Positions 1 through 64,000 of a stretch of 64,000 nt of DNA are shown one piece after another. The notes beneath the pieces are model-generated. The model had not been told where the DNA came from. It was given only the letters and a program-made list of their open reading frames with translations, and did not search any database. This DNA is from Epithemia pelagica (lineage: Eukaryota > Protista > Bacillariophyta), in the NCBI GenBank assembly GCA_946965045.2, contig OX337242.1, positions 2,480,001 through 2,544,000 of the forward strand, given 5' to 3'. The number at the start of each line of letters is the position of its first letter. Positions within the stretch are counted from its first letter, which is position 1. The translations under genes and the position numbers were made by a program.

Positions 1-23
1 GATCGATTGATTTTGACATTTGT

Positions 24-1406
24 TTGTGCAACGACATTGCCGTGGTCAATTCCTCCTTGATTCGGGAATATTGTGCCATGGACCCCCGGATTCCAGTCTT
101 GTGCAAATGTGTCAAACAGTGGGCCAAAGCCTGCGGCATTGCCTCCGCGGCAAACAATACATGGTCGTCGTACACGTGGACCAATTTGGTCTTGATTTAT
201 TTGCAACACGTACAATTCGTACCGAACTTGCAAACTCCATGGTTGATTCGACAAGTCATTCCGAACCAAGAAGGCGACAAGGACGACCAAGCAAACGGCA
301 CCAACGAGGACAAGCAAACAAACGACACAATGCCCAGCGTAGGAAAGGAAAAGAATCGATGGCATTCCATCAATAATTTGAATACCTTTTTCTTGACGGC
401 CGATCAAGCTGAAACTGTATGGGAACGACCCAGTCCGTGGACGGACCAGGTCACTGTCGCGGCCTTGTTGTTTGGATTTTTTGAGTTTTATGCCCTGGGA
501 TTGTTTCAAACTCCCCACGACAGTGAGCATGACAAAGACGGCACCATGAAGGTTCCTCAAAAACAAGAAACCACCAAACGTTCCACTCGATCATTCCCTC
601 TCTTTGTGATTGGTTTGCGAAGAACTCCTACGACGACGGGACGAGGCATGGACAAGGATCCAACAATGTCGTCGTCATCATTGGAAGGTCCGATGATGAT
701 TCCCAAGACAGTCTTTCGCCACTGCAAATGGTCCGGCTGGGCCATTGAAGATCCCTTTGAAACATATGATTCGCACTGTCCGCACAATTTGGGCGACCAT
801 GCCGATGCCAAGGGAATGGACCGTATTCAGTACTGCCTGGAGCAGCAATATCTGTATTTGCAAAGTCTACTGGAATCGTGGTTTCAAAGGCTGGCGACCG
901 AAAAGCCGTCTCGCAATCCGAAACAGAACACTGTGAATAACGATACGACATGGATGTGGACCGAGAGCAGTGCACAAAGCAAAAGCAACAACACAAAGAC
1001 AAGGGAGAAGGACAGAGGGGAAAGGAGTCGCAAATCCAAAGGTGCCTCCCAGGAACCGAACCAACACAAAGATCCACCCGGTACGACAAGCAAACGTACG
1101 GACCAAGTACAAGATCCTTTGCCGGCGGGGCATTCCAACCAACAACACAACAAACAGGACAGTCGTACAAGTACGGACCAACCAAGCAAGCACCCGCAAC
1201 CGTCCGAACCTGCATCATCACAGGGGCGTCCGGGAAGAGGACGTGGTGGAGACAAGAGAGGTCGTGGAGCAAGCGGTCGATTCAGAGGTGATTGGGGCCG
1301 TGGTCGTGGCGGAGGTGGCGGTCGACGCCTCCCGCACAAGAACAAGAAGAAACCAAAAGAAGATCCCGGACGCAACACCGTGGACCCAGAATCCTCTACA
1401 ACCTAA
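24..1406 (+). CDS. Terminal nucleotidyltransferase (Cid1/GLD-2/TUTase-like), 5'-partial; PAP-associated domain followed by a disordered tail with RGG repeats
   Basis: NDIAVVNSSLIREY...LCKCVKQWAK..GI..A.NNTWSSYTWTNLVLIYLQ and W.IEDPFET..HNLG match the non-canonical poly(A)/(U) polymerase family. The frame is open at the window edge. Confidence 0.8.
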   Translation: MCNDIAVVNSSLIREYCAMDPRIPVLCKCVKQWAKACGIASAANNTWSSYTWTNLVLIYLQHVQFVPNLQTPWLIRQVIPNQEGDKDDQANGTNEDKQTNDTMPSVGKEKNRWHSINNLNTFFLTADQAETVWERPSPWTDQVTVAALLFGFFEFYALGLFQTPHDSEHDKDGTMKVPQKQETTKRSTRSFPLFVIGLRRTPTTTGRGMDKDPTMSSSSLEGPMMIPKTVFRHCKWSGWAIEDPFETYDSHCPHNLGDHADAKGMDRIQYCLEQQYLYLQSLLESWFQRLATEKPSRNPKQNTVNNDTTWMWTESSAQSKSNNTKTREKDRGERSRKSKGASQEPNQHKDPPGTTSKRTDQVQDPLPAGHSNQQHNKQDSRTSTDQPSKHPQPSEPASSQGRPGRGRGGDKRGRGASGRFRGDWGRGRGGGGGRRLPHKNKKKPKEDPGRNTVDPESSTT

Positions 1407-1938
1407 GTGCATCTGATGGACATTCAACTCGTCATGGCATCGCTGCCGTCACGCGAATTGGTCTGGGACACATGACTTGCTATTGTACTCTGGGAATGGT
1501 GAAATATCTTCATCTGACTGATTATAGACCAAGTGTTTGAGGATTTAGCACCCTCATAGCCTTCCAAACGAAGATAGATCTTGAGAGAATCCTAAAAAAA
1601 TAGATCTTGTGGCAATGCGCAGAGAAACGGCGCGTCGCCCGACGGGTACTCGCTTTTCAAAAGCTTGTTGGTGGCAGGTTGGTCGCTCTGGAAGATCCAC
1701 GTGTCGTAGTACGTAGTATTGCAGGAATCTCTCCAAACTCAACATCCATCCATCAGATATACCAAAGACCTCTCTCGACATCTTGTGGATGCAAGAGAAA
1801 GACAAAAGAAGAGGAAGACGAGAAGGAGGACGTCCAACTAAAATACGGCAAGCCTCTCGCCTTGGTGGTCCCAAGATACAAAAGATTCACACACACGTCC
1901 CACGTCCCATTGTTCGTCTAGAAGCATTGAACCACACC

Positions 1939-3475
1939 ATGACACGTGCTTTTTCTTCCTCCGTTTTGCCCCTGATGCAGTATTGGCGTGGGATGCTGGT
2001 CTGGCTCTGCTTGTGGTGTGGTGGTCCGAACCATTTTTCTTCGACCGGGTGGCAACAACAACGATCTGTTGTTCATGCCTGGACGACGACGACCCCTGCC
2101 CGTTCCTCCCCCCTCTCTTTGTTGAGGAGGAGGAGGAGGAGTCGAACCACACCATTACCCCATTCTACCACGACAACAACCACCAGCACACACCGTGTCG
2201 TGTTGCACGCTTCGGCCGACTCTGAATCTTCCAACCACAAGAAGCAGTTGACACTCTTTAGTCCGAGCAAGATCAATTTGTTTTTGCGCATTGTTCGGAA
2301 ACGACCGGATGGCTATCACGATTTGGCCAGTTTGTTTCAAGCCATTGGATTGGGCGATCGATTGGACTTGGAATTGGTGGATTCCTCACAAGACGACGTT
2401 AATGAAATTGCCTTTACGTGCAACATGCCTGGTGTACCCGTTGATGAGACGAATCTGGTCGTGCGGGCCATTCGACTCATGCAATCCAAAACCAATACGA
2501 CGACCACATCCCAATTTGCGGCGCATTTGGAAAAACAAGTTCCAGCGCAAGCAGGATTGGGGGGAGGATCGGCCAATGCCGCCACGGCCATGTGGGGTGT
2601 CAATGAATTGCTGGGACGACCGGCCACCTTGGAACAGGTACGTTGTCGTTCTATTGTTGTTCTTGGTCCAGACAGAGACAGAGAGGTCTCTCCAACGGAG
2701 TCTATGGGCCTCGATGTTCTCATGGTTTGATATAGGGCTCTTCTTGTTTCGATGCATCATCAATCGTTTCCTCAACATGGCTGTATTGTATTTATACTGT
2801 TGTTGCGTGTTTCGGTCTATTGGGGAAATATTCGTGGGACGATAAATCCTATTGTACTCTTCTGTTTCCTGTTTCTTGCTTCTACGGTAGATGGTGGAAT
2901 GGTCGGGTGAATTGGGGAGTGACATTACCTTCTTTTTGAGTCGAGGAACGGCCTATTGCACCGGCCGGGGAGAAATTATGGACGCTCTTGATCCGCCCTT
3001 TGGTAGTACGCAAAAGGTGTGTATTGTCAAACCCGACATTGGCTTGTCCACACCGTCTGTCTTTCAAGCCTTGCAATACGATCAACTCAGTCCCCTGGAT
3101 GCCGACGAGGTCTTGTTGCCAGCCTTTTTGCAACACCCCGACGCGGTGACCCACGTCTCGTACGACTATTTTGTCAATGATTTGGAACCACCGGCCTTTT
3201 CCTGTATTCCAGCCTTGCAAACCCTCAAAGACGTTTTGTTGGAAACGCCGGGATTGGACCATGTTCTCATGTCGGGCAGTGGGACCAGTATTTATTGTTT
3301 GGGGGAACCCAAGGATATGGATACCTTACTGCAACAATTGTCCGAGGCCGCGCAAGCGTCGTCCTTGACGGTACAAGTATTTGGTACCGAATTTGTCAGT
3401 CGACCCGACCAGGAATGGTATTCCTTCCCCGCGACACCCACCACAGTCCACACGACTGCGGCGACGACCTCTTGA
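1939..3475 (+). CDS. ispE: 4-diphosphocytidyl-2-C-methyl-D-erythritol kinase, plastid-targeted; join(1939..2637,2891..3475)
   Basis: SPSKINLFLRIVRKRPDGYHDLASLFQ, PAQAGLGGGSANAA, LGSDITFF, NDLEPPAF and MSGSGTS motifs. A GT-AG intron at 2638-2890 joins the two ORFs in frame. Signal peptide followed by VHA|W resembles the ASAF-type plastid targeting motif. Confidence 0.93.
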
Positions 3476-3955
3476 CCGGAGAGAACAACATGCAGTTCTG
3501 AAACACCACACACATAAGTGTCGTACTAAAATCTGAATGTCTTTGACAGACCGCCGCTCTGGTCTGATATGTTAACTACAAGTGTGATTGTATAGAGAAT
3601 CTTTGAATCTCAGTAGAATCATTCTAGGTGGAGAGGACTCACTCATCCCATGTCCTTTTGCAATTATGCTCTAGCACAAGTGCAGTAATAGCTCTAGAGT
3701 AGTAGACAAACAGTTCAACGATTATTAATGTATACGTGTGAGTCGATAGATTCTAGTTCTCTTGACAACGACGACTTGTGGACAGTGTCCTTGGTATCCC
3801 TGAGCCATTCCTTTAATGGCACATGCAGCAGAAGTCTTGCTGCACCAACAATACACTATAGTAAATCTTGTGCCTTGACGATCCGTATCGGGTGAATTCC
3901 CTGGCTCTTCTCTCCGAGAGCTTATTGTGGCGAGTTGTATGGATGGTTGCCTTGT

Positions 3956-5305
3956 TTAATTGGTCTCGGCCACTCCAGCCGCCACCGCAAAAGGATTCCA
4001 CAAATCCTTGTTGAGGCCATTGGGCAACCATGGCTTCTTTTCTCCATCAAAATGCAAAAAGACGGCTTGGTCCAAACATTCTTGATTGGCCTGTTGGAAT
4101 CCCAAATCTCCGCAGTAGGCCGACACATCCAAGGGTCTCCATCCATAACCGGCTCCCAACAACATCATCATGGGTTGCGTTCCATACTTCCAGTGTCCTG
4201 GATCGGCACGCAAATGTTCGGCTTGCAAAAAGGTCAAACCCGTCTTGACCTTGCGAGCACGCCATTGTTCCAAATCCAAGAAAATGACACCATCGTTAAA
4301 GGATTGTCCTTCCAACTGCAGTGTCGTATTGAATCGCATTTCCATGAGGGCCGACAATTCTTGAGGGTGCATGTAAAAGCGACCAAAGCGAGCCTGTTCC
4401 ACAAAGGAACTCATAATCTCGTTGGAACCAGAATCTTGAGGAAAGGCTTGATTCCACACAGGCTGCAAGGGCTTGCGCAAAATGACATCGCAATCGGTCC
4501 AGACCACCTTTTGCACATGACTGGGCAAGATATCCGTCAAGTAAAAGCGAGCAAAGTTGAGGACGGTCGACAAGCGTCGGGCTCGTTGGACGTCACAGCC
4601 TTCCAATCCGGCACAGGCGGCCGATTGTTCGCCAGCCACCACCTTGACGAGACTTCGCGCGGCGGCGGCTTCGTCGGCCTTCCATTCCACACAGGCCGCC
4701 ATGGAGGAGTACCGGGGATGCACCAAATCGTGACAGGCCTCCCCGTCGGGACCGGGCAAGTGAATGACGTAGACAAAGGTGCGGGGAGAATTGGTTTGGA
4801 CCGAGGCCAACAAGGGCGCGGCGACCTTCATGGCCTTGGAGTCGGCGGCAATCGCCCAATGCATTGTGGCACTGGAAGAAGCGCTGCGCACGTAGGAAGC
4901 CAGGGGAGTCACATAGTAGGAAGGGCCGACAGAAGTTCCCGATTCCATAAAGAAGCAACACAAGAGGCCGAGTGTAACGGTAATCATACACAACCAGGTC
5001 CCTCTCTTGCGGTTAGTGGCACCATTCATGAGCCACGCACTGGAGAAACGCTGACGCTTGACATCCTTCTCCAATTGATCGTCTTGGCAGCACTGGCAGC
5101 CGCCATTTTCGTCCGCCAACAGGGGAGACGAGGTCGACGAAGACAGGGATCCTCCCATGTCGTCCAAGCCATCCGACACGGACGAGGTGGGACTGGGATG
5201 GCGAACGTCTTCCACCATGACCAAACTGGATTGACGCTTGGTAGTAGTGAATTTCTTGGTGGCCGCATTGGGGCTGGACGGATTCATATTTTGGTTAACG
5301 AACAT
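3956..5305 (-). CDS. Glycosyltransferase family 8 (GATL/galacturonosyltransferase-like), type II membrane protein
   Basis: N-terminal TM helix (WLCMITVTLGLLCCFFM), NFARFYL, DxD motif (WTDCDVI), FNDGVIFLDLEQWR, GTQP, LHFDGEKKPW. Confidence 0.85.
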   Translation of the reverse strand: MFVNQNMNPSSPNAATKKFTTTKRQSSLVMVEDVRHPSPTSSVSDGLDDMGGSLSSSTSSPLLADENGGCQCCQDDQLEKDVKRQRFSSAWLMNGATNRKRGTWLCMITVTLGLLCCFFMESGTSVGPSYYVTPLASYVRSASSSATMHWAIAADSKAMKVAAPLLASVQTNSPRTFVYVIHLPGPDGEACHDLVHPRYSSMAACVEWKADEAAAARSLVKVVAGEQSAACAGLEGCDVQRARRLSTVLNFARFYLTDILPSHVQKVVWTDCDVILRKPLQPVWNQAFPQDSGSNEIMSSFVEQARFGRFYMHPQELSALMEMRFNTTLQLEGQSFNDGVIFLDLEQWRARKVKTGLTFLQAEHLRADPGHWKYGTQPMMMLLGAGYGWRPLDVSAYCGDLGFQQANQECLDQAVFLHFDGEKKPWLPNGLNKDLWNPFAVAAGVAETN

Positions 5306-6568
5306 GATACTTCAAGGAAACAATCTGCCAACAATGATAACAACAACAATCAGAGCAAGAGATGTGAGACACAGAGTTCACGAGTATGCAAGATCAGGGT
5401 ATGATGACTCTATCAAGCTCTTTCACGAGATGTTTTTCTTCCAAAAACCACCTAGTGGTTGTCACACATCCAAAAACCCAACTGCCGACCAACTTGGAAG
5501 GAAGGAAACACCAAGATCGGGACTAGCGAGCCGCCGTCTCTGCCATGGTGACATGTATGCACACGAGTTTTCACACACAGTTTGGCAAAGCAACCTTCTT
5601 ACCTGTTGGATTCTAGTTTGGTTTTCAAAAAATAGTGTTTGGATTCTTCGTCGCATGATTTCCATTTAGTGAGAGGGGCCTGCCAAGGCATTGGCCTCTT
5701 GTTGCCGAGGCGCCGATCTTTTTCGCCTCCTTTGGCATTGCCTGCACTATACTCCTGAGCGCTATTCGCTTGAATTGAATCGGCGAATCCATTCCGTGCA
5801 TTTGGCTTTTTTCATTTATCCACTTCTCCAAAAGGAAAGGAAGGTCCGTGTTCACCATCGATGAGGCATCGGAAATTTCCAGGACCGGGCACCGAAAGAA
5901 TCCAAATCAGGCAGACGGTATCTTCCTGGGGGAAGCGGAGAAGGCACGAGGTTCCGCCACGGAGGTGTGTCCCGTGCTGAGACAACGTAGCAACAGTACT
6001 GGGCATACGCAGCTTCTGCTTCGTTCGCACAGTGCAGCCTCTGGTTGGACGCGCCGGTAGAACTGCGACAGCGACGGGATTCCCCTCGTGTCCACACAAA
6101 GACTTTTAGCAAACTAGCCTAATCTAGAACAAATAAGAGCCATGGCTATACTGGAGAACCTGATAGCACTGGGTTTTCTGATATTGATACGACAGCATTA
6201 CGAGAATTTTTTACACAACTAGGCGTGTCACATGAATTGGAAGGGACGAAACGATTCTAGTCTATCTAACAGTTTCTTATTATTTATTCCTTGGTACTTT
6301 CTGTCGCATACCTTTGTCAAAGCAGCTGCTGGCTTCGACGTGCGTTTGCTTTTTGTTTGTATTGGTGGGGGAAGTTGATGTGCGACACTTTCATCTGTTG
6401 CGTAACATCCCCCAAGAAAACAATTCCATGGATCACCGCTCAGGATTGTCTTTCTGTCGGACTGTCTGTGGGGGAAGTTCGACTGTGCCCCGTCTGTTCC
6501 GTTTCTAGCTAGGTAGTCGCTTTCTGGTCTCTTCTATCACGTCGGACTTAGAGGTCGCGTTTGATTCA

Positions 6569-7821
6569 TTGTGTGACGTCAAGTGTTTGAGTGATCACAT
6601 GCATACCTTTTATGGCGGTAAATCTCTCTGGCCGACGAAGTCTTTTGATGACCTTGTCGCTCTCAGTGCATCCGAAACGAGTGGTCCCATTGAGGAAAAC
6701 AAGAGTTTGTATTGGCATCCGTCTATTTACCATGTTGACGAGAATGGGAACTATCAAATTCAAGAAACGACCTTGAGTGTCTATTATATTTGGGACCCCA
6801 ATGACACTAATGTGACCGCTTTTCCTCCTGGTTTTGCCATGATTGCTGGACGAGGAGAAGAAATCGATACAAGAGCTGAATATGGAAATGCAATGACGAC
6901 GAATCCACGAATGTTCCATTTTTTCCTTCGGAACAGTGCATTGGAGAGTTCAACATTGGTTGCCGTATGCCCAACTGCTGGAACGGACAAGATAGGACTC
7001 CGAATGACGACCATGTCACGTATTCCGAAGAAGGCGGCAATGAAATTTCCGATCCTTGTCCAGATGGCTATTTTAAGATTCCCCAACTTTGGATTTTTAT
7101 CAATCTGATTGGCGATTACAAGGGCAGAACTCATGTGTTTACGGATGGTTCTCAGAAATTGCACATTGACTATCTCAATGGATGGGATGACGGCTCACTT
7201 GAACAGGCTTTGCGAAATTGTGATACCGGGTTCTTTTCTCCAGAGGGAGGGACAGTATGTCCTCAGTTTACATACAAGGCCGATGAACATCGAAATGTGG
7301 CGCCATTTCCAACGACCACTGAAATTTCTCCCGAAGCCGTGACGAATATTACCAGTTTGCAGCGCAAGTCTTCTTCTCCTCCTACCACCCCAGGAACTTG
7401 TCCCATCGGTGACGAGCCCCTTTCTGTATCTCCTTCCTCTCCGTCGGATGGTGGGTCTTCTACAGCTTCACCTACTTCATCTCCCACTTCGTCTCCCACT
7501 TCATCTCCGACATCTTTGCGAACGCCTTCCCCCACGGTCGCGGCTACTCCTTCCCCGACGGTCCCGACGGCGGATTCCACTGTGGAGTGTGACGAAGAAG
7601 CTTGCTTTACGGCATTTGACGAATGCGAAGGGAATTCCGAGACGTACTGTGACAATCGATTTTTCGACTGTGAAGATTTTTGCTTCGACGAAGAAGCGGA
7701 TGATCCAGCTTGCTTTGAAGAATGTGACGATTTATTGGATGACTGCATGGATATAGAGATTGGAGTTTGCGAAGCTGATGAAGCGACCTGTCTATCCGTG
7801 TGTGACGAGGAGGAACCCTGA
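6569..7821 (+). pseudogene. DUF1996 paralogue 1; lacks the N-terminal signal/HARVDPI segment and has a -1 frameshift near 6884
   Basis: Colinear with paralogue 2 from CLSDHMHTFYGG onward. The frame switches between RAEY (6881-6883) and KCNDD...GEFNIGCRMPNCWNG. Retains the PT/SP stalk and C-terminal 12-Cys domain. Confidence 0.7.
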
Positions 7822-8664
7822 TCCGGTGACCAGAACAAACAAAAAGAAACGGTGTTTGCTGAAGTAAAAAGACGTGTTGCCGTAACACCAGGCGGACATG
7901 CTGTGATCACCAATTGGCTCGTTGCAACGAAAACCAGATCCAAATGAAAGTAGAACGAAAAACAAAGTAATCCATTCCTTGATTGATCATGTTGTGTCGT
8001 TTTTGTGGTCGAAGCTCAAACCGCCGAAAGGCTATTTCATGATTGTTTGTACTGCTCATCATCAAAAGCACATCTATGCGGAACACATTTCCCTGCACCT
8101 ATTATGCGCCAAAATATAAGTCTCTCGAGTTCAAATTCCATTTGCATCCTGTTTTTGCTATGATCTCCAGTGGTTTTGGCTTCATGAAGATGGAGCGATT
8201 GACTGTTCCGTGGTGTGTGGTTGTTGGGTGTTGGGCGTTGTGGTTTATGCATTCGTTAGTCTGGCAGGCCAAGGCCCTACAAGTATGTGTCTCAAGTTTT
8301 CATCCCCCAAACTTTTGGACGCACTTCGGTCGCTTAAGATCCTCCAGGAGATCCTCTACTCCTACTCCTACTCTCTACGGTAGAGTAGGAGTAAGTAGCC
8401 ATTTCGAGTCCCGAGAGTTGAGACGAAAATAGATATGCCTTCTTTCTCGGGAACGCAGAACTCGGCAATACAAAAGATTTCTACTTAGCGCCGAGGTCTA
8501 GGGGGATAAATGAAACCAGGCTAAATTCTTCATCAGCTCCCGATAGAGATGTCTGTCACCAAATTTCTCATGTCCCAGTCCCAGCAGTCGTTTTGCTAGA
8601 GATGTGCTCCTGTGCTCACAATTTCCATTGGCAACAATCTGTGCTCCTGCTGCTCCTCAAGATC

Positions 8665-10287
8665 ATGAAACTACCTATCACCTCCAAGACGTTTGCCGGC
8701 CTGAGTGCCAGTATCATTCTATCCACCATTCTCACTCCTCATGAGGTTCATGCATCCGTGTTTGATCTGGGTTTTACCAACATTGGCCATGCCCGAGTCG
8801 ACCCAATCTTGAATCAGCAGTGCTTGAGTGATCACATGCATACCTTTTATGGTGGCAAATCTCTGTGGCCGACCACGTCGTTTGATGACCTTGTCGCTCT
8901 CAATGCATCCGAAACGAGTGGTCCTATTGAGGAAAACAAGAGTTTGTATTGGCATCCGTCTATTTACCATGTGGACGAAAATGGGAACTATCAAATTCAA
9001 GAAACGACCATGAATGTGTACTACATTTGGGACCCTGCCGATCCCAATGTCACGGCTTTTTCTCCCGGGTTTGCCATGATTGCTGGACGGGGAGGCGCGG
9101 ATCGAAGGGCAGAATACGACATGACGTGTAATGACACGGCGGCCCGTTCCTTCTTTCATCCGGAACCATGCACGAATGGAGAGTTCAATATTCATTTTCG
9201 CATGCCAAATTGCTGGAATGGGAAAGACAGGACTCCCAGTGACGACCATGTGACTTACTCGCAAGGTGGCGGCAATGAAGTCTCGGATCCCTGTCCTGAT
9301 GGCTTTACTAAGATTCCGCAACTGTGGATCTTTATTAATCTGCTTTCCGAATACAAGGGTGGTACTTACATGTTTGCGGATGGTTCTCAGAAATTGCACA
9401 TTGATTATCTTAATGGATGGGAAGAAGGGACACTCGAACAGGCTCTGCTGAATTGCGATACTGGAATCATGGATCCAGTTGGAGGGTCGGCCTGTCCTCA
9501 ACAGTTTACGTACAAAGACGATGAGGATCGAGACATAGCGCCCTTTCCGACGACCACGGAAATTTCTGCGGAAGCCGTAACGAATATTCCCAGTTTACAG
9601 CGCAAATCTCCCTTGACGAGCGCAGGAAATTGTTCTGCAGGGGATGAGCCCCTTTCCGTGTCGCCTCCTTCCAAATTGACTCCATCCCCAACTCTTTCTC
9701 CGACCGCTGTACCGACACCATCCGCGGCCACGCCACTGCCGACAGCAGCCCCTTCATTCAGGCCAACCTTGTCTCCCACAATGTCACCTACGCGTTCCCC
9801 CACTGCCTGGCCGACACCATCTCCCACGACGCGTCAGCCTACATTCGCCCCCAGTCTTCGGCCGACTCAATCTCCAACAACAGTCATACCCACTCGGTTC
9901 CCAACAACTACACCAACTTCTTCCCCGACCGATGCACCGAGTCATTCTCCGACAGCTGCGCCAACTCCATTGCCTACGACCGTCATGCCGTCCTCGTCAC
10001 CTACGGCTCGTCCTTCCTCCAACACTGCATCTCCATCCGAGTCCATCTTGCCGTGTGATGCACAAGCCTGTTTTGTTGCCTTTGATGAGTGCATGGGCCA
10101 TGTGCAGACGTATTGCGATGGACAAATTCTGGACTGTGGAGAGCTGTGCCTTGTGGAAGAGGACGAAGTGAATCACGATGCTTGCTTTGACGGCTGTCAT
10201 GATCAATTTGATGACTGCATGATCATGGGCTTTGGAATTTGTGAGGATGCCGAACTCGACTGTCTTGCTGTATGTGTCGAACCTTGA
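8665..10287 (+). CDS. Secreted DUF1996-domain protein with a Pro/Thr/Ser stalk and a C-terminal acidic 12-Cys domain
   Basis: Signal peptide (..EVHA|SV); HARVDPI..SDHMHTFYGG, ENKSLYWHPSIY, MPNCWNG, CP..IPQL, LHIDYLNGW are typical of DUF1996; PTxSP repeats. Confidence 0.85.
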   Translation: MKLPITSKTFAGLSASIILSTILTPHEVHASVFDLGFTNIGHARVDPILNQQCLSDHMHTFYGGKSLWPTTSFDDLVALNASETSGPIEENKSLYWHPSIYHVDENGNYQIQETTMNVYYIWDPADPNVTAFSPGFAMIAGRGGADRRAEYDMTCNDTAARSFFHPEPCTNGEFNIHFRMPNCWNGKDRTPSDDHVTYSQGGGNEVSDPCPDGFTKIPQLWIFINLLSEYKGGTYMFADGSQKLHIDYLNGWEEGTLEQALLNCDTGIMDPVGGSACPQQFTYKDDEDRDIAPFPTTTEISAEAVTNIPSLQRKSPLTSAGNCSAGDEPLSVSPPSKLTPSPTLSPTAVPTPSAATPLPTAAPSFRPTLSPTMSPTRSPTAWPTPSPTTRQPTFAPSLRPTQSPTTVIPTRFPTTTPTSSPTDAPSHSPTAAPTPLPTTVMPSSSPTARPSSNTASPSESILPCDAQACFVAFDECMGHVQTYCDGQILDCGELCLVEEDEVNHDACFDGCHDQFDDCMIMGFGICEDAELDCLAVCVEP

Positions 10288-11716
10288 TCGACCAGAGTAG
10301 GTAGTTGCTGCACTATCAGTTTGGCTTGATCCTGCTGCAACCAGCAGTTGGTCCATTCGAACCAAAGACGAGAGAGAGAGAGCAATTGAACGTAGAAAGA
10401 ATCCAAAAATAATTCATGTCTTGATGGAACATTTTGTTTTACTGTGTAGGAGAAACACAAAACAAATGGCCCCAGAGGAAGACTGCGTGCGGTTGCTGGT
10501 TGTCACAAACCATCCTATCGAAGTCGCGATCATGAGTACTGGACAGGCCATTCTCATCGATGGAAGCAGGAACCATTCCACCGAGGGCTGCCTCTCCAAA
10601 CAAGTTTCTGATTCTGGCATGGCCGATTTCTCCTTTTCTCCATCATCCTTGAATAAGGAATCATGTGTTTGGTGGTGTGATAGGCGTTTCTGGCCGCAAG
10701 AACCGTTTTTTTTTGCCGATCTTGTGGTGAAACGCCCTACGGAAAGTTAAAGGCAATACTTCCCAGGCACTGGTGATTACTCCTATTTAAGATCCTTCTA
10801 ATTGTGCCATTTGTTAGAAGCTGGTTGGTCGTCTGACAGGATGTCAAAAGGGGGCGGTGAGTTTATCTGTGTGATAGAAGGGGGTGAGACCCACCAAACA
10901 GGGGTCAATCTCCATTGTTCCCTTGCACGACGTGTATTCGTATTCGTAGCTTTTCCGTCTTCGGCTTCCCCCCCGATTTCCATTTTCCAAGCATCTCGAT
11001 GGTTTAAATAGTGAGTCCCGAAACCCTACTACGAGCTCCTACTACTCGTACGAGTCCTGTCCGCAGGCAGTTCGAAAGGTCCACGTCGTGTCGGCAGGGA
11101 CAAACAACGACCAACCAATGCGCCAGATGACAATCACACAAACTGTACACCCCATGTTCGGATCAGCGCACTTGTTGTCATGAGTCATGTCCGATCGATG
11201 TCCAAATATTCCGGCAAATGGATTTCTCCTACAATGCGAAGACCAGGGCTGTTGTCTTACCATTGAGCCGAGATGCCCGTGAAGAATGTCCAATAATTAT
11301 TTTCTAATCGTTAAAAACGTACATTACCATGTAAAATTGGTATCGAATACAAGCGCAAAGACAGTGAGGACACATCCACGAGTTGCCAAAAACCTCACAC
11401 ACAAACTACACACAAGCGAATGGCATAGTACACAGTGTCATTGCGCTTCCATCCGAACTCGATTCAGCAAGTGCCTCTGGGACGCCTCTCTCTCTCTCTC
11501 TCTCTTCGTTCATAGTATGATTCACATGCAAAGGATCACCGATCCAGGACCCCCATCACAATCAAGAACACCCCCACTATTATCAGCCACCTTGAACAAC
11601 AACTGATTGCACTGCATTCTTCTTGCTCGAAAGGTCACAATACGGACCGCAGCGCAATTTTCGCAATCGATTCGTTCCTCCTTTGACTTGTCGAAGCATA
11701 CTTTTCCAACAACATC

Positions 11717-13387
11717 ATGACCATGCCGCGATATTTGAACCGTCAACGATCGGGTCGTTCTCTCGAACTCGGTTGTGGTACGGAAACAAATGCTACTACC
11801 ATCAAGACTGCTACCAATCCCTCCTCCTTTCAAGGCTTGTCCAAAAAGGAACAGTTCTTGATGCAGCAAAGCAAACAAGAATCCTTCACCTCCACCACAT
11901 CGATTGCCACGGATATCATGGAACCCAGTTTGGTGGCCAATGCGGGGAGTCTTCCCGAGCTAGAGTCCACAAGTCCTATGGATACTAAGAATCTGAACAA
12001 CACTACGATCAAGTCAATGTCTGGAAGACTATCGCCTCCCATGCTCGCAACTAACACTCTTGTAACAAGTACCCCACCAATGCCTTCCAGCAAGTCCTCC
12101 TTGTTGCGGAGAACCAAGAAAGGGAGTGTTACTACGAATGCTACCTCAACTATGAGTACTAGCAGTCCCACGGGCGACGACTCCAGTGCCACAACGACCA
12201 AGGTATCCCGGATCGCTCCCTTGCCCTCTCCCTTCAAGACACGCCGCAAAATGGGGATCCCTCGAAGTAGCAGCAGCCATACCACTTCCAAACCTCGACT
12301 GTCCGACTTTTTGGACAAGACCGACAGTATCAGCAGCAGCACTACGACCAAGGATGCACCGCCTTCGAGTCCTCGTCGAAAAGGATCGCTCTTGCAATTG
12401 TCCTCCTCGGGAGTCAGTACCAACCACCACCCTACAATGAGTACTACTACAAGCTCTCGTCTACCACCGCTCCGTCGAGGTGTGTCTCGTAGTTCGTCCC
12501 GTTCTCTCACGGATCTCCAGGATCTCGAAAAGGAAGAAGAGGAACAAGAGACCTTACGAGCCATGCAACAAGCCGTCCAACGGGAACGACACCAGGCACC
12601 CCACAAGAAGGGTCCGCAGCATCAGCAGCAGTCCTCACCTTCCATGAACAGCAACAGCAACCGACGTCCTCCTCTTCCTGCCCGACGGGCCAGTTTGCTC
12701 GCCGATCGACGGGCGCAGTTTTCGGCTTCGCGCGGGTCGCGAGCCTTGGTCAGTACCCGCATGTTGGAATGTTTGGTGGACGCCTACGAAAAGATTTTCA
12801 ATGCCGACGACAATGACAGTGACACGGATCACGAGCATAATACCAATAGTACCCGTGAGGACAAGAAGGAGCAAGACCAGAACCGCAGCAAAGCTGCGTC
12901 CCCTGCTATCACCACAAATGAACTTCCGCCCGCCTACCCACAACCATCCAAAGCTATCCCGCCATCAAGTACTACCCGCCCTAGACCACTTCATCGTTCC
13001 AGCAGTCTCATTTTACCACGAAATGTGACAGACATTGCCAACACTTCTGCTCCATCCTCCTCGTCCCACGACATGGGGGTGCTGACCAAGAACAAGATCC
13101 CCAACCAGGCGGAATCATCTCGTCCTCCTCTTCGTGGAGGTCGTCGTCATCGTGCCGCTCCGACTCGCTCGAGTAGTATGGTTGTGGGAGAAGAATTGTT
13201 GTCTCAATACGATCGGATTATCCAAGAATATGACACGGATGACGATGACAACAACATGCCCCAGACGCCCAAGACCAAGACCATGCCGGCACGATTGGTG
13301 CGGCAACGTCCTCCTTCACCCTTGGTATTAGCCCCATCGACGACATCAACACCAGGGACTGTTGCCCCTTCGGTACCACTGGCGTAA
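11717..13387 (+). CDS. Cassette gene B, copy 1: Ser/Thr/Pro-rich disordered protein of unknown function (556 aa)
   Basis: Long ATG-initiated ORF; short helical islands (MLECLVDAYEKIF, ELLSQYDRIIQEY). Confidence 0.55.
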   Translation: MTMPRYLNRQRSGRSLELGCGTETNATTIKTATNPSSFQGLSKKEQFLMQQSKQESFTSTTSIATDIMEPSLVANAGSLPELESTSPMDTKNLNNTTIKSMSGRLSPPMLATNTLVTSTPPMPSSKSSLLRRTKKGSVTTNATSTMSTSSPTGDDSSATTTKVSRIAPLPSPFKTRRKMGIPRSSSSHTTSKPRLSDFLDKTDSISSSTTTKDAPPSSPRRKGSLLQLSSSGVSTNHHPTMSTTTSSRLPPLRRGVSRSSSRSLTDLQDLEKEEEEQETLRAMQQAVQRERHQAPHKKGPQHQQQSSPSMNSNSNRRPPLPARRASLLADRRAQFSASRGSRALVSTRMLECLVDAYEKIFNADDNDSDTDHEHNTNSTREDKKEQDQNRSKAASPAITTNELPPAYPQPSKAIPPSSTTRPRPLHRSSSLILPRNVTDIANTSAPSSSSHDMGVLTKNKIPNQAESSRPPLRGGRRHRAAPTRSSSMVVGEELLSQYDRIIQEYDTDDDDNNMPQTPKTKTMPARLVRQRPPSPLVLAPSTTSTPGTVAPSVPLA

Positions 13388-13804
13388 AATTTCCGGTACT
13401 CGTTTCTTGTGGTTTGATTTCTTCATGTGTAAATGTTTGTGTGAATTGTGAGTGTGTTGCGTTTTGACCGTTGGAATACCAAAAGCAAAGAAGAGAACCA
13501 AAACAAGAAGGATGAAGACAGCAAAGGGGATGTTCGTTGTGCTACGATAGACGCAAATGGGGAGACTGATATATTTATAGTTTTATTGTTTCCAACAATA
13601 TGGTAGTTTTCAAAACATTGCTTCATTGCCCAATGGAAGTTGGAAACAGCGAAAGATTGCTCTGGTTACAAGGCAAGGGAGCAGGATAGCGTAGGTGATA
13701 GGAGGAGGAGCATACCTTCAATATATACATGAGAATTTTTATCGCTCCATGAAGGAAACGAACATGACAGGCGTCCTCTATAAGGAGCAGCAGCAACCAC
13801 CCCT

Positions 13805-14548
13805 CTAGTCTTCCTTTTTTCGTTCCGTCGCTGCCGGCTTTCGGTCATCATCGCCCTCAGTGTCCTCGGTGGCGTTGTCCTCGACTGGTTCGGCGGATGT
13901 TGTTGGTCTATCGACGGGGTTCGGCTCCATGTTGCAGACGCTATCATCATTCGGATTCATATATTCACCTTCCAACGTGTCCATGTGTGCTATCGCTAGC
14001 GTTGGCGAACCCCCAGATGTAGGATTATTTGCAGATGCAGGGGGCAACCGATGCGTTCCAGAATTCTCCAGACTTGATATGGAACCGGACTCTAAACTGA
14101 CCACCGCTACATCTTCTACTGGTGGGTTTTGCGGCGGAGGGGGATCTTGGTGTGGTGGTGGATGTTGTGGAAGCTGTTGGATCTGGTTTTGGTTTTGCTG
14201 TTGTTGCTGCTGAATGTAAGTCTCCGCTTCTTGAAAAATTTCATCGTCCGTGACAATACCATCTGCAACAGGCACTTCGCCACGGACAAGAGGTATCAGT
14301 ACGTTGTGAGTGATCAGCACATGCAATTGAGATACAGTGAATGTCCGCAAGAAGGTGCGGATATGTTGCAAAGCTTCGTCTTTCTGTCTGGTGGCCATTG
14401 CGAACTCCGATACGTTGCTGTGAGGAAACGTGGACGATGAATGTGTTGTTACAACCGTACCCGATTCTTCTTGGTCGTCGAGAAAACCCTTGTAAGGATC
14501 TCTCGTCACCCACGCCAAGTCACGATGCTGAAAATCGAGCGCACTCAT
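13805..14548 (-). CDS. Cassette gene C, copy 1: unknown protein with polyQ and an acidic tail
   Basis: ORF from MSALDFQH, conserved in three copies and convergent with gene B. Confidence 0.5.
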   Translation of the reverse strand: MSALDFQHRDLAWVTRDPYKGFLDDQEESGTVVTTHSSSTFPHSNVSEFAMATRQKDEALQHIRTFLRTFTVSQLHVLITHNVLIPLVRGEVPVADGIVTDDEIFQEAETYIQQQQQQNQNQIQQLPQHPPPHQDPPPPQNPPVEDVAVVSLESGSISSLENSGTHRLPPASANNPTSGGSPTLAIAHMDTLEGEYMNPNDDSVCNMEPNPVDRPTTSAEPVEDNATEDTEGDDDRKPAATERKKED

Positions 14549-16351
14549 CAATGACGACAATTGGGAAGCAGAGAGAAACAGCAGACAGGGAGCCTTGATT
14601 CCAAGAATTGTGTCACGCCTTCCTTGATGAAGCGTTATTTGTGACAAGATGAGATGTACACATCATGGTGGTGTTACCATCGACACCCCAGCGGTGGAGG
14701 TTTCCAACCGCATAGTCGGACGCGCTGATTGTTAGGAAGACGCATGAATAACCCCTAGCGGAAGGATGTCCAACATGATTTTGGGAAATATACGCCTCTT
14801 AGCCAGAGCCGCTGGGGGTTTGAATCTGTCTTCCAGGGGCATTGCGGATACAATGGAGCTAATCACAACTCTCACTGCTTGAATAGTCCGATGAAACTCC
14901 CATATATACCATCTTTCTATTAATTTGCATGCTCTTCTTTCAAAGGTGACAGCGGTGGCTGCGTAGTAGTTGCTTGATGACGAAGAGCTTGACCATGGAT
15001 CCGTCTCTGATTCAATCAGTCAATTTTTCTGTTACTGGTTCTGACATCTGGCATCATCACCATTGCTTTCTCCGTCCTTTTCTTTTCGGTTTGTGTATGG
15101 CCCTGGTGTTTATGGACCCGCGATATGCTACTGCAGCTAAGTGGGTCCATGTGGGATGGCCAATTGTCCCTGACGATTCGTTCGATTCTGAAAAAGCGCA
15201 ACGCCAGCCTGCATGGCCGCGACCATGATTGTGGCTTAAACTGTGGAAAAGGCCAACTGCTGAATCCCTTCAGCATTTTGTCAACGAGAATCCAGAGAGA
15301 ACGGATCCGGACTGCCCGTATTGAGCAATCGGTTAAAACTTTCCAGCAAATCAGAACCATGTGCTGTGAGCCGTGAAAATTTGGTCCTTGCACCATCATC
15401 AAACGCGTCTACGCCAGCCTCTTGCTGCAATCCGTCTGCGATGTCCAAAGGGAAGAAACCGAGGCAAGAGAGGCTGGCCAGCAACCGCTCAGGCAGTCGA
15501 TCGATGTAACGAATCAAAGGCAGCGAGGAGACCTACTGCCGAGTGGAGGCAAACTGGAAGGAGATACATGGTGGGTATCAAACAATCTCATGAACCTGAC
15601 CTTGATCTCGCTCAATGGTCCGGCACGAATCTGCGGGTCTGAAACCCTGAAGTATGGGGCTCATTCGCAATAGCATCGGAATTGGATTCAGAGTTTAGAG
15701 CTCAGAGTCGTGTTGTGGGGGATGGCAATATGGAAATATGGAAAACACGGTGAGAAGTTCGTCATCCTTATCAACCTCTTCCTTTCCGTCGTGATCTGGG
15801 CCTCGAGTCTCCTCAAAGTAGGCGGAACGCTTCTGGTTTCTGCAATCACAAAGCAGAGGTTCCTTATTGTGTCGAGTTTGGTGCCGGGAGTTTAAGGCGA
15901 TCAAATCAACCGCAAGGAAGCTGCATTTTCGTCGTCTCCTCAAACCGAAGCTGTTGAAGAAGTGGACCAGCTGTTGATGATCAATAAATACTGAACAGTC
16001 TGGACGTGGTCATGTACTGTCATGCTATCTTGTTTTTCAGCAGAGGTTCCACCATTCTGTGCAATGGTTGACCATACTTGCAATCGATTCGTTCCTTCTT
16101 GAAGCATCTGCATCTGAAACGCGTCTCTGTCTCGCTCTCTATGTTCATAGTTTGATTCACATGCAAAGGATCACCGATCCAGGACCCCCATCACAATCAA
16201 GAACACCGCCACACTGACCAACAACGACACGATCTGATTACACTGCATTCTTCTTGCTCGAAAGGTCACAGTACGGGCCACTGCGCAATTTTTTCGATCG
16301 ATTCGTTCCTTCTTTGACTTCTCGAGTTGTCTCGTTCTCCCGAACTCGGTT

Positions 16352-16984
16352 GTGGTACGGAAAAAGCTGGTGCTAGAAGTGCTACTACCATTAAGGACGA
16401 CAATGACAGCGACACGGATCACGAGCATTATAGTGGTACTCGTGAGGAAAAGAAGGAGCAAGACCAGTACGTGGCGAAAACACAATGGCTTTGCTTCGCC
16501 TGCAGTTACCACAAACAAACTTCCGCCCGCCTACTGGCAACCTTCCAAAGCTTTCCCGCCATCAAGTACTACTCGCCCTAGACCGCTTCATCGTTCCAGC
16601 AGTCTCATTTTACCACGAAATGTGACAGACATTGCCAACACTTCTGCTCCATCCTCCTCGTCCCACGACATGGGGGTGCTGACCAAGAACAAGATCCCCA
16701 ACCAGGCGGAATCATCTCGTCCTCCTCTTCGTGGAGGTCGTCGTCATCGTGCCGCTCCGACTCGCTCGAGTAGTATGGTTGTGGGAGAAGAATTGTTGTC
16801 TCAATACGATCGGATTATCCAAGAATATGACACGGATGACGATGACAACAACATGCCCCAGACGCCCAAGACCAAGACCATGCCGGCACGATTGGTGCGG
16901 CAACGTCCTCCTTCACCCTTGGTATTAGCCCCATCGACGACATCAACACCAGGGACTGTTGCCCCTTCGGTACCACTGGCGTAA
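16352..16984 (+). pseudogene. Cassette gene B, copy 2, lacking the start region and about 1 kb of internal sequence
   Basis: The 3' half is identical to B1. The ATG segment and the stretch equivalent to B1 ~11806-12800 are missing. Confidence 0.6.
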
Positions 16985-17401
16985 AATTTCCGGTACTCGT
17001 TTCTTGTGGTTTGATTTCTTCATGTGTAAATGTTTGTGTGAATTGTGAGTGTGTTGCGTTTTGACCGTTGGAATACCAAAAGCAAAGAAGAGAACCAAAA
17101 CAAGAAGGATGAAGACAGCAAAGGGGATGTTCGTTGTGCTACGATAGACGCAAATGGGGAGACTGATATATTTATAGTTTTATTGTTTCCAACAATATGG
17201 TAGTTTTCAAAACATTGCTTCATTGCCCAATGGAAGTTGGAAACAGCGAAAGATTGCTCTGGTTACAAGGCAAGGGAGCAGGATAGCGTAGGTGATAGGA
17301 GGAGGAGCATACCTTCAATATATACATGAGAATTTTTATCGCTCCATGAAGGAAACGAACATGACAGGCGTCCTCTATAAGGAGCAGCAGCAACCACCCC
17401 T

Positions 17402-18145
17402 CTAGTCTTCCTTTTTTCGTTCCGTCGCTGCCGGCTTTCGGTCATCATCGCCCTCAGTGTCCTCGGTGGCGTTGTCCACGACTGGTTCGGCGGATGTTGT
17501 TGGTCTATCGACGGGGTTCGGCTCCATGTTGCAGACGCTATCATCATTCGGATTCATATATTCACCTTCCAACGTGTCCATGTGTGCTATCGCTAGCGTT
17601 GGCGAACCCCCAGATGTAGGATTATTTGCAGATGCAGGGGGCAACCGATGCGTTCCAGAATTCTCCAGACTTGATATGGAACCGGACTCTAAACTGACCA
17701 CCGCTACATCTTCTACTGGTGGGTTTTGCGGCGGAGGGGGATCTTGGTGTGGTGGTGGATGTTGTGGAAGCTGTTGGATCTGGTTTTGGTTTTGCTGTTG
17801 TTGCTGCTGAATGTAAGTCTCAGCTTCTTGAGTAATTTCTTCGTCCGTCACGATACCATCTGCAACAGGCACCTGGTAGCGGACAAAAGCTATCAATGAG
17901 TTGATAGCGATCAGCGGCTGCAAAAAATGCACAGGGATTGTCCGCAAGAAGGTGCGGATATGTTGCAAAGCTTCGTCTTTCTGTCTGGTGGCCATTGCGA
18001 ACTCCGATACGTTGCTGTGAGGAAACGTGGACGATGAATGCGTTGTTATCACCGTACCCGATTCTTCGCTGTCGTCGAGAAAACCCTTGAAAGGATCTCT
18101 CGTCACCCACGCCAAGTCACGATGCTGAAAATCGAGCGCACTCAT
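17402..18145 (-). CDS. Cassette gene C, copy 2
   Basis: Intact paralogue of C1 that differs mainly in a ~25-aa patch. Confidence 0.5.
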   Translation of the reverse strand: MSALDFQHRDLAWVTRDPFKGFLDDSEESGTVITTHSSSTFPHSNVSEFAMATRQKDEALQHIRTFLRTIPVHFLQPLIAINSLIAFVRYQVPVADGIVTDEEITQEAETYIQQQQQQNQNQIQQLPQHPPPHQDPPPPQNPPVEDVAVVSLESGSISSLENSGTHRLPPASANNPTSGGSPTLAIAHMDTLEGEYMNPNDDSVCNMEPNPVDRPTTSAEPVVDNATEDTEGDDDRKPAATERKKED

Positions 18146-18477
18146 CAATGACAACAATTGGGAAGCTGAGAGAAACAGCAGACAGGGAGCCTTGATTCCA
18201 AGAATTGTGTCACGCCTTCCTTGATGAAGCGTTATTTGTGACAAGAAGAGATGTGTACACATCATGGTGGTGTTACCCTTGACACCCCAGCGGTGAACGC
18301 TTCCAACCGGATAGTCGGACGGCGCCGATTGTTACGAAGACTGATGAATAACCCCTAGCGGTATACCCCTTTTTGCTAGAGCCGCTGGGGGTTCGAATCT
18401 GTCTTCCAGGGGCAATGGAGCTAATCACAACTCTCACTGCTTGAATAGTCCGATGAAACTCCCATAGATACCATCAT

Positions 18478-18695
18478 TGTTGAAACCGATCAGTCTTCGT
18501 GCTGTACAGGCAACAAAGCTAAAGCAAATTTCGTTATAGATTACAAAGAGTGAGCACTAGATGTCTCCTTCATTCGGCGGATCTTATGACCGCTTAGGGC
18601 CACATCTTGCCACTCTTCCACGTCAGTAGGATTCTTCATTCTTTGGTTGCTCTTAGCTCTTGGTTCCTGGCTCTGCTCCTGGTTCTGCTCCAACA
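18478..18695 (-). repeat. 3' LTR (218 bp)
   Basis: Direct repeat of 24209-24431 differing by one C/T substitution and a 5-bp indel. Confidence 0.95.
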
Positions 18696-21600
18696 CACTC
18701 CTTCCCGAAGAATGATGCTTATCGTTCTTTGGGATATTAAACAACAGGTCCCGGAATTTATAGAAGAGTGATCCTTGTAATGGCTTCGTATGAAAGTCAG
18801 CTAACATGTCACCAGTCGGACAATGTTCGATCTGAATTTCTTTTTTATCCACCCGGTCTTTGATAAAAAAGTACCGAATGTTGATATGTTTGGTACGCTT
18901 GCTACTTGAGGCCTTTCCATGTTTCTCCAGCAGCATCGCACTCATATTGTCTTGTAACAGTTTGGTTTCTTTGACCGCATATCCTTGGGCCAGCAAAAAC
19001 TCCCGACACCACAACATATTGGGCATTGCATCATGCACCCCAATCAACTCACTTTCGGTCGATGAGCGTGCTACCAGTTTCTGTTTTGCGGACATGCTCA
19101 TTGCGGCTCCTTCACCAAGACTCATCACCCCACCGGTATGACCTCTCATATTAGGGTGGACTGCGTATGATGCATCTACCCACCATCGAATAATCCCTGA
19201 GCCGTCACATCGAAGCCGAAGTAATAGATCCGTGGTGCACTGCAGATATTTCATCACGCGAGAGAGTTTCCGCCAATCGTCTTCACTTGGTGATTGCACC
19301 CTTGTACTGAGGAAAGCAATGGCCACTCTTATATCCGGCCTGCCCCTTTGTGCAACATACATTAACTGCATGGTCAAACTATGAAAGTAATCCGCGCATT
19401 CCTTATCCAGCTTTGGACTGTCTTCATTGACATGGAACAGATGGCTGGCCGCGGGCGTTTGTGCACGTCCTTTGAATTCCCGTGGCATTTCTTCTATCAT
19501 TCCGTGAATTGGCGACCGCATGTCCACGATCAACTTCTCTGGTTCAGAGAAATCAAGGTACATGCCCAAATAATCGTGCCGCTTTCCTCGTGAGATGGAA
19601 ATCTCACCCAGTTGCCCAAACGTTTCCTTGATTTGCTGGATCACGCCGTCAACCACACTTTTCTTCTTGTGCGAGATCTTCAGGTCATCAATGTGCCATG
19701 TGATGGTGCACTGACTTCCCTCGATCATTTTATTCGCCACACAGGCATCATACGGATTGATTGTGTAGCCCCAACTTTTGATTACCGCGGTCAGTTTCTC
19801 CCAGAACAACCTGGCAGCCCTTAATGTGCCATATAACGCCCGTAACAATTCAACATATAGGACTGGTTCACCTCGTTCATATACAACAAATGGTCGGTAG
19901 CCTTCGTCAATCTCTAGCAACAAGGTCACCATCAAGCCAGTGATTCTCATGTACACCCCAGGATCCATGATTGCCTGCATGAATGCTCCTGGGATGTCAA
20001 TTACCGCTACTTCGCGGCGCTCCATGGCATCCAAGATGGCCGTCATGAACACGGCCTCCGTGGCCGCGGTGGGCGATGATGCATCTTCCTTGGCTATGGT
20101 TGCCCGTTGTTTCCGACCATCGGCACAACCTCGACCCTTGATCTTGCCGCAACGTTTACGTTTGAGAAACATTAGATAGCCTAATGCTTGTCGGATTTGT
20201 TCCTTGGTTAAATTGCTTTTCATCACGGCCTTCATCACTTCTCGGTCGTGGAGCTGTTGCACTTCTTTTTTGACTGCGGCTACGCCTGGCTCTCCGAACA
20301 TTCTCACGCCCAGTTTCATCCCCATTTGTGGTGTCGATAAATCCTCGGCGACGGTAGAAGTCATGTAGATGTCATTGTTGTATCGATGCGCGTAGTTTCG
20401 TTCTCTGTTGGTGCGCAAGTTGTATCTTGGTTGATCTGGCACGTGTTCACCACCACCACCAGCACCAAAGTTTGGTTGTTGGGCCTCATTGTCAAGTGCC
20501 TGTGGCTCGGGCTGAAAGTTCACTCCTTCATTTGCCACTCCTTCATTTGCCACTCCTTCATTTGCCACTCCTTCATTTGCCACTCCTTCATTTGCCATGT
20601 TGTACTCGTCTGCGTCTTCTGCTTCGATCTCTTCCTCAAGTAGATTGTTATCAACGACTGCTTGATCGACGAAATCCTCTAACAATGCTTGTTCATGATC
20701 CGCTTGCACTGCCTCCTCCAATACATCATTCTTGTTTTCTTCCTCCTCTTCGTCATGACCATTAAGGTCCTCCATTTCCCCTTCTTCCTGACCATTAAGG
20801 TCCTCCATCTCCTCCTCGGCTCCATTCCCTTCACCCTGTGCCAATCCATCATCCATCTCCTGTTCCACTCCATCATTCAATGCATCGGCGTAATCCTGCT
20901 CCAGCTGAGCTAGGTCACCGATTTCCTCATCCACCAATGCTTCGTCATAACGCAGATCTTCGTCCTGATCTATGTCAGGCACATAGTCTTCATCTTCATC
21001 TATAGCATCATCATATTCAAGTGCTAAGATGCGGTTGTCCCGGTCGCCGAATGCTAAGCCCGGGAATGCCTCTTGCGCCAGTGCCAATTGTTCGACCCGT
21101 TTCGCTATACTCTCCGGCATTGGCACAGCGGTTGCATGGTTGCGACTGATTACTCGCCCGGATAACAAATTCAAAAAATAATACCCGCCTTGTTGATTAC
21201 CCGTGGGTCTCAGGGCCAGTCCACCTTGTGTTCTCGGTGTCATTGAGTTATCGTGGGGCTCGTGTGTTTGCACGTACTGCCCGAACTCAAACTTGCAGTG
21301 ACGGTGGAAATCCAACTGTTGTCCTGTTACAATCGTTTTAGGGCTCACATCGGCAGAGAGACCGTTTGCCGCTGGAAATGCATTCAGCCAAAACACAGCT
21401 GCCTTTGCCATTTCAATCACGAGTACCTTAGGGATCCGATCAAACGGTAATGTGTTGTAGATGCAACGCATCCGATCCTTTATTGTTCGAATATAACGTT
21501 TGATCTCACCCACATGTTCTTCTCGTGATGACGGATTCAGCCTCATGCCGATTGCATGTAGACCCGTGTTGATCACATCATTGTCAAAAGCGCCATCACC

Positions 21601-22227
21601 CATCATTGTCCTTGGCCGTAGATTCCCACGTCGATAGATTCCCACAACGTGTTTGATTGCTTCGATTAAGGACTCGGAAGTCAAGCTTTTCAACGCAGTG
21701 ATGGTCCCAAAACGAATGTGTCGTGATACTGTCGCCAACAACGGGACTCCGTTCACATGAAGGACGTCCATACTCAATGTGACGTCCCTGTATTGTTCAG
21801 GGACAGGGAAATCGACAAATGTGTTCTCATCCACACGAACAGGTCGCTTTCTCACTGTCTTGCCCTTGAGGGTGCCAATATCTGGCCCGATGATTTTGGC
21901 CGCCAATAGCACATCCCTGCTGGTGTACGGACAATTCGGAATCATGTGCCGATCCAGGATGGTCGCTAATTGTCTGTCACTAGGCCTTCCGATTTTAATT
22001 TGCAGTGACCGTACTCCATATGCTCTATCTACATCATTGGTAGTATAACGTGCTTTATTAGATGCAATCGTCGTAACTAAACCAACAGTAGTGGCATTGT
22101 TGTGCTTGGGGTGCCATTCTGAATAATAGAGGCCTTCTTGGCTGGTACGGAAGGTGTCGATGTGTGTGCCCTTGTGTGATATGTGAAACTCATCGGATTG
22201 TACATTGTAATTGATCTCGAACTGTTT
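18541..22227 (-). CDS. pol: Copia pol region (integrase, RT, RNase H), in frame with gag-PR behind a single TAA
   Basis: IN: SMDVLH..MGDGAFD..EHVGEIKR. RT: DIPGAFMQA, LYGTLRAARLFW, HIDDL. RH: DASYA, SSTESE, QDN, MLADFHTK. The frame is open from 22227 to the stop at 18541 inside the 3' LTR. Confidence 0.93.
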   Translation of the reverse strand, partial: KQFEINYNVQSDEFHISHKGTHIDTFRTSQEGLYYSEWHPKHNNATTVGLVTTIASNKARYTTNDVDRAYGVRSLQIKIGRPSDRQLATILDRHMIPNCPYTSRDVLLAAKIIGPDIGTLKGKTVRKRPVRVDENTFVDFPVPEQYRDVTLSMDVLHVNGVPLLATVSRHIRFGTITALKSLTSESLIEAIKHVVGIYRRGNLRPRTMMGDGAFDNDVINTGLHAIGMRLNPSSREEHVGEIKRYIRTIKDRMRCIYNTLPFDRIPKVLVIEMAKAAVFWLNAFPAANGLSADVSPKTIVTGQQLDFHRHCKFEFGQYVQTHEPHDNSMTPRTQGGLALRPTGNQQGGYYFLNLLSGRVISRNHATAVPMPESIAKRVEQLALAQEAFPGLAFGDRDNRILALEYDDAIDEDEDYVPDIDQDEDLRYDEALVDEEIGDLAQLEQDYADALNDGVEQEMDDGLAQGEGNGAEEEMEDLNGQEEGEMEDLNGHDEEEEENKNDVLEEAVQADHEQALLEDFVDQAVVDNNLLEEEIEAEDADEYNMANEGVANEGVANEGVANEGVANEGVNFQPEPQALDNEAQQPNFGAGGGGEHVPDQPRYNLRTNRERNYAHRYNNDIYMTSTVAEDLSTPQMGMKLGVRMFGEPGVAAVKKEVQQLHDREVMKAVMKSNLTKEQIRQALGYLMFLKRKRCGKIKGRGCADGRKQRATIAKEDASSPTAATEAVFMTAILDAMERREVAVIDIPGAFMQAIMDPGVYMRITGLMVTLLLEIDEGYRPFVVYERGEPVLYVELLRALYGTLRAARLFWEKLTAVIKSWGYTINPYDACVANKMIEGSQCTITWHIDDLKISHKKKSVVDGVIQQIKETFGQLGEISISRGKRHDYLGMYLDFSEPEKLIVDMRSPIHGMIEEMPREFKGRAQTPAASHLFHVNEDSPKLDKECADYFHSLTMQLMYVAQRGRPDIRVAIAFLSTRVQSPSEDDWRKLSRVMKYLQCTTDLLLRLRCDGSGIIRWWVDASYAVHPNMRGHTGGVMSLGEGAAMSMSAKQKLVARSSTESELIGVHDAMPNMLWCREFLLAQGYAVKETKLLQDNMSAMLLEKHGKASSSKRTKHINIRYFFIKDRVDKKEIQIEHCPTGDMLADFHTKPLQGSLFYKFRDLLFNIPKNDKHHSSGRSVLEQNQEQSQEPRAKSNQRMKNPTDVEEWQDVALSGHKIRRMKETSSAHSL
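18696..18707 (-). promoter_or_regulatory. Polypurine tract
   Basis: Minus-strand GGGAAGGAGTG immediately precedes the 3' LTR. Confidence 0.65.
20521..20595. repeat. 5 x 15-bp tandem repeat encoding (NEGVA)5 in the IN-RT linker
   Basis: cactccttcatttgc at 20521, 20536, 20551, 20566 and 20581. Confidence 0.95.
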
Positions 22228-23568
22228 TTAAACTAAATGAAACGAGAGAATGTTGACCCACCCATTTGGATGGAACCAAACATCTCCGTAATCACGCACT
22301 GATGCTATTTGCGTGGTGCTTGTGTGGCCTCCATGGCCGTGGATGTGCATGGTCGTGTTGGTGTCTTGTGGTGGTGTCTTGAGGATGGATGGATTACTGA
22401 ATAGGTGGACCGTTGATTGGTTGTCCAAGAGCACCCATGTTTTAGGAATGTGAGCCTGTGAAGGAGTAATAGAAAACGAATGTGAGGATAGTTCACTGTT
22501 GTCATTATTTGGCAAATTCAAACTCGAACCTTGTGTTTTGTCGTTGTTCTGTGTGGAGTCGTTGGGTTCTCCATGTGTAGGGAATGCTGTCCCTGTGTTC
22601 GGCTCATTCGGCTGTTGTTGTTGTTGTTGACCGCCACTTGACATCTCTCGGCGCCCCATGCGAGCATCGATGATAGCTCTGGCATCGGCGAGTGTTGCGG
22701 GGTAAATATTATGTTGGTCCAGGAAGTTATTATGGAGATGCGCTTCATACTCCTTTTGCTGGCATGCCCTGATGAATCGATTCGCAATCATTCGTGCTTG
22801 GGCTTCATTCCTGTCGGCTTCAATTGCGTTTCCAGTTCGCCCATTCTTGTGTGCTAACTCATCCACATAAAGTTGATCATAGAGGACAATCCCCATCTCA
22901 TCAATCAGTTGTGCTTTCGCTCTAAACACCTCATAAAAACTCTGGACAGACTGTCCGGGGTGACGCTTGAGCGTATAAAAATCCGTTCTGATGCGGTCAA
23001 GGGCCATACCTGTGTATACCCGACCGCTATCATAGGTAAAAGTAGTTGTCTTGATGAGTGACAGGAGTGCGATCCCATCTCTTGATGCTTGTATGGTTGG
23101 GAAGGTGGAAGTTGCCTTTAACTTGTCCTTTAGGAGCTCAGTGCACTGCCCTAGCAGAACACTGTACAGGGAGGAACGAAATCCGTCATACGCAATCTCT
23201 TTTTCTTGATGTGCCTTGTAGTTGAATTCCCACTCCTTGGCTTCTATTGGGGTTGCAGTTGGTCCAGGTCTTGTTGGTGGTGTTGGTGGTGGCAGTTGGA
23301 GGCTTTCCACGGCTTGTTGAAAATCACGATTGTATTTTGGCCACTTGGTTCCGATGTAACCCACCAATAACTCCACATTTTTCAAGTACTTCTTAGCCTG
23401 AGTATCTTGTGAGTAGTCAAACGTGCACCCTTTGAGGAGTGGCTCTTGTCCTTCGAATTTGGGACCGTGCTGTCCTCTTCCTTGCCGACCACCACGCCCT
23501 CGTCCTGATCGACCTCGTCCTCGTCCACCTTGTTCACCCGATTGTACATTGTCCGGACGTCCACTCAT
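22228..23568 (-). CDS. gag: Copia gag-protease ORF
   Basis: RG-rich N-terminus, gag-like helical core and aspartic protease motif WVLLDNQSTVHLF. Confidence 0.85.
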   Translation of the reverse strand: MSGRPDNVQSGEQGGRGRGRSGRGRGGRQGRGQHGPKFEGQEPLLKGCTFDYSQDTQAKKYLKNVELLVGYIGTKWPKYNRDFQQAVESLQLPPPTPPTRPGPTATPIEAKEWEFNYKAHQEKEIAYDGFRSSLYSVLLGQCTELLKDKLKATSTFPTIQASRDGIALLSLIKTTTFTYDSGRVYTGMALDRIRTDFYTLKRHPGQSVQSFYEVFRAKAQLIDEMGIVLYDQLYVDELAHKNGRTGNAIEADRNEAQARMIANRFIRACQQKEYEAHLHNNFLDQHNIYPATLADARAIIDARMGRREMSSGGQQQQQQPNEPNTGTAFPTHGEPNDSTQNNDKTQGSSLNLPNNDNSELSSHSFSITPSQAHIPKTWVLLDNQSTVHLFSNPSILKTPPQDTNTTMHIHGHGGHTSTTQIASVRDYGDVWFHPNGWVNILSFHLV

Positions 23569-23569
23569 A

Positions 23570-24166
23570 TTAAAGAATGGTCAGGTTGTGTTCTTTACGG
23601 CAAAATTCCTCGATCTTGTTGTTCTGGTGGTTTCGGACAGCAACTACCACAAAGTCGTTGGTAAACCGTGTTACGTCACCTTTTGCTCCGTAGATCTTGC
23701 CTTTGTGACCCGACAAGTAGATGCCGGTCTTAATTCGCACCCGAGATCCGATTCCCAGTACCTTCACAATGGGTGGTGCCACTGCTTCAGCTTCTACTCC
23801 TTGTGGACTTGTGGAGGTTTGTTCTTGTTCTTCCTCCACCACTTGTGGTTCCTGGTCCGGATTTGTTCGCTCTTCTTCTTGTTGTGCTTCTCGGTACACC
23901 CGTCCTAATTCAGCCTCGTGACTGTTCTTTTGGCGTAACAACGCTTGTTGATAACGGATGTCTTCGTTGTGTAAGGCTTGACGATACTCTTGTTCCAAAT
24001 CGGCTTTATCGGCCCAGTACTTTCGATCCAACGCCTTCACAAGCTTCTTGTGTTCTTCAGTCAGTCGACTGGCGCGTCCTTCGGACAGAAGCTTCAACCG
24101 GATAAACTGCCCAATTAAACGTGACACTGGTGTACTGTTTTCTTCTGGGGACTGCGTTGTGGACAT
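23570..24166 (-). CDS. Extra ORF0 (198 aa) between the 5' LTR and gag: coiled coil plus C-terminal KOW/SH3-like beta domain
   Basis: Intact ATG-TAA ORF whose stop is 1 nt from the gag ATG (TAA-T-ATG); IGSRVRIKTG..G..G.V.RFT..FVVV resembles KOW. Confidence 0.65.
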   Translation of the reverse strand: MSTTQSPEENSTPVSRLIGQFIRLKLLSEGRASRLTEEHKKLVKALDRKYWADKADLEQEYRQALHNEDIRYQQALLRQKNSHEAELGRVYREAQQEEERTNPDQEPQVVEEEQEQTSTSPQGVEAEAVAPPIVKVLGIGSRVRIKTGIYLSGHKGKIYGAKGDVTRFTNDFVVVAVRNHQNNKIEEFCRKEHNLTIL

Positions 24167-24194
24167 CAGATTGTGCCGGGAAGTACAATGTAAG

Positions 24195-24208
24195 CTCTTT
24201 GTAATCTA
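24195..24208 (-). promoter_or_regulatory. PBS position, occupied by a sequence complementary to the element's own LTR
   Basis: Minus-strand TAGATTACAAAGAG directly follows the 5' LTR and is the exact reverse complement of LTR 24268-24281. No TGG-type tRNA PBS is present. Confidence 0.7.
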
Positions 24209-24431
24209 TGTTGAAACCGATCAGTCTTCGTGCTGTACAGGCAACAAAGCTAAAGCAAATTTCGTTATAGATTACAAAGAGTGAGCACTAGATGTCTCCT
24301 TCATTCGGCGGATCTTATGACCGCTTAGGGCCACATCTTGCCACTCTTCCACGTCAGTAGGATTCTTCATTCTTTGGTCGCTCTTAGCTCTTGGTTCCTG
24401 GCTCTGCTCCTGCTGTGGTTCTGCTCCAACA
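24209..24431 (-). repeat. 5' LTR (223 bp)
   Basis: Direct repeat of 18478-18695; TG...CA termini. Confidence 0.95.
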
Positions 24432-25917
24432 ATCATGCTATTAATTTGCATGCTCTTCTTTCAAAGGTGACAGCGGTGGCTGCGTAGTAGTTGCTTGATG
24501 ACGAAGAGCTTGACCATGGATCCGTCTCTGATTCAATCAGTCAATTTTTCTGTTACTGGTTCTGACATCTGGCATCATCACCATTGCTTTCTCCGTCCTT
24601 TTCTTTTCCGTTTGTATACGGCCCTGGTGTTTATGGACCCACGATATGCTACTGCAGCTAAGTGGGTCCATGTGGGATGGCCAGTTGTCCCTGACGATTC
24701 GTTCGATTCTGAAAAAGCGCAACGCCAGCCTGCATGGCCGCAACCAAGATTGTGGCTTAAACTGTGGAAAAGGCCCACCGCTGAATCCCTTCAGCATTTT
24801 GTCAGAGAGAACGGATCCGGACTGCCCCGTATTGAGCAATCGGGAAAAACTTTCCCAGCAAATCAGAACCGTGTGCCGTGAGACGTGATCATTTGGTCCT
24901 TGCACCATCATCAAACGCGTCTACGCCAGCCTCTTGCTGCAATCCGTCTGCGATGTCCAAAGGGAAGAAACCAAGGCAAGAGAGGCTGGCCAGCAACCGC
25001 TCAGGCAGTCGATCGATGTAACGAATCAAAGGCAGTGAGGAGAACTACTGCCGAGTGGAGGCAAACCGGAAGGAGATACATGGTGGGTATCAAACAATCT
25101 CATGAACCTGACCTTGATCTCGCTCAATGGTCCGGCACGAATCTGCGGGTCTGGAAACCCTGGAGAGTGGGGCTCATTCGCAATAGCATCGGAATTGGAT
25201 TCAGAGTTTAGAGGTCAGAGTCGTGTTGTGGAGGATGACAATATGGAAATATGGAAAACACGGTGAGAAGTTCGTCATCCTTATCAACCTCTTCCTTTCC
25301 GTCGTGATCTGGGTCTCGAGTCTCCTCAAAGTAGGCGGAACGCTTCTGGTTTCTGCAATCACAAAGCAGAGGTTCCTTATTGTGTCGAGTGTGGTGCCGG
25401 GAGTTTAAGGCGATCAAATCAACCACAACGACGCTGCATTTTCGTCGTCTCCTCAAACCGAAGCTGTTGCCAGCAATGTGCTCTGGCGGAAGAAGTGGAC
25501 CAGCTGTTGATGATCAATAAATACTGAACAATTGGGACGTGGTCATGTACTGTCATGCTATCTTGTTTTTCAGCAGAGGTTCCACCATTCTGTGCAATGG
25601 TTGACCACGCCAATCACAATACCGACCACTGCTCAAAACTTGCAATCGATTCGTTCCTTCTGTAAGCATCTCCATCTGAAACGCGTCTCTGTCTCGCTAT
25701 CTTTGTTCATAGTTTGATTCACATGCAAAGGATCACCGATCCAGGACCCCATCACAATCAAGAACACCGCCACACTGACCAACAACGACACGAGCTGATT
25801 ACATCACTGCACTCTTCTTGCTCGAAAGGTCACAATACAGACCACTGCGCATTTTTTCCAATCGATTCGTTCCTCTTTTGACTTGTCGAGGTGTCATATT
25901 CCAACAACATCATTACC

Positions 25918-26559
25918 ATGCCGCGATATTTGAACCGTCAACGATCGGTAAAACGGGAAAAGCTGTTGGTAGAAGTGCTACTACCATTAAAGACGACAAT
26001 GACGGCGACACGGATCACGAGCATTATAGTAATACTTGTGAGGAAAAGAAGGAGCAAGACCAGTACGTGGCGAAAACACAATGGCTTTGCTTCGCCTGCA
26101 ATTTGCACAAATAAACTTCCGCTTTTACTGGCAACCTTCCAAAGCTTTCCCGCCATCAAGTACTACTCGCCCTAGACCGCTTCATCGTTCCAGCAGTCTC
26201 ATTATGCCACGAAATGTGGCATACATTCCCAACACTTCTGCTCCATCATTGTCGTCCCACGGCATGGGGGTGGTGACCAAGAACAAGAACTTCAACCAGG
26301 CGGAATCATCTCGTCCTCCTCTTCGTGGAGGTCGTCGTCATCGTGCCGCTCCGACCCGCTCGAGTAGTATGGTTGTGGGAGAAGAATTGTTATCTCAATA
26401 CGATATGACACGGATGACGATTACAACAACATGCCCCAGACGCCCAAGATCAAGACGATACTGGCAAGATTGGTACGACAACGTCCTCCTTCACCCTTGG
26501 TAGCCCCATCGACGACATCAACACCAGGGACTGTTGCTACTTCGGTGCCACTGGCGTAA
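25918..26559 (+). pseudogene. Cassette gene B, copy 3 (deleted and frameshifted)
   Basis: MPRYLNRQRS start retained; shares the ~1-kb internal deletion with B2; several frame breaks. Confidence 0.6.
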
Positions 26560-27231
26560 AAGGGCATCTCTTCTTGGGTACTCGTTTCTTGTGGTTTCCA
26601 CTGGCGTAAAAGGGCATCTCTTCTTCGGTACTCGTTTCTTGTGGTTTTGTGTCTTGATGTATAAATGTTTGTGTGAATTGTGAACGTGTTGCATTTTGGC
26701 CGTTGCAGTACCAAAAGCAAAGAAGCGAACCGAAACAGGAAAGATGGCAACAGCAAAGAGGATGTTCGTTTTGCTACGATACACGCAAACGGGAAGACTG
26801 ATATATTTATAGTTTTATTGTTTCCAACAATATGGTAGATGGTGGTTTTCCAAACATTGCTTCATTGCCCAATCGAAGTTGGAAACAGCGATAGATTACT
26901 CTGTTTACAAGGCAAGGGAGCAGGATAGAAGAGTTTCCGACCAAACTTGAGGTAGGACGAGGAGCATCCTCAATATAGACACGAAAATTTTTGTTGCTCC
27001 ATGAAGGAAACGAACATGGAGCGACAAAAATTATAGTGTATATATTGAATATGCTCCTCCATGAATGAAACGAACATGACAGGCGTCCTCCATGAAACGA
27101 CAACGTTTCCGACCAGACTAGGTAATAGGGCGAGGAGCATACCCTCATTATGGATGTAAAAACTTTTATCGCTCCATGACGGAAACGAACATGACAGGCG
27201 ATCTCCACGAGAAACAGCAGCAACCACCCCT

Positions 27232-27968
27232 CTAGTCTTCCTCTTTTCGTTCCTGCGCTGCCGGCTTTCGGTCATCATCGCCCTCAGTGTCCTCGGTGGC
27301 GTTGTCCTCGAATGTTTCGGCGGTTGTTGTTGTTCTATCAACGGGGTTAGGCTCCATGTTGCAAACGCTATCATCATTCCCATTCCCAAATGTACCTGCC
27401 ATTACGTCGATGTCTGCTGGCGTTAGCGATCCCCCAGATGTGAATTATTTGCAGATGCAGGGGGCAACCGATGAGTTCCAGAATTCTCCAGACTTGATAT
27501 GGAACCGGACTCTAAACTGACCAGCGATACATCTTCTACTGGTGGGTTTCGCGGTGGAGGGGGATCTTGGTGTGGTGGTTGATCTTCTGGAAGCTGTTGG
27601 ATCTGGTTTTGGTTTTGCTGTTGTTGCTGCTGAATGTAAGTCGCAGCTTCTTGAGTTATTTCATCGTCCGTGACAATACCATCTGCAACAGGCACTTCGC
27701 AACGGACAAGACGTATCAGTATGTTGTGAGTGATCAAGGGCTGCAAAACATGTACAGGGTATGTCCGCAAGAAGGTGCGGATTTGTTGCAAAGCTTGCTG
27801 TTTTTGTCTGGAGGCCATTGCGAATTCCGATATGTTGCTGTGAGGAACCGTGGAAGATGAATGCGTTGTTACAACCGTACCTGATTCTTCTTTGTCGTCG
27901 AGAAAACCCTTTGGAGAATCTCTCGTGAACCACGCCGAGTCACGATGCTGATGATCGAGCGCACTCAT
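27232..27968 (-). pseudogene. Cassette gene C, copy 3 with a 1-bp frameshift near 27440
   Basis: Colinear with C1/C2; frame shifts after SANN. Confidence 0.6.
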
Positions 27969-28100
27969 CAGTGGCGACGATTAGAAAGCAGAGAGAAAGA
28001 GCAGACAAGGAGCCTTGATTGCAGCAAGGGGGTGTCAAGCTTTGTTTGATGCTGTAGCGTTTTTGTGTGCGACAATCAATGTTCTCACATGGTCATTATT

Positions 28101-28821
28101 GGGTCCTTACTGAAATGTTTTTATCATAAACATAACATAAAACATAAACACAACGCAAATTTTTGTAGGGCTCATAACCCGCTCATAACCTATTGGTTAT
28201 GTTTAAGTTTATGATTCGTCGCTTGGTTATGAGGCATGAATTCATGCCTCATAACCGTTGTGTTCAAACATAACACAAAACACATCCGAAAAATTCTCAA
28301 CGCATGCCCAACACCGGGCATGCGCATGAAAATGGACACGAGTTCCCCACCAGATTCATGGGACTCTCTTGTTACACTGGTACGCTGGGTATGTCACTTC
28401 CGCTCAAAGCTTGATGAGGAAAGAAGAAGGAAGAAGAAGGAAGAAGGAAGAGGGAAGAAGAAGGAAGAAGGAAGAAGAAGGAAGAAGGAAGAAGGAAGAA
28501 GGAAGAAGGAAGAAGGAAGAAGGAAGAAGGAAGAAGGAAGAAGAATCATCAAGCTTGACCATCACACTAGCTAGAACCTCTTTTTTGATGCCAAAGAAAA
28601 GCAAGGCAAAAGCATAGAGATGCGTCGGATTGAGGTGGGGGGAAACTTTGGAGAATTTTTGTGTTCCCGCTGTTATGTTTTATGTTTCGCTATTATGTTT
28701 TATGTTTCAAAGAGTTTCAGTGGCATGAGCAGTCATAAACATAAACATAACATAACGAGGCAAAAACTTTGTGTTTATGTTTTATGTTGTGTTTATGATA
28801 AAAACATTTCAGTAAAGACCC
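28101..28821. mobile_element. 721-bp non-autonomous TIR element (MITE, PIF/Harbinger-like), ~53-bp TIRs, 3-bp TSD ATT
   Basis: GGGTC(C/T)TTACTGAAATGTTTTTATCATAAACA(T/C)AACATAAAACATAAACACAA inverted at both ends (2 mismatches); ATT at 28098-28100 and 28822-28824. Confidence 0.85.
28405..28545 (+). repeat. Purine-only (GAAGAAG/GAAG)n microsatellite inside the MITE
   Basis: About 140 bp of A/G-only repeats. Confidence 0.9.
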
Positions 28822-30189
28822 ATTAGCAGAGACACCCTAGCGGGGGAGTCGTACATCTGCCTTGTCGCCAGCTTCTCCCTCCCTCTGCGGACAGCGCGGA
28901 TTTTTGCCTACCACGCCAACCGCCACCATGGTAGTTTCAGTACCTGAACCTTTCTGGTCAAAAAATTGCTCCTACTCCCATTTGTTTCTACTAGAGGTAG
29001 GCGGCCGGCATTACTCATTTCGGCCACCGGGATAACAACACGGACCATGGTGTTGCAATGGTTCTTATGCACCTAATTTGGCACTTCGAACCTGTCGGCC
29101 GAGTCATGGACCTCAAACCAATAGTGTAGGATGTATCTTCGCATGGCGAAAAATTGAAGGTAAGACCATTATGGATCAGACGCGCGGGCTCCATTCCTCG
29201 TGGCATAGGTATACGGAAGCGACGTCTCACAGTTTCGAAGGAAGCATCTCAAAGGGACGATGTGATACTTGTCTTCCTGTTGATACACAATACACATAAC
29301 AGTAGAGGTTACGTAGTGTGTTGATGGCAAAACATCTACTCTACCTCCGGAATGATCCGGTCTGCCTTTGACAAGGAAACCCAAACATTGGACATTCCAG
29401 ATACAAGTACCAATATCGCTGATTCGAAACCAAGACAATCATTCGTCTTGTCATTCACATACTACGGTAGGTAGTCTCTCCATTTGTCCCGCCGATTTGT
29501 CTTGCAAAGCTATGTCTGCTATGCAATCGACATGGTTGGGTACGGACGACATGACGGAATCAGGTCATTGGTAGGGACATCTTGCTCCACTTCAGACTAT
29601 TGCCCTTATCTTTTTCATTGAGTTGGTAGGGGCAACTCACCAGGCCTGAAGCAGAGGGGCACAGATCGAGACCAAGTACCATAAAAGAGTACTGGGACCC
29701 TCGGATCGGATTTGTACACTTTGTAGCTCACTCATCGCAACGTTGAATTGATATTACAAGTATAGGGTCCGCGCGGCAGCGTTAAAATAGACTGTACCTT
29801 TTTTTTTTATTCGTACTCGTATTCGTAAGGTGCTGTTTATCGATCAGTGATCAGAAACTTGTTGGGCATATGCGGCCACCGGAAAAAAGAGCATTGACAA
29901 TTGACACAGACGGCCTCTTTGATTCCAACGCACCCATCGACTGTTGAAGGAACCAGGAGCTTCCTGAACTTTTTGTTTGTGTTGTTGATTCCAGTGTTGC
30001 CCTGTTGAATTCCTTTTTAGTTTTCATGCTCCGAGTTATCGCAGACGGTCGCAGACGAGAAACGAACCAGCTGCTGTTTGTGAGAGAGCGCGACGGGTTG
30101 GTTACGGATTGATCTTTCTACAATCACAGTGTCACAGCTGCGGAAGGATTTCTCTCCCCCAAAATTGCAACAAACCAAACGAATCCACC

Positions 30190-33129
30190 ATGATGACCAT
30201 CATGACCCAACCAGCGCCCACCACCACTGCAGCAACATCGACTGTGGTTCCAGCATCGTTTTCACCCATGCGAGAAAACCGTCCGAGCCTGGAAAAGAAT
30301 CACGAACTAATGACGACTCCATCCACTCGTGGATCTTCCATTCTTCGTGTCCCCACCACACAACCTTCTCCGACAGCCGCCACCCAATCGCCCATCCCTC
30401 GATTGCCCACCAGTCCTCCTGTTGCCTCTGTGACGTCGTCGCCTCGTTCTCCGGCCGTCCCCCCACAAATGACTGCAAAAACTACTACCCCTGTTGCCAG
30501 ACCTACCACGGCTACCACGCCTCGATCCAGGAAGAGTCCCAACTGCAGTCCTACCAATGGCCGTGGGACTCCTCGGACCCCCATGGTGTCCATTCTCAAA
30601 ACACCCAAACTCAGCAAACCGCCAATCGTCACAGCCTTGACAGACTATAGTACACAAAAAGCACGAGGAGACGAGGTTCAGAACCGACCCTATTATTCGC
30701 AAAAACACAAGAGACATTGCAAACGACAACAGCAGAAACGACTGCAACAAGGACATGGTACCATCAATGACCCCGAACAAACTACCAAAAAGTCCTCATC
30801 GTCGTCGTCCAAATTACAAGGCATGATAGTGGACAGTGACTTGGTCGTGATGGACTCGACTACCATGGTGGACGAAACGGACAATGACAGTGTCGTCTTT
30901 TTTGAATTGCGCAGACCCCTCTCCTCGCTTTCGTCGTCGGACTCGCAACAACACGAACGACCCAAACGAGCTCGGACCACCACCTCGACAGCTGTCACCA
31001 TGTCCCCCACGACAGGTCTAACAGCCTCGTCGTCCACGACGGCAGCAACTACAGATGCAGCTTTTACCAACCATACCACGGCCAACCATCCAAACGACAA
31101 TGCCTTTAGTGTTGTGGTGGACGAGAAAACTGGGAAACGCACCGTCGTGGCTCGCAAATCCAAAATGCAAACGCCGTCCGACTTGCTGGTTCAGCAACAA
31201 CAGCAAAAAATGCAACAACAAAAATTAGAACAGCAGCAACTCGAACAGAGGTCCTCCAAAATGATTCAAAAGCGAACCATGAATTCCACCACCATGGCCA
31301 TTTCGGCTTCCATGTTGGAGAAAAATCCCGAAGGATTAGCCCTGCAGGGGGGAGGCATTTTTGCCCAAATGGTGGCCGCAGCTTCGGCGGCCAAAAAGAG
31401 CGCCGCCGTTCTGGCAGCCTGTCCCCCCTCCTCGGCCACCAAACAACCTAATACTGCTAGTCCAATGCATCGATTGGCCGCGACCACCACATTACTTTCT
31501 CCTCTAGATCCACCAGAGGAGGAAGATCGTGGTGGACCATTGGTTTCGTCGACCATGTTGCAACGCCCCCCAACCTTACCCGTTCGTAGTACCAGTACGA
31601 ACGAAACAGCCCGTGCGACCACCACAAGTCCCCGTCGTGCTACCAATCGCCAACCAGTGGCACCCACACCTAGTATGCCAGCACGACTTTCTACCACACA
31701 TTCGGCATTGGGCACGATTGGAGGAGATGGCGGCGATGCCGTCAGTAGTCTCTGGACACCCAAAACTCCCACCCAAACGACAAACCCACGGCTGTCTTCC
31801 AAAACATCGGTGCTTGGCATTCCACGACCACACAACAGTCCCATGAAGAGTTTGCTCAAGAGTCCCACCATGACATCGCCGGGGAATGACCCTTCCACGA
31901 ATGGGAGTAACACCAACAAAAAAGTTCCGGGACCATGGGATTCTTCCACGTTGTTGGTCTTTGAAGCATCGCCGGCCACAAAACCTTCTAAAACGAATTC
32001 TACTACCAACAAACCCACTCTTCCGACTATAAGCCCGCTCAAGAGTGCCCTCAAGAAGAAAAGTTCTATTTTGCGACACATACCGGAAACAGATCGGAGT
32101 GAGGTGGTCACCGAGACGCCTCCACCAATCACAAAGAATGGTACCAGTAGTACGAAAACGTCGAATACTGAGATGCAAGGACCGTCTTCCCCCCGTCGTG
32201 GAAGACGGGTTCCTCAGGAAAATGAAAATAGCAAGCATCCAGTCCAGGAGTCGAGTAAGACGACATCGAAACGAACACCATTACCGTCCAGACCAACTGT
32301 TCGACAAGAGGTTCCTCCTGTTGGCCCTCTTGGTAGTGGGAGCACCACGACCAATGCTAAAATGTCTCCGCGCCGACAACAACGGAAGCAACCCGCGGTT
32401 GAAGACAGGAACGAACAGAACCGGCACCAACCAGCCCGTCTGCCCCAACGATCCACGAGCCCTCCTCCTTCTCCAAGTACTCCTCCTTCCATGGCATGTG
32501 ACATGCCCGGGATACCGTCACCGACGAAACGATCCACCCTGGTTGCGAGAAAGACGTCAATGGGTCCTCGTTCACCCCAACAACCTCGAAACCGCAAGCA
32601 ACACACTCACGTGAGCACTCCTACCCTGAGCTCTCCTGTGAAGCGTTCTTCCGTGATTGGGGCTTCCAACGGCACTGTCATTGCGATTTCACCTCCTATT
32701 ACCAAGCCTGGGCAATCCATGTATCCACGCCAACAACTACAACCACCCAACCTAGACGGTATGTTGAGTAGAGACGAACGCAAGGACCACCGCCTTGACA
32801 ATATGGAGAATCAAGACGACCATTCGACTACTTCTTCCAGTTCAAGTTCCAGTAGTAGCAGTTGTAGTAGCAGTGGTGCCAGTGAATATAGCAGCAGTAC
32901 CGAGGGCAGTGGTCGCAGCCGGGGCGACAATCACAGTGTGAAATCAAACAATACCTCCAAGTCTGGTTCTAGTTTGAAAGAAGCTTTCGCACGACGCCCC
33001 CGAAGAGGACGGAGACCAACACCAGGATCCATTTCTACAACGCCCACGACGATTGTTACTCCATCACAACAGTTGTCAGATCCGTTGTCGCCCTCTGAAT
33101 TTTCCCCGTCTCAATCAGCCGGTATTTAG
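30190..33129 (+). CDS. Large Ser/Thr/Pro-rich disordered protein of unknown function
   Basis: About 980-codon uninterrupted ORF with no recognisable domain. Confidence 0.6.
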   Translation: MMTIMTQPAPTTTAATSTVVPASFSPMRENRPSLEKNHELMTTPSTRGSSILRVPTTQPSPTAATQSPIPRLPTSPPVASVTSSPRSPAVPPQMTAKTTTPVARPTTATTPRSRKSPNCSPTNGRGTPRTPMVSILKTPKLSKPPIVTALTDYSTQKARGDEVQNRPYYSQKHKRHCKRQQQKRLQQGHGTINDPEQTTKKSSSSSSKLQGMIVDSDLVVMDSTTMVDETDNDSVVFFELRRPLSSLSSSDSQQHERPKRARTTTSTAVTMSPTTGLTASSSTTAATTDAAFTNHTTANHPNDNAFSVVVDEKTGKRTVVARKSKMQTPSDLLVQQQQQKMQQQKLEQQQLEQRSSKMIQKRTMNSTTMAISASMLEKNPEGLALQGGGIFAQMVAAASAAKKSAAVLAACPPSSATKQPNTASPMHRLAATTTLLSPLDPPEEEDRGGPLVSSTMLQRPPTLPVRSTSTNETARATTTSPRRATNRQPVAPTPSMPARLSTTHSALGTIGGDGGDAVSSLWTPKTPTQTTNPRLSSKTSVLGIPRPHNSPMKSLLKSPTMTSPGNDPSTNGSNTNKKVPGPWDSSTLLVFEASPATKPSKTNSTTNKPTLPTISPLKSALKKKSSILRHIPETDRSEVVTETPPPITKNGTSSTKTSNTEMQGPSSPRRGRRVPQENENSKHPVQESSKTTSKRTPLPSRPTVRQEVPPVGPLGSGSTTTNAKMSPRRQQRKQPAVEDRNEQNRHQPARLPQRSTSPPPSPSTPPSMACDMPGIPSPTKRSTLVARKTSMGPRSPQQPRNRKQHTHVSTPTLSSPVKRSSVIGASNGTVIAISPPITKPGQSMYPRQQLQPPNLDGMLSRDERKDHRLDNMENQDDHSTTSSSSSSSSSSCSSSGASEYSSSTEGSGRSRGDNHSVKSNNTSKSGSSLKEAFARRPRRGRRPTPGSISTTPTTIVTPSQQLSDPLSPSEFSPSQSAGI

Positions 33130-33473
33130 CTTTTCCAACCCAACTGTTTTGTTTCCTTTTATGAAGAAGCCTACCGTTCCGATGAAAACGATGAGGGTGA
33201 TCATAGCTAATACTAGGAGACACTGCTTTACTGAGGAGCGTCCATCCAATGACAACCTGGATCGTGACGACGATAGACCGAGAGCTAAGCAAACCTAAAT
33301 ACGATTACTTTAGAGCCACGCAACGCAGATGAATTTCAGTGCGTCTTGAGAGGAGGGCAATGTATCACGTTGTTGGAACATCACGAGAAGGGAGACTTCC
33401 CCCTGATAAAGCGTTGAAATCGTACATGTGGTTACAGACCATGTATGAGTTTTCACTGTTACGTTCTTAGGTG

Positions 33474-34820
33474 TTATTTGAGCAACCCTTGGGGTCGATT
33501 GGTCATTTTGTCAATAATCTTTTCCACGACATCGGCCGCTCTCATGGATTGCGTAAAACAATCCGACAAATCTCCAGTGTCGTCATGGAAGTAAATGACA
33601 ATGGAATGATCGACCAAATAGTCCTCCTCGGTTTCATCGGCCTTGCTGACGTAAACGCGATATTTCTTGGCCATGTCTTGGACTTGAGCTGGCGTCCCTG
33701 TCAGCATGATGTAATCGGGGTGAAAATCACGAGCATATTCCTTGAGGGCTCGCAGGGAATCTCGTGCCGGGTCCACAGACACAAAGACGGGTACGATTTG
33801 TTGATACAAATTTGGATGCTTTGCCTTGAGGGTATCCATGACTTGTCCCACCTTGTTCATTTCGGACGGACAAATGTCCGGACAGCGAGCGAATCCAAAA
33901 TACAGAAGGACCCATTTTCCAACAAAGGATTGTTCAGTTACCAAATTGCCTTCCAAATCAACCAAGGACCATGATCCTCCAATTGCAGGCTTTCCAGCTG
34001 TTTCATACAAACAAAACAAAACAGCAGAGAGTGTGTTAGACGTATGCATCGAAATTCATCTTGTACCAAAATGGTCTCAATTGCAACATCATTGTTGTAC
34101 GTTAGACAAACGACCGTCTTCGTAGATCAAGTCAATCACACAAACAAGGGGAAGAGGTAAGATTACCCATAGCAATGCAAGCAAGTAGAGGCAAGCCCAT
34201 CAGTTGCGTACTATAGGCCCACTTACAAATAGTTACGTACCGGCCGTCCATCCATCGTCTTTGGGGAACCATCCGTAGCGAGTGGGAACAAAGACACGTT
34301 TGGCCATATTGGGTGTGGGTGCCCAACCCTTTTCGCCATTTTCAAACTCACTCGAAACAACCTTGCCCAAAGCCCGCTCCAATCGTTTTTCCCGTTCGAT
34401 ACGGTAATATGCCACAGCAGAAGCAGCCGTGACACCAACCACAAATAGCATGGTCCAACTGACTGGACTCTTGTTCTCGGCAAAGGTACCATCGACGGCG
34501 TTTACATCACCCGGTCGACCAGTTCCGGCAAACGATGGAATGACACGAGGTGCTTTCTTCGTTGGTGAGGTAGAGACTCCTGGAAGAATACGAGGAGCAG
34601 GAGGACGTCCACCGGCACTCTTCCAGGCAGGTTTGGAAGATGTGACCAGATATCGCGAAGCCGCAGAAGACTGTTGTGAGCATGAGCCTGGTGGTGTTCT
34701 TATTCGGCATGTTGATGAGATGCGAGATGACAAGTTATGGCCAGTACACACACACGGCCTGGTTCTCCATGTTGGTTGATGTGGTCGCCACATCATTGCG
34801 AAGGGACGCAACGACGCCAT
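33474..34820 (-). CDS. SCO1: Mitochondrial copper chaperone SCO1/SenC; join(34820..34241,33997..33474)
   Basis: IGGSWSLVD, LYFGFARCPDICP (CxxxC), FVSVDPARD, YLVDHS; TM helix in exon 1; GT-AG intron 34240-33998 restores the frame. Confidence 0.9.
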
Positions 34821-35111
34821 TGTTGTTTGAATTGGCACAGCGAAAGGAAACGAAAGGAATAGGATGACTGACGGTGTGCCTCTTGTGCTGCCTTTTACAA
34901 ACCCTAGGTCGAGAAAATTCAAAGTAGTACCAGAGACGGTGGATAAAGGACAATGCAGCGCTTCTGGAACGAATTGCCAATACGAATACAAGGTAATCGA
35001 TCTTCACCGATGGACGACCATGGACATGGAGCGATCTTCCAATTCCAAAATCCACAGAGCGAAAACAGGGTGTGACTCTGCGTGACGACCGTCCGTCACA
35101 CGACACGTCAC

Positions 35112-35381
35112 AATCTATCTTGCCTATGATGGGTGGAATACGCACAGAGCCTACTTAGATGTTGCACCAAGCCCTAATGATAATGATGTGGAAAGAGCCT
35201 ATCGGTCGAGTCTAACATCTAGGAGTAACACAACACAGTCGATACGTTAATCTTTCTTGCCTATGATGGGTGGAATACGCACAGAGCCTACTTAGATGTT
35301 GCACCAAGCCCTAATGATGTGGAAAGAGCCTATCGGTCGAGTCTAACATCTAGAAGTAACACAACACAGTCGATACGTTAA
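35112..35381. repeat. Intergenic tandem duplication of about 131-137 bp
   Basis: Two near-identical units differing by a 6-bp taatga indel and about 2 substitutions. Confidence 0.9.
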
Positions 35382-35718
35382 AACAATGTGTATACAAGGT
35401 AGATTCATTTCAAATGTATCGCACACCCCCTTGGTGTGCGGCCCAAGCAACGCCGAAGCAATGTGGGACTTTCAATCATGCAAGCTATCGCAGCATGGCC
35501 CAGCGAATGAAGAATCTACATCGTGGGATTTGATGATAAACTATACAGCGCTCTCCACAATGAGAGTGGCCCAACGAGCAAAAGAACTCGGGGACTTCTA
35601 TATACAGAAAGAAACGCCCCCAAAAGGGCGGCCCAACAAGACAGAGTCTTGGGGACTTGAAACACTCGACAGGTCGAGCGGCCCAACAAGAATACAATAC
35701 GAAAGTATTCTTGGGGAC

Positions 35719-36902
35719 TTAAAGATTGAGCAATTCCGCCAAGGGGTCCGCAGGGAATTGCGAAGCCACGATTGCGGGTTGCATGGGATGGCAGCGACAG
35801 CAATGACAGCCGTTACAAGCCTTGGTATTGGCAGAAACCTGGGCCGTTTCTCTGATCGGCGTGGGTTCGAAATCTTCCGGGTTCAACGCTTCTCCCACCA
35901 AGTGGAAGGGTGAACCTTCAAAGAACGCCAACAATTCCGAAGAATCATCATGAGACAGAGACGTCGACAAGTCATCAGACACAACCGACACTGCACTACT
36001 TGGTTCCACCATGGCCGGAGTCATGTTCATGGAGGTACTCACTGAGGGCGTAACAGATCCAGTCATATTATTCGGAGAGGAGAAGTTCGCCATGATCAAA
36101 GGAGGAGGACTGGGAAGGGGAGCCGGAACAAAAATGTTGCGTCCCACCATATTGGATCCAAGTACAGCCGCGGAAGATGGAGAAATGGGATTGGAAGGCA
36201 GCAACGGAGTTGTAAAGGGACGAGCGGCCAAAAAGGACGCGGCAGCCGCGGCTACAACAGCAGCTTGTTGGTTTCGGTCCATGAGCTCTTGAGGAACGGT
36301 AGGTTCAAAATGATTCTTCCACGCAGGGTGGTAAAAGTCATAATCTTCCACAGCCATGGACTTGGTAGCATCTTCACTAACGGCCTTGTTCTTGATTTTG
36401 CAACGAATCATGTTGCGGACCAAGGAACGGTGGCCTCGGACAAAGCACAAGTGGAAGTAAGCACCTTTGTCCTTCCCATGAGCAAACCGAGAAAAGCCAT
36501 AAATGTTCAATTGGCGTTGAAAGGAAGCGTACTTCGATTGATTAAAGAATCTGCAAACGAGAAAAGAATCAAAACAGCAAAAATAAGAAAATTTCAAACC
36601 GTAACGCAAAAGAGTTTCCAGTTTTCAACGTACCGCGGCATGACCAATTCGACAAACTTCTTGGGTTGGTACACAGTGAAGGAACGACCGTGAGGTTGCC
36701 AGCTTACAATGTGTTCCAAGCCTTCTTTTTCTACCGCATCCAAGCATTCGTGCAAACGCCACGGGAAGGGACAAGATACACCACCCTTGGCAATGGATTC
36801 GCCGTTCGAGTCCGCCACCAGGCGGTCCAGATTGTACCGGGGCAGACTCTGGAGTTCCATTGCCGAGGTCGTCGTTGATGATGATGATGATTGTTGGGTC
36901 AT
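35719..36902 (-). CDS. HSF: Heat-shock-factor-type transcription factor; join(36902..36634,36550..35719)
   Basis: PFPWRLHECL..IVSWQPHGRSF..MPR|FFNQSKYASFQRQLNIYGF..YFH..F.RG is the HSF DNA-binding domain; 83-nt GT-AG intron. Confidence 0.9.
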
Positions 36903-37580
36903 CTGGAAGATGTATTCACAGCTGTATCGTTGAGATTCTTGGTAGATACGATGCCGGTGATACGGTGGTGCCCTTGTCCCTTGTCTTGGAATGGCAAGTC
37001 AATTGTTGGGTGAGAAATTTTTTTATGTGCTGCTTCATGGACGACACCCAAAAACCACGGACCAGAACGTCGGTGTTCCACAGCACACTCCATTCTACGT
37101 TGATCATAGTACAAAATCTACAGGAAGGTCAATGCGAACGAGGTCCTTGCCTCCGTCGCTGGTTTACGGCAATGATTGGCCAGTGGACATGTCGTACGAC
37201 ATCCAAAGCTCATATGCTTCTTCCAGTATAGGACCAATCTGTAGAAAACCGGTCGGTATGTCAATATATCTACTTATGTAACCTTACAATCTGATCGTAC
37301 ATGGTCCAAGATCAACGATCAAGATTCAGCTATGGACTTAACTGTACAATCCTCAACCTGCATCTGTGAGATTCAGAAGGCTTAGGAAATCAGGTTTCAG
37401 GTGGAACTCGCGTCCTTGATCCACTGACCAATCAAAACGATTAAGATATCTCATTGAGCGCTCCTGTGGGAAATCTCTATCTAGCTGATGATAGGAAGGT
37501 ACTTTTCAGTCGATAATACGCGTATCGAAGAAGTCTAGATATTTCCCTTTCAGATTCACGTACGTGTTATGACATAACAA

Positions 37581-37990
37581 CAGGGTTGTGAAGTACGCAC
37601 ACTAGCACCATCTACTTGCAGTCCATACTTTAAGTATGGTTCAGCCTGTACAATGTACTTGCTTACTACTACTTTAAGTACATCTAATTATTGTCCGTAT
37701 TTAATTTCATAAACTTATTCAGTTTTACGTCACTCTACATTAATGTATGTACTCTACTTTTGATTAGTACATGTTTCATTAGAGCTCTACTTACTTGACT
37801 TAGCCTAAGTACATCTACCAGACACATGTCAGGTACTTACATTACCGTAAGTACATTTGCACGATACCATTCACCTTCCTTACTTTCTACAAGTCAAGTA
37901 CCCTTATACATCACGTCTATGTACTTACAGACAATCATAAGTACATACTTTGAAGTACCCAAGTACATACTTTAAGTCGTTACTTTCCAC
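37581..37990. repeat. Subterminal repeat array (AAGTAC x8, GTACTT x3) of the putative hAT end
   Basis: Counted in ~400 bp of AT-rich non-coding DNA. Confidence 0.7.
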
Positions 37991-38363
37991 TTATCAGTAG
38001 ACTCGCCATTACAATAGCAGCATTCTGTGTATATTATTTTCAGCCAAAACGCTCAATCCCACCTCTTTGGCACTGCCCGCTCTCCAAAAAACGGGCTCGC
38101 GCTTTTAAGTATCTGCCTCACCCCAAAAACCTATTTCTCATGCTGACATTCTCTAGGACGAAAGGTATTTAGATATTATGTCACAATTTCTGTCCAAATT
38201 CGTATCCGGTTTCCACGCTCGGAACCACAACATCCATTCCATCCAAGCATGCTAATCGTTACCTCCAATGGCGAAGTGAAACAAGAATTGACAAACCCAA
38301 CAATCCAACCACGGCTCATCTGCCCATTGATATCGGAGAGAAAGAACTCACGGGTAACCAACG

Positions 38364-39254
38364 ATGTCAGACCGTCCACCTGAATATGAGTGGACTCTCG
38401 CCCTTCATCAGACTCCGCACTACGACGTCAACATCCAGGACAACCTGCGCATCGGATCGTTCGTGTACCTTTCTCACAAGACGAAAGGATCAAGGACACA
38501 CTACAATGTTGCTCGACTCGAAGAACGCCAACGTGATGAAGATGATGAAGCAATGGAATCAATTGTTGTCCGATGCCGTTTATTCTACCCCTTGTTTGAA
38601 TCACCACCAAACCAGACCAACCCAACCCCACCGTCGCACTCCTTTCGTCCAATCACCCATGGCCCTGGTAGCGAAAACACTGAACTATACGAATCAGCAG
38701 ATTTATGCTGGCTCAAGTTCATGAGCAAGACATCAGGACCTCAGTGCATCCATCCTTCTTTTGTTTTCACTCCGAAGGAACTGGAACACCCCAAGAATGC
38801 TTGGGCTGCAAGTATTTTCAACGTCTACATTGTTCGATATTGGGAGAACAAGGACTGCGACAAACGAGAACTGGTTCCCCTTCCTGATGATGCGCATATG
38901 GGTTTTATCAACGACCACCCGAAGTTCAAACCCAAACCCAATACATTTAAGCCACAGCGTTGCCTACATGAAGCCATTTGGAATGGCCTCTATACAATCA
39001 GAAAGAGCATTCACAAATTACTCAACAAACGCTCAGGACAGGGATCTGACAGAGAAGTGGTTTCCTTGAACATTGGTTGCGTTGCAATGGAGAGTATTCA
39101 GTACATCTCTCAAGTCGCCAACACATTGATTACCCTGAATACTCACCCCATTTCACTGTCCGAGTCCTTCTTTCATTTGGACTCTTCCCTATCACAATCA
39201 AAGGTACGAATTCTAATACACGCTCATGCATGTGAACCACTTCATTCCTCATAA
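38364..39254 (+). CDS. Cargo ORF with a BAH-like domain (probably one gene with 39294..39986)
   Basis: IGSFVYL..YNVARL..VRCRLF..ELYES..CIHPSFVF resembles the BAH beta-sandwich. A GTACG donor-like site at 39204 has no confirmed in-phase acceptor. Confidence 0.5.
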   Translation: MSDRPPEYEWTLALHQTPHYDVNIQDNLRIGSFVYLSHKTKGSRTHYNVARLEERQRDEDDEAMESIVVRCRLFYPLFESPPNQTNPTPPSHSFRPITHGPGSENTELYESADLCWLKFMSKTSGPQCIHPSFVFTPKELEHPKNAWAASIFNVYIVRYWENKDCDKRELVPLPDDAHMGFINDHPKFKPKPNTFKPQRCLHEAIWNGLYTIRKSIHKLLNKRSGQGSDREVVSLNIGCVAMESIQYISQVANTLITLNTHPISLSESFFHLDSSLSQSKVRILIHAHACEPLHSS

Positions 39255-39293
39255 CAACACTCACACCATTCCATTGTCTAAATCCTCCTTCCA

Positions 39294-39986
39294 TTGCAAC
39301 AAGTGAAAATTTCTTGCCATGGCGGTGTTCTTTGTTTCAAGACCCAATCCGAATTGAATGTCCTCCGCATGATATTGGGACCCAGTGCGACGTACGGATC
39401 GTCCGAACGACGTCCTAAACTCGACGATGGCAGGACAGGACTGGTGCTACGACGCGAGCAAAACCTCACAGTTGTTGCTGGTGCTCAAGATTCCAACCCC
39501 CACGAATCCGACGAAACATCGGAACCTCCATTCAAGCGCCGGATTGTGGACCAACGCGTCGATTTCATATTTTCACCTTATAATGTTCGTCTTACCATTT
39601 CGTACGAGCGTTATCAATATTCCGTGAGCCGTGATGGCAATCTCAAACACCTCCCTCTATGCCCCAATTTGGAAAAGATACTCCAAGGACAGTCTCAAAA
39701 CGATTCGGCAAGTGAAAGTGACTTCTCCCTGTCATCTATCGACACGAACTTAAAGCCACCTTCGTACACAAAGGCTGTGTCAAAGATCCACATTGGCGAT
39801 CAGTACATGTACAAGGGAGAAAGTGTCATGGAAGTCTCTTCCATCACCCGCCAGGAAACTGATGTCAAATTTGACTGTCGATGTGTTGGTGGAGTGGGGT
39901 TCAATCGTAAATCCCCAAAAGAGTCACTGGTTATCCAACGAACTGACGCTGAAGAGTTACTCAAAGACATCCTTTCATTTGCTTAA
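39294..39986 (+). CDS. Downstream part/exon of the BAH-like cargo gene, unknown domain
   Basis: 230-codon ORF on the same strand, 39 bp after the preceding ORF; its stop is 39 bp from the transposase stop. Confidence 0.5.
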   Translation: MQQVKISCHGGVLCFKTQSELNVLRMILGPSATYGSSERRPKLDDGRTGLVLRREQNLTVVAGAQDSNPHESDETSEPPFKRRIVDQRVDFIFSPYNVRLTISYERYQYSVSRDGNLKHLPLCPNLEKILQGQSQNDSASESDFSLSSIDTNLKPPSYTKAVSKIHIGDQYMYKGESVMEVSSITRQETDVKFDCRCVGGVGFNRKSPKESLVIQRTDAEELLKDILSFA

Positions 39987-40025
39987 CATTCCATTATCAG
40001 TAGTTTACATTCGATACTTATCATC

Positions 40026-43000
40026 CTATGTTTCACACTCATCTTCTGCAACTAGTTCGTCTTCATCATCATCATTCATAGTACCCAAAGACGCGTCGTC
40101 GTCCTCCTCGTCATCGTCACTGTCATCGTAGTAGTCCTCGTCATCGTCATCGTCACTATCCTCATCTTCCTCAGGGTCTACAACAAGTGATGTCCCATGT
40201 GTCATCTGCTCTACATCGTCAATTGGTGTCCATGTACCAGGTTCAAAAAAATCCCAGTCATCGAGATCTATAATATCTGCCAATTTTTCTACCGATTGTT
40301 CGTCTGATTTGTTTTCCTCTCTTGGCTGTTCCGCACCTCCATTGCTAGCTCCATTGTCCGTTGGTGACTGTCCAGCAGTAACAGTGACTTCCATTGATTG
40401 TCCGGCACCTCCATTCTCATCTCTTGACTGCTCAGCACCTCCATTCTCATTCGTCGACTGCTCAGCACCTCCATTCTCATTCGTCGACTGCTCAGCACCT
40501 CCATTCTCATCTCTTGACTGCTCAGCACCTCCATTCTCAATCGTCGACTGCTCAGCACCTCCATTCTCATCTCTTGACTGCCCGGCTCCTCCACTTTCAT
40601 TCCCTGTCTGTTGACCACCTCCATCGTCTTGTATACCCGGAATTCTGCGACAAAATTCCATTGTACCCTTATTCTTTGCAACCCAGGTTTTCCTTGCCAG
40701 CGCATTTTCCTCGCTGCAATTTGCATTACCTTCTGTTATATCACTGTATTCGTATCGACACATGAAAACCATGCGTCGTTGCAACCATCTCGCCATTGGT
40801 TCTAGTCTGGACCTCCTACCCTTTCCCCTATTTGTACTACCACCCCTTTGTGTTCTGGAAAAATAGAACGTCTTAAATAAACTATTGAATGCTGTAACAG
40901 TGTAGGTGAGTAACCATTTTCAACAAACAAGAGAACCTCTTTCGCTTTCGCAGGCTACTACTTACCTTCCCACCCCTGTTGAGCGTGGGATGACAGGTTG
41001 CGCCAGTGGATCAGGTATTCCATTACGTGACCACTACCTATCAAGTGTGCGTAGTTGGTTATCCCATTCTCACCACACAAATCCACCCAAGTTGCAAAAA
41101 ACTCATCCGCCTTGCGCTGATAGTCAAAAATCTCACTGTCTGTCATGTTGGTTTTCTTGTTAAGTCGTTCCATGGAAATGACATAGTCGGCTACACACTG
41201 CTTCCACTTGACTCGTTTCTCTGGGTTTGCGATACATATATCTACCAGTTCATCAAACTTGGGCAACATTCTTCGGATGCGGACGTTGTCCATAGTGATG
41301 GTTCCAAGTTTACGCTTCTTCTTCTCATACGGTGCTTTCCACTGCGTCGGCATATCACTCGTTCCCAATATGGACTGGTTCATACATTTTTGGACTCGCT
41401 TGATGAAGTGGTTACATCTCTTTATTTCTGAATTGTCATATTCTTCAGGCATCCAATCGAACTCTTTGACCTTTGCACTTGCCAGACCGTGTCGCAAACA
41501 CATGGTAAGAATCTTGATTCCCATGCGATTCTCCATATGGAGAATGCATGGGACCGTGTCCATCATATAGACAATTGCGGTAGCAGTCTTGGACTGCTTA
41601 TAATCATCTAACACCTTCTTTGCTTGGTAGTAAATCCACTCTTTGACATGGTGGGCCTTGAGTCGTCGTTGTCGTTGCTCTAGTGTACCATGCACATCTA
41701 GTTCTCTAACCACCAGATCATTGGTTATGAACCTCGCATATTCCAGACGCTTGGCAACATCGGCTTTGCCTAGATCAAAATGGATGGACTTGATGTTCCC
41801 CTTCTGAACTTTGGTTGGGTCCATCCTGGGGTCCTCTTGCATAATCAACTCGGAATCACCCCATATATCAGTTAGACTCTCGTAGATGCTAGGCATCTCC
41901 TTGACGAAGTGGTCCACTTCCTTTTGTAGACTGTTTACATGAGCCCTTGTACACATCTTGTGATGTCTACATACCCAGTTTGTTTTTCTGGAATGTCCTA
42001 GTTGCGAGCACAGGCTGCAGTCTTCGACACGTCCTGTGGGGAGATGGAGTTCTCCACTTCGTACAGTACATTTCGAACAAGGGAAGTTAACTTGTTGAGC
42101 GGCCCCACCACGCCCAAGTAGCTTCCACTCGCAACTCATATCGCAATTAGTGCATATTTTGAGCGGCCATACTCCGAATTTCGTGGGAAGTACTTTTACG
42201 GCAGCTTCACCGATCTCTTCGATCATGTTCCGAAAGATCGATCGCACTAAGCCCTTGCTCTCTGGACGACAAACACACACAACCGGAAAACAACTGTTAC
42301 GTGATTGGGCAAGAGGGTTGGACATGTCGTTGAACTTCAGCCCTCCCAGTGTATGGCTTAAGTTTTTAGTGAAAAGAGCGCCGTCCAAACGCTGTGCCAA
42401 CTGGATGGGCCGCCAACGAGCGTCTCCGTACAGACAATTGCCTGCCACTAATATTCCTGCCATAACATCGGCTGCCCGGAAGGCAAATCCTTCCGACCCA
42501 TCAGTCTTGTGCCGGAAAAGTCGGTAGGGGCAGAGAAGACTCCCAAACTTCTCGACTTCTTTGGCTACATCCTGGATACAAGAACTACTTGGGATAAGTG
42601 TGTGTGTATTAGCAACTCCATTGCTTTCCACTTGTCGTAGGACTTCAATGCCGCCAAGGTTTAGGACGCCACCTGCGAGATCCATTTTCCGTAGAATGTT
42701 AAACAGTGTGAAGACGTAATCGCGTACATATTTACGAAATACACCATATGCATTCTCGAACATGAGCCCATTGTGTATGGATTTGTCAAGGCACAGTTGT
42801 GCCACGTCTCGGAAGAATTCTCCTGCTGCTCTACTCGTGTCATCCATCCTACTGGTCCTTGATACGAGGATTTCTCGGATATGTGACACCAGTTTTTCAC
42901 AGTCCTTTATGTCGTAGCAAGAGGCGGGGAGATCAATCTCTTTGCTCGTCGCTTTTGTTTCCGCGTCTTTATCCCTCCAATACCGAAGGTCATCTGATCT

Positions 43001-44245
43001 ATTCTTCAGCTTTCTTCTACAATCGGTCAAATCGTCGGTTACTTTCTTCAGGGACTTGCGATAGTCAGACACAGCTTGATGTGCTTGTAGCAGATCCTGT
43101 TCCAAACAATGGATCTGATTGTGGAGACGTGTGATTTCTTCGTTGTCTTCTTGTGTCGAATCCATGTTGGCAGATTCGTCAGCGTTATCTAGAGTTTCAT
43201 TACTACTAAGGTACGTCCTATTTCTTGTCTCTTCAGTTGTTGATGAGTCGCCTTGCTCATCTCTGGACTGCTGACTCTCTGCATTTTCAAATGGGGGCAG
43301 GTCATCTAATTCTTCATTGTCGACATCAAATGACTCGGCTTCATCGACTGCATGGTCTCGAGAATCATGAGCATAAAAGCTGTAATGGCTGAGGGGGTCC
43401 TGGAAAAGAGGTAAGTTTAACAGAAACTGTGGAGTTTCTTTCTTGTTTGCAGCGTCGTTGTATTTGTCTTCATCAATCTCACTAATGAGGTCGTCATCGT
43501 CTTGAGGAACATTCCCTTGGGTTGGGTTCTTAGTTTCATCCTTGCCTTGTGGATGCTGGTACAGAATGCTTTCGAGAGTGGATGATGGAGGTGGAGGTTT
43601 GATCCTTGATCGTTTCCTCCTCTGTCGTTTCTTGCGTTTGCGAGTCGTTCTCAGGGACTTGTCGCCATTGCATGGTCGACAAAACAAATCAATTGGCGGT
43701 GGTTTTGGAGAGTTCTTCTTCTTTGGGTCGATGTATGTGGGATGCCAGAAATTTGTGTGCTTGGATCTACAGGTGTATCGACCGCCTATTGCCTTGCGGT
43801 TTATCTTGTGAGAAGGACGGAAACCAGACTCGTCGTCTGCCTTTTTGCATCGGCTACAGAAGGTGTATCCTGGGTAGCGTTCCTCGCGGTCTCTGCCATA
43901 AACAGAGCAGGGGACATGGTCTTCGTCCATAAAATCAAGAACAATCTGGGCAATCCGCTTTCTCTCAACAGAGTTTTTTTCACATGTGATATTCGATTCT
44001 TTGCGTCGGGTCCTTGTCTGTTTGTTGGGAGATGGAAGGAGCTTCTGGGCTTCCTCCGCTTCGCGTTTTGCCAGTTCGGCGAGAATTTCTTCTTCCGTCT
44101 TGAACCTGCTATCCTTGGCACCTCCATCGTTGGAATCTGATGCCGTCTCTTTTTCTCGAAGGCGACGAGACTTCCGAGAACCTTCAGTGGAAGCGGTGGG
44201 TTGCCTCTTCTTTGCGTAGTTCTTCGGGGGCTTCTGTTTTGGCAT
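40026..44245 (-). CDS. RAG1-core/Transib-like DDE transposase (~1380 aa); join(44245..40966,40891..40026)
   Basis: RLDGA (D), NCDMS (D), PCSKC, PCILH..R, NYAHLIGSGH and QQGWE|AFN (E) parallel RAG1 D600/D708/C727,C730/H937,H942/E962. A 74-nt GTAAGT..CAG intron fuses the two ORFs in frame. Confidence 0.82.
40405..40590. repeat. 30-bp tandem repeat (about 6 units) encoding NGGAEQS(R/T)(D/N/I)E in the transposase tail
   Basis: Period-30 units starting ccattctca at 40411, 40441, 40471, 40501, 40531 and 40561. Confidence 0.9.
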
Positions 44246-45013
44246 TCTACGAGGATAGGATAAGTAATAATACAAGTATTACTCGACTCAAATGGCGCTG
44301 TCCTCATTGTTTCATCGTCGACTTCTCTCGGTTGGAGTTCGTACTTCCGATGACTCAACTACGATTGAAAGGCGATTAGGTTGTTATATGTTATTCATTG
44401 ATGTATATAAATTAATGCTGTAGAGGTGTGCACGTGTGAGTGGGTGTGCTGTGCTCGCATTTTTTCCCCAAAATTTTGTTTGTGTGTGAAAGGTGCCAAT
44501 TGGACCCGTTGTATCTCGACGAATATTACCTACTTTTGTCATCGGACAGAAACGTAACATTGTGTTGTATTTAAAGTGTCTTGGACCGTTGGCCGATGAC
44601 AAAGTTAGTGGGTACTGCATTGGCAGTTTAGAACCAAAATCAGATGGTCGTTGGGAATGAAATTTTGGTGGTTATATTTAACAAAGGATGAGCCACTGTT
44701 TGGGTCATAGTTGGTGGGGGTTTCTGATATGACATCTTGGTGGATCTTGGACGTTGGGGTCTCGCCACGCGCGCACAATATGCACAGAATGCTGCTATTG
44801 AGAGGTCCGCAGAAACAAGGACAGCAGACAGACTAATCCTTAACCTTAACGTACCAACTCCACCGCCTGTCACACCTTTGTACACGCCTGTCACACCGTG
44901 TACACGCCTAAGTAATCGTCAAAGAAATAACCGTTCTCTTTCAAATCTGAAAGTCTTCAGATCGGCATTGGAAGATATTTCGCTATTGCATTCAATTCAT
45001 TGAGTATCTAGCC

Positions 45014-48000
45014 ATGGACGACAACAACGACGATGGAATGCTACATGATCAAATTCATCAACAGTTGGATCGATACTTCAACTCCTTAGAAACAGAATGG
45101 ACTTCTCCAATGACCTTTGCAATGCACACTGGTGATGATTGCATATGCAACCAAACAACAAGTTGCTTCGACATTTGTGCTTTCATTGGATGGGGCCCTC
45201 AAGCGGAGCACGTCAAAGGGAACTTCGCATATTTCTGTCAAACAGCATACCCTCCATGTACAAACCCAAGCAATATATTCGATGAAGATGGGTCCTTTTT
45301 GAAGCTAAAAGCTGATATCTCCAAAACTGCGATGTGTGGAGGATTTTCTATTGTCTCCAATGGTACATCACACAAAAAGGCGTTGGCCACTCGCAAGGCT
45401 TTCCCTAAAGGAAGTGAACCTCCGTACATGCAACGTACCTTCACTTGTGACCGCTACCGCCGCTATACCAACAAACGGAAGCGAGTATCTGTGGGAGACC
45501 CCAACATGGAACACCGTAAGGTTTCACTTCATAATGACAAGAAAGGCAACAGTAGGGGGGTTGATGGCAAAAAGGGACCAAGAAAAAACGTGACAACACG
45601 TGCATTACAAAATGAAGACACATGCTCCTTTCGCTTTGATATATTTGTCGATATGTATGGCTTTTATGTCAAGCGTAGTTCTGGATCTGTCACCCACTGT
45701 AATCATATGAAGCGGTTGCCTGCGGATATTCCAATAAAACTTCGTCATTTGACGTCAGAACAGAGACGGAGTACAGCTGAACTTGGTAAAGCCCTGACTC
45801 GTCCAGCTAATGGTCGAAACTTCTTCCATGCAAATCACGATCTCACACTGACTCCACAACAACTTCGGTATGCATTTCACAACTTTGCATCAGATTCAAA
45901 ATATCACTACAATGGTATTGAAGTAGGTGCTGGAGCAATTGTTGAATGGTTGCGATCAACACCAGACATAAGTTACTGCATATGGGGGGCAAAACCTCCT
46001 AATGTTGTAAACGCTCAGGTCCAGCGACAAGCTGGCTTAATCTTCAGTGAAAACCAGGTCGATTGTGGAGTGAGACATATATCAGACCTTACTAATTTTT
46101 GTCAAGAAGTTCTTCAAGAATACACTGCTGATATGGAAAAAGAAAGGCAACAGTAGGGGGGTTGATGGCAAAAAGGGACCAAGAAAAAACGTGACAACAC
46201 GTGCATTACAAAATGAAGACACATGCTCCTTTCGCTTTGATATATTTGTCGATATGTATGGCTTTTATGTCAAGCGTAGTTCTGGATCTGTCACCCACTG
46301 TAATCATATGAAGCGGTTGCCTGCGGATATCCAATAAAACTTCGTCATTTGACGTCAGAACAGAGACGGCGTACAGCTGAACTTGGTAAAGCCCTGACTC
46401 GTCCAGCTAATGGTCGAAACTTCTTCCATGCAAATCACGATCTCACACTGACTCCACAACAACTTCGGTATGCATTTCACAACTTTGCATCAGATTCAAA
46501 ATATCACTACAATGGTATTGAAGTAGGTGCTGGAGCAATTGTTGAATGGTTGCGATCAACACCAGACATAAGTTACTGCATATGGGGGGCAAAACCTCCT
46601 AATGTTGTAAACGCTCAGGTCCAGCGACAAGCTGGCTTAATCTTCAGTGAAAACCAGGTCGATTGTGGAGTGAGACATATATCAGACCTTACTAATTTTT
46701 GTCAAGAAGTTCTTCAAGAATACACTGCTGATATGGAAAATTTAGGTCTACAAGAAAACCAGCATTTCTTCATCGCTTGTGCATGGATCACCAACAAGGA
46801 AAAGAGAATGTTCCGCTTATTCCCTCATGTCCTCAAGATTGATGTTACAGAGGGAACAAACAAGGAGTCACGACCACTTCTTACAGTTTCTATCCGATCC
46901 ACCTTTGGGAAATATATTATAATTCTGCGGATGTTTCTACGTGATCAGCGTCAGGGAACTTTTCGATGGGTATTTTCCTTTGCCCTGCCAAAACTTCTTG
47001 GAGATCAATGGACATCCCAAATTCAAAGTGTCATAACCGATGGTGACTCACATGAGATTGTTGAACTTGAAGAGGCCTGTCGTCGTTACATGCCAAATTG
47101 CTTTCGTGTTCGTTGTGGGTGGCATATTATTCATAAGGGATGGTTACGACATTGCTCATTCGGGAATGCCATTGACTCAACGTACATTTGACAATACAAA
47201 CTGTTTTGCTACACTGTGAAACAGTGGTGTTACACGTTCATGTACCCAAGATATTGTGAAAATGAAAATGAGTTGGTGATATCAAAGTGCCTGCTCTTGG
47301 CCTACATTCATTCACGGCAGGTTCGAAAGTTCCTTCCAGACAACTTACGTTGGAACGTGCAAAACTTTTTGATTGGGTATGTTTTTTTTTCACGATCGAC
47401 AACTTGTGCACTATTACAGACAAAATCTTCGTCATTATGAAGAGTGCACTAACAGCAGTCACGAAGGTACAAACTGTGGTATCAAAGAGCACTCAGCTCC
47501 AGTTTTACCAGGTGGAACAGTCCAAGGCAATGCAGCGTTGTTGAAGTTTCAATCAGACATTCTAATCAATTCACAATTACGTCTCGCAGCAACGCGAGTC
47601 GAAGCTAAATCTGTTTGGATGAAGGAGAATCTCCTACCACTCAACGGAATGGTAACTGAATTGTGCCATGATTTAGTCCACAATGCATGGACGCGCCGTG
47701 ACAAATATGCAATTCGACGTGATAGATCATCACCATGGAACTGGCATGTCAAAGTGGTAGATACCAACTGTTTGGATACAGAGAAGAAACGCCTTCATCC
47801 AGTATGGCATCGTACAAGAACGGTAACATTGGATTCTTCCGGGCGCTTATTGTGTTCCTGCGGTACGTTTCAAAGGTGTGGTTACCCATGTTCGCATCAA
47901 GCCGCAGTACTGTGTTTTGAGTGCCGGGACTACCAAGGCTTCACCCATCATGATGTGAGTATTGTGTGGTGGAAGAAATACATTTTCTTTGGCTTTCGCA

Positions 48001-48800
48001 ATGCGAACAATGATACTGAGAATGCTCTAAATGATTGTTTGAAAGAACTATTAACAAATGATCTTACTGGACCAAAGTTACCATTTGACACGGGACCAAC
48101 ATGGTGTGAGAAAGAGGAATGGTGCTACTGCCCAACCGGTTTTGATTTGCCAGATTGGGAAACTGAAGCATGCCTGAATTATTCGCAAGAACGAATAACA
48201 AGAGTCGTCACAACATTTTCTGGTTTCTTTAACTACACTGAAAATGTATCTTTGGACCAAGACAACTTGACACAGGAGTCGTTTACTGCTCCGGATGGGA
48301 TAAATCCACAATATGGGCGCTCAATGCCTTCACTTCAAGGAGTCAGGGATAATCCATGCCCAAGTGATAGTGAATCTCTCCAAGACGACAATATATCTCA
48401 TGATGAGTCTAATCGTGGCCTTGAAAACGACACAATTGACAATGTTGATGAAGGAATTGGGGACATATTTGTTGATGATACTGATGATGCAACTGATCTC
48501 CACACAAAATGTGATGAGGTGTATGGCGAAGCATTAGCGCCCAATTCATTTGTTCAACTAATGACAGAGGAGTTGAACGAAATCAAGAAACTGTGCCGTT
48601 CAGCAAGTTACAATAATAATGGAGTGGATTTGATGAAACCACTTGTTTGTCTGCGTGAATTAACAAGATCAATCCGCAAGGACATGGCTACTCGAAGTAA
48701 TCATAATCATGGACAAGAGTGGGTTTCTTCGAATTCAGAGCATTCCCGCCATTGCCGTAGATTCCGCGGTGCTAGATTGGGGTTAACGGAATTTGATTGA
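45014..48800 (+). pseudogene. MULE transposase with WRKY/FAR1-like N-terminus and SWIM finger, disrupted
   Basis: KIDVTEGTN (D), ITDGD (D), RCGWH, TNSSHEGTN (E), CSCG..GYPCSH. Lesions: 601-bp internal duplication, in-frame TGA at 47189-47191, +1 T in the T9 run at 47382-47390. Confidence 0.88.
45540..46740 (+). repeat. Near-perfect 601/600-bp tandem duplication inside the MULE transposase
   Basis: 45540-46140 vs 46141-46740; one substitution and one 1-bp indel seen. Confidence 0.92.
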
Positions 48801-48842
48801 ATAAAGTAACAATTGATCAGTTAATAAATTTTATTTTACCTA
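48799..48842. terminator. Putative bidirectional polyadenylation region between the convergent MULE transposase and TET/JBP genes
   Basis: AATAAA twice on + and TTTATT (AATAAA on -) within 45 bp. Confidence 0.45.
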
Positions 48843-48845
48843 TAT

Positions 48846-50114
48846 TCAGTTATCCTTCTTTTGTAATTGGTTCAAAATACACTCTTCGATTCCAGTGAGG
48901 GGGGTGGTATTGTCGTTTTTTCCAACAACCGCTGTCTTGAGGTAGAACGATATGCAAAAAACATCCTCACTGGTAACCTTCTTCGAAACACAGTGATAGA
49001 CTTGGGGGTTGAAGAACAAAATGTCCATGTTTCGAAGGGCAACTGCATGTCCACATTGTGGAAAGACAAAATAGCAAAGAATATTGTTTCCAACTGAATC
49101 CGGTTCAGTGGCCATGGTTATCACTGCAGAATAACCAAAGTCTTGGTCGGTGTGTGCACCAAGAAATACATTCCTTCCAAAAGCGATTGACGAGAAAAAT
49201 GTGCTGTCGTTGCTCCCGTCTGAGAAAGTTGGTATACCTTGAACAGCCTTGGTAATGGAATAGCTCTGTATTATAGACCAGTGCATCCACTCGCAAAATA
49301 AATGCTCGAATCGTCGCACCAATTTCATCAATGCCTGCTTATCTTTGCCTGTCATGAGTTTCTTTTTGGAATCAACAATTCCGTGTCGACCTTGATTTGC
49401 ATGTTTGCCAATGGTTACATACGAAGATTGATGTGATTCCATTCCGACATATCGAAACTTCCCTCGTTGTTGGAAAGAACATGCAGATTCCAATGATTCA
49501 AAGACCGAAATTACTTTCTTCTGTACTGGGAACGATAAATGATTCTGTCCTGGTACCTTGAGAAACACAGGCAGTGTTGAATCACTGGGTTGATATAGAG
49601 CTCCACCATCAGTATCGGTAGTATGGAACTTAGAAAGAGACACAAATATCGGTCGGACGGTTTTGGTGCCACTGCCTTCAAAGTATTCGTCGTCTGTACT
49701 ATCACTTTTGAATGTGACTGTGTTCCTCATCAAGTAGTCTGGTGTCATTTGTGAAGCCAATGGAGCCTCGGGCACTTTCTCAAGAGTATCTTGTTTGTTA
49801 TTCTTTCTCTTGTTTCTCTGTCTGTTGCATTTCCTGAAAGGTGTAGCACATCCTTGAATGATAGCTTCTGAGACCTGTGTTCGACGTGAAGAATTATTTC
49901 TTGACTTGTATGTATGAACAACTGAAGAAACATCAATGTGTTGTCGATCTTGTAGATGCGAAAGTATTCTTCCCATGGTGGGTATTGTTGCCAGCCCCGC
50001 CCTTCTTATAGAGGCCTCCCCTAAAGGAGGACCTCCCAAAGGCAAAGAGGTAGATCCATTGTTGTCAGGTTGCTGACTCAGGGTCAAACAGCCTCTCTTG
50101 ACTGGTTTGGACAT
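48846..50114 (-). CDS. TET/JBP-like Fe(II) dioxygenase, MULE cargo
   Basis: FSSIAFGRNVFLGAHTDQD (HxD), YFVFPQCGHAVALRNMDILFFNPQVYHCVS (distal H) and ISFYLK parallel the TET/JBP double-stranded beta-helix pattern; intact ORF. Confidence 0.72.
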   Translation of the reverse strand: MSKPVKRGCLTLSQQPDNNGSTSLPLGGPPLGEASIRRAGLATIPTMGRILSHLQDRQHIDVSSVVHTYKSRNNSSRRTQVSEAIIQGCATPFRKCNRQRNKRKNNKQDTLEKVPEAPLASQMTPDYLMRNTVTFKSDSTDDEYFEGSGTKTVRPIFVSLSKFHTTDTDGGALYQPSDSTLPVFLKVPGQNHLSFPVQKKVISVFESLESACSFQQRGKFRYVGMESHQSSYVTIGKHANQGRHGIVDSKKKLMTGKDKQALMKLVRRFEHLFCEWMHWSIIQSYSITKAVQGIPTFSDGSNDSTFFSSIAFGRNVFLGAHTDQDFGYSAVITMATEPDSVGNNILCYFVFPQCGHAVALRNMDILFFNPQVYHCVSKKVTSEDVFCISFYLKTAVVGKNDNTTPLTGIEECILNQLQKKDN

Positions 50115-50135
50115 TTCAATACTCAAGCAACCAAT

Positions 50136-50483
50136 GAGAGCTTCCAAACAGTATCAGCCTTCCCAAAAGAGCAGGATGGAGAAGCCCCCAATTGCCAGGG
50201 CTGTATCTTCTGATGGAAATGAGATAAAAGGACGATCAGGGATGATTTAGAATTGTCTTGGCATGGACCAGGTTGCCCAAGTGTCAGAATGGGCGTAGCA
50301 CTTACGGTTCCAAAGAGAGCTTCCAAACAGTATCAGCCTTCCCAAAAGAGCAGGATGGAGAAGCCCCCAATTGCCAGGGCTGTATCTTCTGATGGAAATG
50401 AGATAAATGAACGATCAGGGATGATTTAGAATTGTCTTGGCATGGACCAGGTTGCCCAAGTGTCAGAATGGGCGTAGCACTTA
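50136..50483. repeat. 169-bp direct duplication with a 10-bp spacer, upstream of the TET/JBP gene
   Basis: 50136-50304 vs 50315-50483 (offset 179), about 2 differences. Confidence 0.9.
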
Positions 50484-50937
50484 CTCTCCAGAAGTTGTGG
50501 TTATTGGAATGAAAGGATTGCTTTGGTGAAGCTGTTGCTGCTGATACAGATGCTGGTGAAGCTTGTGCTGCTGCTGTTGTTGATGAGAAGTTGAGGTGTG
50601 TATTGCTGTGGTGTGGAGAAAAGGAGGGATAGGACAGGATTTTTCTTCAATGTGGGTGGCAGTTGGTCTGCGCAAGTCGGCCTGGTTGGCAACCGTGCAC
50701 AGTTTTGGCTACATTAAGGTTAAGGATTAGTCTGTCTGCTGTCCTTGTTTCTGCGGACCTCTAATGGCGAATTATCATAATCCCCATCACTCTAAGAGCA
50801 CACATTTAGCTAGTAGACCAGTAACACCAATCCAACCTAACGCTCACTCACACCATACAGCATACAGCCGGTCATCACAAAACAGCACTTACCATTCATC
50901 ATTCTCCCTATTTGTTGTTGAAGAAGAAATCAACACC

Positions 50938-52584
50938 ATGTCGATCATCCACCACAAAAGTGACAGTGACAACTCCATTCTTCACTTTACCTCGACCTGT
51001 GGCATACAGTCCTCCCTGATCTGCTGTCAGTCCTACGCTTATTTCATCGCAGACTGTCTGACATCGTGCATATTATCACCACCCAAAGAGCAATTACAAT
51101 CCATTCTTACCGCCACAGCTTCCTGGTTGATCCGCCAACAGCAATGGATTGATGTTTCTTCTTCAATCCAATATGAAAATAATCATCCGTGTATCATTTT
51201 TCAATACACCTTCGAAGAAGTCCTTCATCAAGTCAGTTCTCATATGCTTCAGTGGCTGAATGGAGAAGACGATGAAAACCTTGTATCCATTTCAGAAAGC
51301 ATGGACCCCGCCAACATCATACTTGAATTGAAATGCATACCTCAGTTTGCCGTTTGTGAATGCAAAGGTTGTTTGGAATGCACATCGTTCGTCGTTGGAG
51401 AGACAAATGATTTTCCCAAAGACTCCATTACCGACCTGATTCTCTTTTGGATCCAACGCAACCAAGCTCATTTTCTTGTAACGGACAACAATTCTGGTAA
51501 ATCAATGGAGCCTAAGTCACTGGAGAGTATATTTCCACTTCTATCCCAATATATTGGACGGCAAATCGATACCACAAGGGTATCTCAAGACGCAAGAATC
51601 TCCATGGCTTCCAACAACAAGTTCAGTCGCCACTCCAGTCCGTCTCGACATAAATATCAAACTCGACAACAAAATCATCTACTATCTCAGGACATTTTAC
51701 TGAGTTCCAAATCACGGACAAAGCCAAACTACGATGACGGTCGTCGTTTCAAACACGGAGACCCATTCAAAATATCCCCATGCAGAATTTCCTGTCCCAA
51801 TCTACCTCTATGTCCTAGTGATTCAATCATTGCTGACAGAGTGACTCTCATTGAAGATCTGAAAGAATTCCACGAGATAGCCAAGATGTCTGGGCTACAT
51901 TCTCCAAGGGACGCTTGGGAGGACTGGATGGATTGTGGGGCAACAGACAAGCTTGCCGACAAAGCTTTTATGTGTCTCATTATAATTCTTATGAGCTCCA
52001 GCACCACCGACAGTCAATTGGCGGCATTCATTCCACAAATGTTTTCCAGTGGACTTACATCAGCGGACGGTGTAATAGAGGTATCACAGCGGATTGGAAT
52101 GGATGCCTTTTGTGCCCTCATCTCTCCAGTTGGTCGATTCCACCAAAATGCAGAAAGAATTGTACATGCGGCATCTTATTTTGTTGTCAAACACAAAGGC
52201 CGCATTCCATCTGATATATCCATCCGAGAACTCACCTCTTTATTCGGAATTGGATACAAGACAGCACAGATCATTGTCTCAAGTGCATTCGGTCGAATGG
52301 ACGGAATTCCTTCGGATGTCCACGTCATTCGCTGGTGTGAGGCACTCAAATGGGTGCCACCACTTGCAAATGACGGTCTCCTCTGTTCCAAGTGCATTGA
52401 ACAATGGCTGCCTAAATCCAAATGGCATCTTATCAATCCACTTTTTGGGGCGTTTGGTCAGCTCATTCAAAATCCTGATACACGGCCACCTCTCTTGAGC
52501 CTATTGGAGGAGAAGGCTTCGGATCTGGTGAAATCTGTCTTTCTCAAAATGCTGAAGGCATATGGCAAAAACAAATTCTTCTAA
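50938..52584 (+). CDS. HhH-GPD DNA glycosylase/AP lyase (endonuclease III/NTH-like) with a long unknown N-terminal region; hAT cargo
   Basis: ILMSSSTTD, ELTSLFGIGYKTA (HhH with catalytic K), IPSDVHV (catalytic D), EQWLPKSKW..INPLFGAFGQ; no 4-Cys FeS motif at the C-terminus. Confidence 0.85.
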   Translation: MSIIHHKSDSDNSILHFTSTCGIQSSLICCQSYAYFIADCLTSCILSPPKEQLQSILTATASWLIRQQQWIDVSSSIQYENNHPCIIFQYTFEEVLHQVSSHMLQWLNGEDDENLVSISESMDPANIILELKCIPQFAVCECKGCLECTSFVVGETNDFPKDSITDLILFWIQRNQAHFLVTDNNSGKSMEPKSLESIFPLLSQYIGRQIDTTRVSQDARISMASNNKFSRHSSPSRHKYQTRQQNHLLSQDILLSSKSRTKPNYDDGRRFKHGDPFKISPCRISCPNLPLCPSDSIIADRVTLIEDLKEFHEIAKMSGLHSPRDAWEDWMDCGATDKLADKAFMCLIIILMSSSTTDSQLAAFIPQMFSSGLTSADGVIEVSQRIGMDAFCALISPVGRFHQNAERIVHAASYFVVKHKGRIPSDISIRELTSLFGIGYKTAQIIVSSAFGRMDGIPSDVHVIRWCEALKWVPPLANDGLLCSKCIEQWLPKSKWHLINPLFGAFGQLIQNPDTRPPLLSLLEEKASDLVKSVFLKMLKAYGKNKFF

Positions 52585-52627
52585 TATATAGATTTTTACG
52601 GTACTTTGTACACTATCCTTCACAATT

Positions 52628-53997
52628 TCATTCACTCGCTGAATCTTCGGCCTCATCTTCTTCCCTATTGTCGTTATCGCCCGTGTCATCCCTCTCGCCT
52701 TCGTTACTATACTCTGCGTCTGAATCATTTTCCTCACTGTGGCTATCACCGACGACTTCATTCAACATATGCTCCAGGTTACTTGCCACATTTTCCTCTG
52801 TGTCAGAGCCGGCCTCTGAATCTTGAACCCGTACCGCCGACTCAGGAGTCGCACCTTTCTTCTTCTTTGCCCTGGGTGAGCGTCGGACTGACTGTGATTC
52901 TCTATCCTCTTTGGACTTTATCCGGGATGATGGTTTTTCTTAGACCCGCTTTTGGAACCTGTGGACTTGAGTTTGGTTTGTTTTGCTTTCTTTTGGACAG
53001 GTGGTGTCTCATTCGCTTTTCTCTTCTTTGAACCACTCCCACTTGTTCCAGTAGTCGGCTCAACATTCGTGCCTTTGTCTTTGTCTTTGCTTGCCGCTCT
53101 TTTCTTCTTTTCTTCCGCTGCCAGTTTTCTTGATTTCTCTAAGCAATCGAGCCGTTCGATTTCTTCTCGTAGATGAAAAGTTATGGCCTCGTCGTTGTCA
53201 ATATCTTCATCTTCGACAACGGATTTGTCCTCCTCATTGTCACTTACATCCGACAAGTCAATCTTCACCACTTGAATGTCGTCAGCTGTCATGGGAACTT
53301 TGGCTTCCCCTTCTCCGTCGCCCAGATCAGGGAAATATTCATAGGTTGGATCGGGAGAGTTCGTTGCAAGAGGGTCTTGTTCAGACGACTTCTTCGCTTT
53401 GGAGTTGAAGTCGTCCAAAGCCTTGGTGGCTTTCATTAGCAACATGTTGCGAAGATACTCGGCTTGCTCCGTGTCTTCGAACAAATGCGGAGTCTTCTTC
53501 TTCTCATTACCAACTGCTGTTGCATGTGACGGATCAGTATCCTGCGTATTGGACGGTGTATCATCAGTGTTTCCGACCTCGCTTGCCTGGACCTCGGTTG
53601 CCTGTTTTGCCAGATTGCCTGTATCCGTGGACGTTCCCCCAGTGCTGGTTGCAGTCTCTGCAGTCTTCTCCACCGCCTTGTCGTCATCATCATTGTCGAT
53701 GGCCATCACTTCTGCTTCCCGTTTCTTATTCTCAATAGCAATCTCTCGTTGGACAATCTCGAGGCAAATCTTTCTGGTTAATTTCTCCATCGCCCTCATC
53801 TCGAAATTCTTGGCTGTTGTTTTGGATTAAAGTTTGTTTTGTTGAAACCAGGAACCGAGTGAAAATACTCGTTCCTGAAAAGCATTAGTGGCAGGCTTTG
53901 TAAGCCAAATCACAGCCGATGGGAACACGTGGGGAAAATTGTCCTTGTTGTGATCCCACCACGCCATTACATCAAAATACTCGCCAACCACTAAGAA
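52628..53997 (-). pseudogene. hAT transposase, 3' part (dimerisation domain and long charged tail)
   Basis: YFDVMAWW..FPHVFPSA..LTKPATNAFQERVFS; in-frame TAA at 53827-53829 and a frameshift near 52935. Confidence 0.85.
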
Positions 53998-54500
53998 CAC
54001 TGCACACATCTTTCCTTCTGTTTGAGTACTGTTTATGTTAATCAACACCACTACACTGAATAAGAACGGCGCTCGCGCTCCCTATAAGATTGCGCTTATT
54101 CAGTAGGCCGATTTTCCTATTCACATCAACATGTTCTTTATTCAGACAGTATTCACCATGCAAAACCTTATTCAGAACCCGATACCCAAAACAGTAGGCT
54201 CTATTCAGTATGTCAATGCGTTATTCAACATAAAACCATATTAATCAACAACAACCCACTGAATAAGACCTGATGCCTGACCTCTTTTATTTAGAAGGGC
54301 ACTACTGAATATTATCTTAATTGGATAAAGGCTGTTGAACAAGTATTCGACAGCGAAGTGGAAGTCGAAGTTATAGTAAGAACTTTTCGTTCCACAACTT
54401 TTGAGGAACAAAAGTCAGCCCTATTGGCACCTTGATATATAGTCCGTACTTGCACAAATCCATCAACCAACAGCATATCAGTACTAACAACGATCTTAAT

Positions 54501-54875
54501 TTAAGCTTTGGAAGACGATTTTGTATTTCTACGACTATTTTGTGTTCGAGCGACTCCACCTGTTTCTTTTGCCTTTTCCATCAAAAGTTTTGCATGACAA
54601 GCCATGCAAAAGGCGTGATCACATGAATGATCATGTTTTACAGCGTTAGGGCAAAACATCACCGGATTCTTCGAAGTCACCTTAATACCACCCGGACCAC
54701 CGAATTTCTTGTTACATGTAGAGTTCATACACTTCCTGGGCCAAGTCTCATTATATGTGTAGTAGTCCAGTGTAAAGAAGGATCCAGTGTCTTGAACCAC
54801 GTAACAAGATAAGTTGTCATGTTCACAGGCTGCTTCCACCAATGGACTTGTATTCTGTTCAGTCCCCTGCTCCAT
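54501..54875 (-). CDS. Small Cys/His-rich zinc-finger-like protein (cargo; may be the last exon of a longer gene)
   Basis: CEH..CY..CxxxxC..FCxN..CxHxFCxxC, a RING/PHD-like ligand pattern. Confidence 0.5.
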   Translation of the reverse strand: MEQGTEQNTSPLVEAACEHDNLSCYVVQDTGSFFTLDYYTYNETWPRKCMNSTCNKKFGGPGGIKVTSKNPVMFCPNAVKHDHSCDHAFCMACHAKLLMEKAKETGGVARTQNSRRNTKSSSKA

Positions 54876-54915
54876 ACACCAACATTGTTAGAAGCTTCAT
54901 ACAATAATCCAGTAA

Positions 54916-55875
54916 TCAGAACCTTTCTCTTACCTTTTCCTCTCCAACTTTCTCCTTTTGACTGTTCTCAATTCTTGGACCCTGACGACCAATCACTTCC
55001 TTACTGATGCGACTTGAACTCCCTTTACGACCCTCATTTGTTCGTCGCAATGATTTCTCCTTTGACTGACTTTTCTCCTTGGATTGACTTGCTTTTGGTA
55101 GAGTAGCATTGCTACTCTCTCGATTACCTGAATCTCCTGGTAGAGTAGTACTCGCTTTTGGTAGAGTAGCAGTGCTACTCTCTCGATTACCTGAATCTCC
55201 TGGTAGAGCAGTACTTCCACTCGCCGGACTTGCTTTTGGTAGAGTAGCAGTGCTACTCTCTCGATTACCTGAATCTCCTGGTAGAGTAGTACTTGCTTTT
55301 GGTAGAGTAGCAGTGCTACTCTCTCGATTACCTGAATCTCCTGGTAGAGCAGTACTTCCACTCGCCGTATTGACCGCGTTGCATAGAGTAGTATTGCTAC
55401 TCGCCATATTGGAAAGAGTAACATTGCTACTCTTTGATGCCTTAGAAAGACAATCATTGTCTTCTCCCATAGAACTCCGTTGTCGTCCAGTATTTGTTTC
55501 ACTGGTTGCATTTACAATTCCCAAAATTGATCCTTCCGGGTGCAGTGTCTCTGGTCCATGCATGACGCCAATAGGAACCTGTGTCACCAAAGCGGAGGGC
55601 TGACAGTCATTATCTATGACTGTATCGATTGCTTGCTGCGTGCCTGGCGAAAACAAGGCAGGCGATTGAACATCATCCTGTCTTTGTTGAATTATATCAT
55701 CTGTATCATCCACATCAGTCATTTCCGTCTCGTTCTGCGCGCCCCCTTCACAGGTTTCGTTGTTTCTCGTCATCGTAGTGTTTCGTGCGCGTCGTTTCTG
55801 GTCTCCGTTGTCAGCAGCACCTCTGAATTTCTTAGCCAGTTGTTCTATGAAATCATCCTCAACATTTACTCCCAA
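54916..55875 (-). CDS. Low-complexity cargo ORF with 4 x 21-26-aa repeats (LPGDSGNRESSTATLPKAS)
   Basis: Minisatellite at ~55088-55366 with a 141-bp higher-order period, in frame. Confidence 0.45.
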   Translation of the reverse strand: MGVNVEDDFIEQLAKKFRGAADNGDQKRRARNTTMTRNNETCEGGAQNETEMTDVDDTDDIIQQRQDDVQSPALFSPGTQQAIDTVIDNDCQPSALVTQVPIGVMHGPETLHPEGSILGIVNATSETNTGRQRSSMGEDNDCLSKASKSSNVTLSNMASSNTTLCNAVNTASGSTALPGDSGNRESSTATLPKASTTLPGDSGNRESSTATLPKASPASGSTALPGDSGNRESSTATLPKASTTLPGDSGNRESSNATLPKASQSKEKSQSKEKSLRRTNEGRKGSSSRISKEVIGRQGPRIENSQKEKVGEEKVRERF

Positions 55876-55974
55876 CTCGTCTTATAGAAAGCTTCTCGCA
55901 TTTTCCAAAATATCCTTTATAGTCACAGACAACTGTTAGAAAAACTCATATGGATTCAATTGTGTAACACTGTT

Positions 55975-56847
55975 TCAGATACGTACCGATGACATTGTGG
56001 CAACATATTCTTCGAGAGGTTCTGCCTTTTTCTTCGATGTGACGAGATAGAACATCTCATTGCGATTGTACCAGAATTTCTTGTACTCCTTGTCATTGGA
56101 CTGTCCGGTTGTCAATGACAACGACCATCCCGCATGTTTCAACATAGGAATCATCAAACCACCCACAGTTTGAGACTTTGCCGATCTTCCAACCGCCGAA
56201 AACCCTCCTCGGTCATACTGACTAATTCTAGTCCGTTTGTTATTTTCGTTGTACTTGGGCTTGGTTTGCTTGAGTAAGTACATCTTATTCGTGAACAACC
56301 AGCTGTCAATGATCGAAGTGAGCCACGAGCGGTCTCGGTGAAATCGGTGTACCAGTTCATAAACGAGATTCATGTTCTCCTGGTTGAATTCCATCTTCAC
56401 CAAGACAGCTCTCATATCTGCCAACGTGACGGGCTTTGAGGTTTTACCAAGTAAGGTGAGATTCATTTCCTCGGCAATATCGCAAATCTTCTCTGTATAC
56501 TTTACCACAATAAACGCTCTCAGACTATCTCGTGTGTTTTGAATCTCTTCCAACATAGCGTCACCGTCTGGCACCGTTCGATCACTGAGTCCATCGGTAT
56601 TTCTATTCTTCCGATATTGCCATAAGAGTTCGGCGTCTTTGGCAGAATTTGGATTCTTGCCGGAAAGGGGATTGAAGTAATCCTTTGGATAAGGAAGAAA
56701 ATCCGCAGGATACAATCCGGTCTGCTGTACCACTTCTGTCCCCGGTCGAGATGTCGAGGCACCAATTAGGCTTGTGTACTCGATCTCAGGTCTACCATTG
56801 TCCACCACGCTTCTAATCCGTTCTAGATTTCTTTCGCGATCTGTCAT
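55975..56847 (-). CDS. Unknown 290-aa cargo protein (possibly spliced to the downstream ORFs; TnpA-like position)
   Basis: Intact ATG ORF, divergent from the transposase. Confidence 0.55.
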   Translation of the reverse strand: MTDRERNLERIRSVVDNGRPEIEYTSLIGASTSRPGTEVVQQTGLYPADFLPYPKDYFNPLSGKNPNSAKDAELLWQYRKNRNTDGLSDRTVPDGDAMLEEIQNTRDSLRAFIVVKYTEKICDIAEEMNLTLLGKTSKPVTLADMRAVLVKMEFNQENMNLVYELVHRFHRDRSWLTSIIDSWLFTNKMYLLKQTKPKYNENNKRTRISQYDRGGFSAVGRSAKSQTVGGLMIPMLKHAGWSLSLTTGQSNDKEYKKFWYNRNEMFYLVTSKKKAEPLEEYVATMSSVRI

Positions 56848-57297
56848 TTTGCTTTGCTGATCAGTAGGTGTCTACCGTTTTTCAGTGTTGTATCCAAAAT
56901 TTGGAGACCGTTCAAGAACGCAGGCATCGTCGCGCCTGCATCTAACTGCCGCCATATTCATTGGAATAAATGGTTTAGCCGGCGCACTATCGTGACTGAG
57001 TCGATAAATTTTTGAATAGTGACATGTTAGAGTCACTATGTAGACGATTAGCGTTACATAGGTCATTGTTTGTCAACGATTCGTGACTTGTTTATTCTAA
57101 AGGACTCCAATCCCCAGAAGTAACAGTCGATAGGGAATGAATTCCAAGATTAAGACAAGACCAAAAAGTTGGTCGCAGATATACTGGAAGGAGGAGGTGC
57201 ACCATGGCAACTTGACAAATCCGGTCTCGACGCTGGTTCATCAGATATAGGCGATTGTGTTGGACCTAAAGCCTTAAATTGTGTCCTCGACAGCAAT

Positions 57298-59985
57298 ATG
57301 ACTTCCGTTGAATCAATAATTTGTCATTTTCCATGTGTGAAATGCTCTGAACTCTGTCCACTAGCAGTACACCCAAACTCCCCGAGTGATTTTCATTTCG
57401 GATTGTACCATGGACGATGTTCTACTGCCACTTGTCTACAACAAGACCAACCATTTTTCATATGTTTCCCATGCCTGCAACTGCCACTGCCATTCAAAGG
57501 TCATCATAAGGGTTACATAGCAGAATGGCGTGCTGTACAACGCCATGCCCAATCAAAATTTCATCAAAAAGCCATGGAAAAATGGCGCGCATCGAATGCC
57601 CCTTCCCGATTTCAAGGCCATATCGAAACAACAGTGGATACAATGCAGAATGCGTCAGATACTCTACCATTGGACCCTACAGAGTGCTGTACAGAGGACA
57701 TAACTGACGATATACATACAAACGAAGATTTTGAACTCAAGTCTCTTGACCAATTATCGTCGCTGGGCTTTGCATCGGGTTCTAAATCACCCCAATTCAT
57801 TTGGGATAGTTTGAAAGGACATGGCAGCGGACTGAAATCATTGACAGCCCGCGCTTTTGCAGTCCCATTGGACAAAGTCACGTTACAAGAATCGGAATTT
57901 TCAATCTTGTTATCATCTCTTCTCATTGAGTTGACGGAACGTCAACGAGAGTTACTTGCCGAAATTTTGTTACTGGCTGGGAACAGTTCCAGTAAGGATT
58001 TATCCATATTTCAATCAACCAGGTTGCCTACGTCTACAGAAGATTTTGACAGGTTTTACCTTAAAGGCAAAGATAGCATCATGCAAAATCTTCCGATACC
58101 AATTTTGCAAAGTGCTGCCGATGGCTCCCATGCTCGAGTTTCTCTTCCAGATCTTATAGCAAACGAGTTGGGGAAGGCCCAGAGTTACGATGACCTCCAG
58201 TTATCAGCCGAACTACAAGTACAAGAGTCAGACCGGGAACCCAACGATGCCGCCACTCCTAACGGACGACGGCTTTTGTTATCATTACAACAAGATTCTA
58301 CCAATGACCCCCATAATCAATGTGTATTCAATCTCTGGCTTAGGGAGTGGCGAGACGACTTCGATCCTAACAACACGAAGTCGTCTCGCAACCAAGTCTG
58401 GGTGAATACGTTCACAATCGGGCCCGGTATTGACGCAACAAACGGAGCAACCACATACTTCATGGCACTTGGGGCGAAGGGCGACGATCATTCCGTTATT
58501 GAGAAATCATTGCTGCAAGAAATCCAGGGATTCAATTCTGCTGGTCACGATATATTCCACGGAGGATTGAAGAAGGTAGTCCGTGTTCGTCTCGGGAAAC
58601 TTGTGACTGGAGTGGACAGACCAGAACGAACGGCCATGTTCTCAGTTGGTGATCATAATGGTTCGTTTTCCTCATGTTGGGGCGTATCGACTCGGATTGA
58701 CAACAGATTGAAGGAAAATCGGCTTCCCTCCTGTTCCCGATGTAGAAAAAGACGCATGGTTGAATTGGGATTATGTCATCCAGTACGATCAGACAACAAT
58801 CGTTGTTCAGGACCACAATGTCAAAATTGGAACCTCTACCATCCGACACTCTTCTTTTCTGCACCAAAGAATTATCCAACTGTCTGTGATAGATCAACTG
58901 GTGCTCCAAAACCAGCACTTGGACGCCCAATATTCAATGTCAAACGGAATGCCGGTTCTCAAACATCTCAAAATGGAGGTACGACCGAGGAGAGAAGAAA
59001 CAATCCGACACGGACAAAGCGAAATCGCTCTGAGTCTCAAGATGAGGGACCCAAACTAAGATCTCATCCCATTTCAATACCATGGCTCAAAGATGCGGTA
59101 CTATTTGCCCATCATAACATGAAGACACCGTTGTCGTCAGTCTTACCTAATGGTAAGCGGTTTTGGAACAAGGCTCAAGCCAGTGCATATTTGCGTAGTT
59201 GTGGCTGTACCAACAAACTCATCGATTCAGTCTATGCTTCTGCCAAGAATGCTGATACCTTCCCTCCCTTTCCAGAGACATGGATAGACGAACAGGGCCT
59301 GGAACGGTGTCACTTCGCACCAATGCATATGATCTTCCTAGGGAATGTCAAAACCGTTCTAGAGATTCTATGTACATGGATGGGGTCGCATGAAACTTTG
59401 GCAACTTTTGGGAAACAGATGAATACTTATCTTACTCATGTCAAGATGTTGCGATGCACTCGATACTTTTCATCACAACCTTTGTCCACTTCAAGCTGGG
59501 GAACAGGGACATGGGTTAGTGAAAACTACCTGTTTGCATGTCGAATTCTCAAATTCGTCATGTTATTACCATGTTTCAAAAGTGATCGGCTGCATCGAAG
59601 AGAAGACTTTGCTTTGGAATATCAACAGGTTTCCAGATTCGTATGTGCTGCAAATGTAGCTATCAGTTGGATCATGACAAACCAGAAAGAGATTCATAGG
59701 TTACCAAACGTGGTCAAGGTGTTCTTGGATACTATGTTTGAAATGGATGTCCTAGTGGGGAGTGACGGTCAATCTGGATCTGAGTCTGTCGGGTCTGCAA
59801 AACTAAGTCATGTTATGAAGAGCAATTCACTCGGTCTACTCTTCATTTCTGAGTATCATGACGATATGGGACCTGCTTGCCTCCACTGGGAGGGGGGTTT
59901 CGAAGGAGAACGGAAGATACAGCAGGTTAAACCTGCTTTGTCCATCAAGCATTGTTTGACGAATGGTGTAGATGATATGTTCTAA
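57298..59985 (+). CDS. CMC/EnSpm-like DDE transposase with N-terminal Zn fingers
   Basis: EWRDDFDP (D), GVDRPER (DxPxR), PMHMIFLG, WEGGFEGE (E); CxxC and C2H2-like motifs upstream. Confidence 0.78.
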   Translation: MTSVESIICHFPCVKCSELCPLAVHPNSPSDFHFGLYHGRCSTATCLQQDQPFFICFPCLQLPLPFKGHHKGYIAEWRAVQRHAQSKFHQKAMEKWRASNAPSRFQGHIETTVDTMQNASDTLPLDPTECCTEDITDDIHTNEDFELKSLDQLSSLGFASGSKSPQFIWDSLKGHGSGLKSLTARAFAVPLDKVTLQESEFSILLSSLLIELTERQRELLAEILLLAGNSSSKDLSIFQSTRLPTSTEDFDRFYLKGKDSIMQNLPIPILQSAADGSHARVSLPDLIANELGKAQSYDDLQLSAELQVQESDREPNDAATPNGRRLLLSLQQDSTNDPHNQCVFNLWLREWRDDFDPNNTKSSRNQVWVNTFTIGPGIDATNGATTYFMALGAKGDDHSVIEKSLLQEIQGFNSAGHDIFHGGLKKVVRVRLGKLVTGVDRPERTAMFSVGDHNGSFSSCWGVSTRIDNRLKENRLPSCSRCRKRRMVELGLCHPVRSDNNRCSGPQCQNWNLYHPTLFFSAPKNYPTVCDRSTGAPKPALGRPIFNVKRNAGSQTSQNGGTTEERRNNPTRTKRNRSESQDEGPKLRSHPISIPWLKDAVLFAHHNMKTPLSSVLPNGKRFWNKAQASAYLRSCGCTNKLIDSVYASAKNADTFPPFPETWIDEQGLERCHFAPMHMIFLGNVKTVLEILCTWMGSHETLATFGKQMNTYLTHVKMLRCTRYFSSQPLSTSSWGTGTWVSENYLFACRILKFVMLLPCFKSDRLHRREDFALEYQQVSRFVCAANVAISWIMTNQKEIHRLPNVVKVFLDTMFEMDVLVGSDGQSGSESVGSAKLSHVMKSNSLGLLFISEYHDDMGPACLHWEGGFEGERKIQQVKPALSIKHCLTNGVDDMF

Positions 59986-60017
59986 TAGACATCCACTCGT
60001 TTCACTTGTATTATAAC

Positions 60018-61424
60018 TTAAGGTCCTAAGATAGGAGGAATCTGGATCATATTGTTCTGATACGCCCATACTTGTACTCGAGTGGAGAGTTTTTGTGTTT
60101 TCTTCAGATATCCATTGTCTCTAAGAAGTCCCAGTACGTTGGTAATTTGTCGAAAGTTGAAATTGGGAATCGCAATCACCTTCTCGTGGAAAAACTTGGA
60201 GCTCTTCCATTCTGTGTTTGGAGGAGAGTCAATCAGAGAGAGTATGACAGTGAATAGAGCCTGTCGGTCGGTTTCTATGTCGTCTTTCTTGATAAATGGC
60301 GTACTGGTAGTCCAGGTCAACACATCTGAAACAGTACGTTGGTTGACAATGTCCTTTTGCCATTTAGGTTGGGGAGTCGATCCAATACTATCAATAGGAG
60401 TATTGTTAATGAGGGGAAGCAGACGATTTTTTGTTCCTTGACGAGTGCCTTTGATGCGACGAGATATAAAAATGACAAGACCCTCTCCCCATTCATCCAT
60501 AGATCCTGTTTTGGGACGGATTTTCTGTAGTATCTTTTCTCGACAAAGGGGAATGTTGTCAAGATTATTGGCAACTTCTTTTATGTACCGATAGGGTTCG
60601 CTAACCATGATGGTCGTCGAAGCACCGCGTACATCCATATTTGCTTGTCTGTCAGACAGTACCGACCGAAAGGCTGTCCCACATAATATCATTCCACATT
60701 GGAACCACTTGCCCATGGTAATGAAGGCAACTCTCTCGATAAATGTCTTGGGCTTGGTGTTAGTCAGAACCATGGTGTTGCAGCGACCACCTGTTAAGAT
60801 CTCATCAACGATTATTCGGAACCCATGACGTTTTGACAGTGCTGAAATGGCCATAAGTGCCCGGGAACTTAATATGCTTCCATTGGAAGCTAGTATAAGT
60901 TCGAGGAATAATGTCGAAATAGGTTCGCATATACAGGATTGGTATATGCATCGTGCGTGTAACATCCTCATGCATTCGTCTTCATAGATGACCAGGGAGT
61001 CATCGTCCATTGTTCCCGGAATGTGGTAGGGTAGTGCAACGGTGTGTTTCCTTGCAACGGGAGATAGATGTTCTGTGTCGGGATGTGCAATGAATGAGGG
61101 ACCGTCGTTAATCTTGAACGTAGTAGTTGTCCAGGATTGTAGCGGGCCCTGGTCTCCGGCCACGTAGGAACCGCATGCTACCAAAACCGTGGAGGTGTTA
61201 CCTTCGCAAAGACTTGATATAGCGAAAAGGTTGGCATCAGAGCCGTTCGGGGTGAGCTTTTCAAAAGAGAAATTTCCTTGTGTGGTTTCAAGGACGCATT
61301 GTTTTAGTGCCTCTAGTGCTTGATAATCATCATCAATGAATGCAGTGTCGTATTTTCTTTTGTATGAAGATTGATCAATCAAAACAAATTGTTTTCCCCA
61401 ATTGTTGGCCAGGTCGTCTGACAT
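60018..61424 (-). CDS. Class-III PLP-dependent aminotransferase-like protein with an extra C-terminal helical/wHTH-like segment; CACTG cargo
   Basis: TPNGSDANLFA, FLELILASNG, IIVDEILTGGRC and FITMGKW (PLP-lysine position) follow the class-III motif order. Confidence 0.75.
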   Translation of the reverse strand: MSDDLANNWGKQFVLIDQSSYKRKYDTAFIDDDYQALEALKQCVLETTQGNFSFEKLTPNGSDANLFAISSLCEGNTSTVLVACGSYVAGDQGPLQSWTTTTFKINDGPSFIAHPDTEHLSPVARKHTVALPYHIPGTMDDDSLVIYEDECMRMLHARCIYQSCICEPISTLFLELILASNGSILSSRALMAISALSKRHGFRIIVDEILTGGRCNTMVLTNTKPKTFIERVAFITMGKWFQCGMILCGTAFRSVLSDRQANMDVRGASTTIMVSEPYRYIKEVANNLDNIPLCREKILQKIRPKTGSMDEWGEGLVIFISRRIKGTRQGTKNRLLPLINNTPIDSIGSTPQPKWQKDIVNQRTVSDVLTWTTSTPFIKKDDIETDRQALFTVILSLIDSPPNTEWKSSKFFHEKVIAIPNFNFRQITNVLGLLRDNGYLKKTQKLSTRVQVWAYQNNMIQIPPILGP

Positions 61425-62075
61425 ATTGGGATTGTTACAAGCGGAAAAGCGGACCGGTAATGAATATACCAAACAAAGGGTTGCAAAATGTGAGAAGAAC
61501 GCGATATTACGTAGTATGGAAAGTGTGAAAGTAAAATGGTTGTTGACCCGGCGTGATGTGTTCCAGTCTGGCTCGGCAAATTGCTAAAATTTCAAATGGA
61601 AGTATATAGAGAGGGGAACAAAAATGATAGAGTCCGGCATGGACGTTATGGTTCGTAAAGTCCAATCTTTGTATCATATTTTAAGTAGCAGTCTTGCTTG
61701 CACTATGTATCACCACGCGCGAGATTTCGGAACTTTGCGCCAAATTGGCGATAATGGAGTAAGTGGCATAGAGTATAAGGGGTGCTCTACGATATGTGAG
61801 AGATACCAGATTATATGACGGTTGGTGTGTGAATTTGAAATTCACAAGAGTTGGTTTGAAAGAAAGATTAATTACTACCCGGCGTATATTATTCTTCTAT
61901 GTAGGGAAAATGTAGGGGAATAATAGACCAATGGTTTGTATTGGGGTTTAAATGTAGAATTTGAAATTGTGCATTGTCCTGTTCTCAGGAACCCAAATTG
62001 CGCAAACCAGGATACTTTTTTGTTGCTTGGTTCCTCATATAAGAAGTCTCCAAAGAGAGAGGAAAAATATTGACA

Positions 62076-62693
62076 ATGGCATTGAATATCGATTACTTCA
62101 CTGGCAGGAATAAGGTGCCGGAGAAAATCCCACCGAAAATCGTTTACTTTTTGGCATTGGGCGAATCAGATCGCAAGAAGGGTTTTGAGTTTCTCCTGTC
62201 TTCTATGGTTACGGCGTTGGGGGATCCTCGGAAGGGAACTGACTTCGTTGAGTTAAAGAAGGACAAGGATCGAGTTTATGGATTCCCTACATTCATCTCT
62301 TCTTTATGTGGAGGGTTGGACAAGTCTGGGGATGGGTTATTGTTGGTACAACGTCAGTTTTACAACGTTGGGTTCAATCCGGGTGCGAAGGAGAATTTTC
62401 AACTTGGAAGTGACTTTCGTTGTCGTAGTGCATTCCTCATTGTTGTACGAGAGAAGGTGGTCGGCAAATTCCAAATTCTTCATCGCGAGATCTTCCACTT
62501 CGGTGACGACGGGTCAATGACTGTCAAGTATTGTGATAGCTGTGATCCTAAAGAGTATCCGAAGGAGATTTTCAAGATGCTGAATGTGCATGTGGAGGAT
62601 GCTTTTGTCGCGTCGACTTTGTACGGAATCAGTAAAGACAGTAAGGTTACCAACGATACGGTAGCAATCACGACGACTAATAATGGAATGTAG
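62076..62693 (+). CDS. Unknown 205-aa cargo protein
   Basis: Intact ORF inside the CACTG element, divergent from the aminotransferase gene. Confidence 0.5.
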   Translation: MALNIDYFTGRNKVPEKIPPKIVYFLALGESDRKKGFEFLLSSMVTALGDPRKGTDFVELKKDKDRVYGFPTFISSLCGGLDKSGDGLLLVQRQFYNVGFNPGAKENFQLGSDFRCRSAFLIVVREKVVGKFQILHREIFHFGDDGSMTVKYCDSCDPKEYPKEIFKMLNVHVEDAFVASTLYGISKDSKVTNDTVAITTTNNGM

Positions 62694-63149
62694 TGATTTA
62701 CGGTATACTATAGTTGATTGTTAAATCTTCTTCTCGTCGTTGTGTGTCTTGTGGACTCCTCTCTCGCTCTCTCTCTCTCGTCACAGCATGTCGACGACGA
62801 GACGAGAGAGATGTGAGAAAGACAACGCGAGAGATATGAGAGAGAAGAGAGAGAGAAAGAGAAAGATTTTGTACTATTCAGTATGATGGCGGTGTATAGT
62901 AAGTTTTATTTGGAATGTTGTGTTGTATAAACCAAATTCGGTATGGCATTGTTGGTTAGCCTTTACTCGGTATTTGGTTGACCAAATAAGTTGATAATCA
63001 GTATGATATGTTGAATATACAGCCTATTCAGTATGTAATGTTGAATAAAATTTAGATGTCGAAATGGAGGTTTATTCAGTACAAGAAAATCTGAATAAAA
63101 ATAAAATAGCGTTGAAAAGGTCTATTCAGTAGCAAAGTAGTGTGCAGTG

Positions 63150-64000
63150 AAGTCACGGTCCTGACAAGCCAACAGGAACCTGGATTTGTCAGCCGGTTTC
63201 CACTTTTTATAGTCGTTCGTGTAGGCTTCTGTTGGGTATTTGGCAATGACCTCGTTCCATTTAGTGTCAATGTCCCGCTTGCAAGCCCGACAAAAATCGC
63301 GCAAACTATCTTCACAAGTCTGTTTCAGCACTTTGGCTATTCGAGATTCTTCATCGGCAAGCGAGGCCTTTCCCGTTATACTCAACAATGCACGTTCATT
63401 GAGTTCTTGGGACTCCCTGAACGCACGGAATGGGTTGAATTTTTGGAACGGCATATTCGTTGTGGTGGAAGGATTGGTGTTTTGTTCAGGTCCAGACGTT
63501 GTGGTGGTCGAGTGAGACGTCGTAGTGCCCGTCATAGTGCCGGTAGTTTGTTGGGCTTGTTTTGATAACAAGGAACCGATTGTTGAATAAGCCTTGTTGC
63601 TGAACTTTTTGACCATGTCCTTCAAGAAAAGGTCCTTTACTCGATTGGCATCGTTTTGGTCATACACACCCAACGACTGGAAGAATTTCCCAAACATATT
63701 TGTTGTCAACGGGTGTGCCATCAAGGCCTTTTCAGAATCATCGTTGAGAGAGCCACCATCGTCTCTTTTGCGTCGACCTTCCACCAAAAGTGTCTTGAAT
63801 TCCGCGAGAATCCGACGGATAAGTTTGCGTGGTCCACTTTTCAAGTCCTTGAAAGACATTCCCACTCTTTCCAATTGGGGAATGGTTTTGTCCCCGTTCC
63901 ATCTCTTGTCTCTTGGTGTTGTAAGCGTCACAGGGAGACATCCAATTGCTTCTTTCGTAGTTTGCATCCGGTGTGTGTGAGCACGGGCAAGATAGATCTG
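63150..64000 (-). pseudogene. hAT transposase, upstream part (open to the window edge)
   Basis: Joins in frame to 53995 when the CACTG element and one TSD are removed; ALMAHPL motif. Confidence 0.75.

Follow-up and report, generated by a model that had tools for sequence, protein, structure and literature searches.

The 64,000-nucleotide stretch of DNA analyzed here (hereafter the window) contains, from position 37581 onward, a nest built from five mobile elements. The genome is eukaryotic and probably that of a diatom, a placement that goes back to one named relative, Epithemia clementina. The outermost element is a hAT of 6.7 kb with 16-bp TIRs and an 8-bp TSD, which extends from 37581 to about 8.5 kb past the window and has received three insertions: a MULE, an element with CACTG ends and a Copia retrotransposon. 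The left TIR of the MULE was then split by a 6.8-kb inner element encoding a transposase of the RAG1/Transib fold. The Copia retrotransposon, the fifth nested element, interrupts the hAT beyond the window. Every insertion has its empty site in an uninterrupted copy at another place in the same assembly. For the MULE, CACTG and Copia sites this is a hAT copy (L004) that aligns over all three at 93-98% identity, and for the inner element it is a MULE copy (L006), which reads TTCGCCATTAGAGG over the insertion site. The TIR pairs and the empty sites in intact copies thus bear out the first-pass annotation, which had placed a RAG1-like element within a MULE within a hAT, and a CACTG element within the same hAT. 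That annotation had also held that excision restores the host sequence. This was correct for the MULE TIR (L006) and for the hAT (L004), but the MULE does not lie within a reading frame of the hAT, as had been supposed; its site precedes the start codon of the glycosylase gene by about 165 bp. The inner element added 1 nt rather than 5. No MULE TSD is visible, and the target in the hAT has been changed at about 4 nt.

The left TIR of the hAT, CAGGGTTGTGAAGTAC, lies at 37581, and its partner is located on the same contig outside the window, at the window-equivalent positions 72491-72506, with the TSD CATAACAA/CATAACAT. The 8-bp TSD was observed at two loci, being identical (GTCCATAT) on both sides in L004 and matching at 7 of 8 positions in the window copy. 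The 3'-terminal segment (37581..38000, minus strand; TIR at 37581-37596) is 94% identical to L004 15705-16124 and has subterminal repeats rich in AAGTAC; the element continues to window-equivalent position 72506. The middle segment (50773..53997, minus strand) is 97.8% identical to L004 12479-15698. It includes the 3' part of the transposase gene (52918..53997, minus strand), with the hAT dimerisation motif at about 53830-53990 and a single premature stop that intact copies lack. The CACTG insertion breaks the transposase ORF just upstream of this motif. The more 5' part of the gene (63150..64000, minus strand; 96% to L004 9586-12481) runs off the window, and a 625-aa ORF (P0150) covers 63122-64999. 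In intact copies the transposase has 1282-1283 aa, and one of these proteins (P0148) scores 27.9 bits against PF05699, above the Pfam cut-off.

The partner gene of the hAT (50938..52584, plus strand) encodes an endonuclease-III-like HhH-GPD glycosylase of 543 aa in intact copies; a 606-aa ORF starting at 50764 is the same gene read through out of the MULE TIR. The HhH-GPD label given at first pass was confirmed by matches to NTHL1 (E=1.8e-17) and to nth (E=4e-17), although the latter, at 62 bits against a cut-off of 212 bits, is below the cut-off. As in endonuclease III/NTHL1 and the plant DME/ROS1 5-methylcytosine glycosylases, the HhH-GPD domain keeps the catalytic lysine of the HhH (GIGYK) and the aspartate of the GPD loop (SDVHV), and both motifs are conserved. 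It differs from these enzymes in lacking the Fe-S cysteines, that is, the C-terminal cluster for [4Fe-4S], in an extra N-terminal region of about 340 aa and in being encoded by a hAT transposon. Copies of the glycosylase were found on four further contigs. The hAT-glycosylase pair recurs in L004 and L012, and a diverged hAT family also has it (34% identity for the transposase, 38% for the glycosylase).

The MULE was assigned to its class by matches to PF10551 and SWIM. Its body (44801..50772, plus strand), which begins with the inner portion of the left TIR and ends with the right one, contains the MULE and SWIM domains and is 98-99% identical to L006. The TIRs match over 53 nt at 98% (44801-44853/50710-50762) and are lengthened to 61 nt by TCGCCATT, the outer 8 nt of the left TIR, which the inner element has cut off from the rest and which now occupy 38003-38010 (segment 38001..38011, plus strand), next to a single extra A at 38011; the right TIR and L006 read TCGCCATTAGAGG unbroken. 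The transposase gene (45014..48800, plus strand) is broken into three ORFs and contains a perfect, frameshifting tandem duplication of 601 bp (45539-46139/46140-46739), which L006 does not have. The window copies are thus damaged, the hAT being interrupted three times and carrying a stop in its transposase and the MULE transposase being frameshifted by the duplication, and the locus is therefore a graveyard and not an active unit.

Convergent with the MULE transposase lies a gene for a 422-aa 2OG-Fe(II) dioxygenase of the predicted TET/JBP fold (48846..50114, minus strand), present in seven copies at at least 90% identity. The MULE-dioxygenase pair recurs in L006 and, in diverged form, in L002 and L003, enclosed by TIRs of 36-45 nt. 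The residues H321, D323 and H374 (HxD...H motif) are invariant. The protein misses the Pfam thresholds, the best E-values being 0.015 for the window protein and 0.0023 among its homologues. In the predicted model (pLDDT 88), the top 22 PDB matches are all TET/JBP enzymes, with CcTet, CMD1, TET2 and NgTET1 the best, although the TM-scores to TET structures are only 0.4-0.6. The earlier TET/JBP-like label is confirmed, though only at the level of the modelled fold.

The inner element (38012..44800, minus strand) has a 24-nt TIR at 96% and CA...TG termini. Its transposase gene (40026..44245, minus strand) encodes 1381 aa after removal of a 74-nt GT..AG intron (40892-40965), and more than 30 paralogues exist in the assembly. 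No sequence-level match of this transposase to RAG1 or Transib was found. Its predicted model (pLDDT 90), however, matched only RAG1, RAGL or Transib structures, including BbRAGL and HzTransib, in PDB matches 1-49, which supports the RAG1-like call of the first-pass annotation at the level of the predicted fold. Besides this fold, the element has further features in common with Transib/RAG1 and the wider CMCT clade including ESTA (PMC12730594): a conserved Asp is followed some 20 residues later by a CxxC pair, a TNYxH...H motif is present, the sequence QQGWE close to the C-terminus contains a conserved Glu, and the termini are 5'-CA...TG-3'. In contrast, the TSD is 0-1 bp (the bases on either side of three copies are A/A, G/G and T/A), compared with 5 bp in Transib or 2-5 bp in CMCT. 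The spacing of the histidines is H-x5-H, and further differences are the great length of the protein (1381 aa), a repeat-rich acidic C-terminal tail, with 30-bp repeats at the DNA level, and a conserved partner gene. This partner (38364..39986, plus strand; about 507 aa) is split in the window by a 99-nt stop-containing spacer (39204-39302). It is a single 499-aa ORF in L010 (45-49% identity), is found at 39% identity in L011, and is partly deleted in L007, where the element is 98-99% identical and differs by a 714-bp deletion. Element and partner recur together in all three loci. The BAH-like label proposed for the partner found no support, with no sequence match in Pfam or the PDB.

The CACTG element (53998..63149, plus strand; 9.15 kb) has the termini CACTGCACA..., a 2-bp TSD (AA), TTATTCAG subterminal repeats and six ORFs. 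The same termini and the same six genes, with the TSD CG/CG, recur in a diverged copy (L008 8234-18308), and the gene set is found in part also in L009, from a second assembly. The presumed transposase (57169..59985, plus strand; 938 aa) is 54% identical in L008 and 39% in L009. It has no Pfam match, including EnSpm/Transposase_21, no homology detectable to any transposase family and no profile similarity to the transposase of the inner element; its assignment, which we infer, rests on the termini, the TSD and the reading of motifs. The element resembles CACTA/EnSpm-Mirage in its CACTG termini, 2-bp TSD (at two independent insertions), subterminal repeats and large multi-gene body, and differs in the unmatched 938-aa protein and in carrying an aminotransferase-like gene. 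The latter (60018..61424, minus strand; 468 aa, PLP fold), convergent with the 938-aa gene, encodes a class-III aminotransferase-like protein for which 138 homologues were found; their clusters have up to 273 members, and some carry PF00202. Its profile matches 6jix at E=6.9e-5, and E175, D207 and K239 are invariant. Since the matches are below curated thresholds, the aminotransferase label is borne out weakly, for a divergent class-III protein. The zinc finger noted at first pass corresponds to a Cys/His-rich ORF (54501..54875, minus strand; 124 aa; 55-56% in L008, 40% in L009), whose Cys/His pattern is invariant in the comparison with L008. Two further ORFs (54916..56847, minus strand) encode a 319-aa protein, with 63-bp repeats, and a 290-aa protein (the latter 65% in L008, 36% in L009), and a 207-aa ORF (62070..62693, plus strand) is 71% identical in L008.

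Each of the four DNA transposons is thus a multi-copy family with one conserved gene convergent with the transposase, inside the TIRs. The first-pass annotation had proposed looking for such recurrence, and independent copies do keep the same cargo in the same TIRs. A chimeric contig joining repeats would be a trivial explanation of the nest. The related loci all come from one ENA assembly with hifiasm-style contig names, and the 601-bp perfect duplication in the MULE could be an assembly error. However, all junctions coincide exactly with the end of a TIR, target duplications typical of the class are present at those of the hAT (8 bp) and of the CACTG element (2 bp), intact copies match the flanks collinearly at 93-98%, i.e. 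not with identical sequence, and the contig measures 432 kb. We therefore consider an artefact hardly credible. Dense nesting, the many ORFs without annotation and the inner-element partner gene, interrupted in the window and partly deleted in L007, might instead suggest that the cargo consists of ordinary host genes or decaying Pack-type fragments that lie within TIRs only through the surrounding nesting. This is very improbable and already contradicted: insertions that are independent, each with flanks and a TSD of its own, have the same gene at the same place, most copies have full-length ORFs, catalytic residues are invariant at 33-46% identity, and families have up to 273 near-identical members. 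Each second gene adjoins the same transposase in diverged copies (33-70% amino acid identity), and dN/dS values of 0.17-0.73, with dS saturated between diverged families, indicate purifying selection. The cargo genes are long-standing members of their families, and not host genes that became trapped or Pack-type captures of recent date. Their independent capture by the elements, as first proposed, is plausible; the associations are old rather than recent. The four elements are indeed different DNA transposons, but calling them unrelated superfamilies was an overstatement, because RAG1-fold and CACTA-type elements share the broad clade CMCT (PMC12730594). The aminotransferase-like protein is not evidently DNA-modifying, and the chromatin reader is unsupported.

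TET genes in transposons are already known from fungi, where KDZ, Plavaka, hAT7, EnSpm, ESTA, Harbinger, IS3EU and Helitron elements carry TET/JBP (Kojima 2025, PMC12730594, and earlier work cited there). As in the window MULE, the dioxygenase stands beside the transposase inside a cut-and-paste element, and the carriers are multi-copy and belong to several transposon lineages per genome. In addition, CcTet, the best structural match, is from Coprinopsis, a genus with expanded TET/JBP genes (PMC12730594). The present case differs in its non-fungal host, in having as carrier a MULE, a type absent from the 11 lineages in PMC12730594, in a dioxygenase so divergent that it misses the Pfam Tet_JBP threshold, and in the remaining three elements, whose enzymes are others than TET. 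A second protein thought to alter the element's own epigenetic state is also encoded by VANDAL MULEs (VANC) and by Harbinger/MuDR elements of Phytophthora (SET methyltransferase), both cited in PMC12730594. VANC is a sequence-specific factor and no enzyme, and the target of SET is histones, whereas the window candidates are DNA-base enzymes; no homology is expected. No report of a glycosylase in a hAT or of an aminotransferase in a transposon was found in the literature searched.

It is possible, though rather unlikely, that the second genes are transposition accessory factors for end recognition, gap repair or target choice, like the second ORFs of CACTA/MuDR, and do not act on epigenetic marks; the glycosylase/lyase, for example, might act on DNA ends or lesions where the element is excised. 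The strict linkage to the transposase and the convergent orientation across diverged families would fit such a role, as would the six conserved ORFs of the CACTG element, comparable to multi-gene CACTA elements, and the about 500-aa and aminotransferase-like proteins, which have no evident link to DNA marks. On the other hand, TET/JBP-fold and Nth-like proteins are base-modifying and base-excising enzymes, and their catalytic motifs are intact here. In known systems the transposases of hAT and MULE elements act without a partner, and we know of no cut-and-paste mechanism that needs enzymes of these two kinds.

We therefore favour, with a probability of roughly 0.55, the reading that this five-element nest is built of multi-copy cargo families in which the dioxygenase and the glycosylase act on the DNA of their own element and so delay its silencing. 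The dioxygenase would most likely oxidise 5-methylcytosine (or thymine) in DNA, and the glycosylase, with the Lys and Asp of bifunctional glycosylase/lyases, would most likely excise a modified base. If each preferentially targets the DNA of its own element or nearby DNA, methylation-based silencing would be delayed locally, comparable to the proposal for fungal TET-carrying transposons (PMC12730594). The conserved enzyme cargo thus suggests that these elements may act on their own DNA marks, in a putative anti-silencing role.

The window matches, in reverse complement, a part of contig ctg1280l (431,725 bp) in the ENA assembly ERZ21939226, and it was extended to position 74,999 by means of a further locus (L005). 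An inverted-repeat search of the window gave three pairs: a 53-nt pair with 98% identity (44801/50762), which is the terminal inverted repeat (TIR) of the MULE, a 24-nt pair with 96% identity (38012/44800), and the CACTG pair (53998/63149). The 53-nt TIR runs on by eight bases (TCGCCATT), and on the left side these eight bases are separated from the rest of the TIR by the 6.8-kb inner element and lie at 38003-38010. An uninterrupted copy of the MULE (L006, 98-99% identical) reads TTCGCCATTAGAGG across the inner-element site. Since this copy is continuous at the TIR and the eight bases found past the inner element, the inner element was inserted in the MULE TIR with one additional base. Comparison of the extended window with an intact 6.7-kb hAT copy (L004) showed four collinear blocks (37581-38000, 50773-53997, 63149-66018 and 72309-72510). 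The hAT element has therefore been interrupted three times: by the MULE, by the CACTG element and, outside the window, by a Copia-type element (RVT_2) of 6.3 kb. The nested transposons described in the first-pass annotation are thus borne out by the TIR pairs and by the uninterrupted copies of the hAT element and the MULE. The structure of the nest is established, as is the recurrence of its cargo genes.

The Copia-type retrotransposon of about 6.3 kb (L005:2692-8981, equivalent to window positions 66019-72308), which contains RVT_2 ORFs, interrupts this hAT copy in its 5' part and is the fifth nested element. In the upstream part of the window, a repeat of about 1.4 kb is present in three copies (12895-14323, 16492-17920 and 26086-27743; 83-100% identical) around a Copia-type RVT_2 ORF of 1134 aa (18541-21945). 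The three repeats are probably LTRs, and with the ORF they would form another retroelement, located upstream of the nest. At 28097-28825, a GAA-rich microsatellite lies between the arms of a 57-nt inverted repeat (95%), a structure that resembles a small MITE. An ORF at 35719-36609, a short distance to the left of the hAT element, encodes an HSF-type DNA-binding domain and is probably a host gene.

The outermost element has the properties of the hAT superfamily: an 8-bp target site duplication (TSD; GTCCATAT on both flanks of L004, CATAACAA/CATAACAT at the window copy), short TIRs (16 bp, perfect, with CAGGGTTGTGAAGTAC as the terminal sequence of both copies) and a C-terminal dimerisation domain. 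The last was found in the intact transposase P0148 (PF05699, 27.9 bits; cut-off 21.4), and its C-terminal motif is located at 53830-53990 in the window. The CACTG element splits the window transposase gene just upstream of this motif, and the gene has a premature stop besides. Intact hAT copies encode a transposase of 1282-1283 aa and a convergent protein of 543 aa. The latter had been labelled an HhH-GPD glycosylase, and the label proved correct: the domain was found with both catalytic residues kept, the Lys of the HhH motif in GIGYKTA and the Asp in IPSDVHV, and the protein matched human NTHL1 (7rds) with an E-value of 1.8e-17. The match to the nth model TIGR01083 (E=4e-17, 62.5 bits) was far under the equivalog cut-off of 211.7. 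No C-terminal four-Cys [4Fe-4S] cluster was found after the aligned HhH-GPD domain. In the window, the MULE lies upstream of the glycosylase gene, about 165 bp before its start, and a 606-aa ORF is a read-through out of the TIR. A bacterial promoter scan at the 5' end of the gene was set aside as irrelevant to a eukaryote.

The comparison locus L012 contains a second near-identical hAT copy and a different hAT family, the transposase of which is 34% identical. This family carries a 605-aa glycosylase homologue (38% identical) in the same layout, and both catalytic motifs are invariant at this level of identity. The diverged family directly adjoins the near-identical copy (L012:1-5700), the glycosylase gene is present in both, and the first 311 bp of the near-identical copy are absent. 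A separate hAT family, with a transposase of 1074 aa (Dimer_Tnp_hAT and DUF659; L007:17506-20730), was observed near the second copy of the inner element.

The MULE transposase in the window has a MULE transposase domain and a SWIM zinc finger (PF10551, 31.8 bits; PF21056, 37.6 bits; SWIM, 27.2 bits), as expected of a MULE/Mutator element, and PF10551 reached 54.9 bits in the MULE transposase of L002. Neither four MULE copies nor a comparison with empty sites gave a TSD of 8-11 bp. The sequence is GTACCAT at two empty sites and AC[MULE]ATT in the window, so that about 4 nt were changed with no duplication; "MULE-Diatoms" is entered as "No TSD" in a published table (PMC6446971). A 601-bp tandem duplication (45539-46739, 98-100% identical) shifts the frame of the window transposase gene and is absent from L006, the 98%-identical copy. 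Another locus (L003, 12325-20865) contains the MULE transposase and right TIR twice, at a distance of about 6.9 kb and between the same flanks, as a segmental duplication around a Herpes_ori_bp/AAA_30 helicase-like ORF.

The cargo of the MULE is a 422-aa dioxygenase, convergent with the transposase, of which seven members with at least 90% identity were found on seven contigs. In two more distant homologues (43-46% identity), the neighbouring gene is again a MULE transposase, and both gene pairs are enclosed by TIRs, of 36 and 45 nt; the 45-nt TIR starts with ATTCGCCATTA, as does that of the window MULE. A profile search with the dioxygenase family gave 1142 representatives; the JGI metagenome scan gave no relatives of either this protein or the glycosylase. 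Sequence and profile searches of the PDB gave nothing relevant for the dioxygenase or its family, and with the transposase of the inner element they gave coiled-coil noise and did not reach RAG1. Comparison of folds was therefore needed for both proteins. In the AlphaFold model of the dioxygenase (pLDDT 88), Foldseek ranks 1-22 were occupied by CcTet, CMD1, TET2 and NgTET1 (E=1e-9 to 2e-7, TM 0.35-0.6), with FTO and plant oxygenases behind them. The iron-binding HxD...H triad (H321, D323 and H374) is invariant in 52 homologues, and K393 nearly so. No Pfam Tet_JBP or Tet-like match above threshold was obtained (PF20515, E=0.015, 15.8 bits against 27), and PF12851 matched 7 of the 52 homologues below threshold (best E=0.0023). 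The TET/JBP-like label thus holds for the fold, a double-stranded beta-helix nearest to TET/JBP, and for the triad, but not at the Pfam sequence threshold.

The transposase of the inner element is intact at 1381 aa once a 74-nt GT..AG intron (40892-40965) is removed. Its position is precisely that of the conserved QQGWE motif. Some paralogues contain the intron, and others (P0021, P0024, P0026, P0029 and P0032) are intronless. The acidic C-terminal tail contains coding tandem repeats (40349-40624), the 30-bp units of which encode repeats of the GGAEQS type. More than 30 paralogues are present in ERZ21939226; there are also many metagenomic relatives, and among all of these no Pfam domain was found for the transposase core. 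For the proteins of the region, a named relative was obtained in a single case, a hypothetical protein from the diatom Epithemia clementina with 46% identity, which makes a diatom origin likely. The core was modelled with a pLDDT of 90, and PDB hits 1-49 were all RAG1, BbRAGL or HzTransib (best E=1.3e-8). This match of the predicted catalytic core supports the earlier description of the element as RAG1-like. The element has CA..TG termini, C733-x2-C736 and a His pair, H-x5-H (H1077 and H1083), which may be counterparts of Cys and His residues in RAG1.

The elements of the broad CMCT clade have in common C(2)C and H(3-4)H motifs, CA..TG termini and TSDs of 2-5 bp (PMC12730594). The inner family is like Transib and RAG1, which belong to this clade, in fold and termini and perhaps in the CxxC motif. 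It differs in the target site: the TSD is 5 bp in Transib and 2-5 bp in CMCT, whereas it is 0-1 bp in the inner family. The empty site showed a net gain of 1 nt, the flanking bases in L007 are G/G and those in L010 T/A, and neither a 2-5 bp nor a 5-bp TSD was found at any of these. The partner gene of the transposase is a single 499-aa ORF in L010 (45-49% identical), is 39% identical in L011 and is partly deleted in L007. In the window it is split by a 99-nt stop-containing spacer (39204-39302). This spacer, a possible canonical intron, starts with GT, but its sole AG acceptor is off the reading frame by one base. The partner protein had been read as BAH-like, for which we found no match in sequence (no Pfam hit at E≤10 and no relevant PDB hit with a five-sequence profile); at this level of comparison the fold is neither supported nor excluded. 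In L011 (8001-19066) two RAG1-fold elements adjoin, and after the first a 447-aa Gly-rich ORF replaces a recognisable partner gene.

The CACTG element (53998-63149) ends in CACTGCACA both in the window and in a diverged relative in the same genome (L008), with TTATTCAG repeats near either end and a 2-bp TSD (AA in the window, CG in L008). CACT(A/G) termini, a TSD of 2-3 bp and subterminal repeats are those of CACTA/EnSpm-Mirage elements. All six genes of the window element recur in L008 with 30-71% identity, and L009 (assembly ERZ25042306) retains four of them. A 938-aa protein is presumably the transposase, judging from its position, size and motifs. Pfam gave nothing for it at a threshold as loose as E=10, EnSpm/CMC transposases included, and hhalign gave a probability of 2% against the RAG1-fold family with a 938-aa profile of three sequences only. 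The 124-aa Cys/His-rich ORF is conserved, in agreement with the zinc finger proposed for this element. The small ORFs gave no Pfam match at relaxed thresholds, and a 319-aa ORF contains coding tandem repeats of 63-bp units (55086-55430).

For the 468-aa protein of this element there are 138 homologues, some of which carry precomputed PF00202 hits, and the clusters that they belong to reach 273 near-identical members. Its family profile led to class-III aminotransferases (6jix, E=6.9e-5), and E175, D207 and K239 are invariant. PF00202, however, stayed below threshold (15-27 bits against 30.5), and HMMER places K239 five residues off the template Lys. The PLP aminotransferase-like label is tentative: the profile match and the invariant D207 and K239 speak for it, the Pfam threshold and the position of the lysine do not. 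The cluster of 273 members (P0311) belongs to the large assembly ERZ25042306, and such near-identity points to a massive recent amplification of the CACTG-type family there.

It might be considered that the cargo genes are host genes trapped by chance between transposon ends. The dN/dS ratio was 0.21-0.73 for the glycosylase, 0.37 in near copies and 0.17-0.19 in distant copies of the dioxygenase, and 0.21-0.31 for the hAT transposase, with dS saturated in comparisons of diverged families. Because the cargo recurs and is under selection, we rejected the origin from trapped host genes. From the enzyme classes and the fungal precedent (PMC12730594), the MULE-borne dioxygenase would oxidise methylated bases and the hAT-borne glycosylase would remove modified bases, each to the gain of its element. 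A wider proposal is that several cut-and-paste classes each keep a DNA-base enzyme of their own against silencing. The TET-like protein and the glycosylase could then make up an active oxidise-then-excise demethylation supplied wholly by mobile elements, and the aminotransferase-like protein might belong to a further base modification chemistry. We consider this proposal rather unlikely as it stands, with a probability of about one in four.

Searches of open-access literature text gave no report of an HhH-GPD glycosylase or an aminotransferase borne by a transposon, or of TET-carrying transposons outside fungi. Two enzyme classes, the endonuclease-III-like glycosylase of the hAT element and the class-III aminotransferase-like protein of the CACTG element, are therefore without a found transposon record. 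Transposon-encoded TET has so far been described from fungi only, and the present case concerns a different eukaryotic lineage and a different carrier, the MULE. If the wider proposal is true, the enzymes kept against silencing would include the first transposon-borne Nth-type DNA glycosylase and a MULE-borne TET-like dioxygenase. The RAG1-fold family, which is abundant, intron-bearing and almost without a TSD, widens the known range of RAG1/Transib-type elements. If the enzymes act on 5mC, they would be compact new DNA-modifying enzymes and would offer a directly testable model of DNA-transposon resistance to methylation silencing in algae.

Follow-up and report, generated by a model that had tools for sequence, protein, structure and literature searches.

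Tail-to-tail pairing of transposase and accessory genes in four nested DNA transposons of the diatom Epithemia pelagica

The window analysed here is a stretch of 64,000 nucleotides from Epithemia pelagica (assembly GCA_946965045.2, contig OX337242.1, positions 2,480,001 to 2,544,000 of the forward strand), in which a nest of four DNA transposons, referred to as E1 to E4, holds all four of the gene pairs considered below (Table 1). Reading of the flanks places the insertion site of E1 inside the left TIR of E2, which is thereby interrupted, while the flanks of E2, read for a target-site duplication of 8-11 bp, are partly palindromic and its inverted repeat probably reaches some 8 nt farther out, to 38003-38011 and 50763-50770. 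E4 sits within the transposase gene of E3; the flanking pieces of this hAT gene are contiguous in an intact copy, and the segment beyond E4 directly abuts the hAT dimerisation domain in a copy of 97% identity. E1 has a 99% identical copy on another contig (C7). The ENA assembly ERZ21939226 was considered as a possible second species and ruled out, as it contains this very locus, and the loci L023 and L024 are therefore paralogues.

Table 1. Transposons, genes and stop-to-stop junctions in the window
Feature	Position	Strand	Remarks
E1, two-gene transposon	38012-44800		Inverted repeat I3, 96% complementary; 24-nt TIRs (CAATAGCAGC...)
P1, E1 partner gene	38364-39986	+	Two same-frame ORFs, 38364-39254 and 39294-39986, with in-frame stops between
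E1 junction	39987-40025		39 bp between + stop ending 39986 and - stop starting 40026
T1, putative E1 transposase	40026-44275	-	First exon 1105 codons (40958/40966-44275), then second exon to stop 40026
E2, Mutator-like element	44801-50762		Inverted repeat I1, 98%; TIRs 53-58 nt
MULE transposase gene	45014-48800	+	Three ORFs here, split by a 602-bp tandem duplication
E2 junction	48801-48845		45 bp, 84% A+T, between stops 48800 and 48846
TET/JBP-like 2-oxoglutarate/Fe(II) dioxygenase gene	48846-50114	-	422 aa from ATG
E3, hAT element	~50764 to past window end		Right end and catalytic part of gene outside window
Endonuclease III/NTHL1-like HhH-GPD glycosylase gene	50764-52584	+	606 aa; glycosylase domain about residues 390-585
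E3 junction	52585-52627		43 bp between stops 52584 and 52628
E3 hAT transposase gene, 3' part	52628-53979	-	Dimerisation domain 53842-53979, then low-complexity tail of ~400 aa
E4	53998-63149		9.15 kb; inverted repeat I7; CACTGCAC... termini, 23-nt TIR, 83%
G1, third conserved E4 gene	54501-56847	-	Several ORF blocks, divergent from T4
T4, putative E4 transposase	57169-59985	+	~15 genomic copies
E4 junction	59986-60017		32 bp between stops 59985 and 60018
P4, E4 partner gene	60018-61472	-	Weakly like class-III aminotransferases
G4, fourth conserved E4 ORF	62070-62693	+	Divergent from P4
E3 hAT transposase gene, remainder	63150-64000	-	Beyond E4 insertion; runs off window end

P1, the partner gene of E1, is interrupted in the window and continuous in other copies, where it encodes 500-555 aa, and it has at least 60 genomic matches. 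A preliminary description of this DNA had labelled it as a BAH-region ORF, but no BAH match was found in Pfam (up to E = 5) or among PDB sequences; at the same limit P1 matches no other Pfam family and has no meaningful PDB sequence match, and no Kelch, RAG2 or other known domain was found in it. The putative transposase T1, for which the genome has at least 42 copies (35-99% identical), is one continuous ORF of 1285 aa in the copy at L004. In the window a candidate GT-AG intron of 74 nt (40892-40965) would assign the stop at 40026 to a second exon, on frame arithmetic with the two exons handled separately. The same description had called T1 RAG1-like, and this too found no support in Pfam and PDB sequence and profile searches, which returned no similarity to RAG1 or Transib. 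T1 matches no Pfam family and has no PDB match with the single sequence or a four-sequence profile, and no relation to T4 was detected by hhalign.

Of the gene labels given earlier to E2 and E3, MULE, glycosylase and hAT have held up, and TET has done so as a TET/JBP-like fold. In the E2 transposase gene the two units of the duplication, 45539-46140 and 46140-46740, are 99.7% identical, and copies of 96-97% identity have an open frame of 1082 aa; the protein matches three Pfam families above their cut-offs, namely MULE (PF10551, 31.8 bits against 27.6), ZSWIM1-3 RNaseH-like (PF21056, 37.6 against 27.2) and SWIM (PF04434, 27.2 against 19.6). Its partner, which has a tandem array of 2 x 179 bp on its 5' side (50131-50484), has a predicted fold of the TET/JBP type. 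A first AlphaFold model, built from a five-sequence alignment, was unusable (pLDDT 36.7) and was replaced by a run with 81 sequences (pLDDT 88.5, pTM 0.87), for which ranks 1-23 in Foldseek are taken by CcTet, CMD1, TET2 and NgTET1 (E 6.6e-10 to 4e-7; target-normalised TM-scores 0.19-0.61), with FTO and other 2OG oxygenases ranking lower. H321, D323 and H374, the HxD...H iron-binding triad, are invariant in all 81 sequences, as is a basic residue 19 positions past H374, which is a lysine (K393) where TET/JBP proteins would have the arginine for 2-oxoglutarate. No Pfam family, Tet_JBP included, matched this protein or ten relatives, and no PDB sequence match was obtained even with the 81-sequence profile; given these points and the lysine, we call the protein TET/JBP-like and do not assign it to the family. 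It has 1129 relatives in public data, and beside one distant relative, on a metagenome contig (L026), no MULE was detected.

The E3 partner, with at least 72 genomic copies, is related to endonuclease III and NTHL1 by phmmer against the PDB (human NTHL1, E 1.8e-17 over residues 392-568; bacterial EndoIII, E 7e-10 to 3e-8), its score against Pfam HhH-GPD being 20.5 bits, under the cut-off of 26.2. The hAT gene facing it carries the dimerisation domain PF05699 (31.5-31.6 bits, cut-off 21.4), which is also present in related ORFs of 1200-1400 aa beside other glycosylase copies. The main frame of the hAT gene stops at 52918, and to arrive at the stop at 52628 the reading must pass into the +1 frame, open from an A-run near 52918-52936 onward. 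The alignment to a copy of 96-97% identity breaks at this A-run, inside an open frame of 1263 aa; the window copy therefore seems to carry a frameshift, and the 43-bp gap looks like the true layout of the family.

E4 is a four-gene element with the order G1, T4, P4, G4 and the orientation <- -> <- ->. G1, for which no Pfam family was found, consists of blocks that tblastn recovers, conserved, from 8-14 copies of the family, and G4 is 70% identical in L009/L010 and 34% identical in L017/L020. The termini of the element are CACTG...CAGTG, which we compared with those of the CACTA/EnSpm type (CMCT). T4 itself has no match in Pfam or in PDB sequence and profile searches; it stops earlier than its relatives, and a C-terminal extension of about 180 aa present in other family members is missing from it. 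In the family alignment (A2) the residues judged invariant by eye follow the order D, D, CxxC, HxxxxH, E (D396-D399, D483/D495, C522-x2-C525, H715-x4-H720, E785). The aminotransferase label once given to P4 is only weakly borne out: Pfam Aminotran_3 is matched at 15.2 bits against a curated cut-off of 30.5, the sub-threshold match recurs in the same region in seven of nine family members (best E 0.004), and GABA aminotransferase is matched at E 0.02, but the family profile found nothing in the PDB. Alignment A1 contains an invariant D223 (in VDEILTGGR) and K255, 32 residues apart, which we compared with the PLP-binding aspartate and lysine.

The four short gaps reported earlier between the facing stop codons (39, 45, 43 and 32 bp) are correct, as the stops read directly and the ORF lists both show. 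The accompanying claim of the same architecture four times stands for the convergent pair, which is present in each element, and fails for E4 as a whole with its four genes. Cross-matching by hand the coordinates of both genes' matches, we found the partner convergent to the transposase gene at 36 of 41 genomic loci for E1 (T1/P1), 18 of 18 for E2 (MULE/TET-like), 63 of 69 for E3 (glycosylase/hAT dimerisation domain) and 13 of 14 for E4 (T4/P4), and no other orientation at any locus carrying both genes. The tail-to-tail layout thus occurs in at least 130 genomic places, the four families together, and is a family-wide property and no local coincidence. All measured gaps lie between -26 and 146 bp except for two outliers, of 287 bp (E2) and 584 bp (E4). 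Those measured for E1 are 39, 39, 93 and 146 bp, and those for E2 are 45 bp in three copies and also 96 and 287 bp; the E4 family has -26, 0, 0, 9, 15, 17, 26, 29, 32, 42, 62, 105, 111 and 584 bp, that is, -26 to 111 bp with a median of about 27 apart from the last, which is due to a premature stop. On each of two metagenome contigs, the gene for a relative of the E1 transposase is followed by a convergent ORF, at a distance from its stop of 16 bp in one case and 1 bp in the other.

It could be argued that nothing in this is specific to transposons, short convergent spacers being normal in a compact genome and the orientation of each family having been fixed by chance at one capture event. Orientation within a family is indeed shared by descent, which leaves only four independent events, and TET-carrying transposons of fungi vary in gene orientation; moreover, two host-like convergent pairs from a different contig of E. 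pelagica have gaps of 96 and 110 bp. Yet these belong to a set of about four host-like pairs whose gaps (96, 110, 175-344 and 417 bp, two of the pairs within the window being local duplicates of one pair) are longer than most of the transposon junctions, and a literature search for diatom statistics on convergent genes or 3' UTRs gave no usable figures. All four families are convergent, for which p = (1/4)^4 = 0.004 if the four possible arrangements are equally likely and the families independent, and the abutting layout is also found on metagenome contigs from other organisms. We regard this explanation as unlikely, though it deserves to be taken seriously.

Both genes of each pair stay open and co-diverge under purifying selection. 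Pairing and orientation are kept among family members down to 25-45% protein identity, and the pairwise divergences of T4 and P4 are closely correlated (r = 0.975, 21 pairs), with synonymous sites saturated and dN at 0.22-0.43. Together with the E1 relatives on metagenome contigs, these figures support the long co-evolution of partner and transposase that had been proposed, while the term "cargo" used for the partners is a misnomer, as they are conserved core genes, intact and co-diverging with the transposase. That the partner ORFs might be chance antisense or decayed frames and not genes at all would suit the fact that most of them lack a Pfam family, but it is refuted by the ORFs themselves, which are intact, 420-610 aa long and kept in dozens of copies that are 35-70% identical, and also by the public relatives and confident predicted fold of the TET-like protein and the NTHL1 match of the glycosylase, and we find an artefact of this kind barely credible. 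In distant relatives of E4 the P4 homologue lies 5-6 kb away and does not adjoin T4, which there faces a different gene.

It had also been proposed that the 3' ends share one bidirectional poly(A) site, which does not hold as a general rule. The spacer between the MULE and TET-like genes does have AATAAA on both strands, as described earlier (twice on the plus strand, once on the minus strand), but this is confined to the E2 subfamily of the window, and among 18 junctions no shared poly(A) signal, other motif or palindrome was found. From such spacing one might conclude that the abutting ends are a selected regulatory device, in which a shared bidirectional 3'-end region gives dsRNA or interference that couples or limits expression of transposase and partner. 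Two separate 3' UTRs would not fit into the gaps of several E4 copies (0-17 bp) or of E1 relatives (1-16 bp), and where the gap is 0-17 bp an overlap of the transcripts would, to judge from the sequence, be hard to avoid. The 3'-3' spacer also stays tiny (usually 0-150 bp) over deep divergence while its sequence is not conserved, and its A+T content (0.62-0.84) exceeds that of the coding sequence on either side (0.53-0.61). Against such a device, the junctions have no motif or palindrome in common, the spread of gaps within families (-26 to 287 bp) argues against a precise shared site, T4 faces another gene in distant E4 relatives, and dsRNA made by the element itself would be expected to invite RNAi against it. 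On balance a selected device seems improbable. A bolder version, in which at least four superfamilies independently converged on combining a transposase with a DNA-mark-editing or chromatin enzyme, with the antisense overlap obligatory and serving, through dsRNA or transcriptional interference, as a built-in governor that keeps transposition and anti-silencing in balance, strikes us as very doubtful.

The reading that we favour, with a confidence a little above even, is that of a nest of transposons from four superfamilies, each with a conserved accessory gene placed tail-to-tail, in which inward transcription and compactness account for the layout, overlap is a by-product and the partners are anti-silencing proteins. 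In E1 to E3 the two genes fill the element, and each would have its promoter in the 200-650 bp beside its terminus and be read inward from there (the start codons of E1 lie 352 and 525 bp from the termini, those of E2 213 and 648 bp). With transcription entering from both ends, both genes would terminate in the middle, making the element a self-contained unit with no read-out into flanking DNA, a plan like that of maize MuDR. Against this, TIRs measure only 23-58 nt and the two subterminal regions are unlike each other, and hence a duplicated TIR promoter of the MuDR type is not indicated. The minimal spacer would come from a pressure towards compact elements, by selection or deletion bias, in a genome that is itself compact, and at gaps of 0-30 bp the mRNAs would overlap in antisense as a consequence and not a purpose. 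Two of the accessory proteins resemble enzymes acting on DNA bases (the TET/JBP-like dioxygenase and the EndoIII/NTHL1-like glycosylase), and the likeliest target of the accessory enzymes is the DNA methylation of the element that encodes them, where oxidation or excision of 5-methylcytosine would counter silencing. E4 does not fit transcription inward from the termini, as T4 and P4 occupy its interior, with a conserved, divergent gene that reads outward beside each of them (G1 and G4, respectively). The separation of P4 from T4 in distant relatives of E4 counts against this explanation as well.

If the partners do edit the methylation of their own elements, the families described here would allow the contest between transposons and silencing to be studied in nature. 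A layout that recurs in this way would suggest that the addition of accessory genes to TIR elements is subject to a general constraint. With so many copies that are young and near-identical, the question of 3' overlap can be tested directly.

Among known systems, the ProtoRAG transposon and the vertebrate RAG locus have RAG1-like and RAG2-like genes placed tail-to-tail. ProtoRAG likewise combines a transposase with an unrelated, conserved, convergent partner between TIRs, but in sequence comparison T1 has no similarity to RAG1 or Transib and P1 has no Kelch or RAG2 domain. In maize MuDR, mudrA and mudrB are transcribed convergently from both ends of the element. Like E2, MuDR is a TIR element of the Mutator superfamily with two genes, the second of which is lineage-specific; they differ in the identity of this partner (mudrB as against a TET/JBP-like dioxygenase) and in their TIRs, which are about 220 nt long in MuDR and 53-58 nt in E2, where no duplicated TIR promoter is evident. 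A 2019 survey describes mudrB and, in its treatment of the diatom MULE clade, lists one ORF only (PMC6446971).

Closest in gene content are the TET+ DNA transposons of fungi, of which several unrelated superfamilies in one lineage each carry a dioxygenase of the TET/JBP type (Kojima 2025, PMC12730594; Iyer et al. 2014, cited there). In the sections of that paper that concern us, the hosts are rusts, mushrooms and Pezizomycetes, Mutator is not among the superfamilies named, and the TET/JBP genes are viewed as likely anti-silencing devices against methylation (PMC12730594). Gene order and orientation vary in the fungal elements described there (PMC12730594), whereas here the orientation is uniformly convergent; and the dioxygenase, found there in several superfamilies, is here confined to E2, the other elements carrying a glycosylase, an aminotransferase-like or another protein. 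Accessory proteins that act on an element's own epigenetic marks are also described for Arabidopsis VANDAL/Hiun (the anti-silencing protein VANC) and for the SET-gene transposons of oomycetes (PMC12730594, PMC6446971), although the proteins and mechanisms are different and these accounts, in the parts dealing with such elements, report no fixed tail-to-tail layout. Convergent two-gene transposons have thus been known as isolated cases (MuDR, ProtoRAG) and transposon-borne TET enzymes from fungi; new here is the occurrence, in one genome, of a tail-to-tail plan in four unrelated superfamilies and at well over a hundred loci, with partners that include likenesses of two enzyme types, TET/JBP and EndoIII, that remove 5-methylcytosine in animals and plants.

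All eight genes of the four transposase-partner pairs are multicopy in the 60.5-Mb genome of Epithemia pelagica. When the locus coordinates of the two genes were cross-matched by hand, a convergent partner was found at 36 of 41 loci for the putative transposase of E1 and its partner (T1 and P1), at all 18 loci for the MULE and TET/JBP-like genes of E2, even with MULE identity down to ~25%, and at 13 of 14 for the putative transposase and partner of E4 (T4 and P4). The glycosylase gene of E3 lies 1.1-2.4 kb from a hAT dimerisation domain on the opposite strand at 63/69 loci, and no orientation other than convergent occurred at any cross-matched locus of the four families. In the window, the four stop-to-stop distances of the preliminary description are correct, as direct reading of the stops agrees with mechanical ORF lists.

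Elements, junctions and neighbouring features of the window
Feature	Position	Strand	Remarks
E1	38012-44800		24-nt TIRs; inside left TIR of E2
E2 (MULE)	44801-50762		53-58-nt TIRs; inserted exactly at start of E3 glycosylase gene
E4	53998-63149		CACTG termini; inserted within E3 transposase gene
Pair 1 junction (E1)	stops 39986/40026		39 bp
Pair 2 junction (E2)	stops 48800/48846		45 bp
Pair 3 junction (E3)	stops 52584/52628		43 bp
Pair 4 junction (E4)	stops 59985/60018		32 bp
Candidate T1 intron	40892-40965		GTAAGT...CAG, 74 nt
Tandem duplication in MULE gene	45539-46740		602 bp, 99.7% identity; breaks frame
Tandem array	50131-50484		2 x 179 bp, 98%; directly upstream of TET-like start codon
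Tandem repeats	55086-55367		63/141 bp, 95-98%; variable middle block of E4 gene G1
T4	57169-59985
HSF-type DNA-binding domain gene	35719-36609	-	clearly host-like gene closest to transposon nest
Low-copy convergent ORF pair (556 aa + 280 aa)	11717-14647, 16478-18244, ~26126-28028		three local copies, 80-95% identity; no Pfam family
Copia-type element	18541-24205		between two copies of this ORF pair

The gaps vary between copies: -26, 0, 0, 9, 15, 17, 26, 29, 32, 42, 62, 105, 111 and 584 bp in E4 (the last because of a premature stop), 39, 39, 93 and 146 bp in E1, and, in E2, 45 bp for each of three near-identical copies, 96 and 287 bp for two paralogues and ~60-100 bp, as estimated from coordinates, for others. 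The proposal of one architecture used four times holds for the convergent pair and not for the whole element, since E4 has four conserved coding blocks in the order <-G1, T4->, <-P4, G4->. Its outer genes point outward, and this order requires internal promoters for T4 and P4, each shared with a divergent neighbour (G1 and G4, respectively).

The nesting was resolved from inverted repeats and a reading of the flanks. Insertion of E4 into E3 follows from an intact copy, in which the hAT dimerisation domain (53842-53979) is immediately contiguous with the ORF at 63122-64000. The E1 insertion point lies ~8-9 nt into the left MULE TIR (38003-38011, 44801, 50763-50770), and removing E1 with one duplicated A lengthens the MULE inverted repeat by TCGCCATT on each side. 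The MULE gene of the window is disrupted by its tandem duplication (the frame is open over 1082 aa in near-identical copies elsewhere), the hAT gene by the E4 insertion and a frameshift, and in-frame stops interrupt P1; the ORFs of P4, the glycosylase and the TET-like protein are open, as are both T1 exons. The T1 stop lies in the second exon, which the candidate intron joins in frame by arithmetic, and in a paralogue (L004) the two parts are continuous in one 1285-aa ORF. T4 ends ~180 codons before all other family members (L009-L021), without their C-terminal extension, yet its gap to P4 is still short; the genome has nothing closer to this E4 subfamily than a 55% identical copy. The main hAT frame ends at 52918, and the minus-strand stop of pair 3 is reachable only via a frame opening at an A-run (~52918-52936). 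Elsewhere on this contig is a 96-97% identical E3 copy, whose alignment stops at this A-run within a 1263-aa open frame, so that the window copy appears frameshifted and its gap looks like the layout of the E3 family.

Among the protein labels, MULE (three Pfam domains), hAT (dimerisation domain) and glycosylase (NTHL1, E 1.8e-17; bacterial endonuclease III, ~1e-9) are confirmed, the first two exceeding Pfam cut-offs. The TET-like protein has no Pfam or PDB sequence match. Among 1.84 billion representatives, a profile detected 1129 relatives from public metagenomes and genomes, with a Pfam domain in none of ten scanned; they form a large unannotated family of putative dioxygenases with an invariant HxD...H...K (H321, D323, H374 and K393 in an 81-sequence alignment). 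A confident model predicted from this alignment (pLDDT 88.5) ranks CcTet, CMD1, TET2 and NgTET1 as its best structural neighbours, above FTO and other 2OG oxygenases, but the usual 2-oxoglutarate Arg is replaced by Lys, and we therefore call the protein TET/JBP-like rather than a member. The aminotransferase label of P4 stands as consistent class-III similarity with an invariant Asp...Lys pair, although below threshold. T4 has the motif order of CACTA/Transib-type transposases, as defined in PMC12730594, with no database support in Pfam or PDB. Neither the RAG1-like label of T1 (Pfam, PDB single-sequence and profile searches) nor the BAH label of P1 (Pfam, PDB sequence searches) found any sequence-level signal.

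The partners had been described as cargo, and their divergence identifies them instead as core genes. Across seven E4 copies, T4 and P4 protein divergences correlate at r = 0.975 over 21 pairs, a descriptive value because the pairs are not independent, with P4 always slightly more conserved. Between subfamilies synonymous sites are saturated with dN of 0.22-0.43, and the youngest pair, with few changes, gives dN/dS of 0.15-0.28. In E3, glycosylase identity falls into classes of 95-97%, 72-73% and 35-48%, and hAT identity declines in parallel (N-terminal segment 97%, 71%, then 22-39%; tail 94-96%, then 54-58%).

Beyond this genome, T1 relatives (28-36% identical) on two metagenome contigs have a convergent ORF 16 bp and 1 bp after the stop. 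These ORFs are homologous to each other, and one has weak collinear similarity to P1 (~10 bits, E-values on a three-sequence set), which is only suggestive of a relationship. T4 relatives on two other contigs (L029, L030; JGI) have a convergent ORF ~100 bp away; their P4 homologue, also on the opposite strand, lies 5-6 kb downstream beyond other ORFs, pointing to a larger element type or else to nested insertions. The ENA assembly ERZ21939226 contains the same window locus and is thus the same species, so its contigs L023-L025 supply paralogues.

The junction spacers are moderately A+T-rich (0.62-0.84 vs 0.53-0.61 in adjoining coding sequence) and have no motif in common; only in the E2 window subfamily does AATAAA occur on each strand, and the proposed shared bidirectional poly(A) signal is not general. 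Where the gap is 0-17 bp any 3' UTR must enter the coding sequence of the partner, making antisense overlap almost unavoidable if both genes are transcribed; at 30-150 bp it is likely, depending on UTR lengths. Such overlap may be a regulatory device acting via dsRNA, as first suggested. Short gaps may also simply be normal for this genome; the roughly four host-like convergent pairs examined have gaps of 96, 110, 175-344 and 417 bp. We favour reading E1-E3 as self-contained, inward-transcribed, compacted elements: gene starts lie 213-648 bp from the termini (E1, E2) and the genes end back-to-back, so each would be transcribed inward from near a terminus to end in the middle of a compact unit, and any antisense overlap would arise as a by-product. 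In plants, 5mC is removed by HhH-GPD glycosylases, and the E3 glycosylase could act likewise. The accessory enzymes are probably editors of the DNA marks of their own element, by analogy with the fungal TET+ transposons of PMC12730594.

No hAT element with a glycosylase, nor Mutator element with a TET-like gene, was found in the literature searched. Convergent two-gene TIR transposons are known, for example MuDR and ProtoRAG. Transposon-borne TET genes are known in fungi (PMC12730594), and a 2019 survey gives the diatom MULE clade one ORF (PMC6446971). As a variant on these systems, the present case is new in that four superfamilies of a single genome repeat one layout.

What the first reader, a model, noticed from the sequence alone, without database searches (positions are those of the whole stretch)
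48846..50114. Intact TET/JBP-like dioxygenase carried by a Mutator element, apparently lacking the canonical 2-oxoglutarate Arg
Seen: the HxD (AHTDQD) and distal His (YHCVS) are intact and the ORF is undamaged, while the adjacent transposase has three lesions. The last strand reads DVFCISFYLK where TET/JBP proteins normally have RxSxVxY. Known: TET/JBP enzymes oxidise 5mC or T, and Chlamydomonas CMD1 is a TET homologue that uses ascorbate instead of 2OG. Inference: a TE-encoded 5mC-modifying enzyme, possibly with non-standard cosubstrate chemistry, kept intact after the transposase decayed.
Basis: partly seen in the sequence, partly recalled or inferred. Interest (0 to 1): 0.87.

Follow-up and report, generated by a model that had tools for sequence, protein, structure and literature searches.

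The report
Diatom Mutator transposon carrying TET-like enzyme
A decayed copy of a young Mutator-type jumping gene, probably in a diatom, carries an intact gene for an enzyme folded like the TET/JBP DNA-base oxidases. Its whole family has a hydrophobic residue where those enzymes keep the arginine that holds 2-oxoglutarate, so how it binds its co-substrate is open.

Summary
Window 48846-50114 (-) is an intact 422-aa ORF with HxD (H321/D323) and a distal His (H374). The convergent MULE transposase carries a 600-bp tandem duplication, a CGA>TGA stop and a +1 frameshift.

A truncated model places K393 on TET2 H1904, NgTET1 H297 and CMD1 R418. The canonical 2OG arginine therefore falls on V385. That position is V or I in 95 of 119 relatives and never Arg or Lys.

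The gene lies inside the TIRs of a ~6-kb MULE with copies 97-99.5% identical, two of them with an intact 1061-aa transposase. Two diverged MULE families in the same genome carry paralogues.

Substitutions shared between copies give omega ~0.13. Private ones are near neutral, so this copy's intactness is not evidence of selective retention.

A non-2OG co-substrate remains untested; several conserved basic residues could stand in for the arginine. The HhH-GPD glycosylase neighbour lies outside the element.

The scan has already followed up other copies of this element in this genome. TET-carrying transposons are published only for fungi, and not for Mutator.

The parts
44792..50770 (.). MULE (Mutator-like) DNA transposon, a decayed copy of about 5.98 kb. 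The transposase-side terminus is degenerate.
   Evidence: Homology to copies L003-L006 (97.4-99.5% identical) starts and stops at these ends. The consensus terminus is TCGCCATTAGAGGTCC. At 44792-44800 the window reads CTGCTATTG where the consensus has TCGCCATT.
44801..44853 (+). Left terminal inverted repeat (the well-preserved part)
   Evidence: 53-nt arms, 98% complementary, with 0 matches expected by chance.
50710..50770 (-). Right terminal inverted repeat, including the terminal TCGCCATT
   Evidence: Loose ends of other insertions begin at 50770/50772.
45014..48800 (+). Broken MULE/SWIM transposase, in three ORF pieces (45014-46156, 46349-47191, 47373-48800)
   Evidence: Pfam hits on the pieces: MULE 2e-7, ZSWIM1-3 RNaseH-like 2.5e-9, SWIM 2.7e-6. 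93-99% identical to the intact 1061-aa transposase of L003/L005.
45539..46738 (+). 600-bp tandem duplication within the transposase (codons 176-375 occur twice). The junction is out of frame.
   Evidence: D3, D5; a joint that skips 600 in the collapsed contigs.
47189..47191 (+). Nonsense codon TGA; the other copies have CGA (a CpG transition)
   Evidence: (47189 T>C in other copies).
47376..47390 (+). T-run holding one extra T, which causes a +1 frameshift
   Evidence: (one letter left out at 47382).
48846..50114 (-). Intact TET/JBP-fold Fe(II) dioxygenase gene, 422 aa, convergent with the transposase across a 45-bp spacer
49146..49154 (-). Codons of H321-T-D323, the HxD iron ligands
   Evidence: Invariant in 66/66 relatives.
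48993..48995 (-). Codon of H374, the distal iron ligand
   Evidence: Invariant in 66/66 relatives.
48936..48962 (-). Strand VIII, V385-K393. V385 sits at the canonical Arg position, Y391 is the stacking aromatic and K393 is the base-contact position.
   Evidence: In the truncated model, residue 177 (K393) aligns to TET2 1904, NgTET1 297, CMD1 418 and CcTet 393. Conservation.
50131..50484 (.). Two copies of a 179-bp subterminal tandem repeat just upstream of the dioxygenase gene; copy number differs between element copies
   Evidence: D6. Several copies in L003, L005 and L006. The sister family in L002 shows the same 179-bp spacing.

Best explanation
Window 44792-50770 is a dead copy of a recently active Mutator-like (MULE/SWIM) DNA transposon of a probable diatom. 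The autonomous form is about 6 kb. It encodes a 1061-aa transposase and, convergent to it, a 422-aa nuclear-type Fe(II) dioxygenase of the TET/JBP fold.

The dioxygenase belongs to a large, unannotated, mostly diatom family. The family keeps the HxD...H iron triad, an invariant Arg close to the TET2 R1261 / CMD1 R244 position, the aromatic residue that stacks on the flipped base (Y391) and a basic base-contact residue (K393). It has replaced the strand-VIII Arg that anchors the distal carboxylate of 2-oxoglutarate with Val or Ile.

Inferred function: the enzyme oxidises a methylated DNA base, most likely 5mC, on the element itself or genome-wide. This would counter CpG-methylation silencing, as proposed for fungal TET-carrying transposons.

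Co-substrate binding must differ from canonical TETs. Either 2OG is held by a relocated basic residue (candidates R361, R/K379), or another co-substrate is used.

Shown: the fold, the motifs, the transposon architecture, copy-level selection and the CpG-decay signature. Inferred: the substrate, anti-silencing role and co-substrate.

For: Active site. H321, D323 and H374 are invariant. R217 is kept in 65/66, Y391 in 64/66 and K393 in 64/66. The end of the truncated model maps K393 onto TET2 H1904, NgTET1 H297, CMD1 R418 and CcTet 393; its start maps R217 onto TET2 1259 and CMD1 242/243. In all four solved enzymes the Arg lies 6 residues before the stacking aromatic (PMC7854593, PMC11040006), which puts it on V385. 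That position holds no R or K in 119 relatives.

Transposon. TIRs. Four further copies at 97.4-99.5% identity, two with an intact transposase. MULE Pfam hits above the gathering cut-off. Paralogous dioxygenases (46% and 43% identical) sit inside TIRs of diverged MULEs whose transposases are 24% and 66% identical.

Selection. Shared substitutions are 4 N: 9 S, omega ~0.13, p = 0.0004. Singletons are 21 N: 8 S, omega ~0.75. Fisher p = 0.018.

Methylation signature. 28 of 95 singleton mutations are transitions at CpG, about 6-fold enriched per site; CpG observed/expected is 0.75.
Against: Sequence profiles barely see the relationship. Pfam 2OG-FeII_Oxy_6 scores E 0.016 and 15.7 bits against a cut-off of 27. 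Tet_JBP hits only 2 of 66 members at 0.002. Sequence and profile searches of the PDB find no TET hit at all.

The Asp after HxD is at H+4, whereas TET2, NgTET1 and CMD1 have Asp/Asn at H+5.

This element family has Gln at position 241, where 59/66 relatives have Arg.

There is no evidence of expression: the runs found were DNA assemblies.

No target-site duplication could be found.

Three more distant family members (L007-L009) have no recognisable MULE transposase beside them.

Confidence: 0.72

Rival explanations
1. The enzyme no longer uses 2-oxoglutarate. With Val/Ile and Cys where TET2 has R1896 and S1898, the bottom of the pocket is apolar. The enzyme would take another co-substrate, such as ascorbate (as CMD1 does) or a different 2-oxo acid, and might make a base modification other than 5hmC.
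For: The Arg position is V or I in 95/119 relatives and never R or K. The i+2 position is C, V or S. The structural register is fixed. There is precedent for a TET homologue that uses vitamin C (PMC7854593).
Against: CMD1 keeps the Arg in sequence and excludes 2OG by other means (Trp358), so loss of the Arg is not the known signature of ascorbate use. Several near-invariant basic residues (R361 64/66, R/K379 62/66) lie on elements next to the pocket and could anchor 2OG. The CcTet paper notes that residues contacting the co-substrate analogue NOG are less conserved among Tet enzymes than the metal ligands (PMC11040006). Other 2OG oxygenase subfamilies anchor 2OG from other strands (general knowledge, not tested here).
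Confidence: 0.25
2. The dioxygenase is a passive passenger, a host gene captured in the manner of a Pack-MULE, with no role for the element.
For: MULEs often capture host gene fragments (general knowledge). Distant family members L007-L009 show no MULE transposase nearby.
Against: The gene is full length and keeps the same convergent position in three MULE families whose transposases are only 24-66% identical. Substitutions shared between copies show strong purifying selection, omega ~0.13. The catalytic triad is invariant.
Confidence: 0.08
3. The enzyme acts on thymine (as JBP and phage 5mYOX enzymes do, making 5hmU), on 6mA (as CcTet does) or on RNA, rather than on 5mC.
For: TET/JBP members with T or 6mA activity exist (PMC13229309, PMC11040006, PMC11572971). 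The base-recognition Asp is shifted by one residue relative to 5mC-specific TETs. One AFDB hit is named thymine dioxygenase.
Against: D325 is kept in 65/66 relatives, and an Asp in that role favours an amino-bearing base: the CMD1 paper argues that thymine O4 cannot bond well with its Asp350 (PMC7854593). The element copies carry a strong CpG-transition signature, which implies that 5mC is present on them.
Confidence: 0.2

Closest known systems
Fungal transposon-encoded TET/JBP dioxygenases ('TET+ transposons': Iyer et al. 2014 as cited, and Kojima 2025, PMC12730594), including the solved relative CcTet
   Same: A TET/JBP-fold dioxygenase encoded next to the transposase inside the TIRs of a DNA transposon. 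The elements are multi-copy, and the proposed role is escape from methylation silencing. Pfam's fungal model 2OG-FeII_Oxy_6 is the only Pfam hit.
   Different: The host is a probable diatom, not a fungus. The carrier is a MULE/Mutator, a superfamily absent from the published list (Dileera, Kyakuja, Zisupton, hAT, Harbinger, IS3EU, EnSpm, ESTA, Plavaka, Helitron). The protein scores below every Pfam threshold. CcTet keeps the Arg (R385), whereas this family has Val/Ile there.
Human TET2, Naegleria NgTET1
   Different: There is no Arg at the R1896/R289 position and no Cys-rich zinc sites. The Asp after HxD is at H+4, not H+5. Sequence identity is about 11-16%.
Chlamydomonas CMD1 (vitamin-C-dependent 5gmC synthase)
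   Different: CMD1 keeps Arg410 in sequence but turns it away, and Trp358 fills the pocket (PMC7854593). Here the Arg itself is replaced, and no equivalent Trp could be identified. Ascorbate use is not shown here.
Other anti-silencing cargo carried by Mutator (MuDR) elements: the anti-silencing protein of plant Vandal elements and the SET histone methyltransferase genes in oomycete MuDR (both as cited in PMC12730594)
   Same: A Mutator-superfamily element that carries a gene acting on its own epigenetic state.
   Different: The cargo has a different fold and a different chemistry.

Membership tests
TET/JBP dioxygenases | Double-stranded beta-helix fold closest to solved TET/JBP members, including the N-terminal extension | tested here: met
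TET/JBP dioxygenases | HxD...H Fe(II) triad | tested here: met
   H321, D323 and H374 are invariant in 66/66 relatives.
TET/JBP dioxygenases | Arg at the start of strand VIII, 6 residues before the stacking aromatic, binding the distal carboxylate of 2OG (TET2 R1896, NgTET1 R289, CcTet R385) | tested here: not met
   The register was fixed with the truncated model. The position is V385: V/I in 58/66 and in 95/119, with no R or K.
TET/JBP dioxygenases | Stacking aromatic and base-contact residue on strand VIII (TET2 Y1902/H1904) | tested here: met
   Y391 and K393 are each kept in 64/66. K393 aligns to H1904, H297, R418 and CcTet 393.
TET/JBP dioxygenases | Arg contacting the metal-proximal carboxylate and the flipped base (TET2 R1261, CMD1 R244) | tested here: inconclusive
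   R217 (65/66) aligns to TET2 1259 and CMD1 242/243, two residues or fewer from the target. The alignment is loose at the model's end.
TET/JBP dioxygenases | Asp/Asn five residues after the HxD His, recognising N4 of cytosine | tested here: inconclusive
   D325 (65/66) is at H+4; H+5 is Phe. No coordinates were available to check the geometry.
TET/JBP dioxygenases | Pfam Tet_JBP or 2OG-FeII_Oxy_6 at the gathering score | tested here: not met
   15.7 bits against a cut-off of 27. Only 2 of 66 members reach E 0.002 for Tet_JBP.
TET/JBP dioxygenases | Oxidation of a 5-methylpyrimidine in nucleic acid | not testable with these tools
   Needs an enzyme assay.
Mutator/MULE DNA transposons | DDE transposase with the MULE domain, often with a SWIM zinc finger | tested here: met
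   Intact copy in L003: MULE 28.7 bits (cut-off 27.6), ZSWIM1-3 RNaseH-like 38.9 bits, SWIM 23.2 bits. Sister element in L001: MULE 54.9 bits.
Mutator/MULE DNA transposons | Terminal inverted repeats | tested here: met
   About 61 nt, with a 53-nt core that is 98% complementary.
Mutator/MULE DNA transposons | Target-site duplication of 8-11 bp | tested here: not met
   The flanks of three complete copies and two sister elements share no direct repeat longer than 4 nt.
CMD1-type ascorbate-dependent TET homologues | Ascorbate as co-substrate, with 2OG excluded | not testable with these tools
   Only the absence of the Arg is shown.

The most novel reading that the evidence does not exclude
A large diatom clade of transposon-borne TET/JBP enzymes has given up canonical 2-oxoglutarate anchoring. 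It would use a different co-substrate, or a relocated binding mode with altered chemistry, and could write a DNA base modification not yet described in diatoms as part of a transposon's counter-defence against methylation silencing.
Probability: 0.2. Interest if true: 0.85.

Novelty: new variant of a known kind. Interest (0 to 1): 0.6.

Why it matters
Transposons that carry their own TET-type enzyme have been described only in fungi, and not in the Mutator superfamily (PMC12730594). This example is a recently mobile case from a probable diatom. It belongs to a family of over a thousand sequence clusters that standard profiles do not recognise.

Diatoms methylate their transposons. Statements about whether diatoms have TET enzymes or 5hmC contradict one another even within a single review (PMC9033121). 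This family is therefore a concrete candidate for active removal or rewriting of 5mC in a major phytoplankton group.

The replacement of the 2OG-anchoring Arg across the whole family also sets up a clean biochemical question about the co-substrates TET-fold enzymes can use.

Tried and rejected
- **Sequence and profile searches of the PDB** with the protein, the 66-member profile and the core-only profile found no TET hit. The fold assignment therefore rests on predicted structure.
- **Expression evidence.** The only runs found were genomic assemblies, with contigs up to 0.5 Mb. They showed other insertion sites and the undamaged consensus, but no transcripts.
- **Target-site duplications** were looked for and not found.
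- **A functional TET-plus-glycosylase module** with the adjacent HhH-GPD gene was rejected. Homology between copies ends at the TIR, and the other copies have unrelated neighbours.
- **Domain fusions in longer family members.** Nothing reached the Pfam cut-offs.
- **Family-wide MULE linkage.** Three distant members on short metagenomic contigs showed no transposase, so linkage is shown only for three families in this genome.
- **Identifying the replacement 2OG anchor.** Model coordinates are not exposed. R361 and R/K379 remain candidates chosen on conservation and approximate position only.
- **Papers that could not be read.** PMC3918813 (Iyer et al. 2014) and PMC2995806 (a reference in PMC12730594, which I take from memory to be the 2009 Aravind-lab TET/JBP prediction paper) are not held. 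I could not check what they say about stramenopiles.

Full report
**1. What is in the sequence**

The minus strand of 48846-50147 is an open frame of 433 aa from a TTG. The ATG version, 48846-50114, is 422 aa and is identical to a called protein, P0001. Residue numbers below follow P0001; add 11 for the 433-aa frame.

A basic cluster at residues 94-108 looks like a nuclear localisation signal (this is inference).

**2. The element around it**

A 53-nt inverted repeat, 98% complementary and with no chance expectation, brackets 44801-50762. Comparison with four other copies from the same assembly (L003-L006, 97.4-99.5% identical) extends the ends. The consensus terminus is TCGCCATTAGAGGTCC, so the window copy spans about 44792-50770. 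Its transposase-side terminus is degenerate.

Loose ends in public DNA assemblies of the same organism show further insertion sites.

L003 and L005 carry an intact 1061-aa transposase convergent with the dioxygenase gene. It scores above the Pfam cut-offs for MULE, the ZSWIM1-3 RNaseH-like domain and SWIM.

The window's transposase is broken in at least three ways:
- a 600-bp tandem duplication (45539-46138 / 46140-46738) with an out-of-frame junction;
- CGA>TGA at 47189;
- an extra T near 47382.

A 179-bp tandem repeat lies upstream of the dioxygenase gene. It has two copies here and more in other copies.

I found no target-site duplication in any complete copy, which is unusual for Mutator.

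The HhH-GPD glycosylase-like gene that begins just past the right TIR is not part of the element. Homology between copies stops at the TIR, and the other copies have unrelated neighbours.

**3. What the protein is**

Sequence methods barely recognise it:
- Pfam 2OG-FeII_Oxy_6 scores E 0.016 and 15.7 bits, against a cut-off of 27.
- Tet_JBP is reached by only 2 of 66 relatives.
- PDB sequence and profile searches find no TET hit.

An exhaustive profile search nevertheless found 1132 clusters at E up to 0.001, and 283 at E up to 1e-30. The Atlas records the nearest clusters as eukaryotic, mainly Bacillariophyta.

With 66 relatives as the alignment, AlphaFold gave a confident model: pLDDT 88.1, pTM 0.85. 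The structural comparisons agree:
- The top 26 Foldseek PDB hits are all CcTet, CMD1, TET2 or NgTET1.
- AlphaFold DB cluster hits are named JBP1/TET or Tet-like oxygenases.

It is not.

**4. The missing arginine**

Published structures give the reference geometry. In each enzyme the aromatic residue that stacks on the flipped base lies 6 residues later (Y1902, F295, F416, F391). In the first three a base-contact residue lies 8 residues later (H1904, H297, R418) (PMC7854593, PMC11040006).

To fix the register without access to coordinates, I folded a piece cut exactly at R217 and K393 (alignment A3; pLDDT 94.8) and read the end points of the structural alignments.
- The last residue, K393, pairs with TET2 1904 in five entries, NgTET1 297 in three, CMD1 418 in five, and CcTet 393.
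- Hence Y391 is the stacking aromatic and V385 occupies the Arg position.
- V385 is V or I in 58 of 66 aligned relatives.
- Among 119 representatives with the YxK motif, the position is V 63, I 32 and never R or K.
- The i+2 position, S1898 in TET2, is C, V or S here.

So the loss is real, and it is a property of the whole family. The first residue of the cut piece, R217 (65/66), pairs with TET2 1259 and CMD1 242/243. That is within two residues of R1261 and R244, the Arg that contacts the metal-proximal carboxylate and the base. That part of the site is probably retained.

**5. What could replace the arginine**

Near-invariant basic residues remain close by:
- R361 (R/K in 64/66), at the end of the strand before the invariant D364;
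- R/K379 (62/66), five residues after the distal His;
- R241 (59/66), which is Gln in all five copies of this element.

In TET2 the bottom of the pocket is formed by R1896 with H1416 and S1898 (PMC9749932). In CcTet, Tyr361 hydrogen-bonds the same carboxylate (PMC11040006). By spacing, the counterpart of those two residues falls at 356-359 here, so R361 would lie on the same strand a little further along. This is inference only, because I could not measure distances.

CMD1 is not a close analogy. It keeps the Arg and blocks the pocket with Trp358 (PMC7854593). I put a non-2OG co-substrate at about 0.2-0.25.

**6. Is the gene cargo of the element, and is it selected?**

Two paralogues in the same genome, P0002 (46% identical) and P0003 (43%), lie in the same convergent position inside the TIRs of other MULEs. 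Those transposases are 24% and 66% identical to this one. The P0003 element shares the TCGCCATT terminus and the 179-bp repeat spacing.

Among the five full-length copies, pairwise pN/pS is 0.23-0.76. Splitting the substitutions:

| Class | N : S | omega | test |
|---|---|---|---|
| Shared between copies | 4 : 9 | ~0.13 | p = 0.0004 against neutrality |
| Private to one copy | 21 : 8 | ~0.75 | not different from neutrality |

The difference between the two classes gives Fisher p = 0.018. This is the usual pattern for a gene needed by the transposing lineage that then decays after insertion.

It follows that the intact ORF in this dead copy is not evidence of retention. With 3-4 lesions in 3186 bp, about 1.2-1.6 would be expected in 1269 bp, so having none has a chance of 0.2-0.3. 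Other copies show the opposite pattern. L003 has an intact transposase but Y232C and G245R at conserved dioxygenase positions. Truncated versions of 167 and 294 aa also exist.

**7. Likely substrate and role**

Singleton mutations among copies are dominated by transitions. 28 of 95 fall on CpG sites, about 6-fold enriched per site, and CpG observed/expected is 0.75. This is the signature of cytosine methylation on the element. The transposase stop codon (CGA>TGA) is itself such an event.

The conserved Asp after HxD favours an amino-bearing base over thymine, by the argument made for CMD1 Asp350 (PMC7854593).

I therefore favour oxidation of 5mC as a counter to methylation silencing, the role proposed for fungal TET-carrying transposons (PMC12730594). 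Thymine, 6mA or RNA remain possible. No expression data could be obtained.

**8. Novelty**

The 2025 survey of transposon-encoded TET/JBP genes lists only fungal hosts and ten transposon lineages, none of them Mutator. It mentions MuDR only for other cargo. I found no paper that links TET/JBP to diatom transposons. A diatom review contradicts itself on whether TETs exist in diatoms.

This scan has already followed up other copies of this element, and of its sister families, in the same genome and reached the same general reading. The missing-Arg point had been noted by first readers elsewhere, but no follow-up was shown. What this report adds:
- the structure-anchored register;
- the family-wide count at the Arg position;
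- the split between shared and private substitutions;
- the rejection of 'retained after decay'.

**Verdict.** This is a real feature and a new variant of a known kind. The co-substrate question is open and testable.

Noticed in passing
window 50131-50484; also L003 6267-7984, L006 6090-7984, L002 8800-9542: The 179-bp subterminal tandem repeat upstream of the dioxygenase gene varies from 2 copies to many between element copies. The diverged sister family keeps the same spacing. The last unit overlaps the 5' extension of the ORF (both begin MEAL...), so the array may contribute 5' exons or promoter units.
   Followed up: partly
window 50938-52584 (+): An HhH-GPD (endonuclease III-like) glycosylase-like ORF (Pfam E 6e-4, below the cut-off) lies head-to-head with the dioxygenase gene, just outside the right TIR. 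The other copies of the MULE lack it, so the pairing is an accident of insertion.
   Followed up: partly
window 44792-44800: The transposase-side terminus of this copy reads CTGCTATTG where the other copies have TCGCCATT. This copy has probably lost a functional end as well as its transposase.
   Followed up: partly
L003-L005 element ends; L001 8512/15329; L002 8388/13993: No target-site duplication flanks any complete copy of three related MULE families. The two bases outside TCGCC...GGCGA are AT or AC on the left and AT or GT on the right, as if they extended the inverted repeat.
   Followed up: partly
L002 12340-13728 and 19212-20600: The P0003 locus holds the same transposase N-terminal half (residues 4-467, 66% identical to the window family's transposase) and the same TIR arm twice, 6.9 kb apart, with a helicase-like gene (Herpes_ori_bp / AAA_30) between them. 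This looks like a nested or duplicated arrangement.
   Followed up: no
window 40958-44275 (-): A 1105-aa ORF with no significant Pfam hit abuts the left end of the MULE. Another first-reader note calls this region a RAG1-like transposon.
   Followed up: no
dioxygenase codon 241 (CAA) in the window copy and in L003-L006: All five copies have Gln where 59 of 66 relatives have Arg. The codon is one CpG transition away from CGA, so the subfamily may have fixed a deamination change at a conserved position and still kept transposing.
   Followed up: partly

Follow-up and report, generated by a model that had tools for sequence, protein, structure and literature searches.

Background

Transposons rarely keep enzymes beyond those that move them, and En/Spm-type elements use a separate end-binding protein (TnpA). 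Known exceptions among enzymes, e.g., the TET/JBP oxidases of fungal elements, gave clues to the means by which mobile DNA counters silencing by its host. TET/JBP dioxygenase genes are found in fungal KDZ, Plavaka, EnSpm, hAT and Harbinger elements (PMC12730594). What these transposons share with the element described here is an enzyme gene that is stably carried beside the transposase; they differ in the class of the enzyme and in that the TET/JBP substrate (5mC) is known. With regard to PLP folds at DNA, bacterial MocR/GabR proteins use such a fold there to sense an amino compound (PMC6677901, PMC6917764). We found no publication in which aminotransferases or PLP enzymes are tied to eukaryotic DNA transposons, nor a described CMC/CMCT lineage with an aminotransferase-like gene.

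Here, we analyse a CACTG-ended element from a 64-kb window (the whole stretch of DNA under study). It belongs to a RAG1-like element lineage in which a complete PLP aminotransferase fold, fused to a probable DNA-binding domain, has been retained no less long than the transposase itself.

Element ends and empty site

The element covers positions 53998-63149 of the window, i.e., one copy of 9.15 kb, and no further copies were found within the 64 kb. Its ends and the interrupted host ORF comprise the following features.

53830..53997, minus strand: host ORF, distal part, the hAT C-terminal dimerisation domain (Pfam PF05699)
53996..53997, no strand: left copy of the target-site duplication, AA (flank letters, excision, single-AA empty-site contigs)
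53998..54020, plus strand: left terminal inverted repeat, CACTGCACAC... (arm alignment, word count)
53998..54400, no strand: left subterminal region, 7 copies of TATTCAG/CTGAATA (repeat count)
62750..63149, no strand: right subterminal region, 5 copies of TATTCAG/CTGAATA (repeat count)
63127..63149, minus strand: right terminal inverted repeat (arm alignment, word count)
63150..63151, no strand: right copy of the target-site duplication, AA (flank letters, excision, empty-site contigs)
63152..63967, minus strand: host ORF, proximal part (in-frame join on excision)

The word CACTGCACAC occurs exactly twice in the window, namely at the two element ends (53998-54007 on the plus strand, 63140-63149 on the minus strand). 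Aligned over 23 nt, the inverted arms are 83% identical with the 10 terminal bases being exact, and both flanks carry AA (53996-7 and 63150-1), i.e., a 2-bp target-site duplication. Excising 53998-63151 brings a minus-strand ORF back into frame (...CQDRDF joined to LVVGEYFDV...ERVFS...), whose piece after the insertion matches Pfam Dimer_Tnp_hAT (PF05699) with an E-value of 8e-8 (32.4 bits, cut-off 21.4). The empty site was also recovered from three DNA runs: contigs track the left flank up to 53997 and then match 63152-63181 at 29/30 positions. These contigs are paralogous hAT copies with a single AA and provide independent proof of the element ends. That is, termini, AA flanks and empty-site contigs agree with the original prediction of a 9.15-kb CACTG element with exact ends and a 2-bp duplication, and the hAT ORF is restored as had been claimed.

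Of the window's 21 copies of TATTCAG/CTGAATA, 12 fall into the two terminal 400-bp regions while the 8.35-kb interior holds none. The sequence of the subterminal repeat varies among lineages (TATTCAG, TGAATAA, ACCCTAAA).

Transposase

57298..59985, plus strand: transposase, RAG1/Transib/CMC-like DDE (open frame from 57169, first ATG at 57298)

The family is moved by a DDE transposase of the RAG1/Transib/CMC type. Its triad (D396, D483, E785) is invariant in 34 sequences, and a predicted RNase H-like core (beta1-3/alpha/beta4) carries both aspartates, with D396 in a predicted strand (386-398), D483 just after another (469-482) and E785 in a helix (783-797). Foldseek ranks 1-47 are all RAG1, RAG-like or Transib proteins. 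Furthermore, C522, C525 and H720 are invariant and H715 lies four residues before H720 (consensus CHYAxMH), such that the Cys/His residues match the CMCT signature as defined in PMC12730594. Besides the triad, these residues and the best structural matches, the element has in common with CMC/CMCT transposons the CA...TG termini (here CACTG...CAGTG) and duplications of 2-5 bp (here 2 bp); like En/Spm, it carries several genes and subterminal repeats. It differs from CMC/CMCT in the missing Pfam transposase match, and the likeness is one of features rather than of a tree with references.

Neither the window protein nor its 33 relatives match a Pfam transposase family (0/34), so the family forms an additional branch of its own, so far unannotated, among the RAG1/Transib/CMC transposases. 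A PDB sequence search with the transposase gave nothing useful, and BLAST detected no relation to a RAG1-like ORF located at 40958-44275 of the same window. Since the transposase of the window copy lacks the family's conserved C-terminal ~170 residues, this copy may not be autonomous.

Aminotransferase-like protein

Residue numbers are counted from the 484-aa open frame starting at 61472.

60018..61424, minus strand: aminotransferase-like gene, 468 aa from its ATG (ORF, relatives, structure model)
60363..61424, minus strand: class-III aminotransferase fold, residues 1-370 (predicted structure)
60708..60710, minus strand: codon of K255, the predicted PLP Schiff-base lysine (invariant in 45 sequences)

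The modelled protein has a complete class-III aminotransferase fold in which all PLP-anchoring residues and the position of the carboxylate-binding Arg are conserved. All three parts of the fold are predicted, i.e., the N-terminal segment, the large PLP domain and the small C-terminal domain. K255 is part of an ITMGK motif 32 residues after D223, which in turn aligns with Asp239 of E. coli GabT (HMMER); the roles of the other PLP residues were assigned by motif position. The residues expected to anchor PLP are K255 (Schiff base), D223 (pyridine N), G77-S78 and T286 (phosphate) and Y103 (aromatic stacking), which vary little or not at all among 45 sequences. Invariant positions in the 45 relatives include G77, N81, Y103, E191, D223, E224, T227, G254, K255, R282 and R350. 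Thus, the class-III-like fold with an intact PLP site, originally proposed from the NGSDAN, DEILTG and MGK motifs, holds: all three motifs are present and the key residues do not vary.

The window protein alone stays below the threshold of Pfam Aminotran_3 (PF00202; 15.2 vs. 30.5 bits), and 38 of the 45 relatives match that family at E<0.01 (best 3.4e-9). A family profile searched against PDB retrieves class-III enzymes only (best E 1.9e-6), and likewise only class-III clusters are found in an Atlas structure search with the aminotransferase model. Identity to any solved class-III enzyme is 10-16% (GabT, lysine epsilon-aminotransferase, omega-transaminases, BioA, dialkylglycine decarboxylase), and the window protein differs from these enzymes by an extra C-terminal region of ~110 residues and by being encoded in a transposon. 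Structural matches are tied across many substrate classes, with lysine epsilon-aminotransferase as the nominal top, so no substrate can be read off.

C-terminal domain

60060..60275, minus strand: winged-helix-like domain, residues 400-471 (predicted topology, weak profile and Atlas matches)

The aminotransferase fold is followed by ~110 C-terminal residues that are not part of it and whose pI is 9.6. In the confident full-protein model (pLDDT mostly 83-96 here), they show an H-H-H-beta-beta topology, with helices at 400-415, 425-433 and 440-452 and strands at 456-461 and 466-471. Profile matches are weak, i.e., ZitR/AdcR of the MarR type (E 0.05) and an MCM winged helix (E 0.12), where the region matched by the MarR type is the recognition helix plus wing. 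The Atlas leads are all winged-helix families (scores 0.80-0.84). A Pfam scan of ten C-terminal tails with E up to 10 yielded a single MCM_C match (E 0.21) and no Z-alpha, GntR or MarR.

From model topology, the fold likely continues into a C-terminal domain of winged-helix type in most lineages; in the most distant clade that bears the aminotransferase (L003, L004, L007), the C-terminal region could not be aligned to this domain. The original prediction of an extra basic C-terminus stands for the window protein with regard to both the domain and its pI, to which the winged-helix topology is added. Of 21 tails, five have an acidic pI (4.9-6.5) and another two lie close to neutrality (6.8). These pI values and the non-aligning region of the distant clade weigh against the role proposed below.

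The likeness to MocR/GabR lies in the pairing of a winged helix, here a predicted one, with a dimerising fold-type-I PLP domain. There, however, an N-terminal GntR-type winged helix is combined with a class-I (AAT-like) domain, whereas the element protein has the reversed order, a class-III fold, no GntR match and a eukaryotic transposon as its source. We regard the resemblance as an analogy of architecture, not as homology.

Linkage, divergence and selection

We compared the window element with related loci, termed L001-L008. The aminotransferase-like gene stands beside a transposase homologue in 12 of the 14 elements examined, window included. A single element holds both genes in the window, at 8 loci found through the aminotransferase-like protein and at 2 of the 4 found through the transposase. 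For two distant transposase relatives, the available 8-kb contigs show no such gene. Usually the two genes are arranged tail to tail. The related elements all have CACTGCA... termini, and the family moves by cut-and-paste at a size of 9-10 kb. Target duplications are perfect in three elements (AA in the window, CG/CG in L001, TA/TA in L002) and imperfect in two (TT/TC in L005, TG/GA in L006). The relatives form clusters of 273, 119 and 204 members spread over many contigs. The homologues examined are not ordinary host genes, which would have refuted the original prediction, but adjoin a homologous transposase inside CACTG-ended elements.

Pairwise identities of the transposase and of the aminotransferase-like protein are strongly correlated (Pearson 0.90, Spearman 0.75), and the latter gene is retained across transposase identities of 25-72%. 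When the window is compared with L001, the aminotransferase-like gene has a dN of 0.23 and the transposase one of 0.40, with dS being saturated. Judged from these sequence comparisons, the aminotransferase-like gene has long belonged to the core of the element, diverging in step with the transposase and being held under strong purifying selection. The former label of a cargo gene therefore does not fit, given the co-divergence and a conservation above that of the transposase; on the same two values (dN and Pearson), we rejected a passenger-gene reading.

More generally, the gene might be a captured host metabolic gene, i.e., a passenger or a gene of benefit to the host that has no part in the element's life cycle. 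DNA transposons do capture host genes, and a metabolic enzyme family has the same fold. Against this stand the gene's presence in 11 related elements besides the window over the above range of transposase identities, its co-divergence and conservation, the extra DNA-binding-like domain, which is absent from the class-III matches, and the low identity to canonical class-III enzymes (10-16%). We consider such a capture highly improbable.

Proposed role at the element's DNA

Our best reading is that the aminotransferase-like protein is an obligatory accessory protein needed by the element. Class-III enzymes are obligate dimers, so a dimer would present two winged helices. The predicted PLP-binding dimer would act at the element's own DNA by binding repeated sites therein, with the subterminal repeats as prime candidates. 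Once bound, it may help or gate transposition or expression in a TnpA-like manner, and the role of PLP may be the sensing of an amino compound or else a reaction at the bound DNA or chromatin. Like En/Spm TnpA, the protein is encoded by the element in addition to the transposase, and subterminal repeat arrays are present in both cases; no relation in sequence or fold is expected, and repeat binding by the aminotransferase-like protein is hypothetical. The subterminal repeats could instead be bound by the zinc-binding domain at the N-terminus of the transposase or by the zinc-finger ORF. Taken as a whole, we hold the explanation, i.e., a CACTG family with a DNA-bound core accessory factor made of a PLP fold and a winged helix, with moderate confidence.

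The same dimer or tetramer fold might merely pair the DNA-binding tails to unite the element ends, with PLP being structural or absent. The obligate dimers, the separate end-binding protein of En/Spm-type elements and the subterminal repeat arrays would all suit a non-catalytic scaffold of this kind. Yet the Lys, the Asp, the Gly-Ser/Thr of the phosphate-binding site, Thr286 and the substrate-Arg position are kept down to 25-30% identity, which is beyond what a scaffold needs and makes this alternative very unlikely. Based on residue conservation, the carboxylate-binding Arg together with the full catalytic set would be equally compatible with a sensor and with a true enzyme.

Alternatively, in a widening of the original prediction, the winged helix may tether an active transaminase to the element. 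This enzyme would convert a carbonyl or amine of DNA or chromatin, so that silencing by the host is evaded or reset. Candidate substrates would be formyl-pyrimidines, abasic-site aldehydes, histone lysine epsilon-amines or bound polyamines. The invariant catalytic set, including the Arg position for a keto/amino acid co-substrate, speaks for such catalysis, as do the nominal top rank of lysine epsilon-aminotransferase (although tied with many) and a glycosylase-type HhH-GPD Pfam match in the same window. On the other hand, the tied matches reveal no substrate, and we know of no class-III enzyme that acts on a macromolecule. None of the element's ORFs is recognisable as a known base-modification partner (kinase, oxidase, glycosylase or transferase; Pfam on 6 ORFs, NCBIfam on 4). 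As precedents, CMCT and other fungal transposons bear TET/JBP DNA oxidases (PMC12730594), and phage PLP enzymes act on bases in polymeric DNA, but the latter are decarboxylases modelled on tryptophan synthase beta and not class-III enzymes (PMC8989533). In phage thymidine hypermodification, the PLP decarboxylase is moreover accompanied by a 5-hmdU DNA kinase and an amino-acid:DNA transferase, to which the element ORFs offer no counterparts. Overall, we judge catalysis on DNA or chromatin as unlikely, and its specific form, a DNA-tethered PLP transaminase that edits bases or chromatin amines at the element against silencing (e.g., formyl-pyrimidines to aminomethyl bases), as more doubtful still. 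If true, it would be the first known aminotransferase acting on a nucleic-acid or chromatin substrate and would imply a new kind of eukaryotic DNA modification.

For the preferred accessory factor, the meaning depends on the part played by PLP: either DNA or chromatin is a site of PLP chemistry, a novelty in biochemistry, or eukaryotic mobile DNA has independently reached the architecture of a MocR-like, metabolite-sensing PLP regulator.

Accessory ORFs

54501..54875, minus strand: o124, small Cys/His-rich ORF (conserved in L001, L002, L005, L006 and L008)
54916..55875, minus strand: o319, Ser/Thr-rich ORF with internal tandem repeats, coding status uncertain (weak similarity in L001)
55975..56847, minus strand: o290, conserved accessory ORF (counterparts 32-65% identical in L001, L002, L005, L006 and L008)
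62070..62693, plus strand: o207, accessory ORF divergent from the aminotransferase-like gene (counterpart 71% identical, in L001 only)

Pfam and NCBIfam scans covering the transposase as well as o124, o207, o290 and o319 returned nothing useful. No Pfam, PDB or Atlas assignment was obtained for o290; the Atlas feature search gave uninformative EF-hand leads (<0.9), and a word search returned four close relatives only, none with a Pfam domain. Pfam scans of the accessory ORFs of L001-L005 produced sub-threshold noise plus one weak RING match (E 0.004), which belongs to the L005 counterpart of o124. From its sequence, o124 is a probable zinc-binding protein. No family match was found for o207 (Pfam, NCBIfam, PDB sequence search), which shows a dN/dS of 0.06.

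Element boundaries and insertion site

The tips of the element are marked by the 10-mer CACTGCACAC, of which the 64-kb window has exactly two copies, i.e., at 53998 (+) and at 63140-63149 (-), each time at the tip of one of two 23-nt inverted arms (83% complementary). An AA dinucleotide is found 5' of the left and 3' of the right tip. When 53998-63151 is excised in silico, the minus-strand ORF 63152-63967 joins the sequence from 53997 downwards in frame, and the fused hAT frame continues for 56 further codons to a stop. The distal piece of this host ORF is the hAT C-terminal dimerisation domain (PF05699, E 8e-8, exceeding the Pfam cut-off). It is the only recognisable part of the 339-aa ORF; the first 270 residues have no Pfam match.

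In contigs from public DNA runs of the genome, the left flank up to 53997 is followed by 30 letters that equal window 63152-63181 in 29/30 positions. Such contigs are other hAT copies in which the site is unoccupied and AA is present only once, and they independently prove the insertion. Contig depth in run X1 is 392 for the hAT flank vs 64 for the element interior (about 6x); the interrupted hAT-type element (window 52500-53997 and 63152-64000) is multi-copy. Given that the flank differs from its paralogues in only 14 letters of 1091 (~98.7% identity), the insertion is recent. The ends, the 2-bp duplication and the restored hAT ORF of the original prediction are hence upheld by the in-frame junction, the PF05699 match and the empty-site contigs. 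A 606-aa ORF (window 50764-52584, +) adjoins the hAT remnant; the C-terminal third of its product has a weak, sub-threshold match to HhH-GPD (endonuclease III-like glycosylase; E 6e-4).

Element content and transposase

The element is filled by six ORFs.

Open reading frames of the element (window coordinates, strand, description)
54501-54875, minus strand, o124, Cys/His-rich
54916-55875, minus strand, o319, repeat-rich
55975-56847, minus strand, o290
57169-59985, plus strand, 938-aa ORF (transposase), first ATG at 57298
60018-61472, minus strand, aminotransferase-like ORF, ATG at 61424 (468 aa)
62070-62693, plus strand, o207

The 7-mer TATTCAG/CTGAATA is clustered at the element ends, i.e., 12/21 window copies fall within the two terminal 400-bp regions and none within the 8.35-kb interior. 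The right subterminal region also holds a (CT)n/(GA)n-rich inverted pair (62759-62866).

The 938-aa protein and its relatives found no match in Pfam, NCBIfam or PDB sequence searches. The residues that never vary among 34 aligned homologues (22-54% identity) are W394-x-D396 (motif WRDDFDPN), D483 (VDRPER), C522-x2-C525, H720 (CH-x4-MH) and E785 (WVSENY). This order of residues matches the signature of the CMCT clade (EnSpm/Mirage/Chapaev/Transib/Plavaka/RAG1), which comprises D, D, C(2)C, H(3-4)H and E in order and is accompanied by CA...TG termini and 2-5-bp duplications (PMC12730594). In the AlphaFold model (pLDDT 76.7), D396 lies in strand 386-398 and D483 immediately after strand 469-482, both strands being part of a beta-beta-beta-alpha-beta core, while E785 is placed in a helix. 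A Foldseek comparison with the PDB returned RAG1, amphioxus RAG-like or Transib transposase for all of ranks 1-47. We conclude that the 938-aa protein belongs to the CMCT-type DDE transposases, within a lineage that lacks annotation, and that the element is mobile, recently inserted and of CMCT type. The transposon kind itself is already known.

Compared with L001, a related locus, and with the family consensus, the window transposase is without the conserved C-terminal ~170 residues; a deletion of about 0.5 kb has left it incomplete (window 59914-60017 vs L001:11405-11950). The stops of the convergent transposase and aminotransferase-like ORFs are 32 bp apart in the window and directly abutting in L001.

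Aminotransferase-like protein

Taken alone, the window protein matches Pfam Aminotran_3 with E 0.009 (15.2 bits, cut-off 30.5) and GabT in the PDB with E 0.02. A word search yielded 88 relatives (the window's own excluded; 27-70% identity), several of which represent clusters of 77-273 near-identical members dispersed over many contigs. PF00202 is matched by 38/45 aligned members (best E 3.4e-9), and every PDB match of the family profile is a class-III enzyme, with taurine:2-oxoglutarate aminotransferase on top (E 1.9e-6).

Conserved in the family (numbering of the 484-aa open frame) are G77-S-D-A-N81, Y103, E191, D223-E-I-(L/M)-T-G-G-R, T252-M-G-K255, R282-G-x-S-T286 and R350-x-L-P. D223 corresponds to Asp239 of E. 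coli GabT in the HMMER alignment. By motif comparison with class-III enzymes, we assign phosphate binding to G77-S78 (Gly-Ser) and T286 (Thr), ring stacking to the aromatic Y103, the Schiff base to Lys K255, and carboxylate binding to R350, which would be the Arg of R-x-x-P-P-L. The predicted class-III aminotransferase-like fold with PLP-site motifs is supported by these profile matches and the residue conservation. In a metagenomic relative (L011:8715-10694, -), the ORF has 645-660 aa, of which the family profile spans residues 16-472; it carries a further ~170-residue C-terminal extension.

Residues 371-484 of the window protein lie outside the aminotransferase fold. This region is modelled as a linker helix followed by helices 400-415, 425-433 and 440-452 and a beta-hairpin 456-471, i.e., an order that in the model is a winged-helix topology. 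Its pI is 9.6 (10.6 for helix 3 plus wing), and in a profile of 21 tails one Arg and one Trp of the hairpin never vary. The profile's best PDB matches are sub-threshold, namely the recognition helix and wing of ZitR/AdcR (MarR-type, E 0.05) and the MCM winged helix (E 0.12). Atlas feature leads, scoring 0.80-0.84, include the winged-helix families DsrD, MarR_2, BlaI, Fur and DpnI_C. The C-terminal domain is thus probably a winged helix. That is, the extra, basic C-terminus expected beforehand is present, while its wHTH fold stands as a predicted topology with sub-threshold matches.

Linkage to the transposase

All eight loci reached from aminotransferase-like homologues (in three ENA assemblies, one NCBI assembly and one Logan run) also carry a transposase homologue, in most cases tail to tail with the aminotransferase-like gene and 0-110 bp apart. 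When starting from mid-range transposase homologues (35-37% identity), the gene is on the contig in 2/2 loci. Two among the most distant homologues (identity 22-26%, also given as 22-30%), L009 (NCBI GCA_031546005.1) and L010 (JGI 3300008263), show no such gene on their contigs (8.0 and 8.7 kb), such that it may mark only one branch of the transposase family. Small ORFs of other kinds are present on these contigs, weakly matching HA and Chromo, and the L010 transposase relative has a SAP domain.

Over nine pairs, the identities measured for one protein follow those for the other (Pearson 0.90, Spearman 0.75), and both comparisons show the same clades. Between window and L001, synonymous sites are saturated, and dN is higher in the transposase (0.40) than in the aminotransferase-like gene (0.23). 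Counterparts of o290 and o124 are found in five related loci.

With a transposase homologue in all eight loci reached from the gene and both proteins diverging in parallel, the label 'cargo' in the original prediction is not borne out: the gene is a core gene of the element, and its product is element-encoded, under selection and consists of a complete PLP-type fold plus an added domain. A mere passenger gene fits the conservation pattern poorly and is highly improbable. Our literature searches (Repbase being outside their scope) yielded no report of a eukaryotic DNA transposon that regularly includes a conserved gene of aminotransferase-fold/winged-helix type.

Possible role

En/Spm-type elements need a second protein, which attaches to subterminal repeats. 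Since the window element has subterminal repeats too, we favour a reading in which the aminotransferase-like protein would sit on element DNA as an accessory factor and either help or gate transposition or expression. As class-III enzymes occur as obligate dimers, a pair of predicted winged helices would be exposed. This arrangement would resemble the bacterial MocR/GabR regulators, which join a winged helix to a PLP sensor of aminotransferase fold (PMC6677901, PMC6917764). We hold the overall picture of a DNA-bound accessory factor with moderate confidence; for a core PLP-fold accessory gene our confidence is much higher, for binding of the subterminal repeats it is lower.

The PLP could serve as a sensor of an amino compound or in catalysis, with a substrate that is attached to DNA or chromatin. 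The latter, already proposed in the original prediction, has its precedent limited to phage PLP decarboxylases acting on polymeric DNA (PMC8989533) and to transposons that habitually carry TET/JBP genes (PMC12730594); no partner enzyme was found in the element, and we regard catalysis as rather unlikely. A pure scaffold role is still less plausible given its poor fit to the conservation pattern.

Termini and repeats of related elements

CACTGCA... termini are present in every related element for which ends were found, among them the L001 element (8234-18308, 10,075 bp). The left and right 2-bp flanks agree with each other in the window element, L001 and L002, are one position off in L005 and do not match in L006. 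Subterminal repeats are lineage-specific, i.e., TGAATAA in L001 and ACCCTAAA in L002.

Upstream of the window's aminotransferase-like gene, no array equivalent to the following one from L002 was found. Within ~700 bp upstream of its aminotransferase-like gene, L002 carries seven copies of the 25-bp palindromic site GGTAGACC-N9-GGTCTACC (L002:9316-9826) at a spacing of 59-74 bp with one gap of 137 bp, an arrangement that resembles the operators of a DNA-binding protein acting as a dimer.
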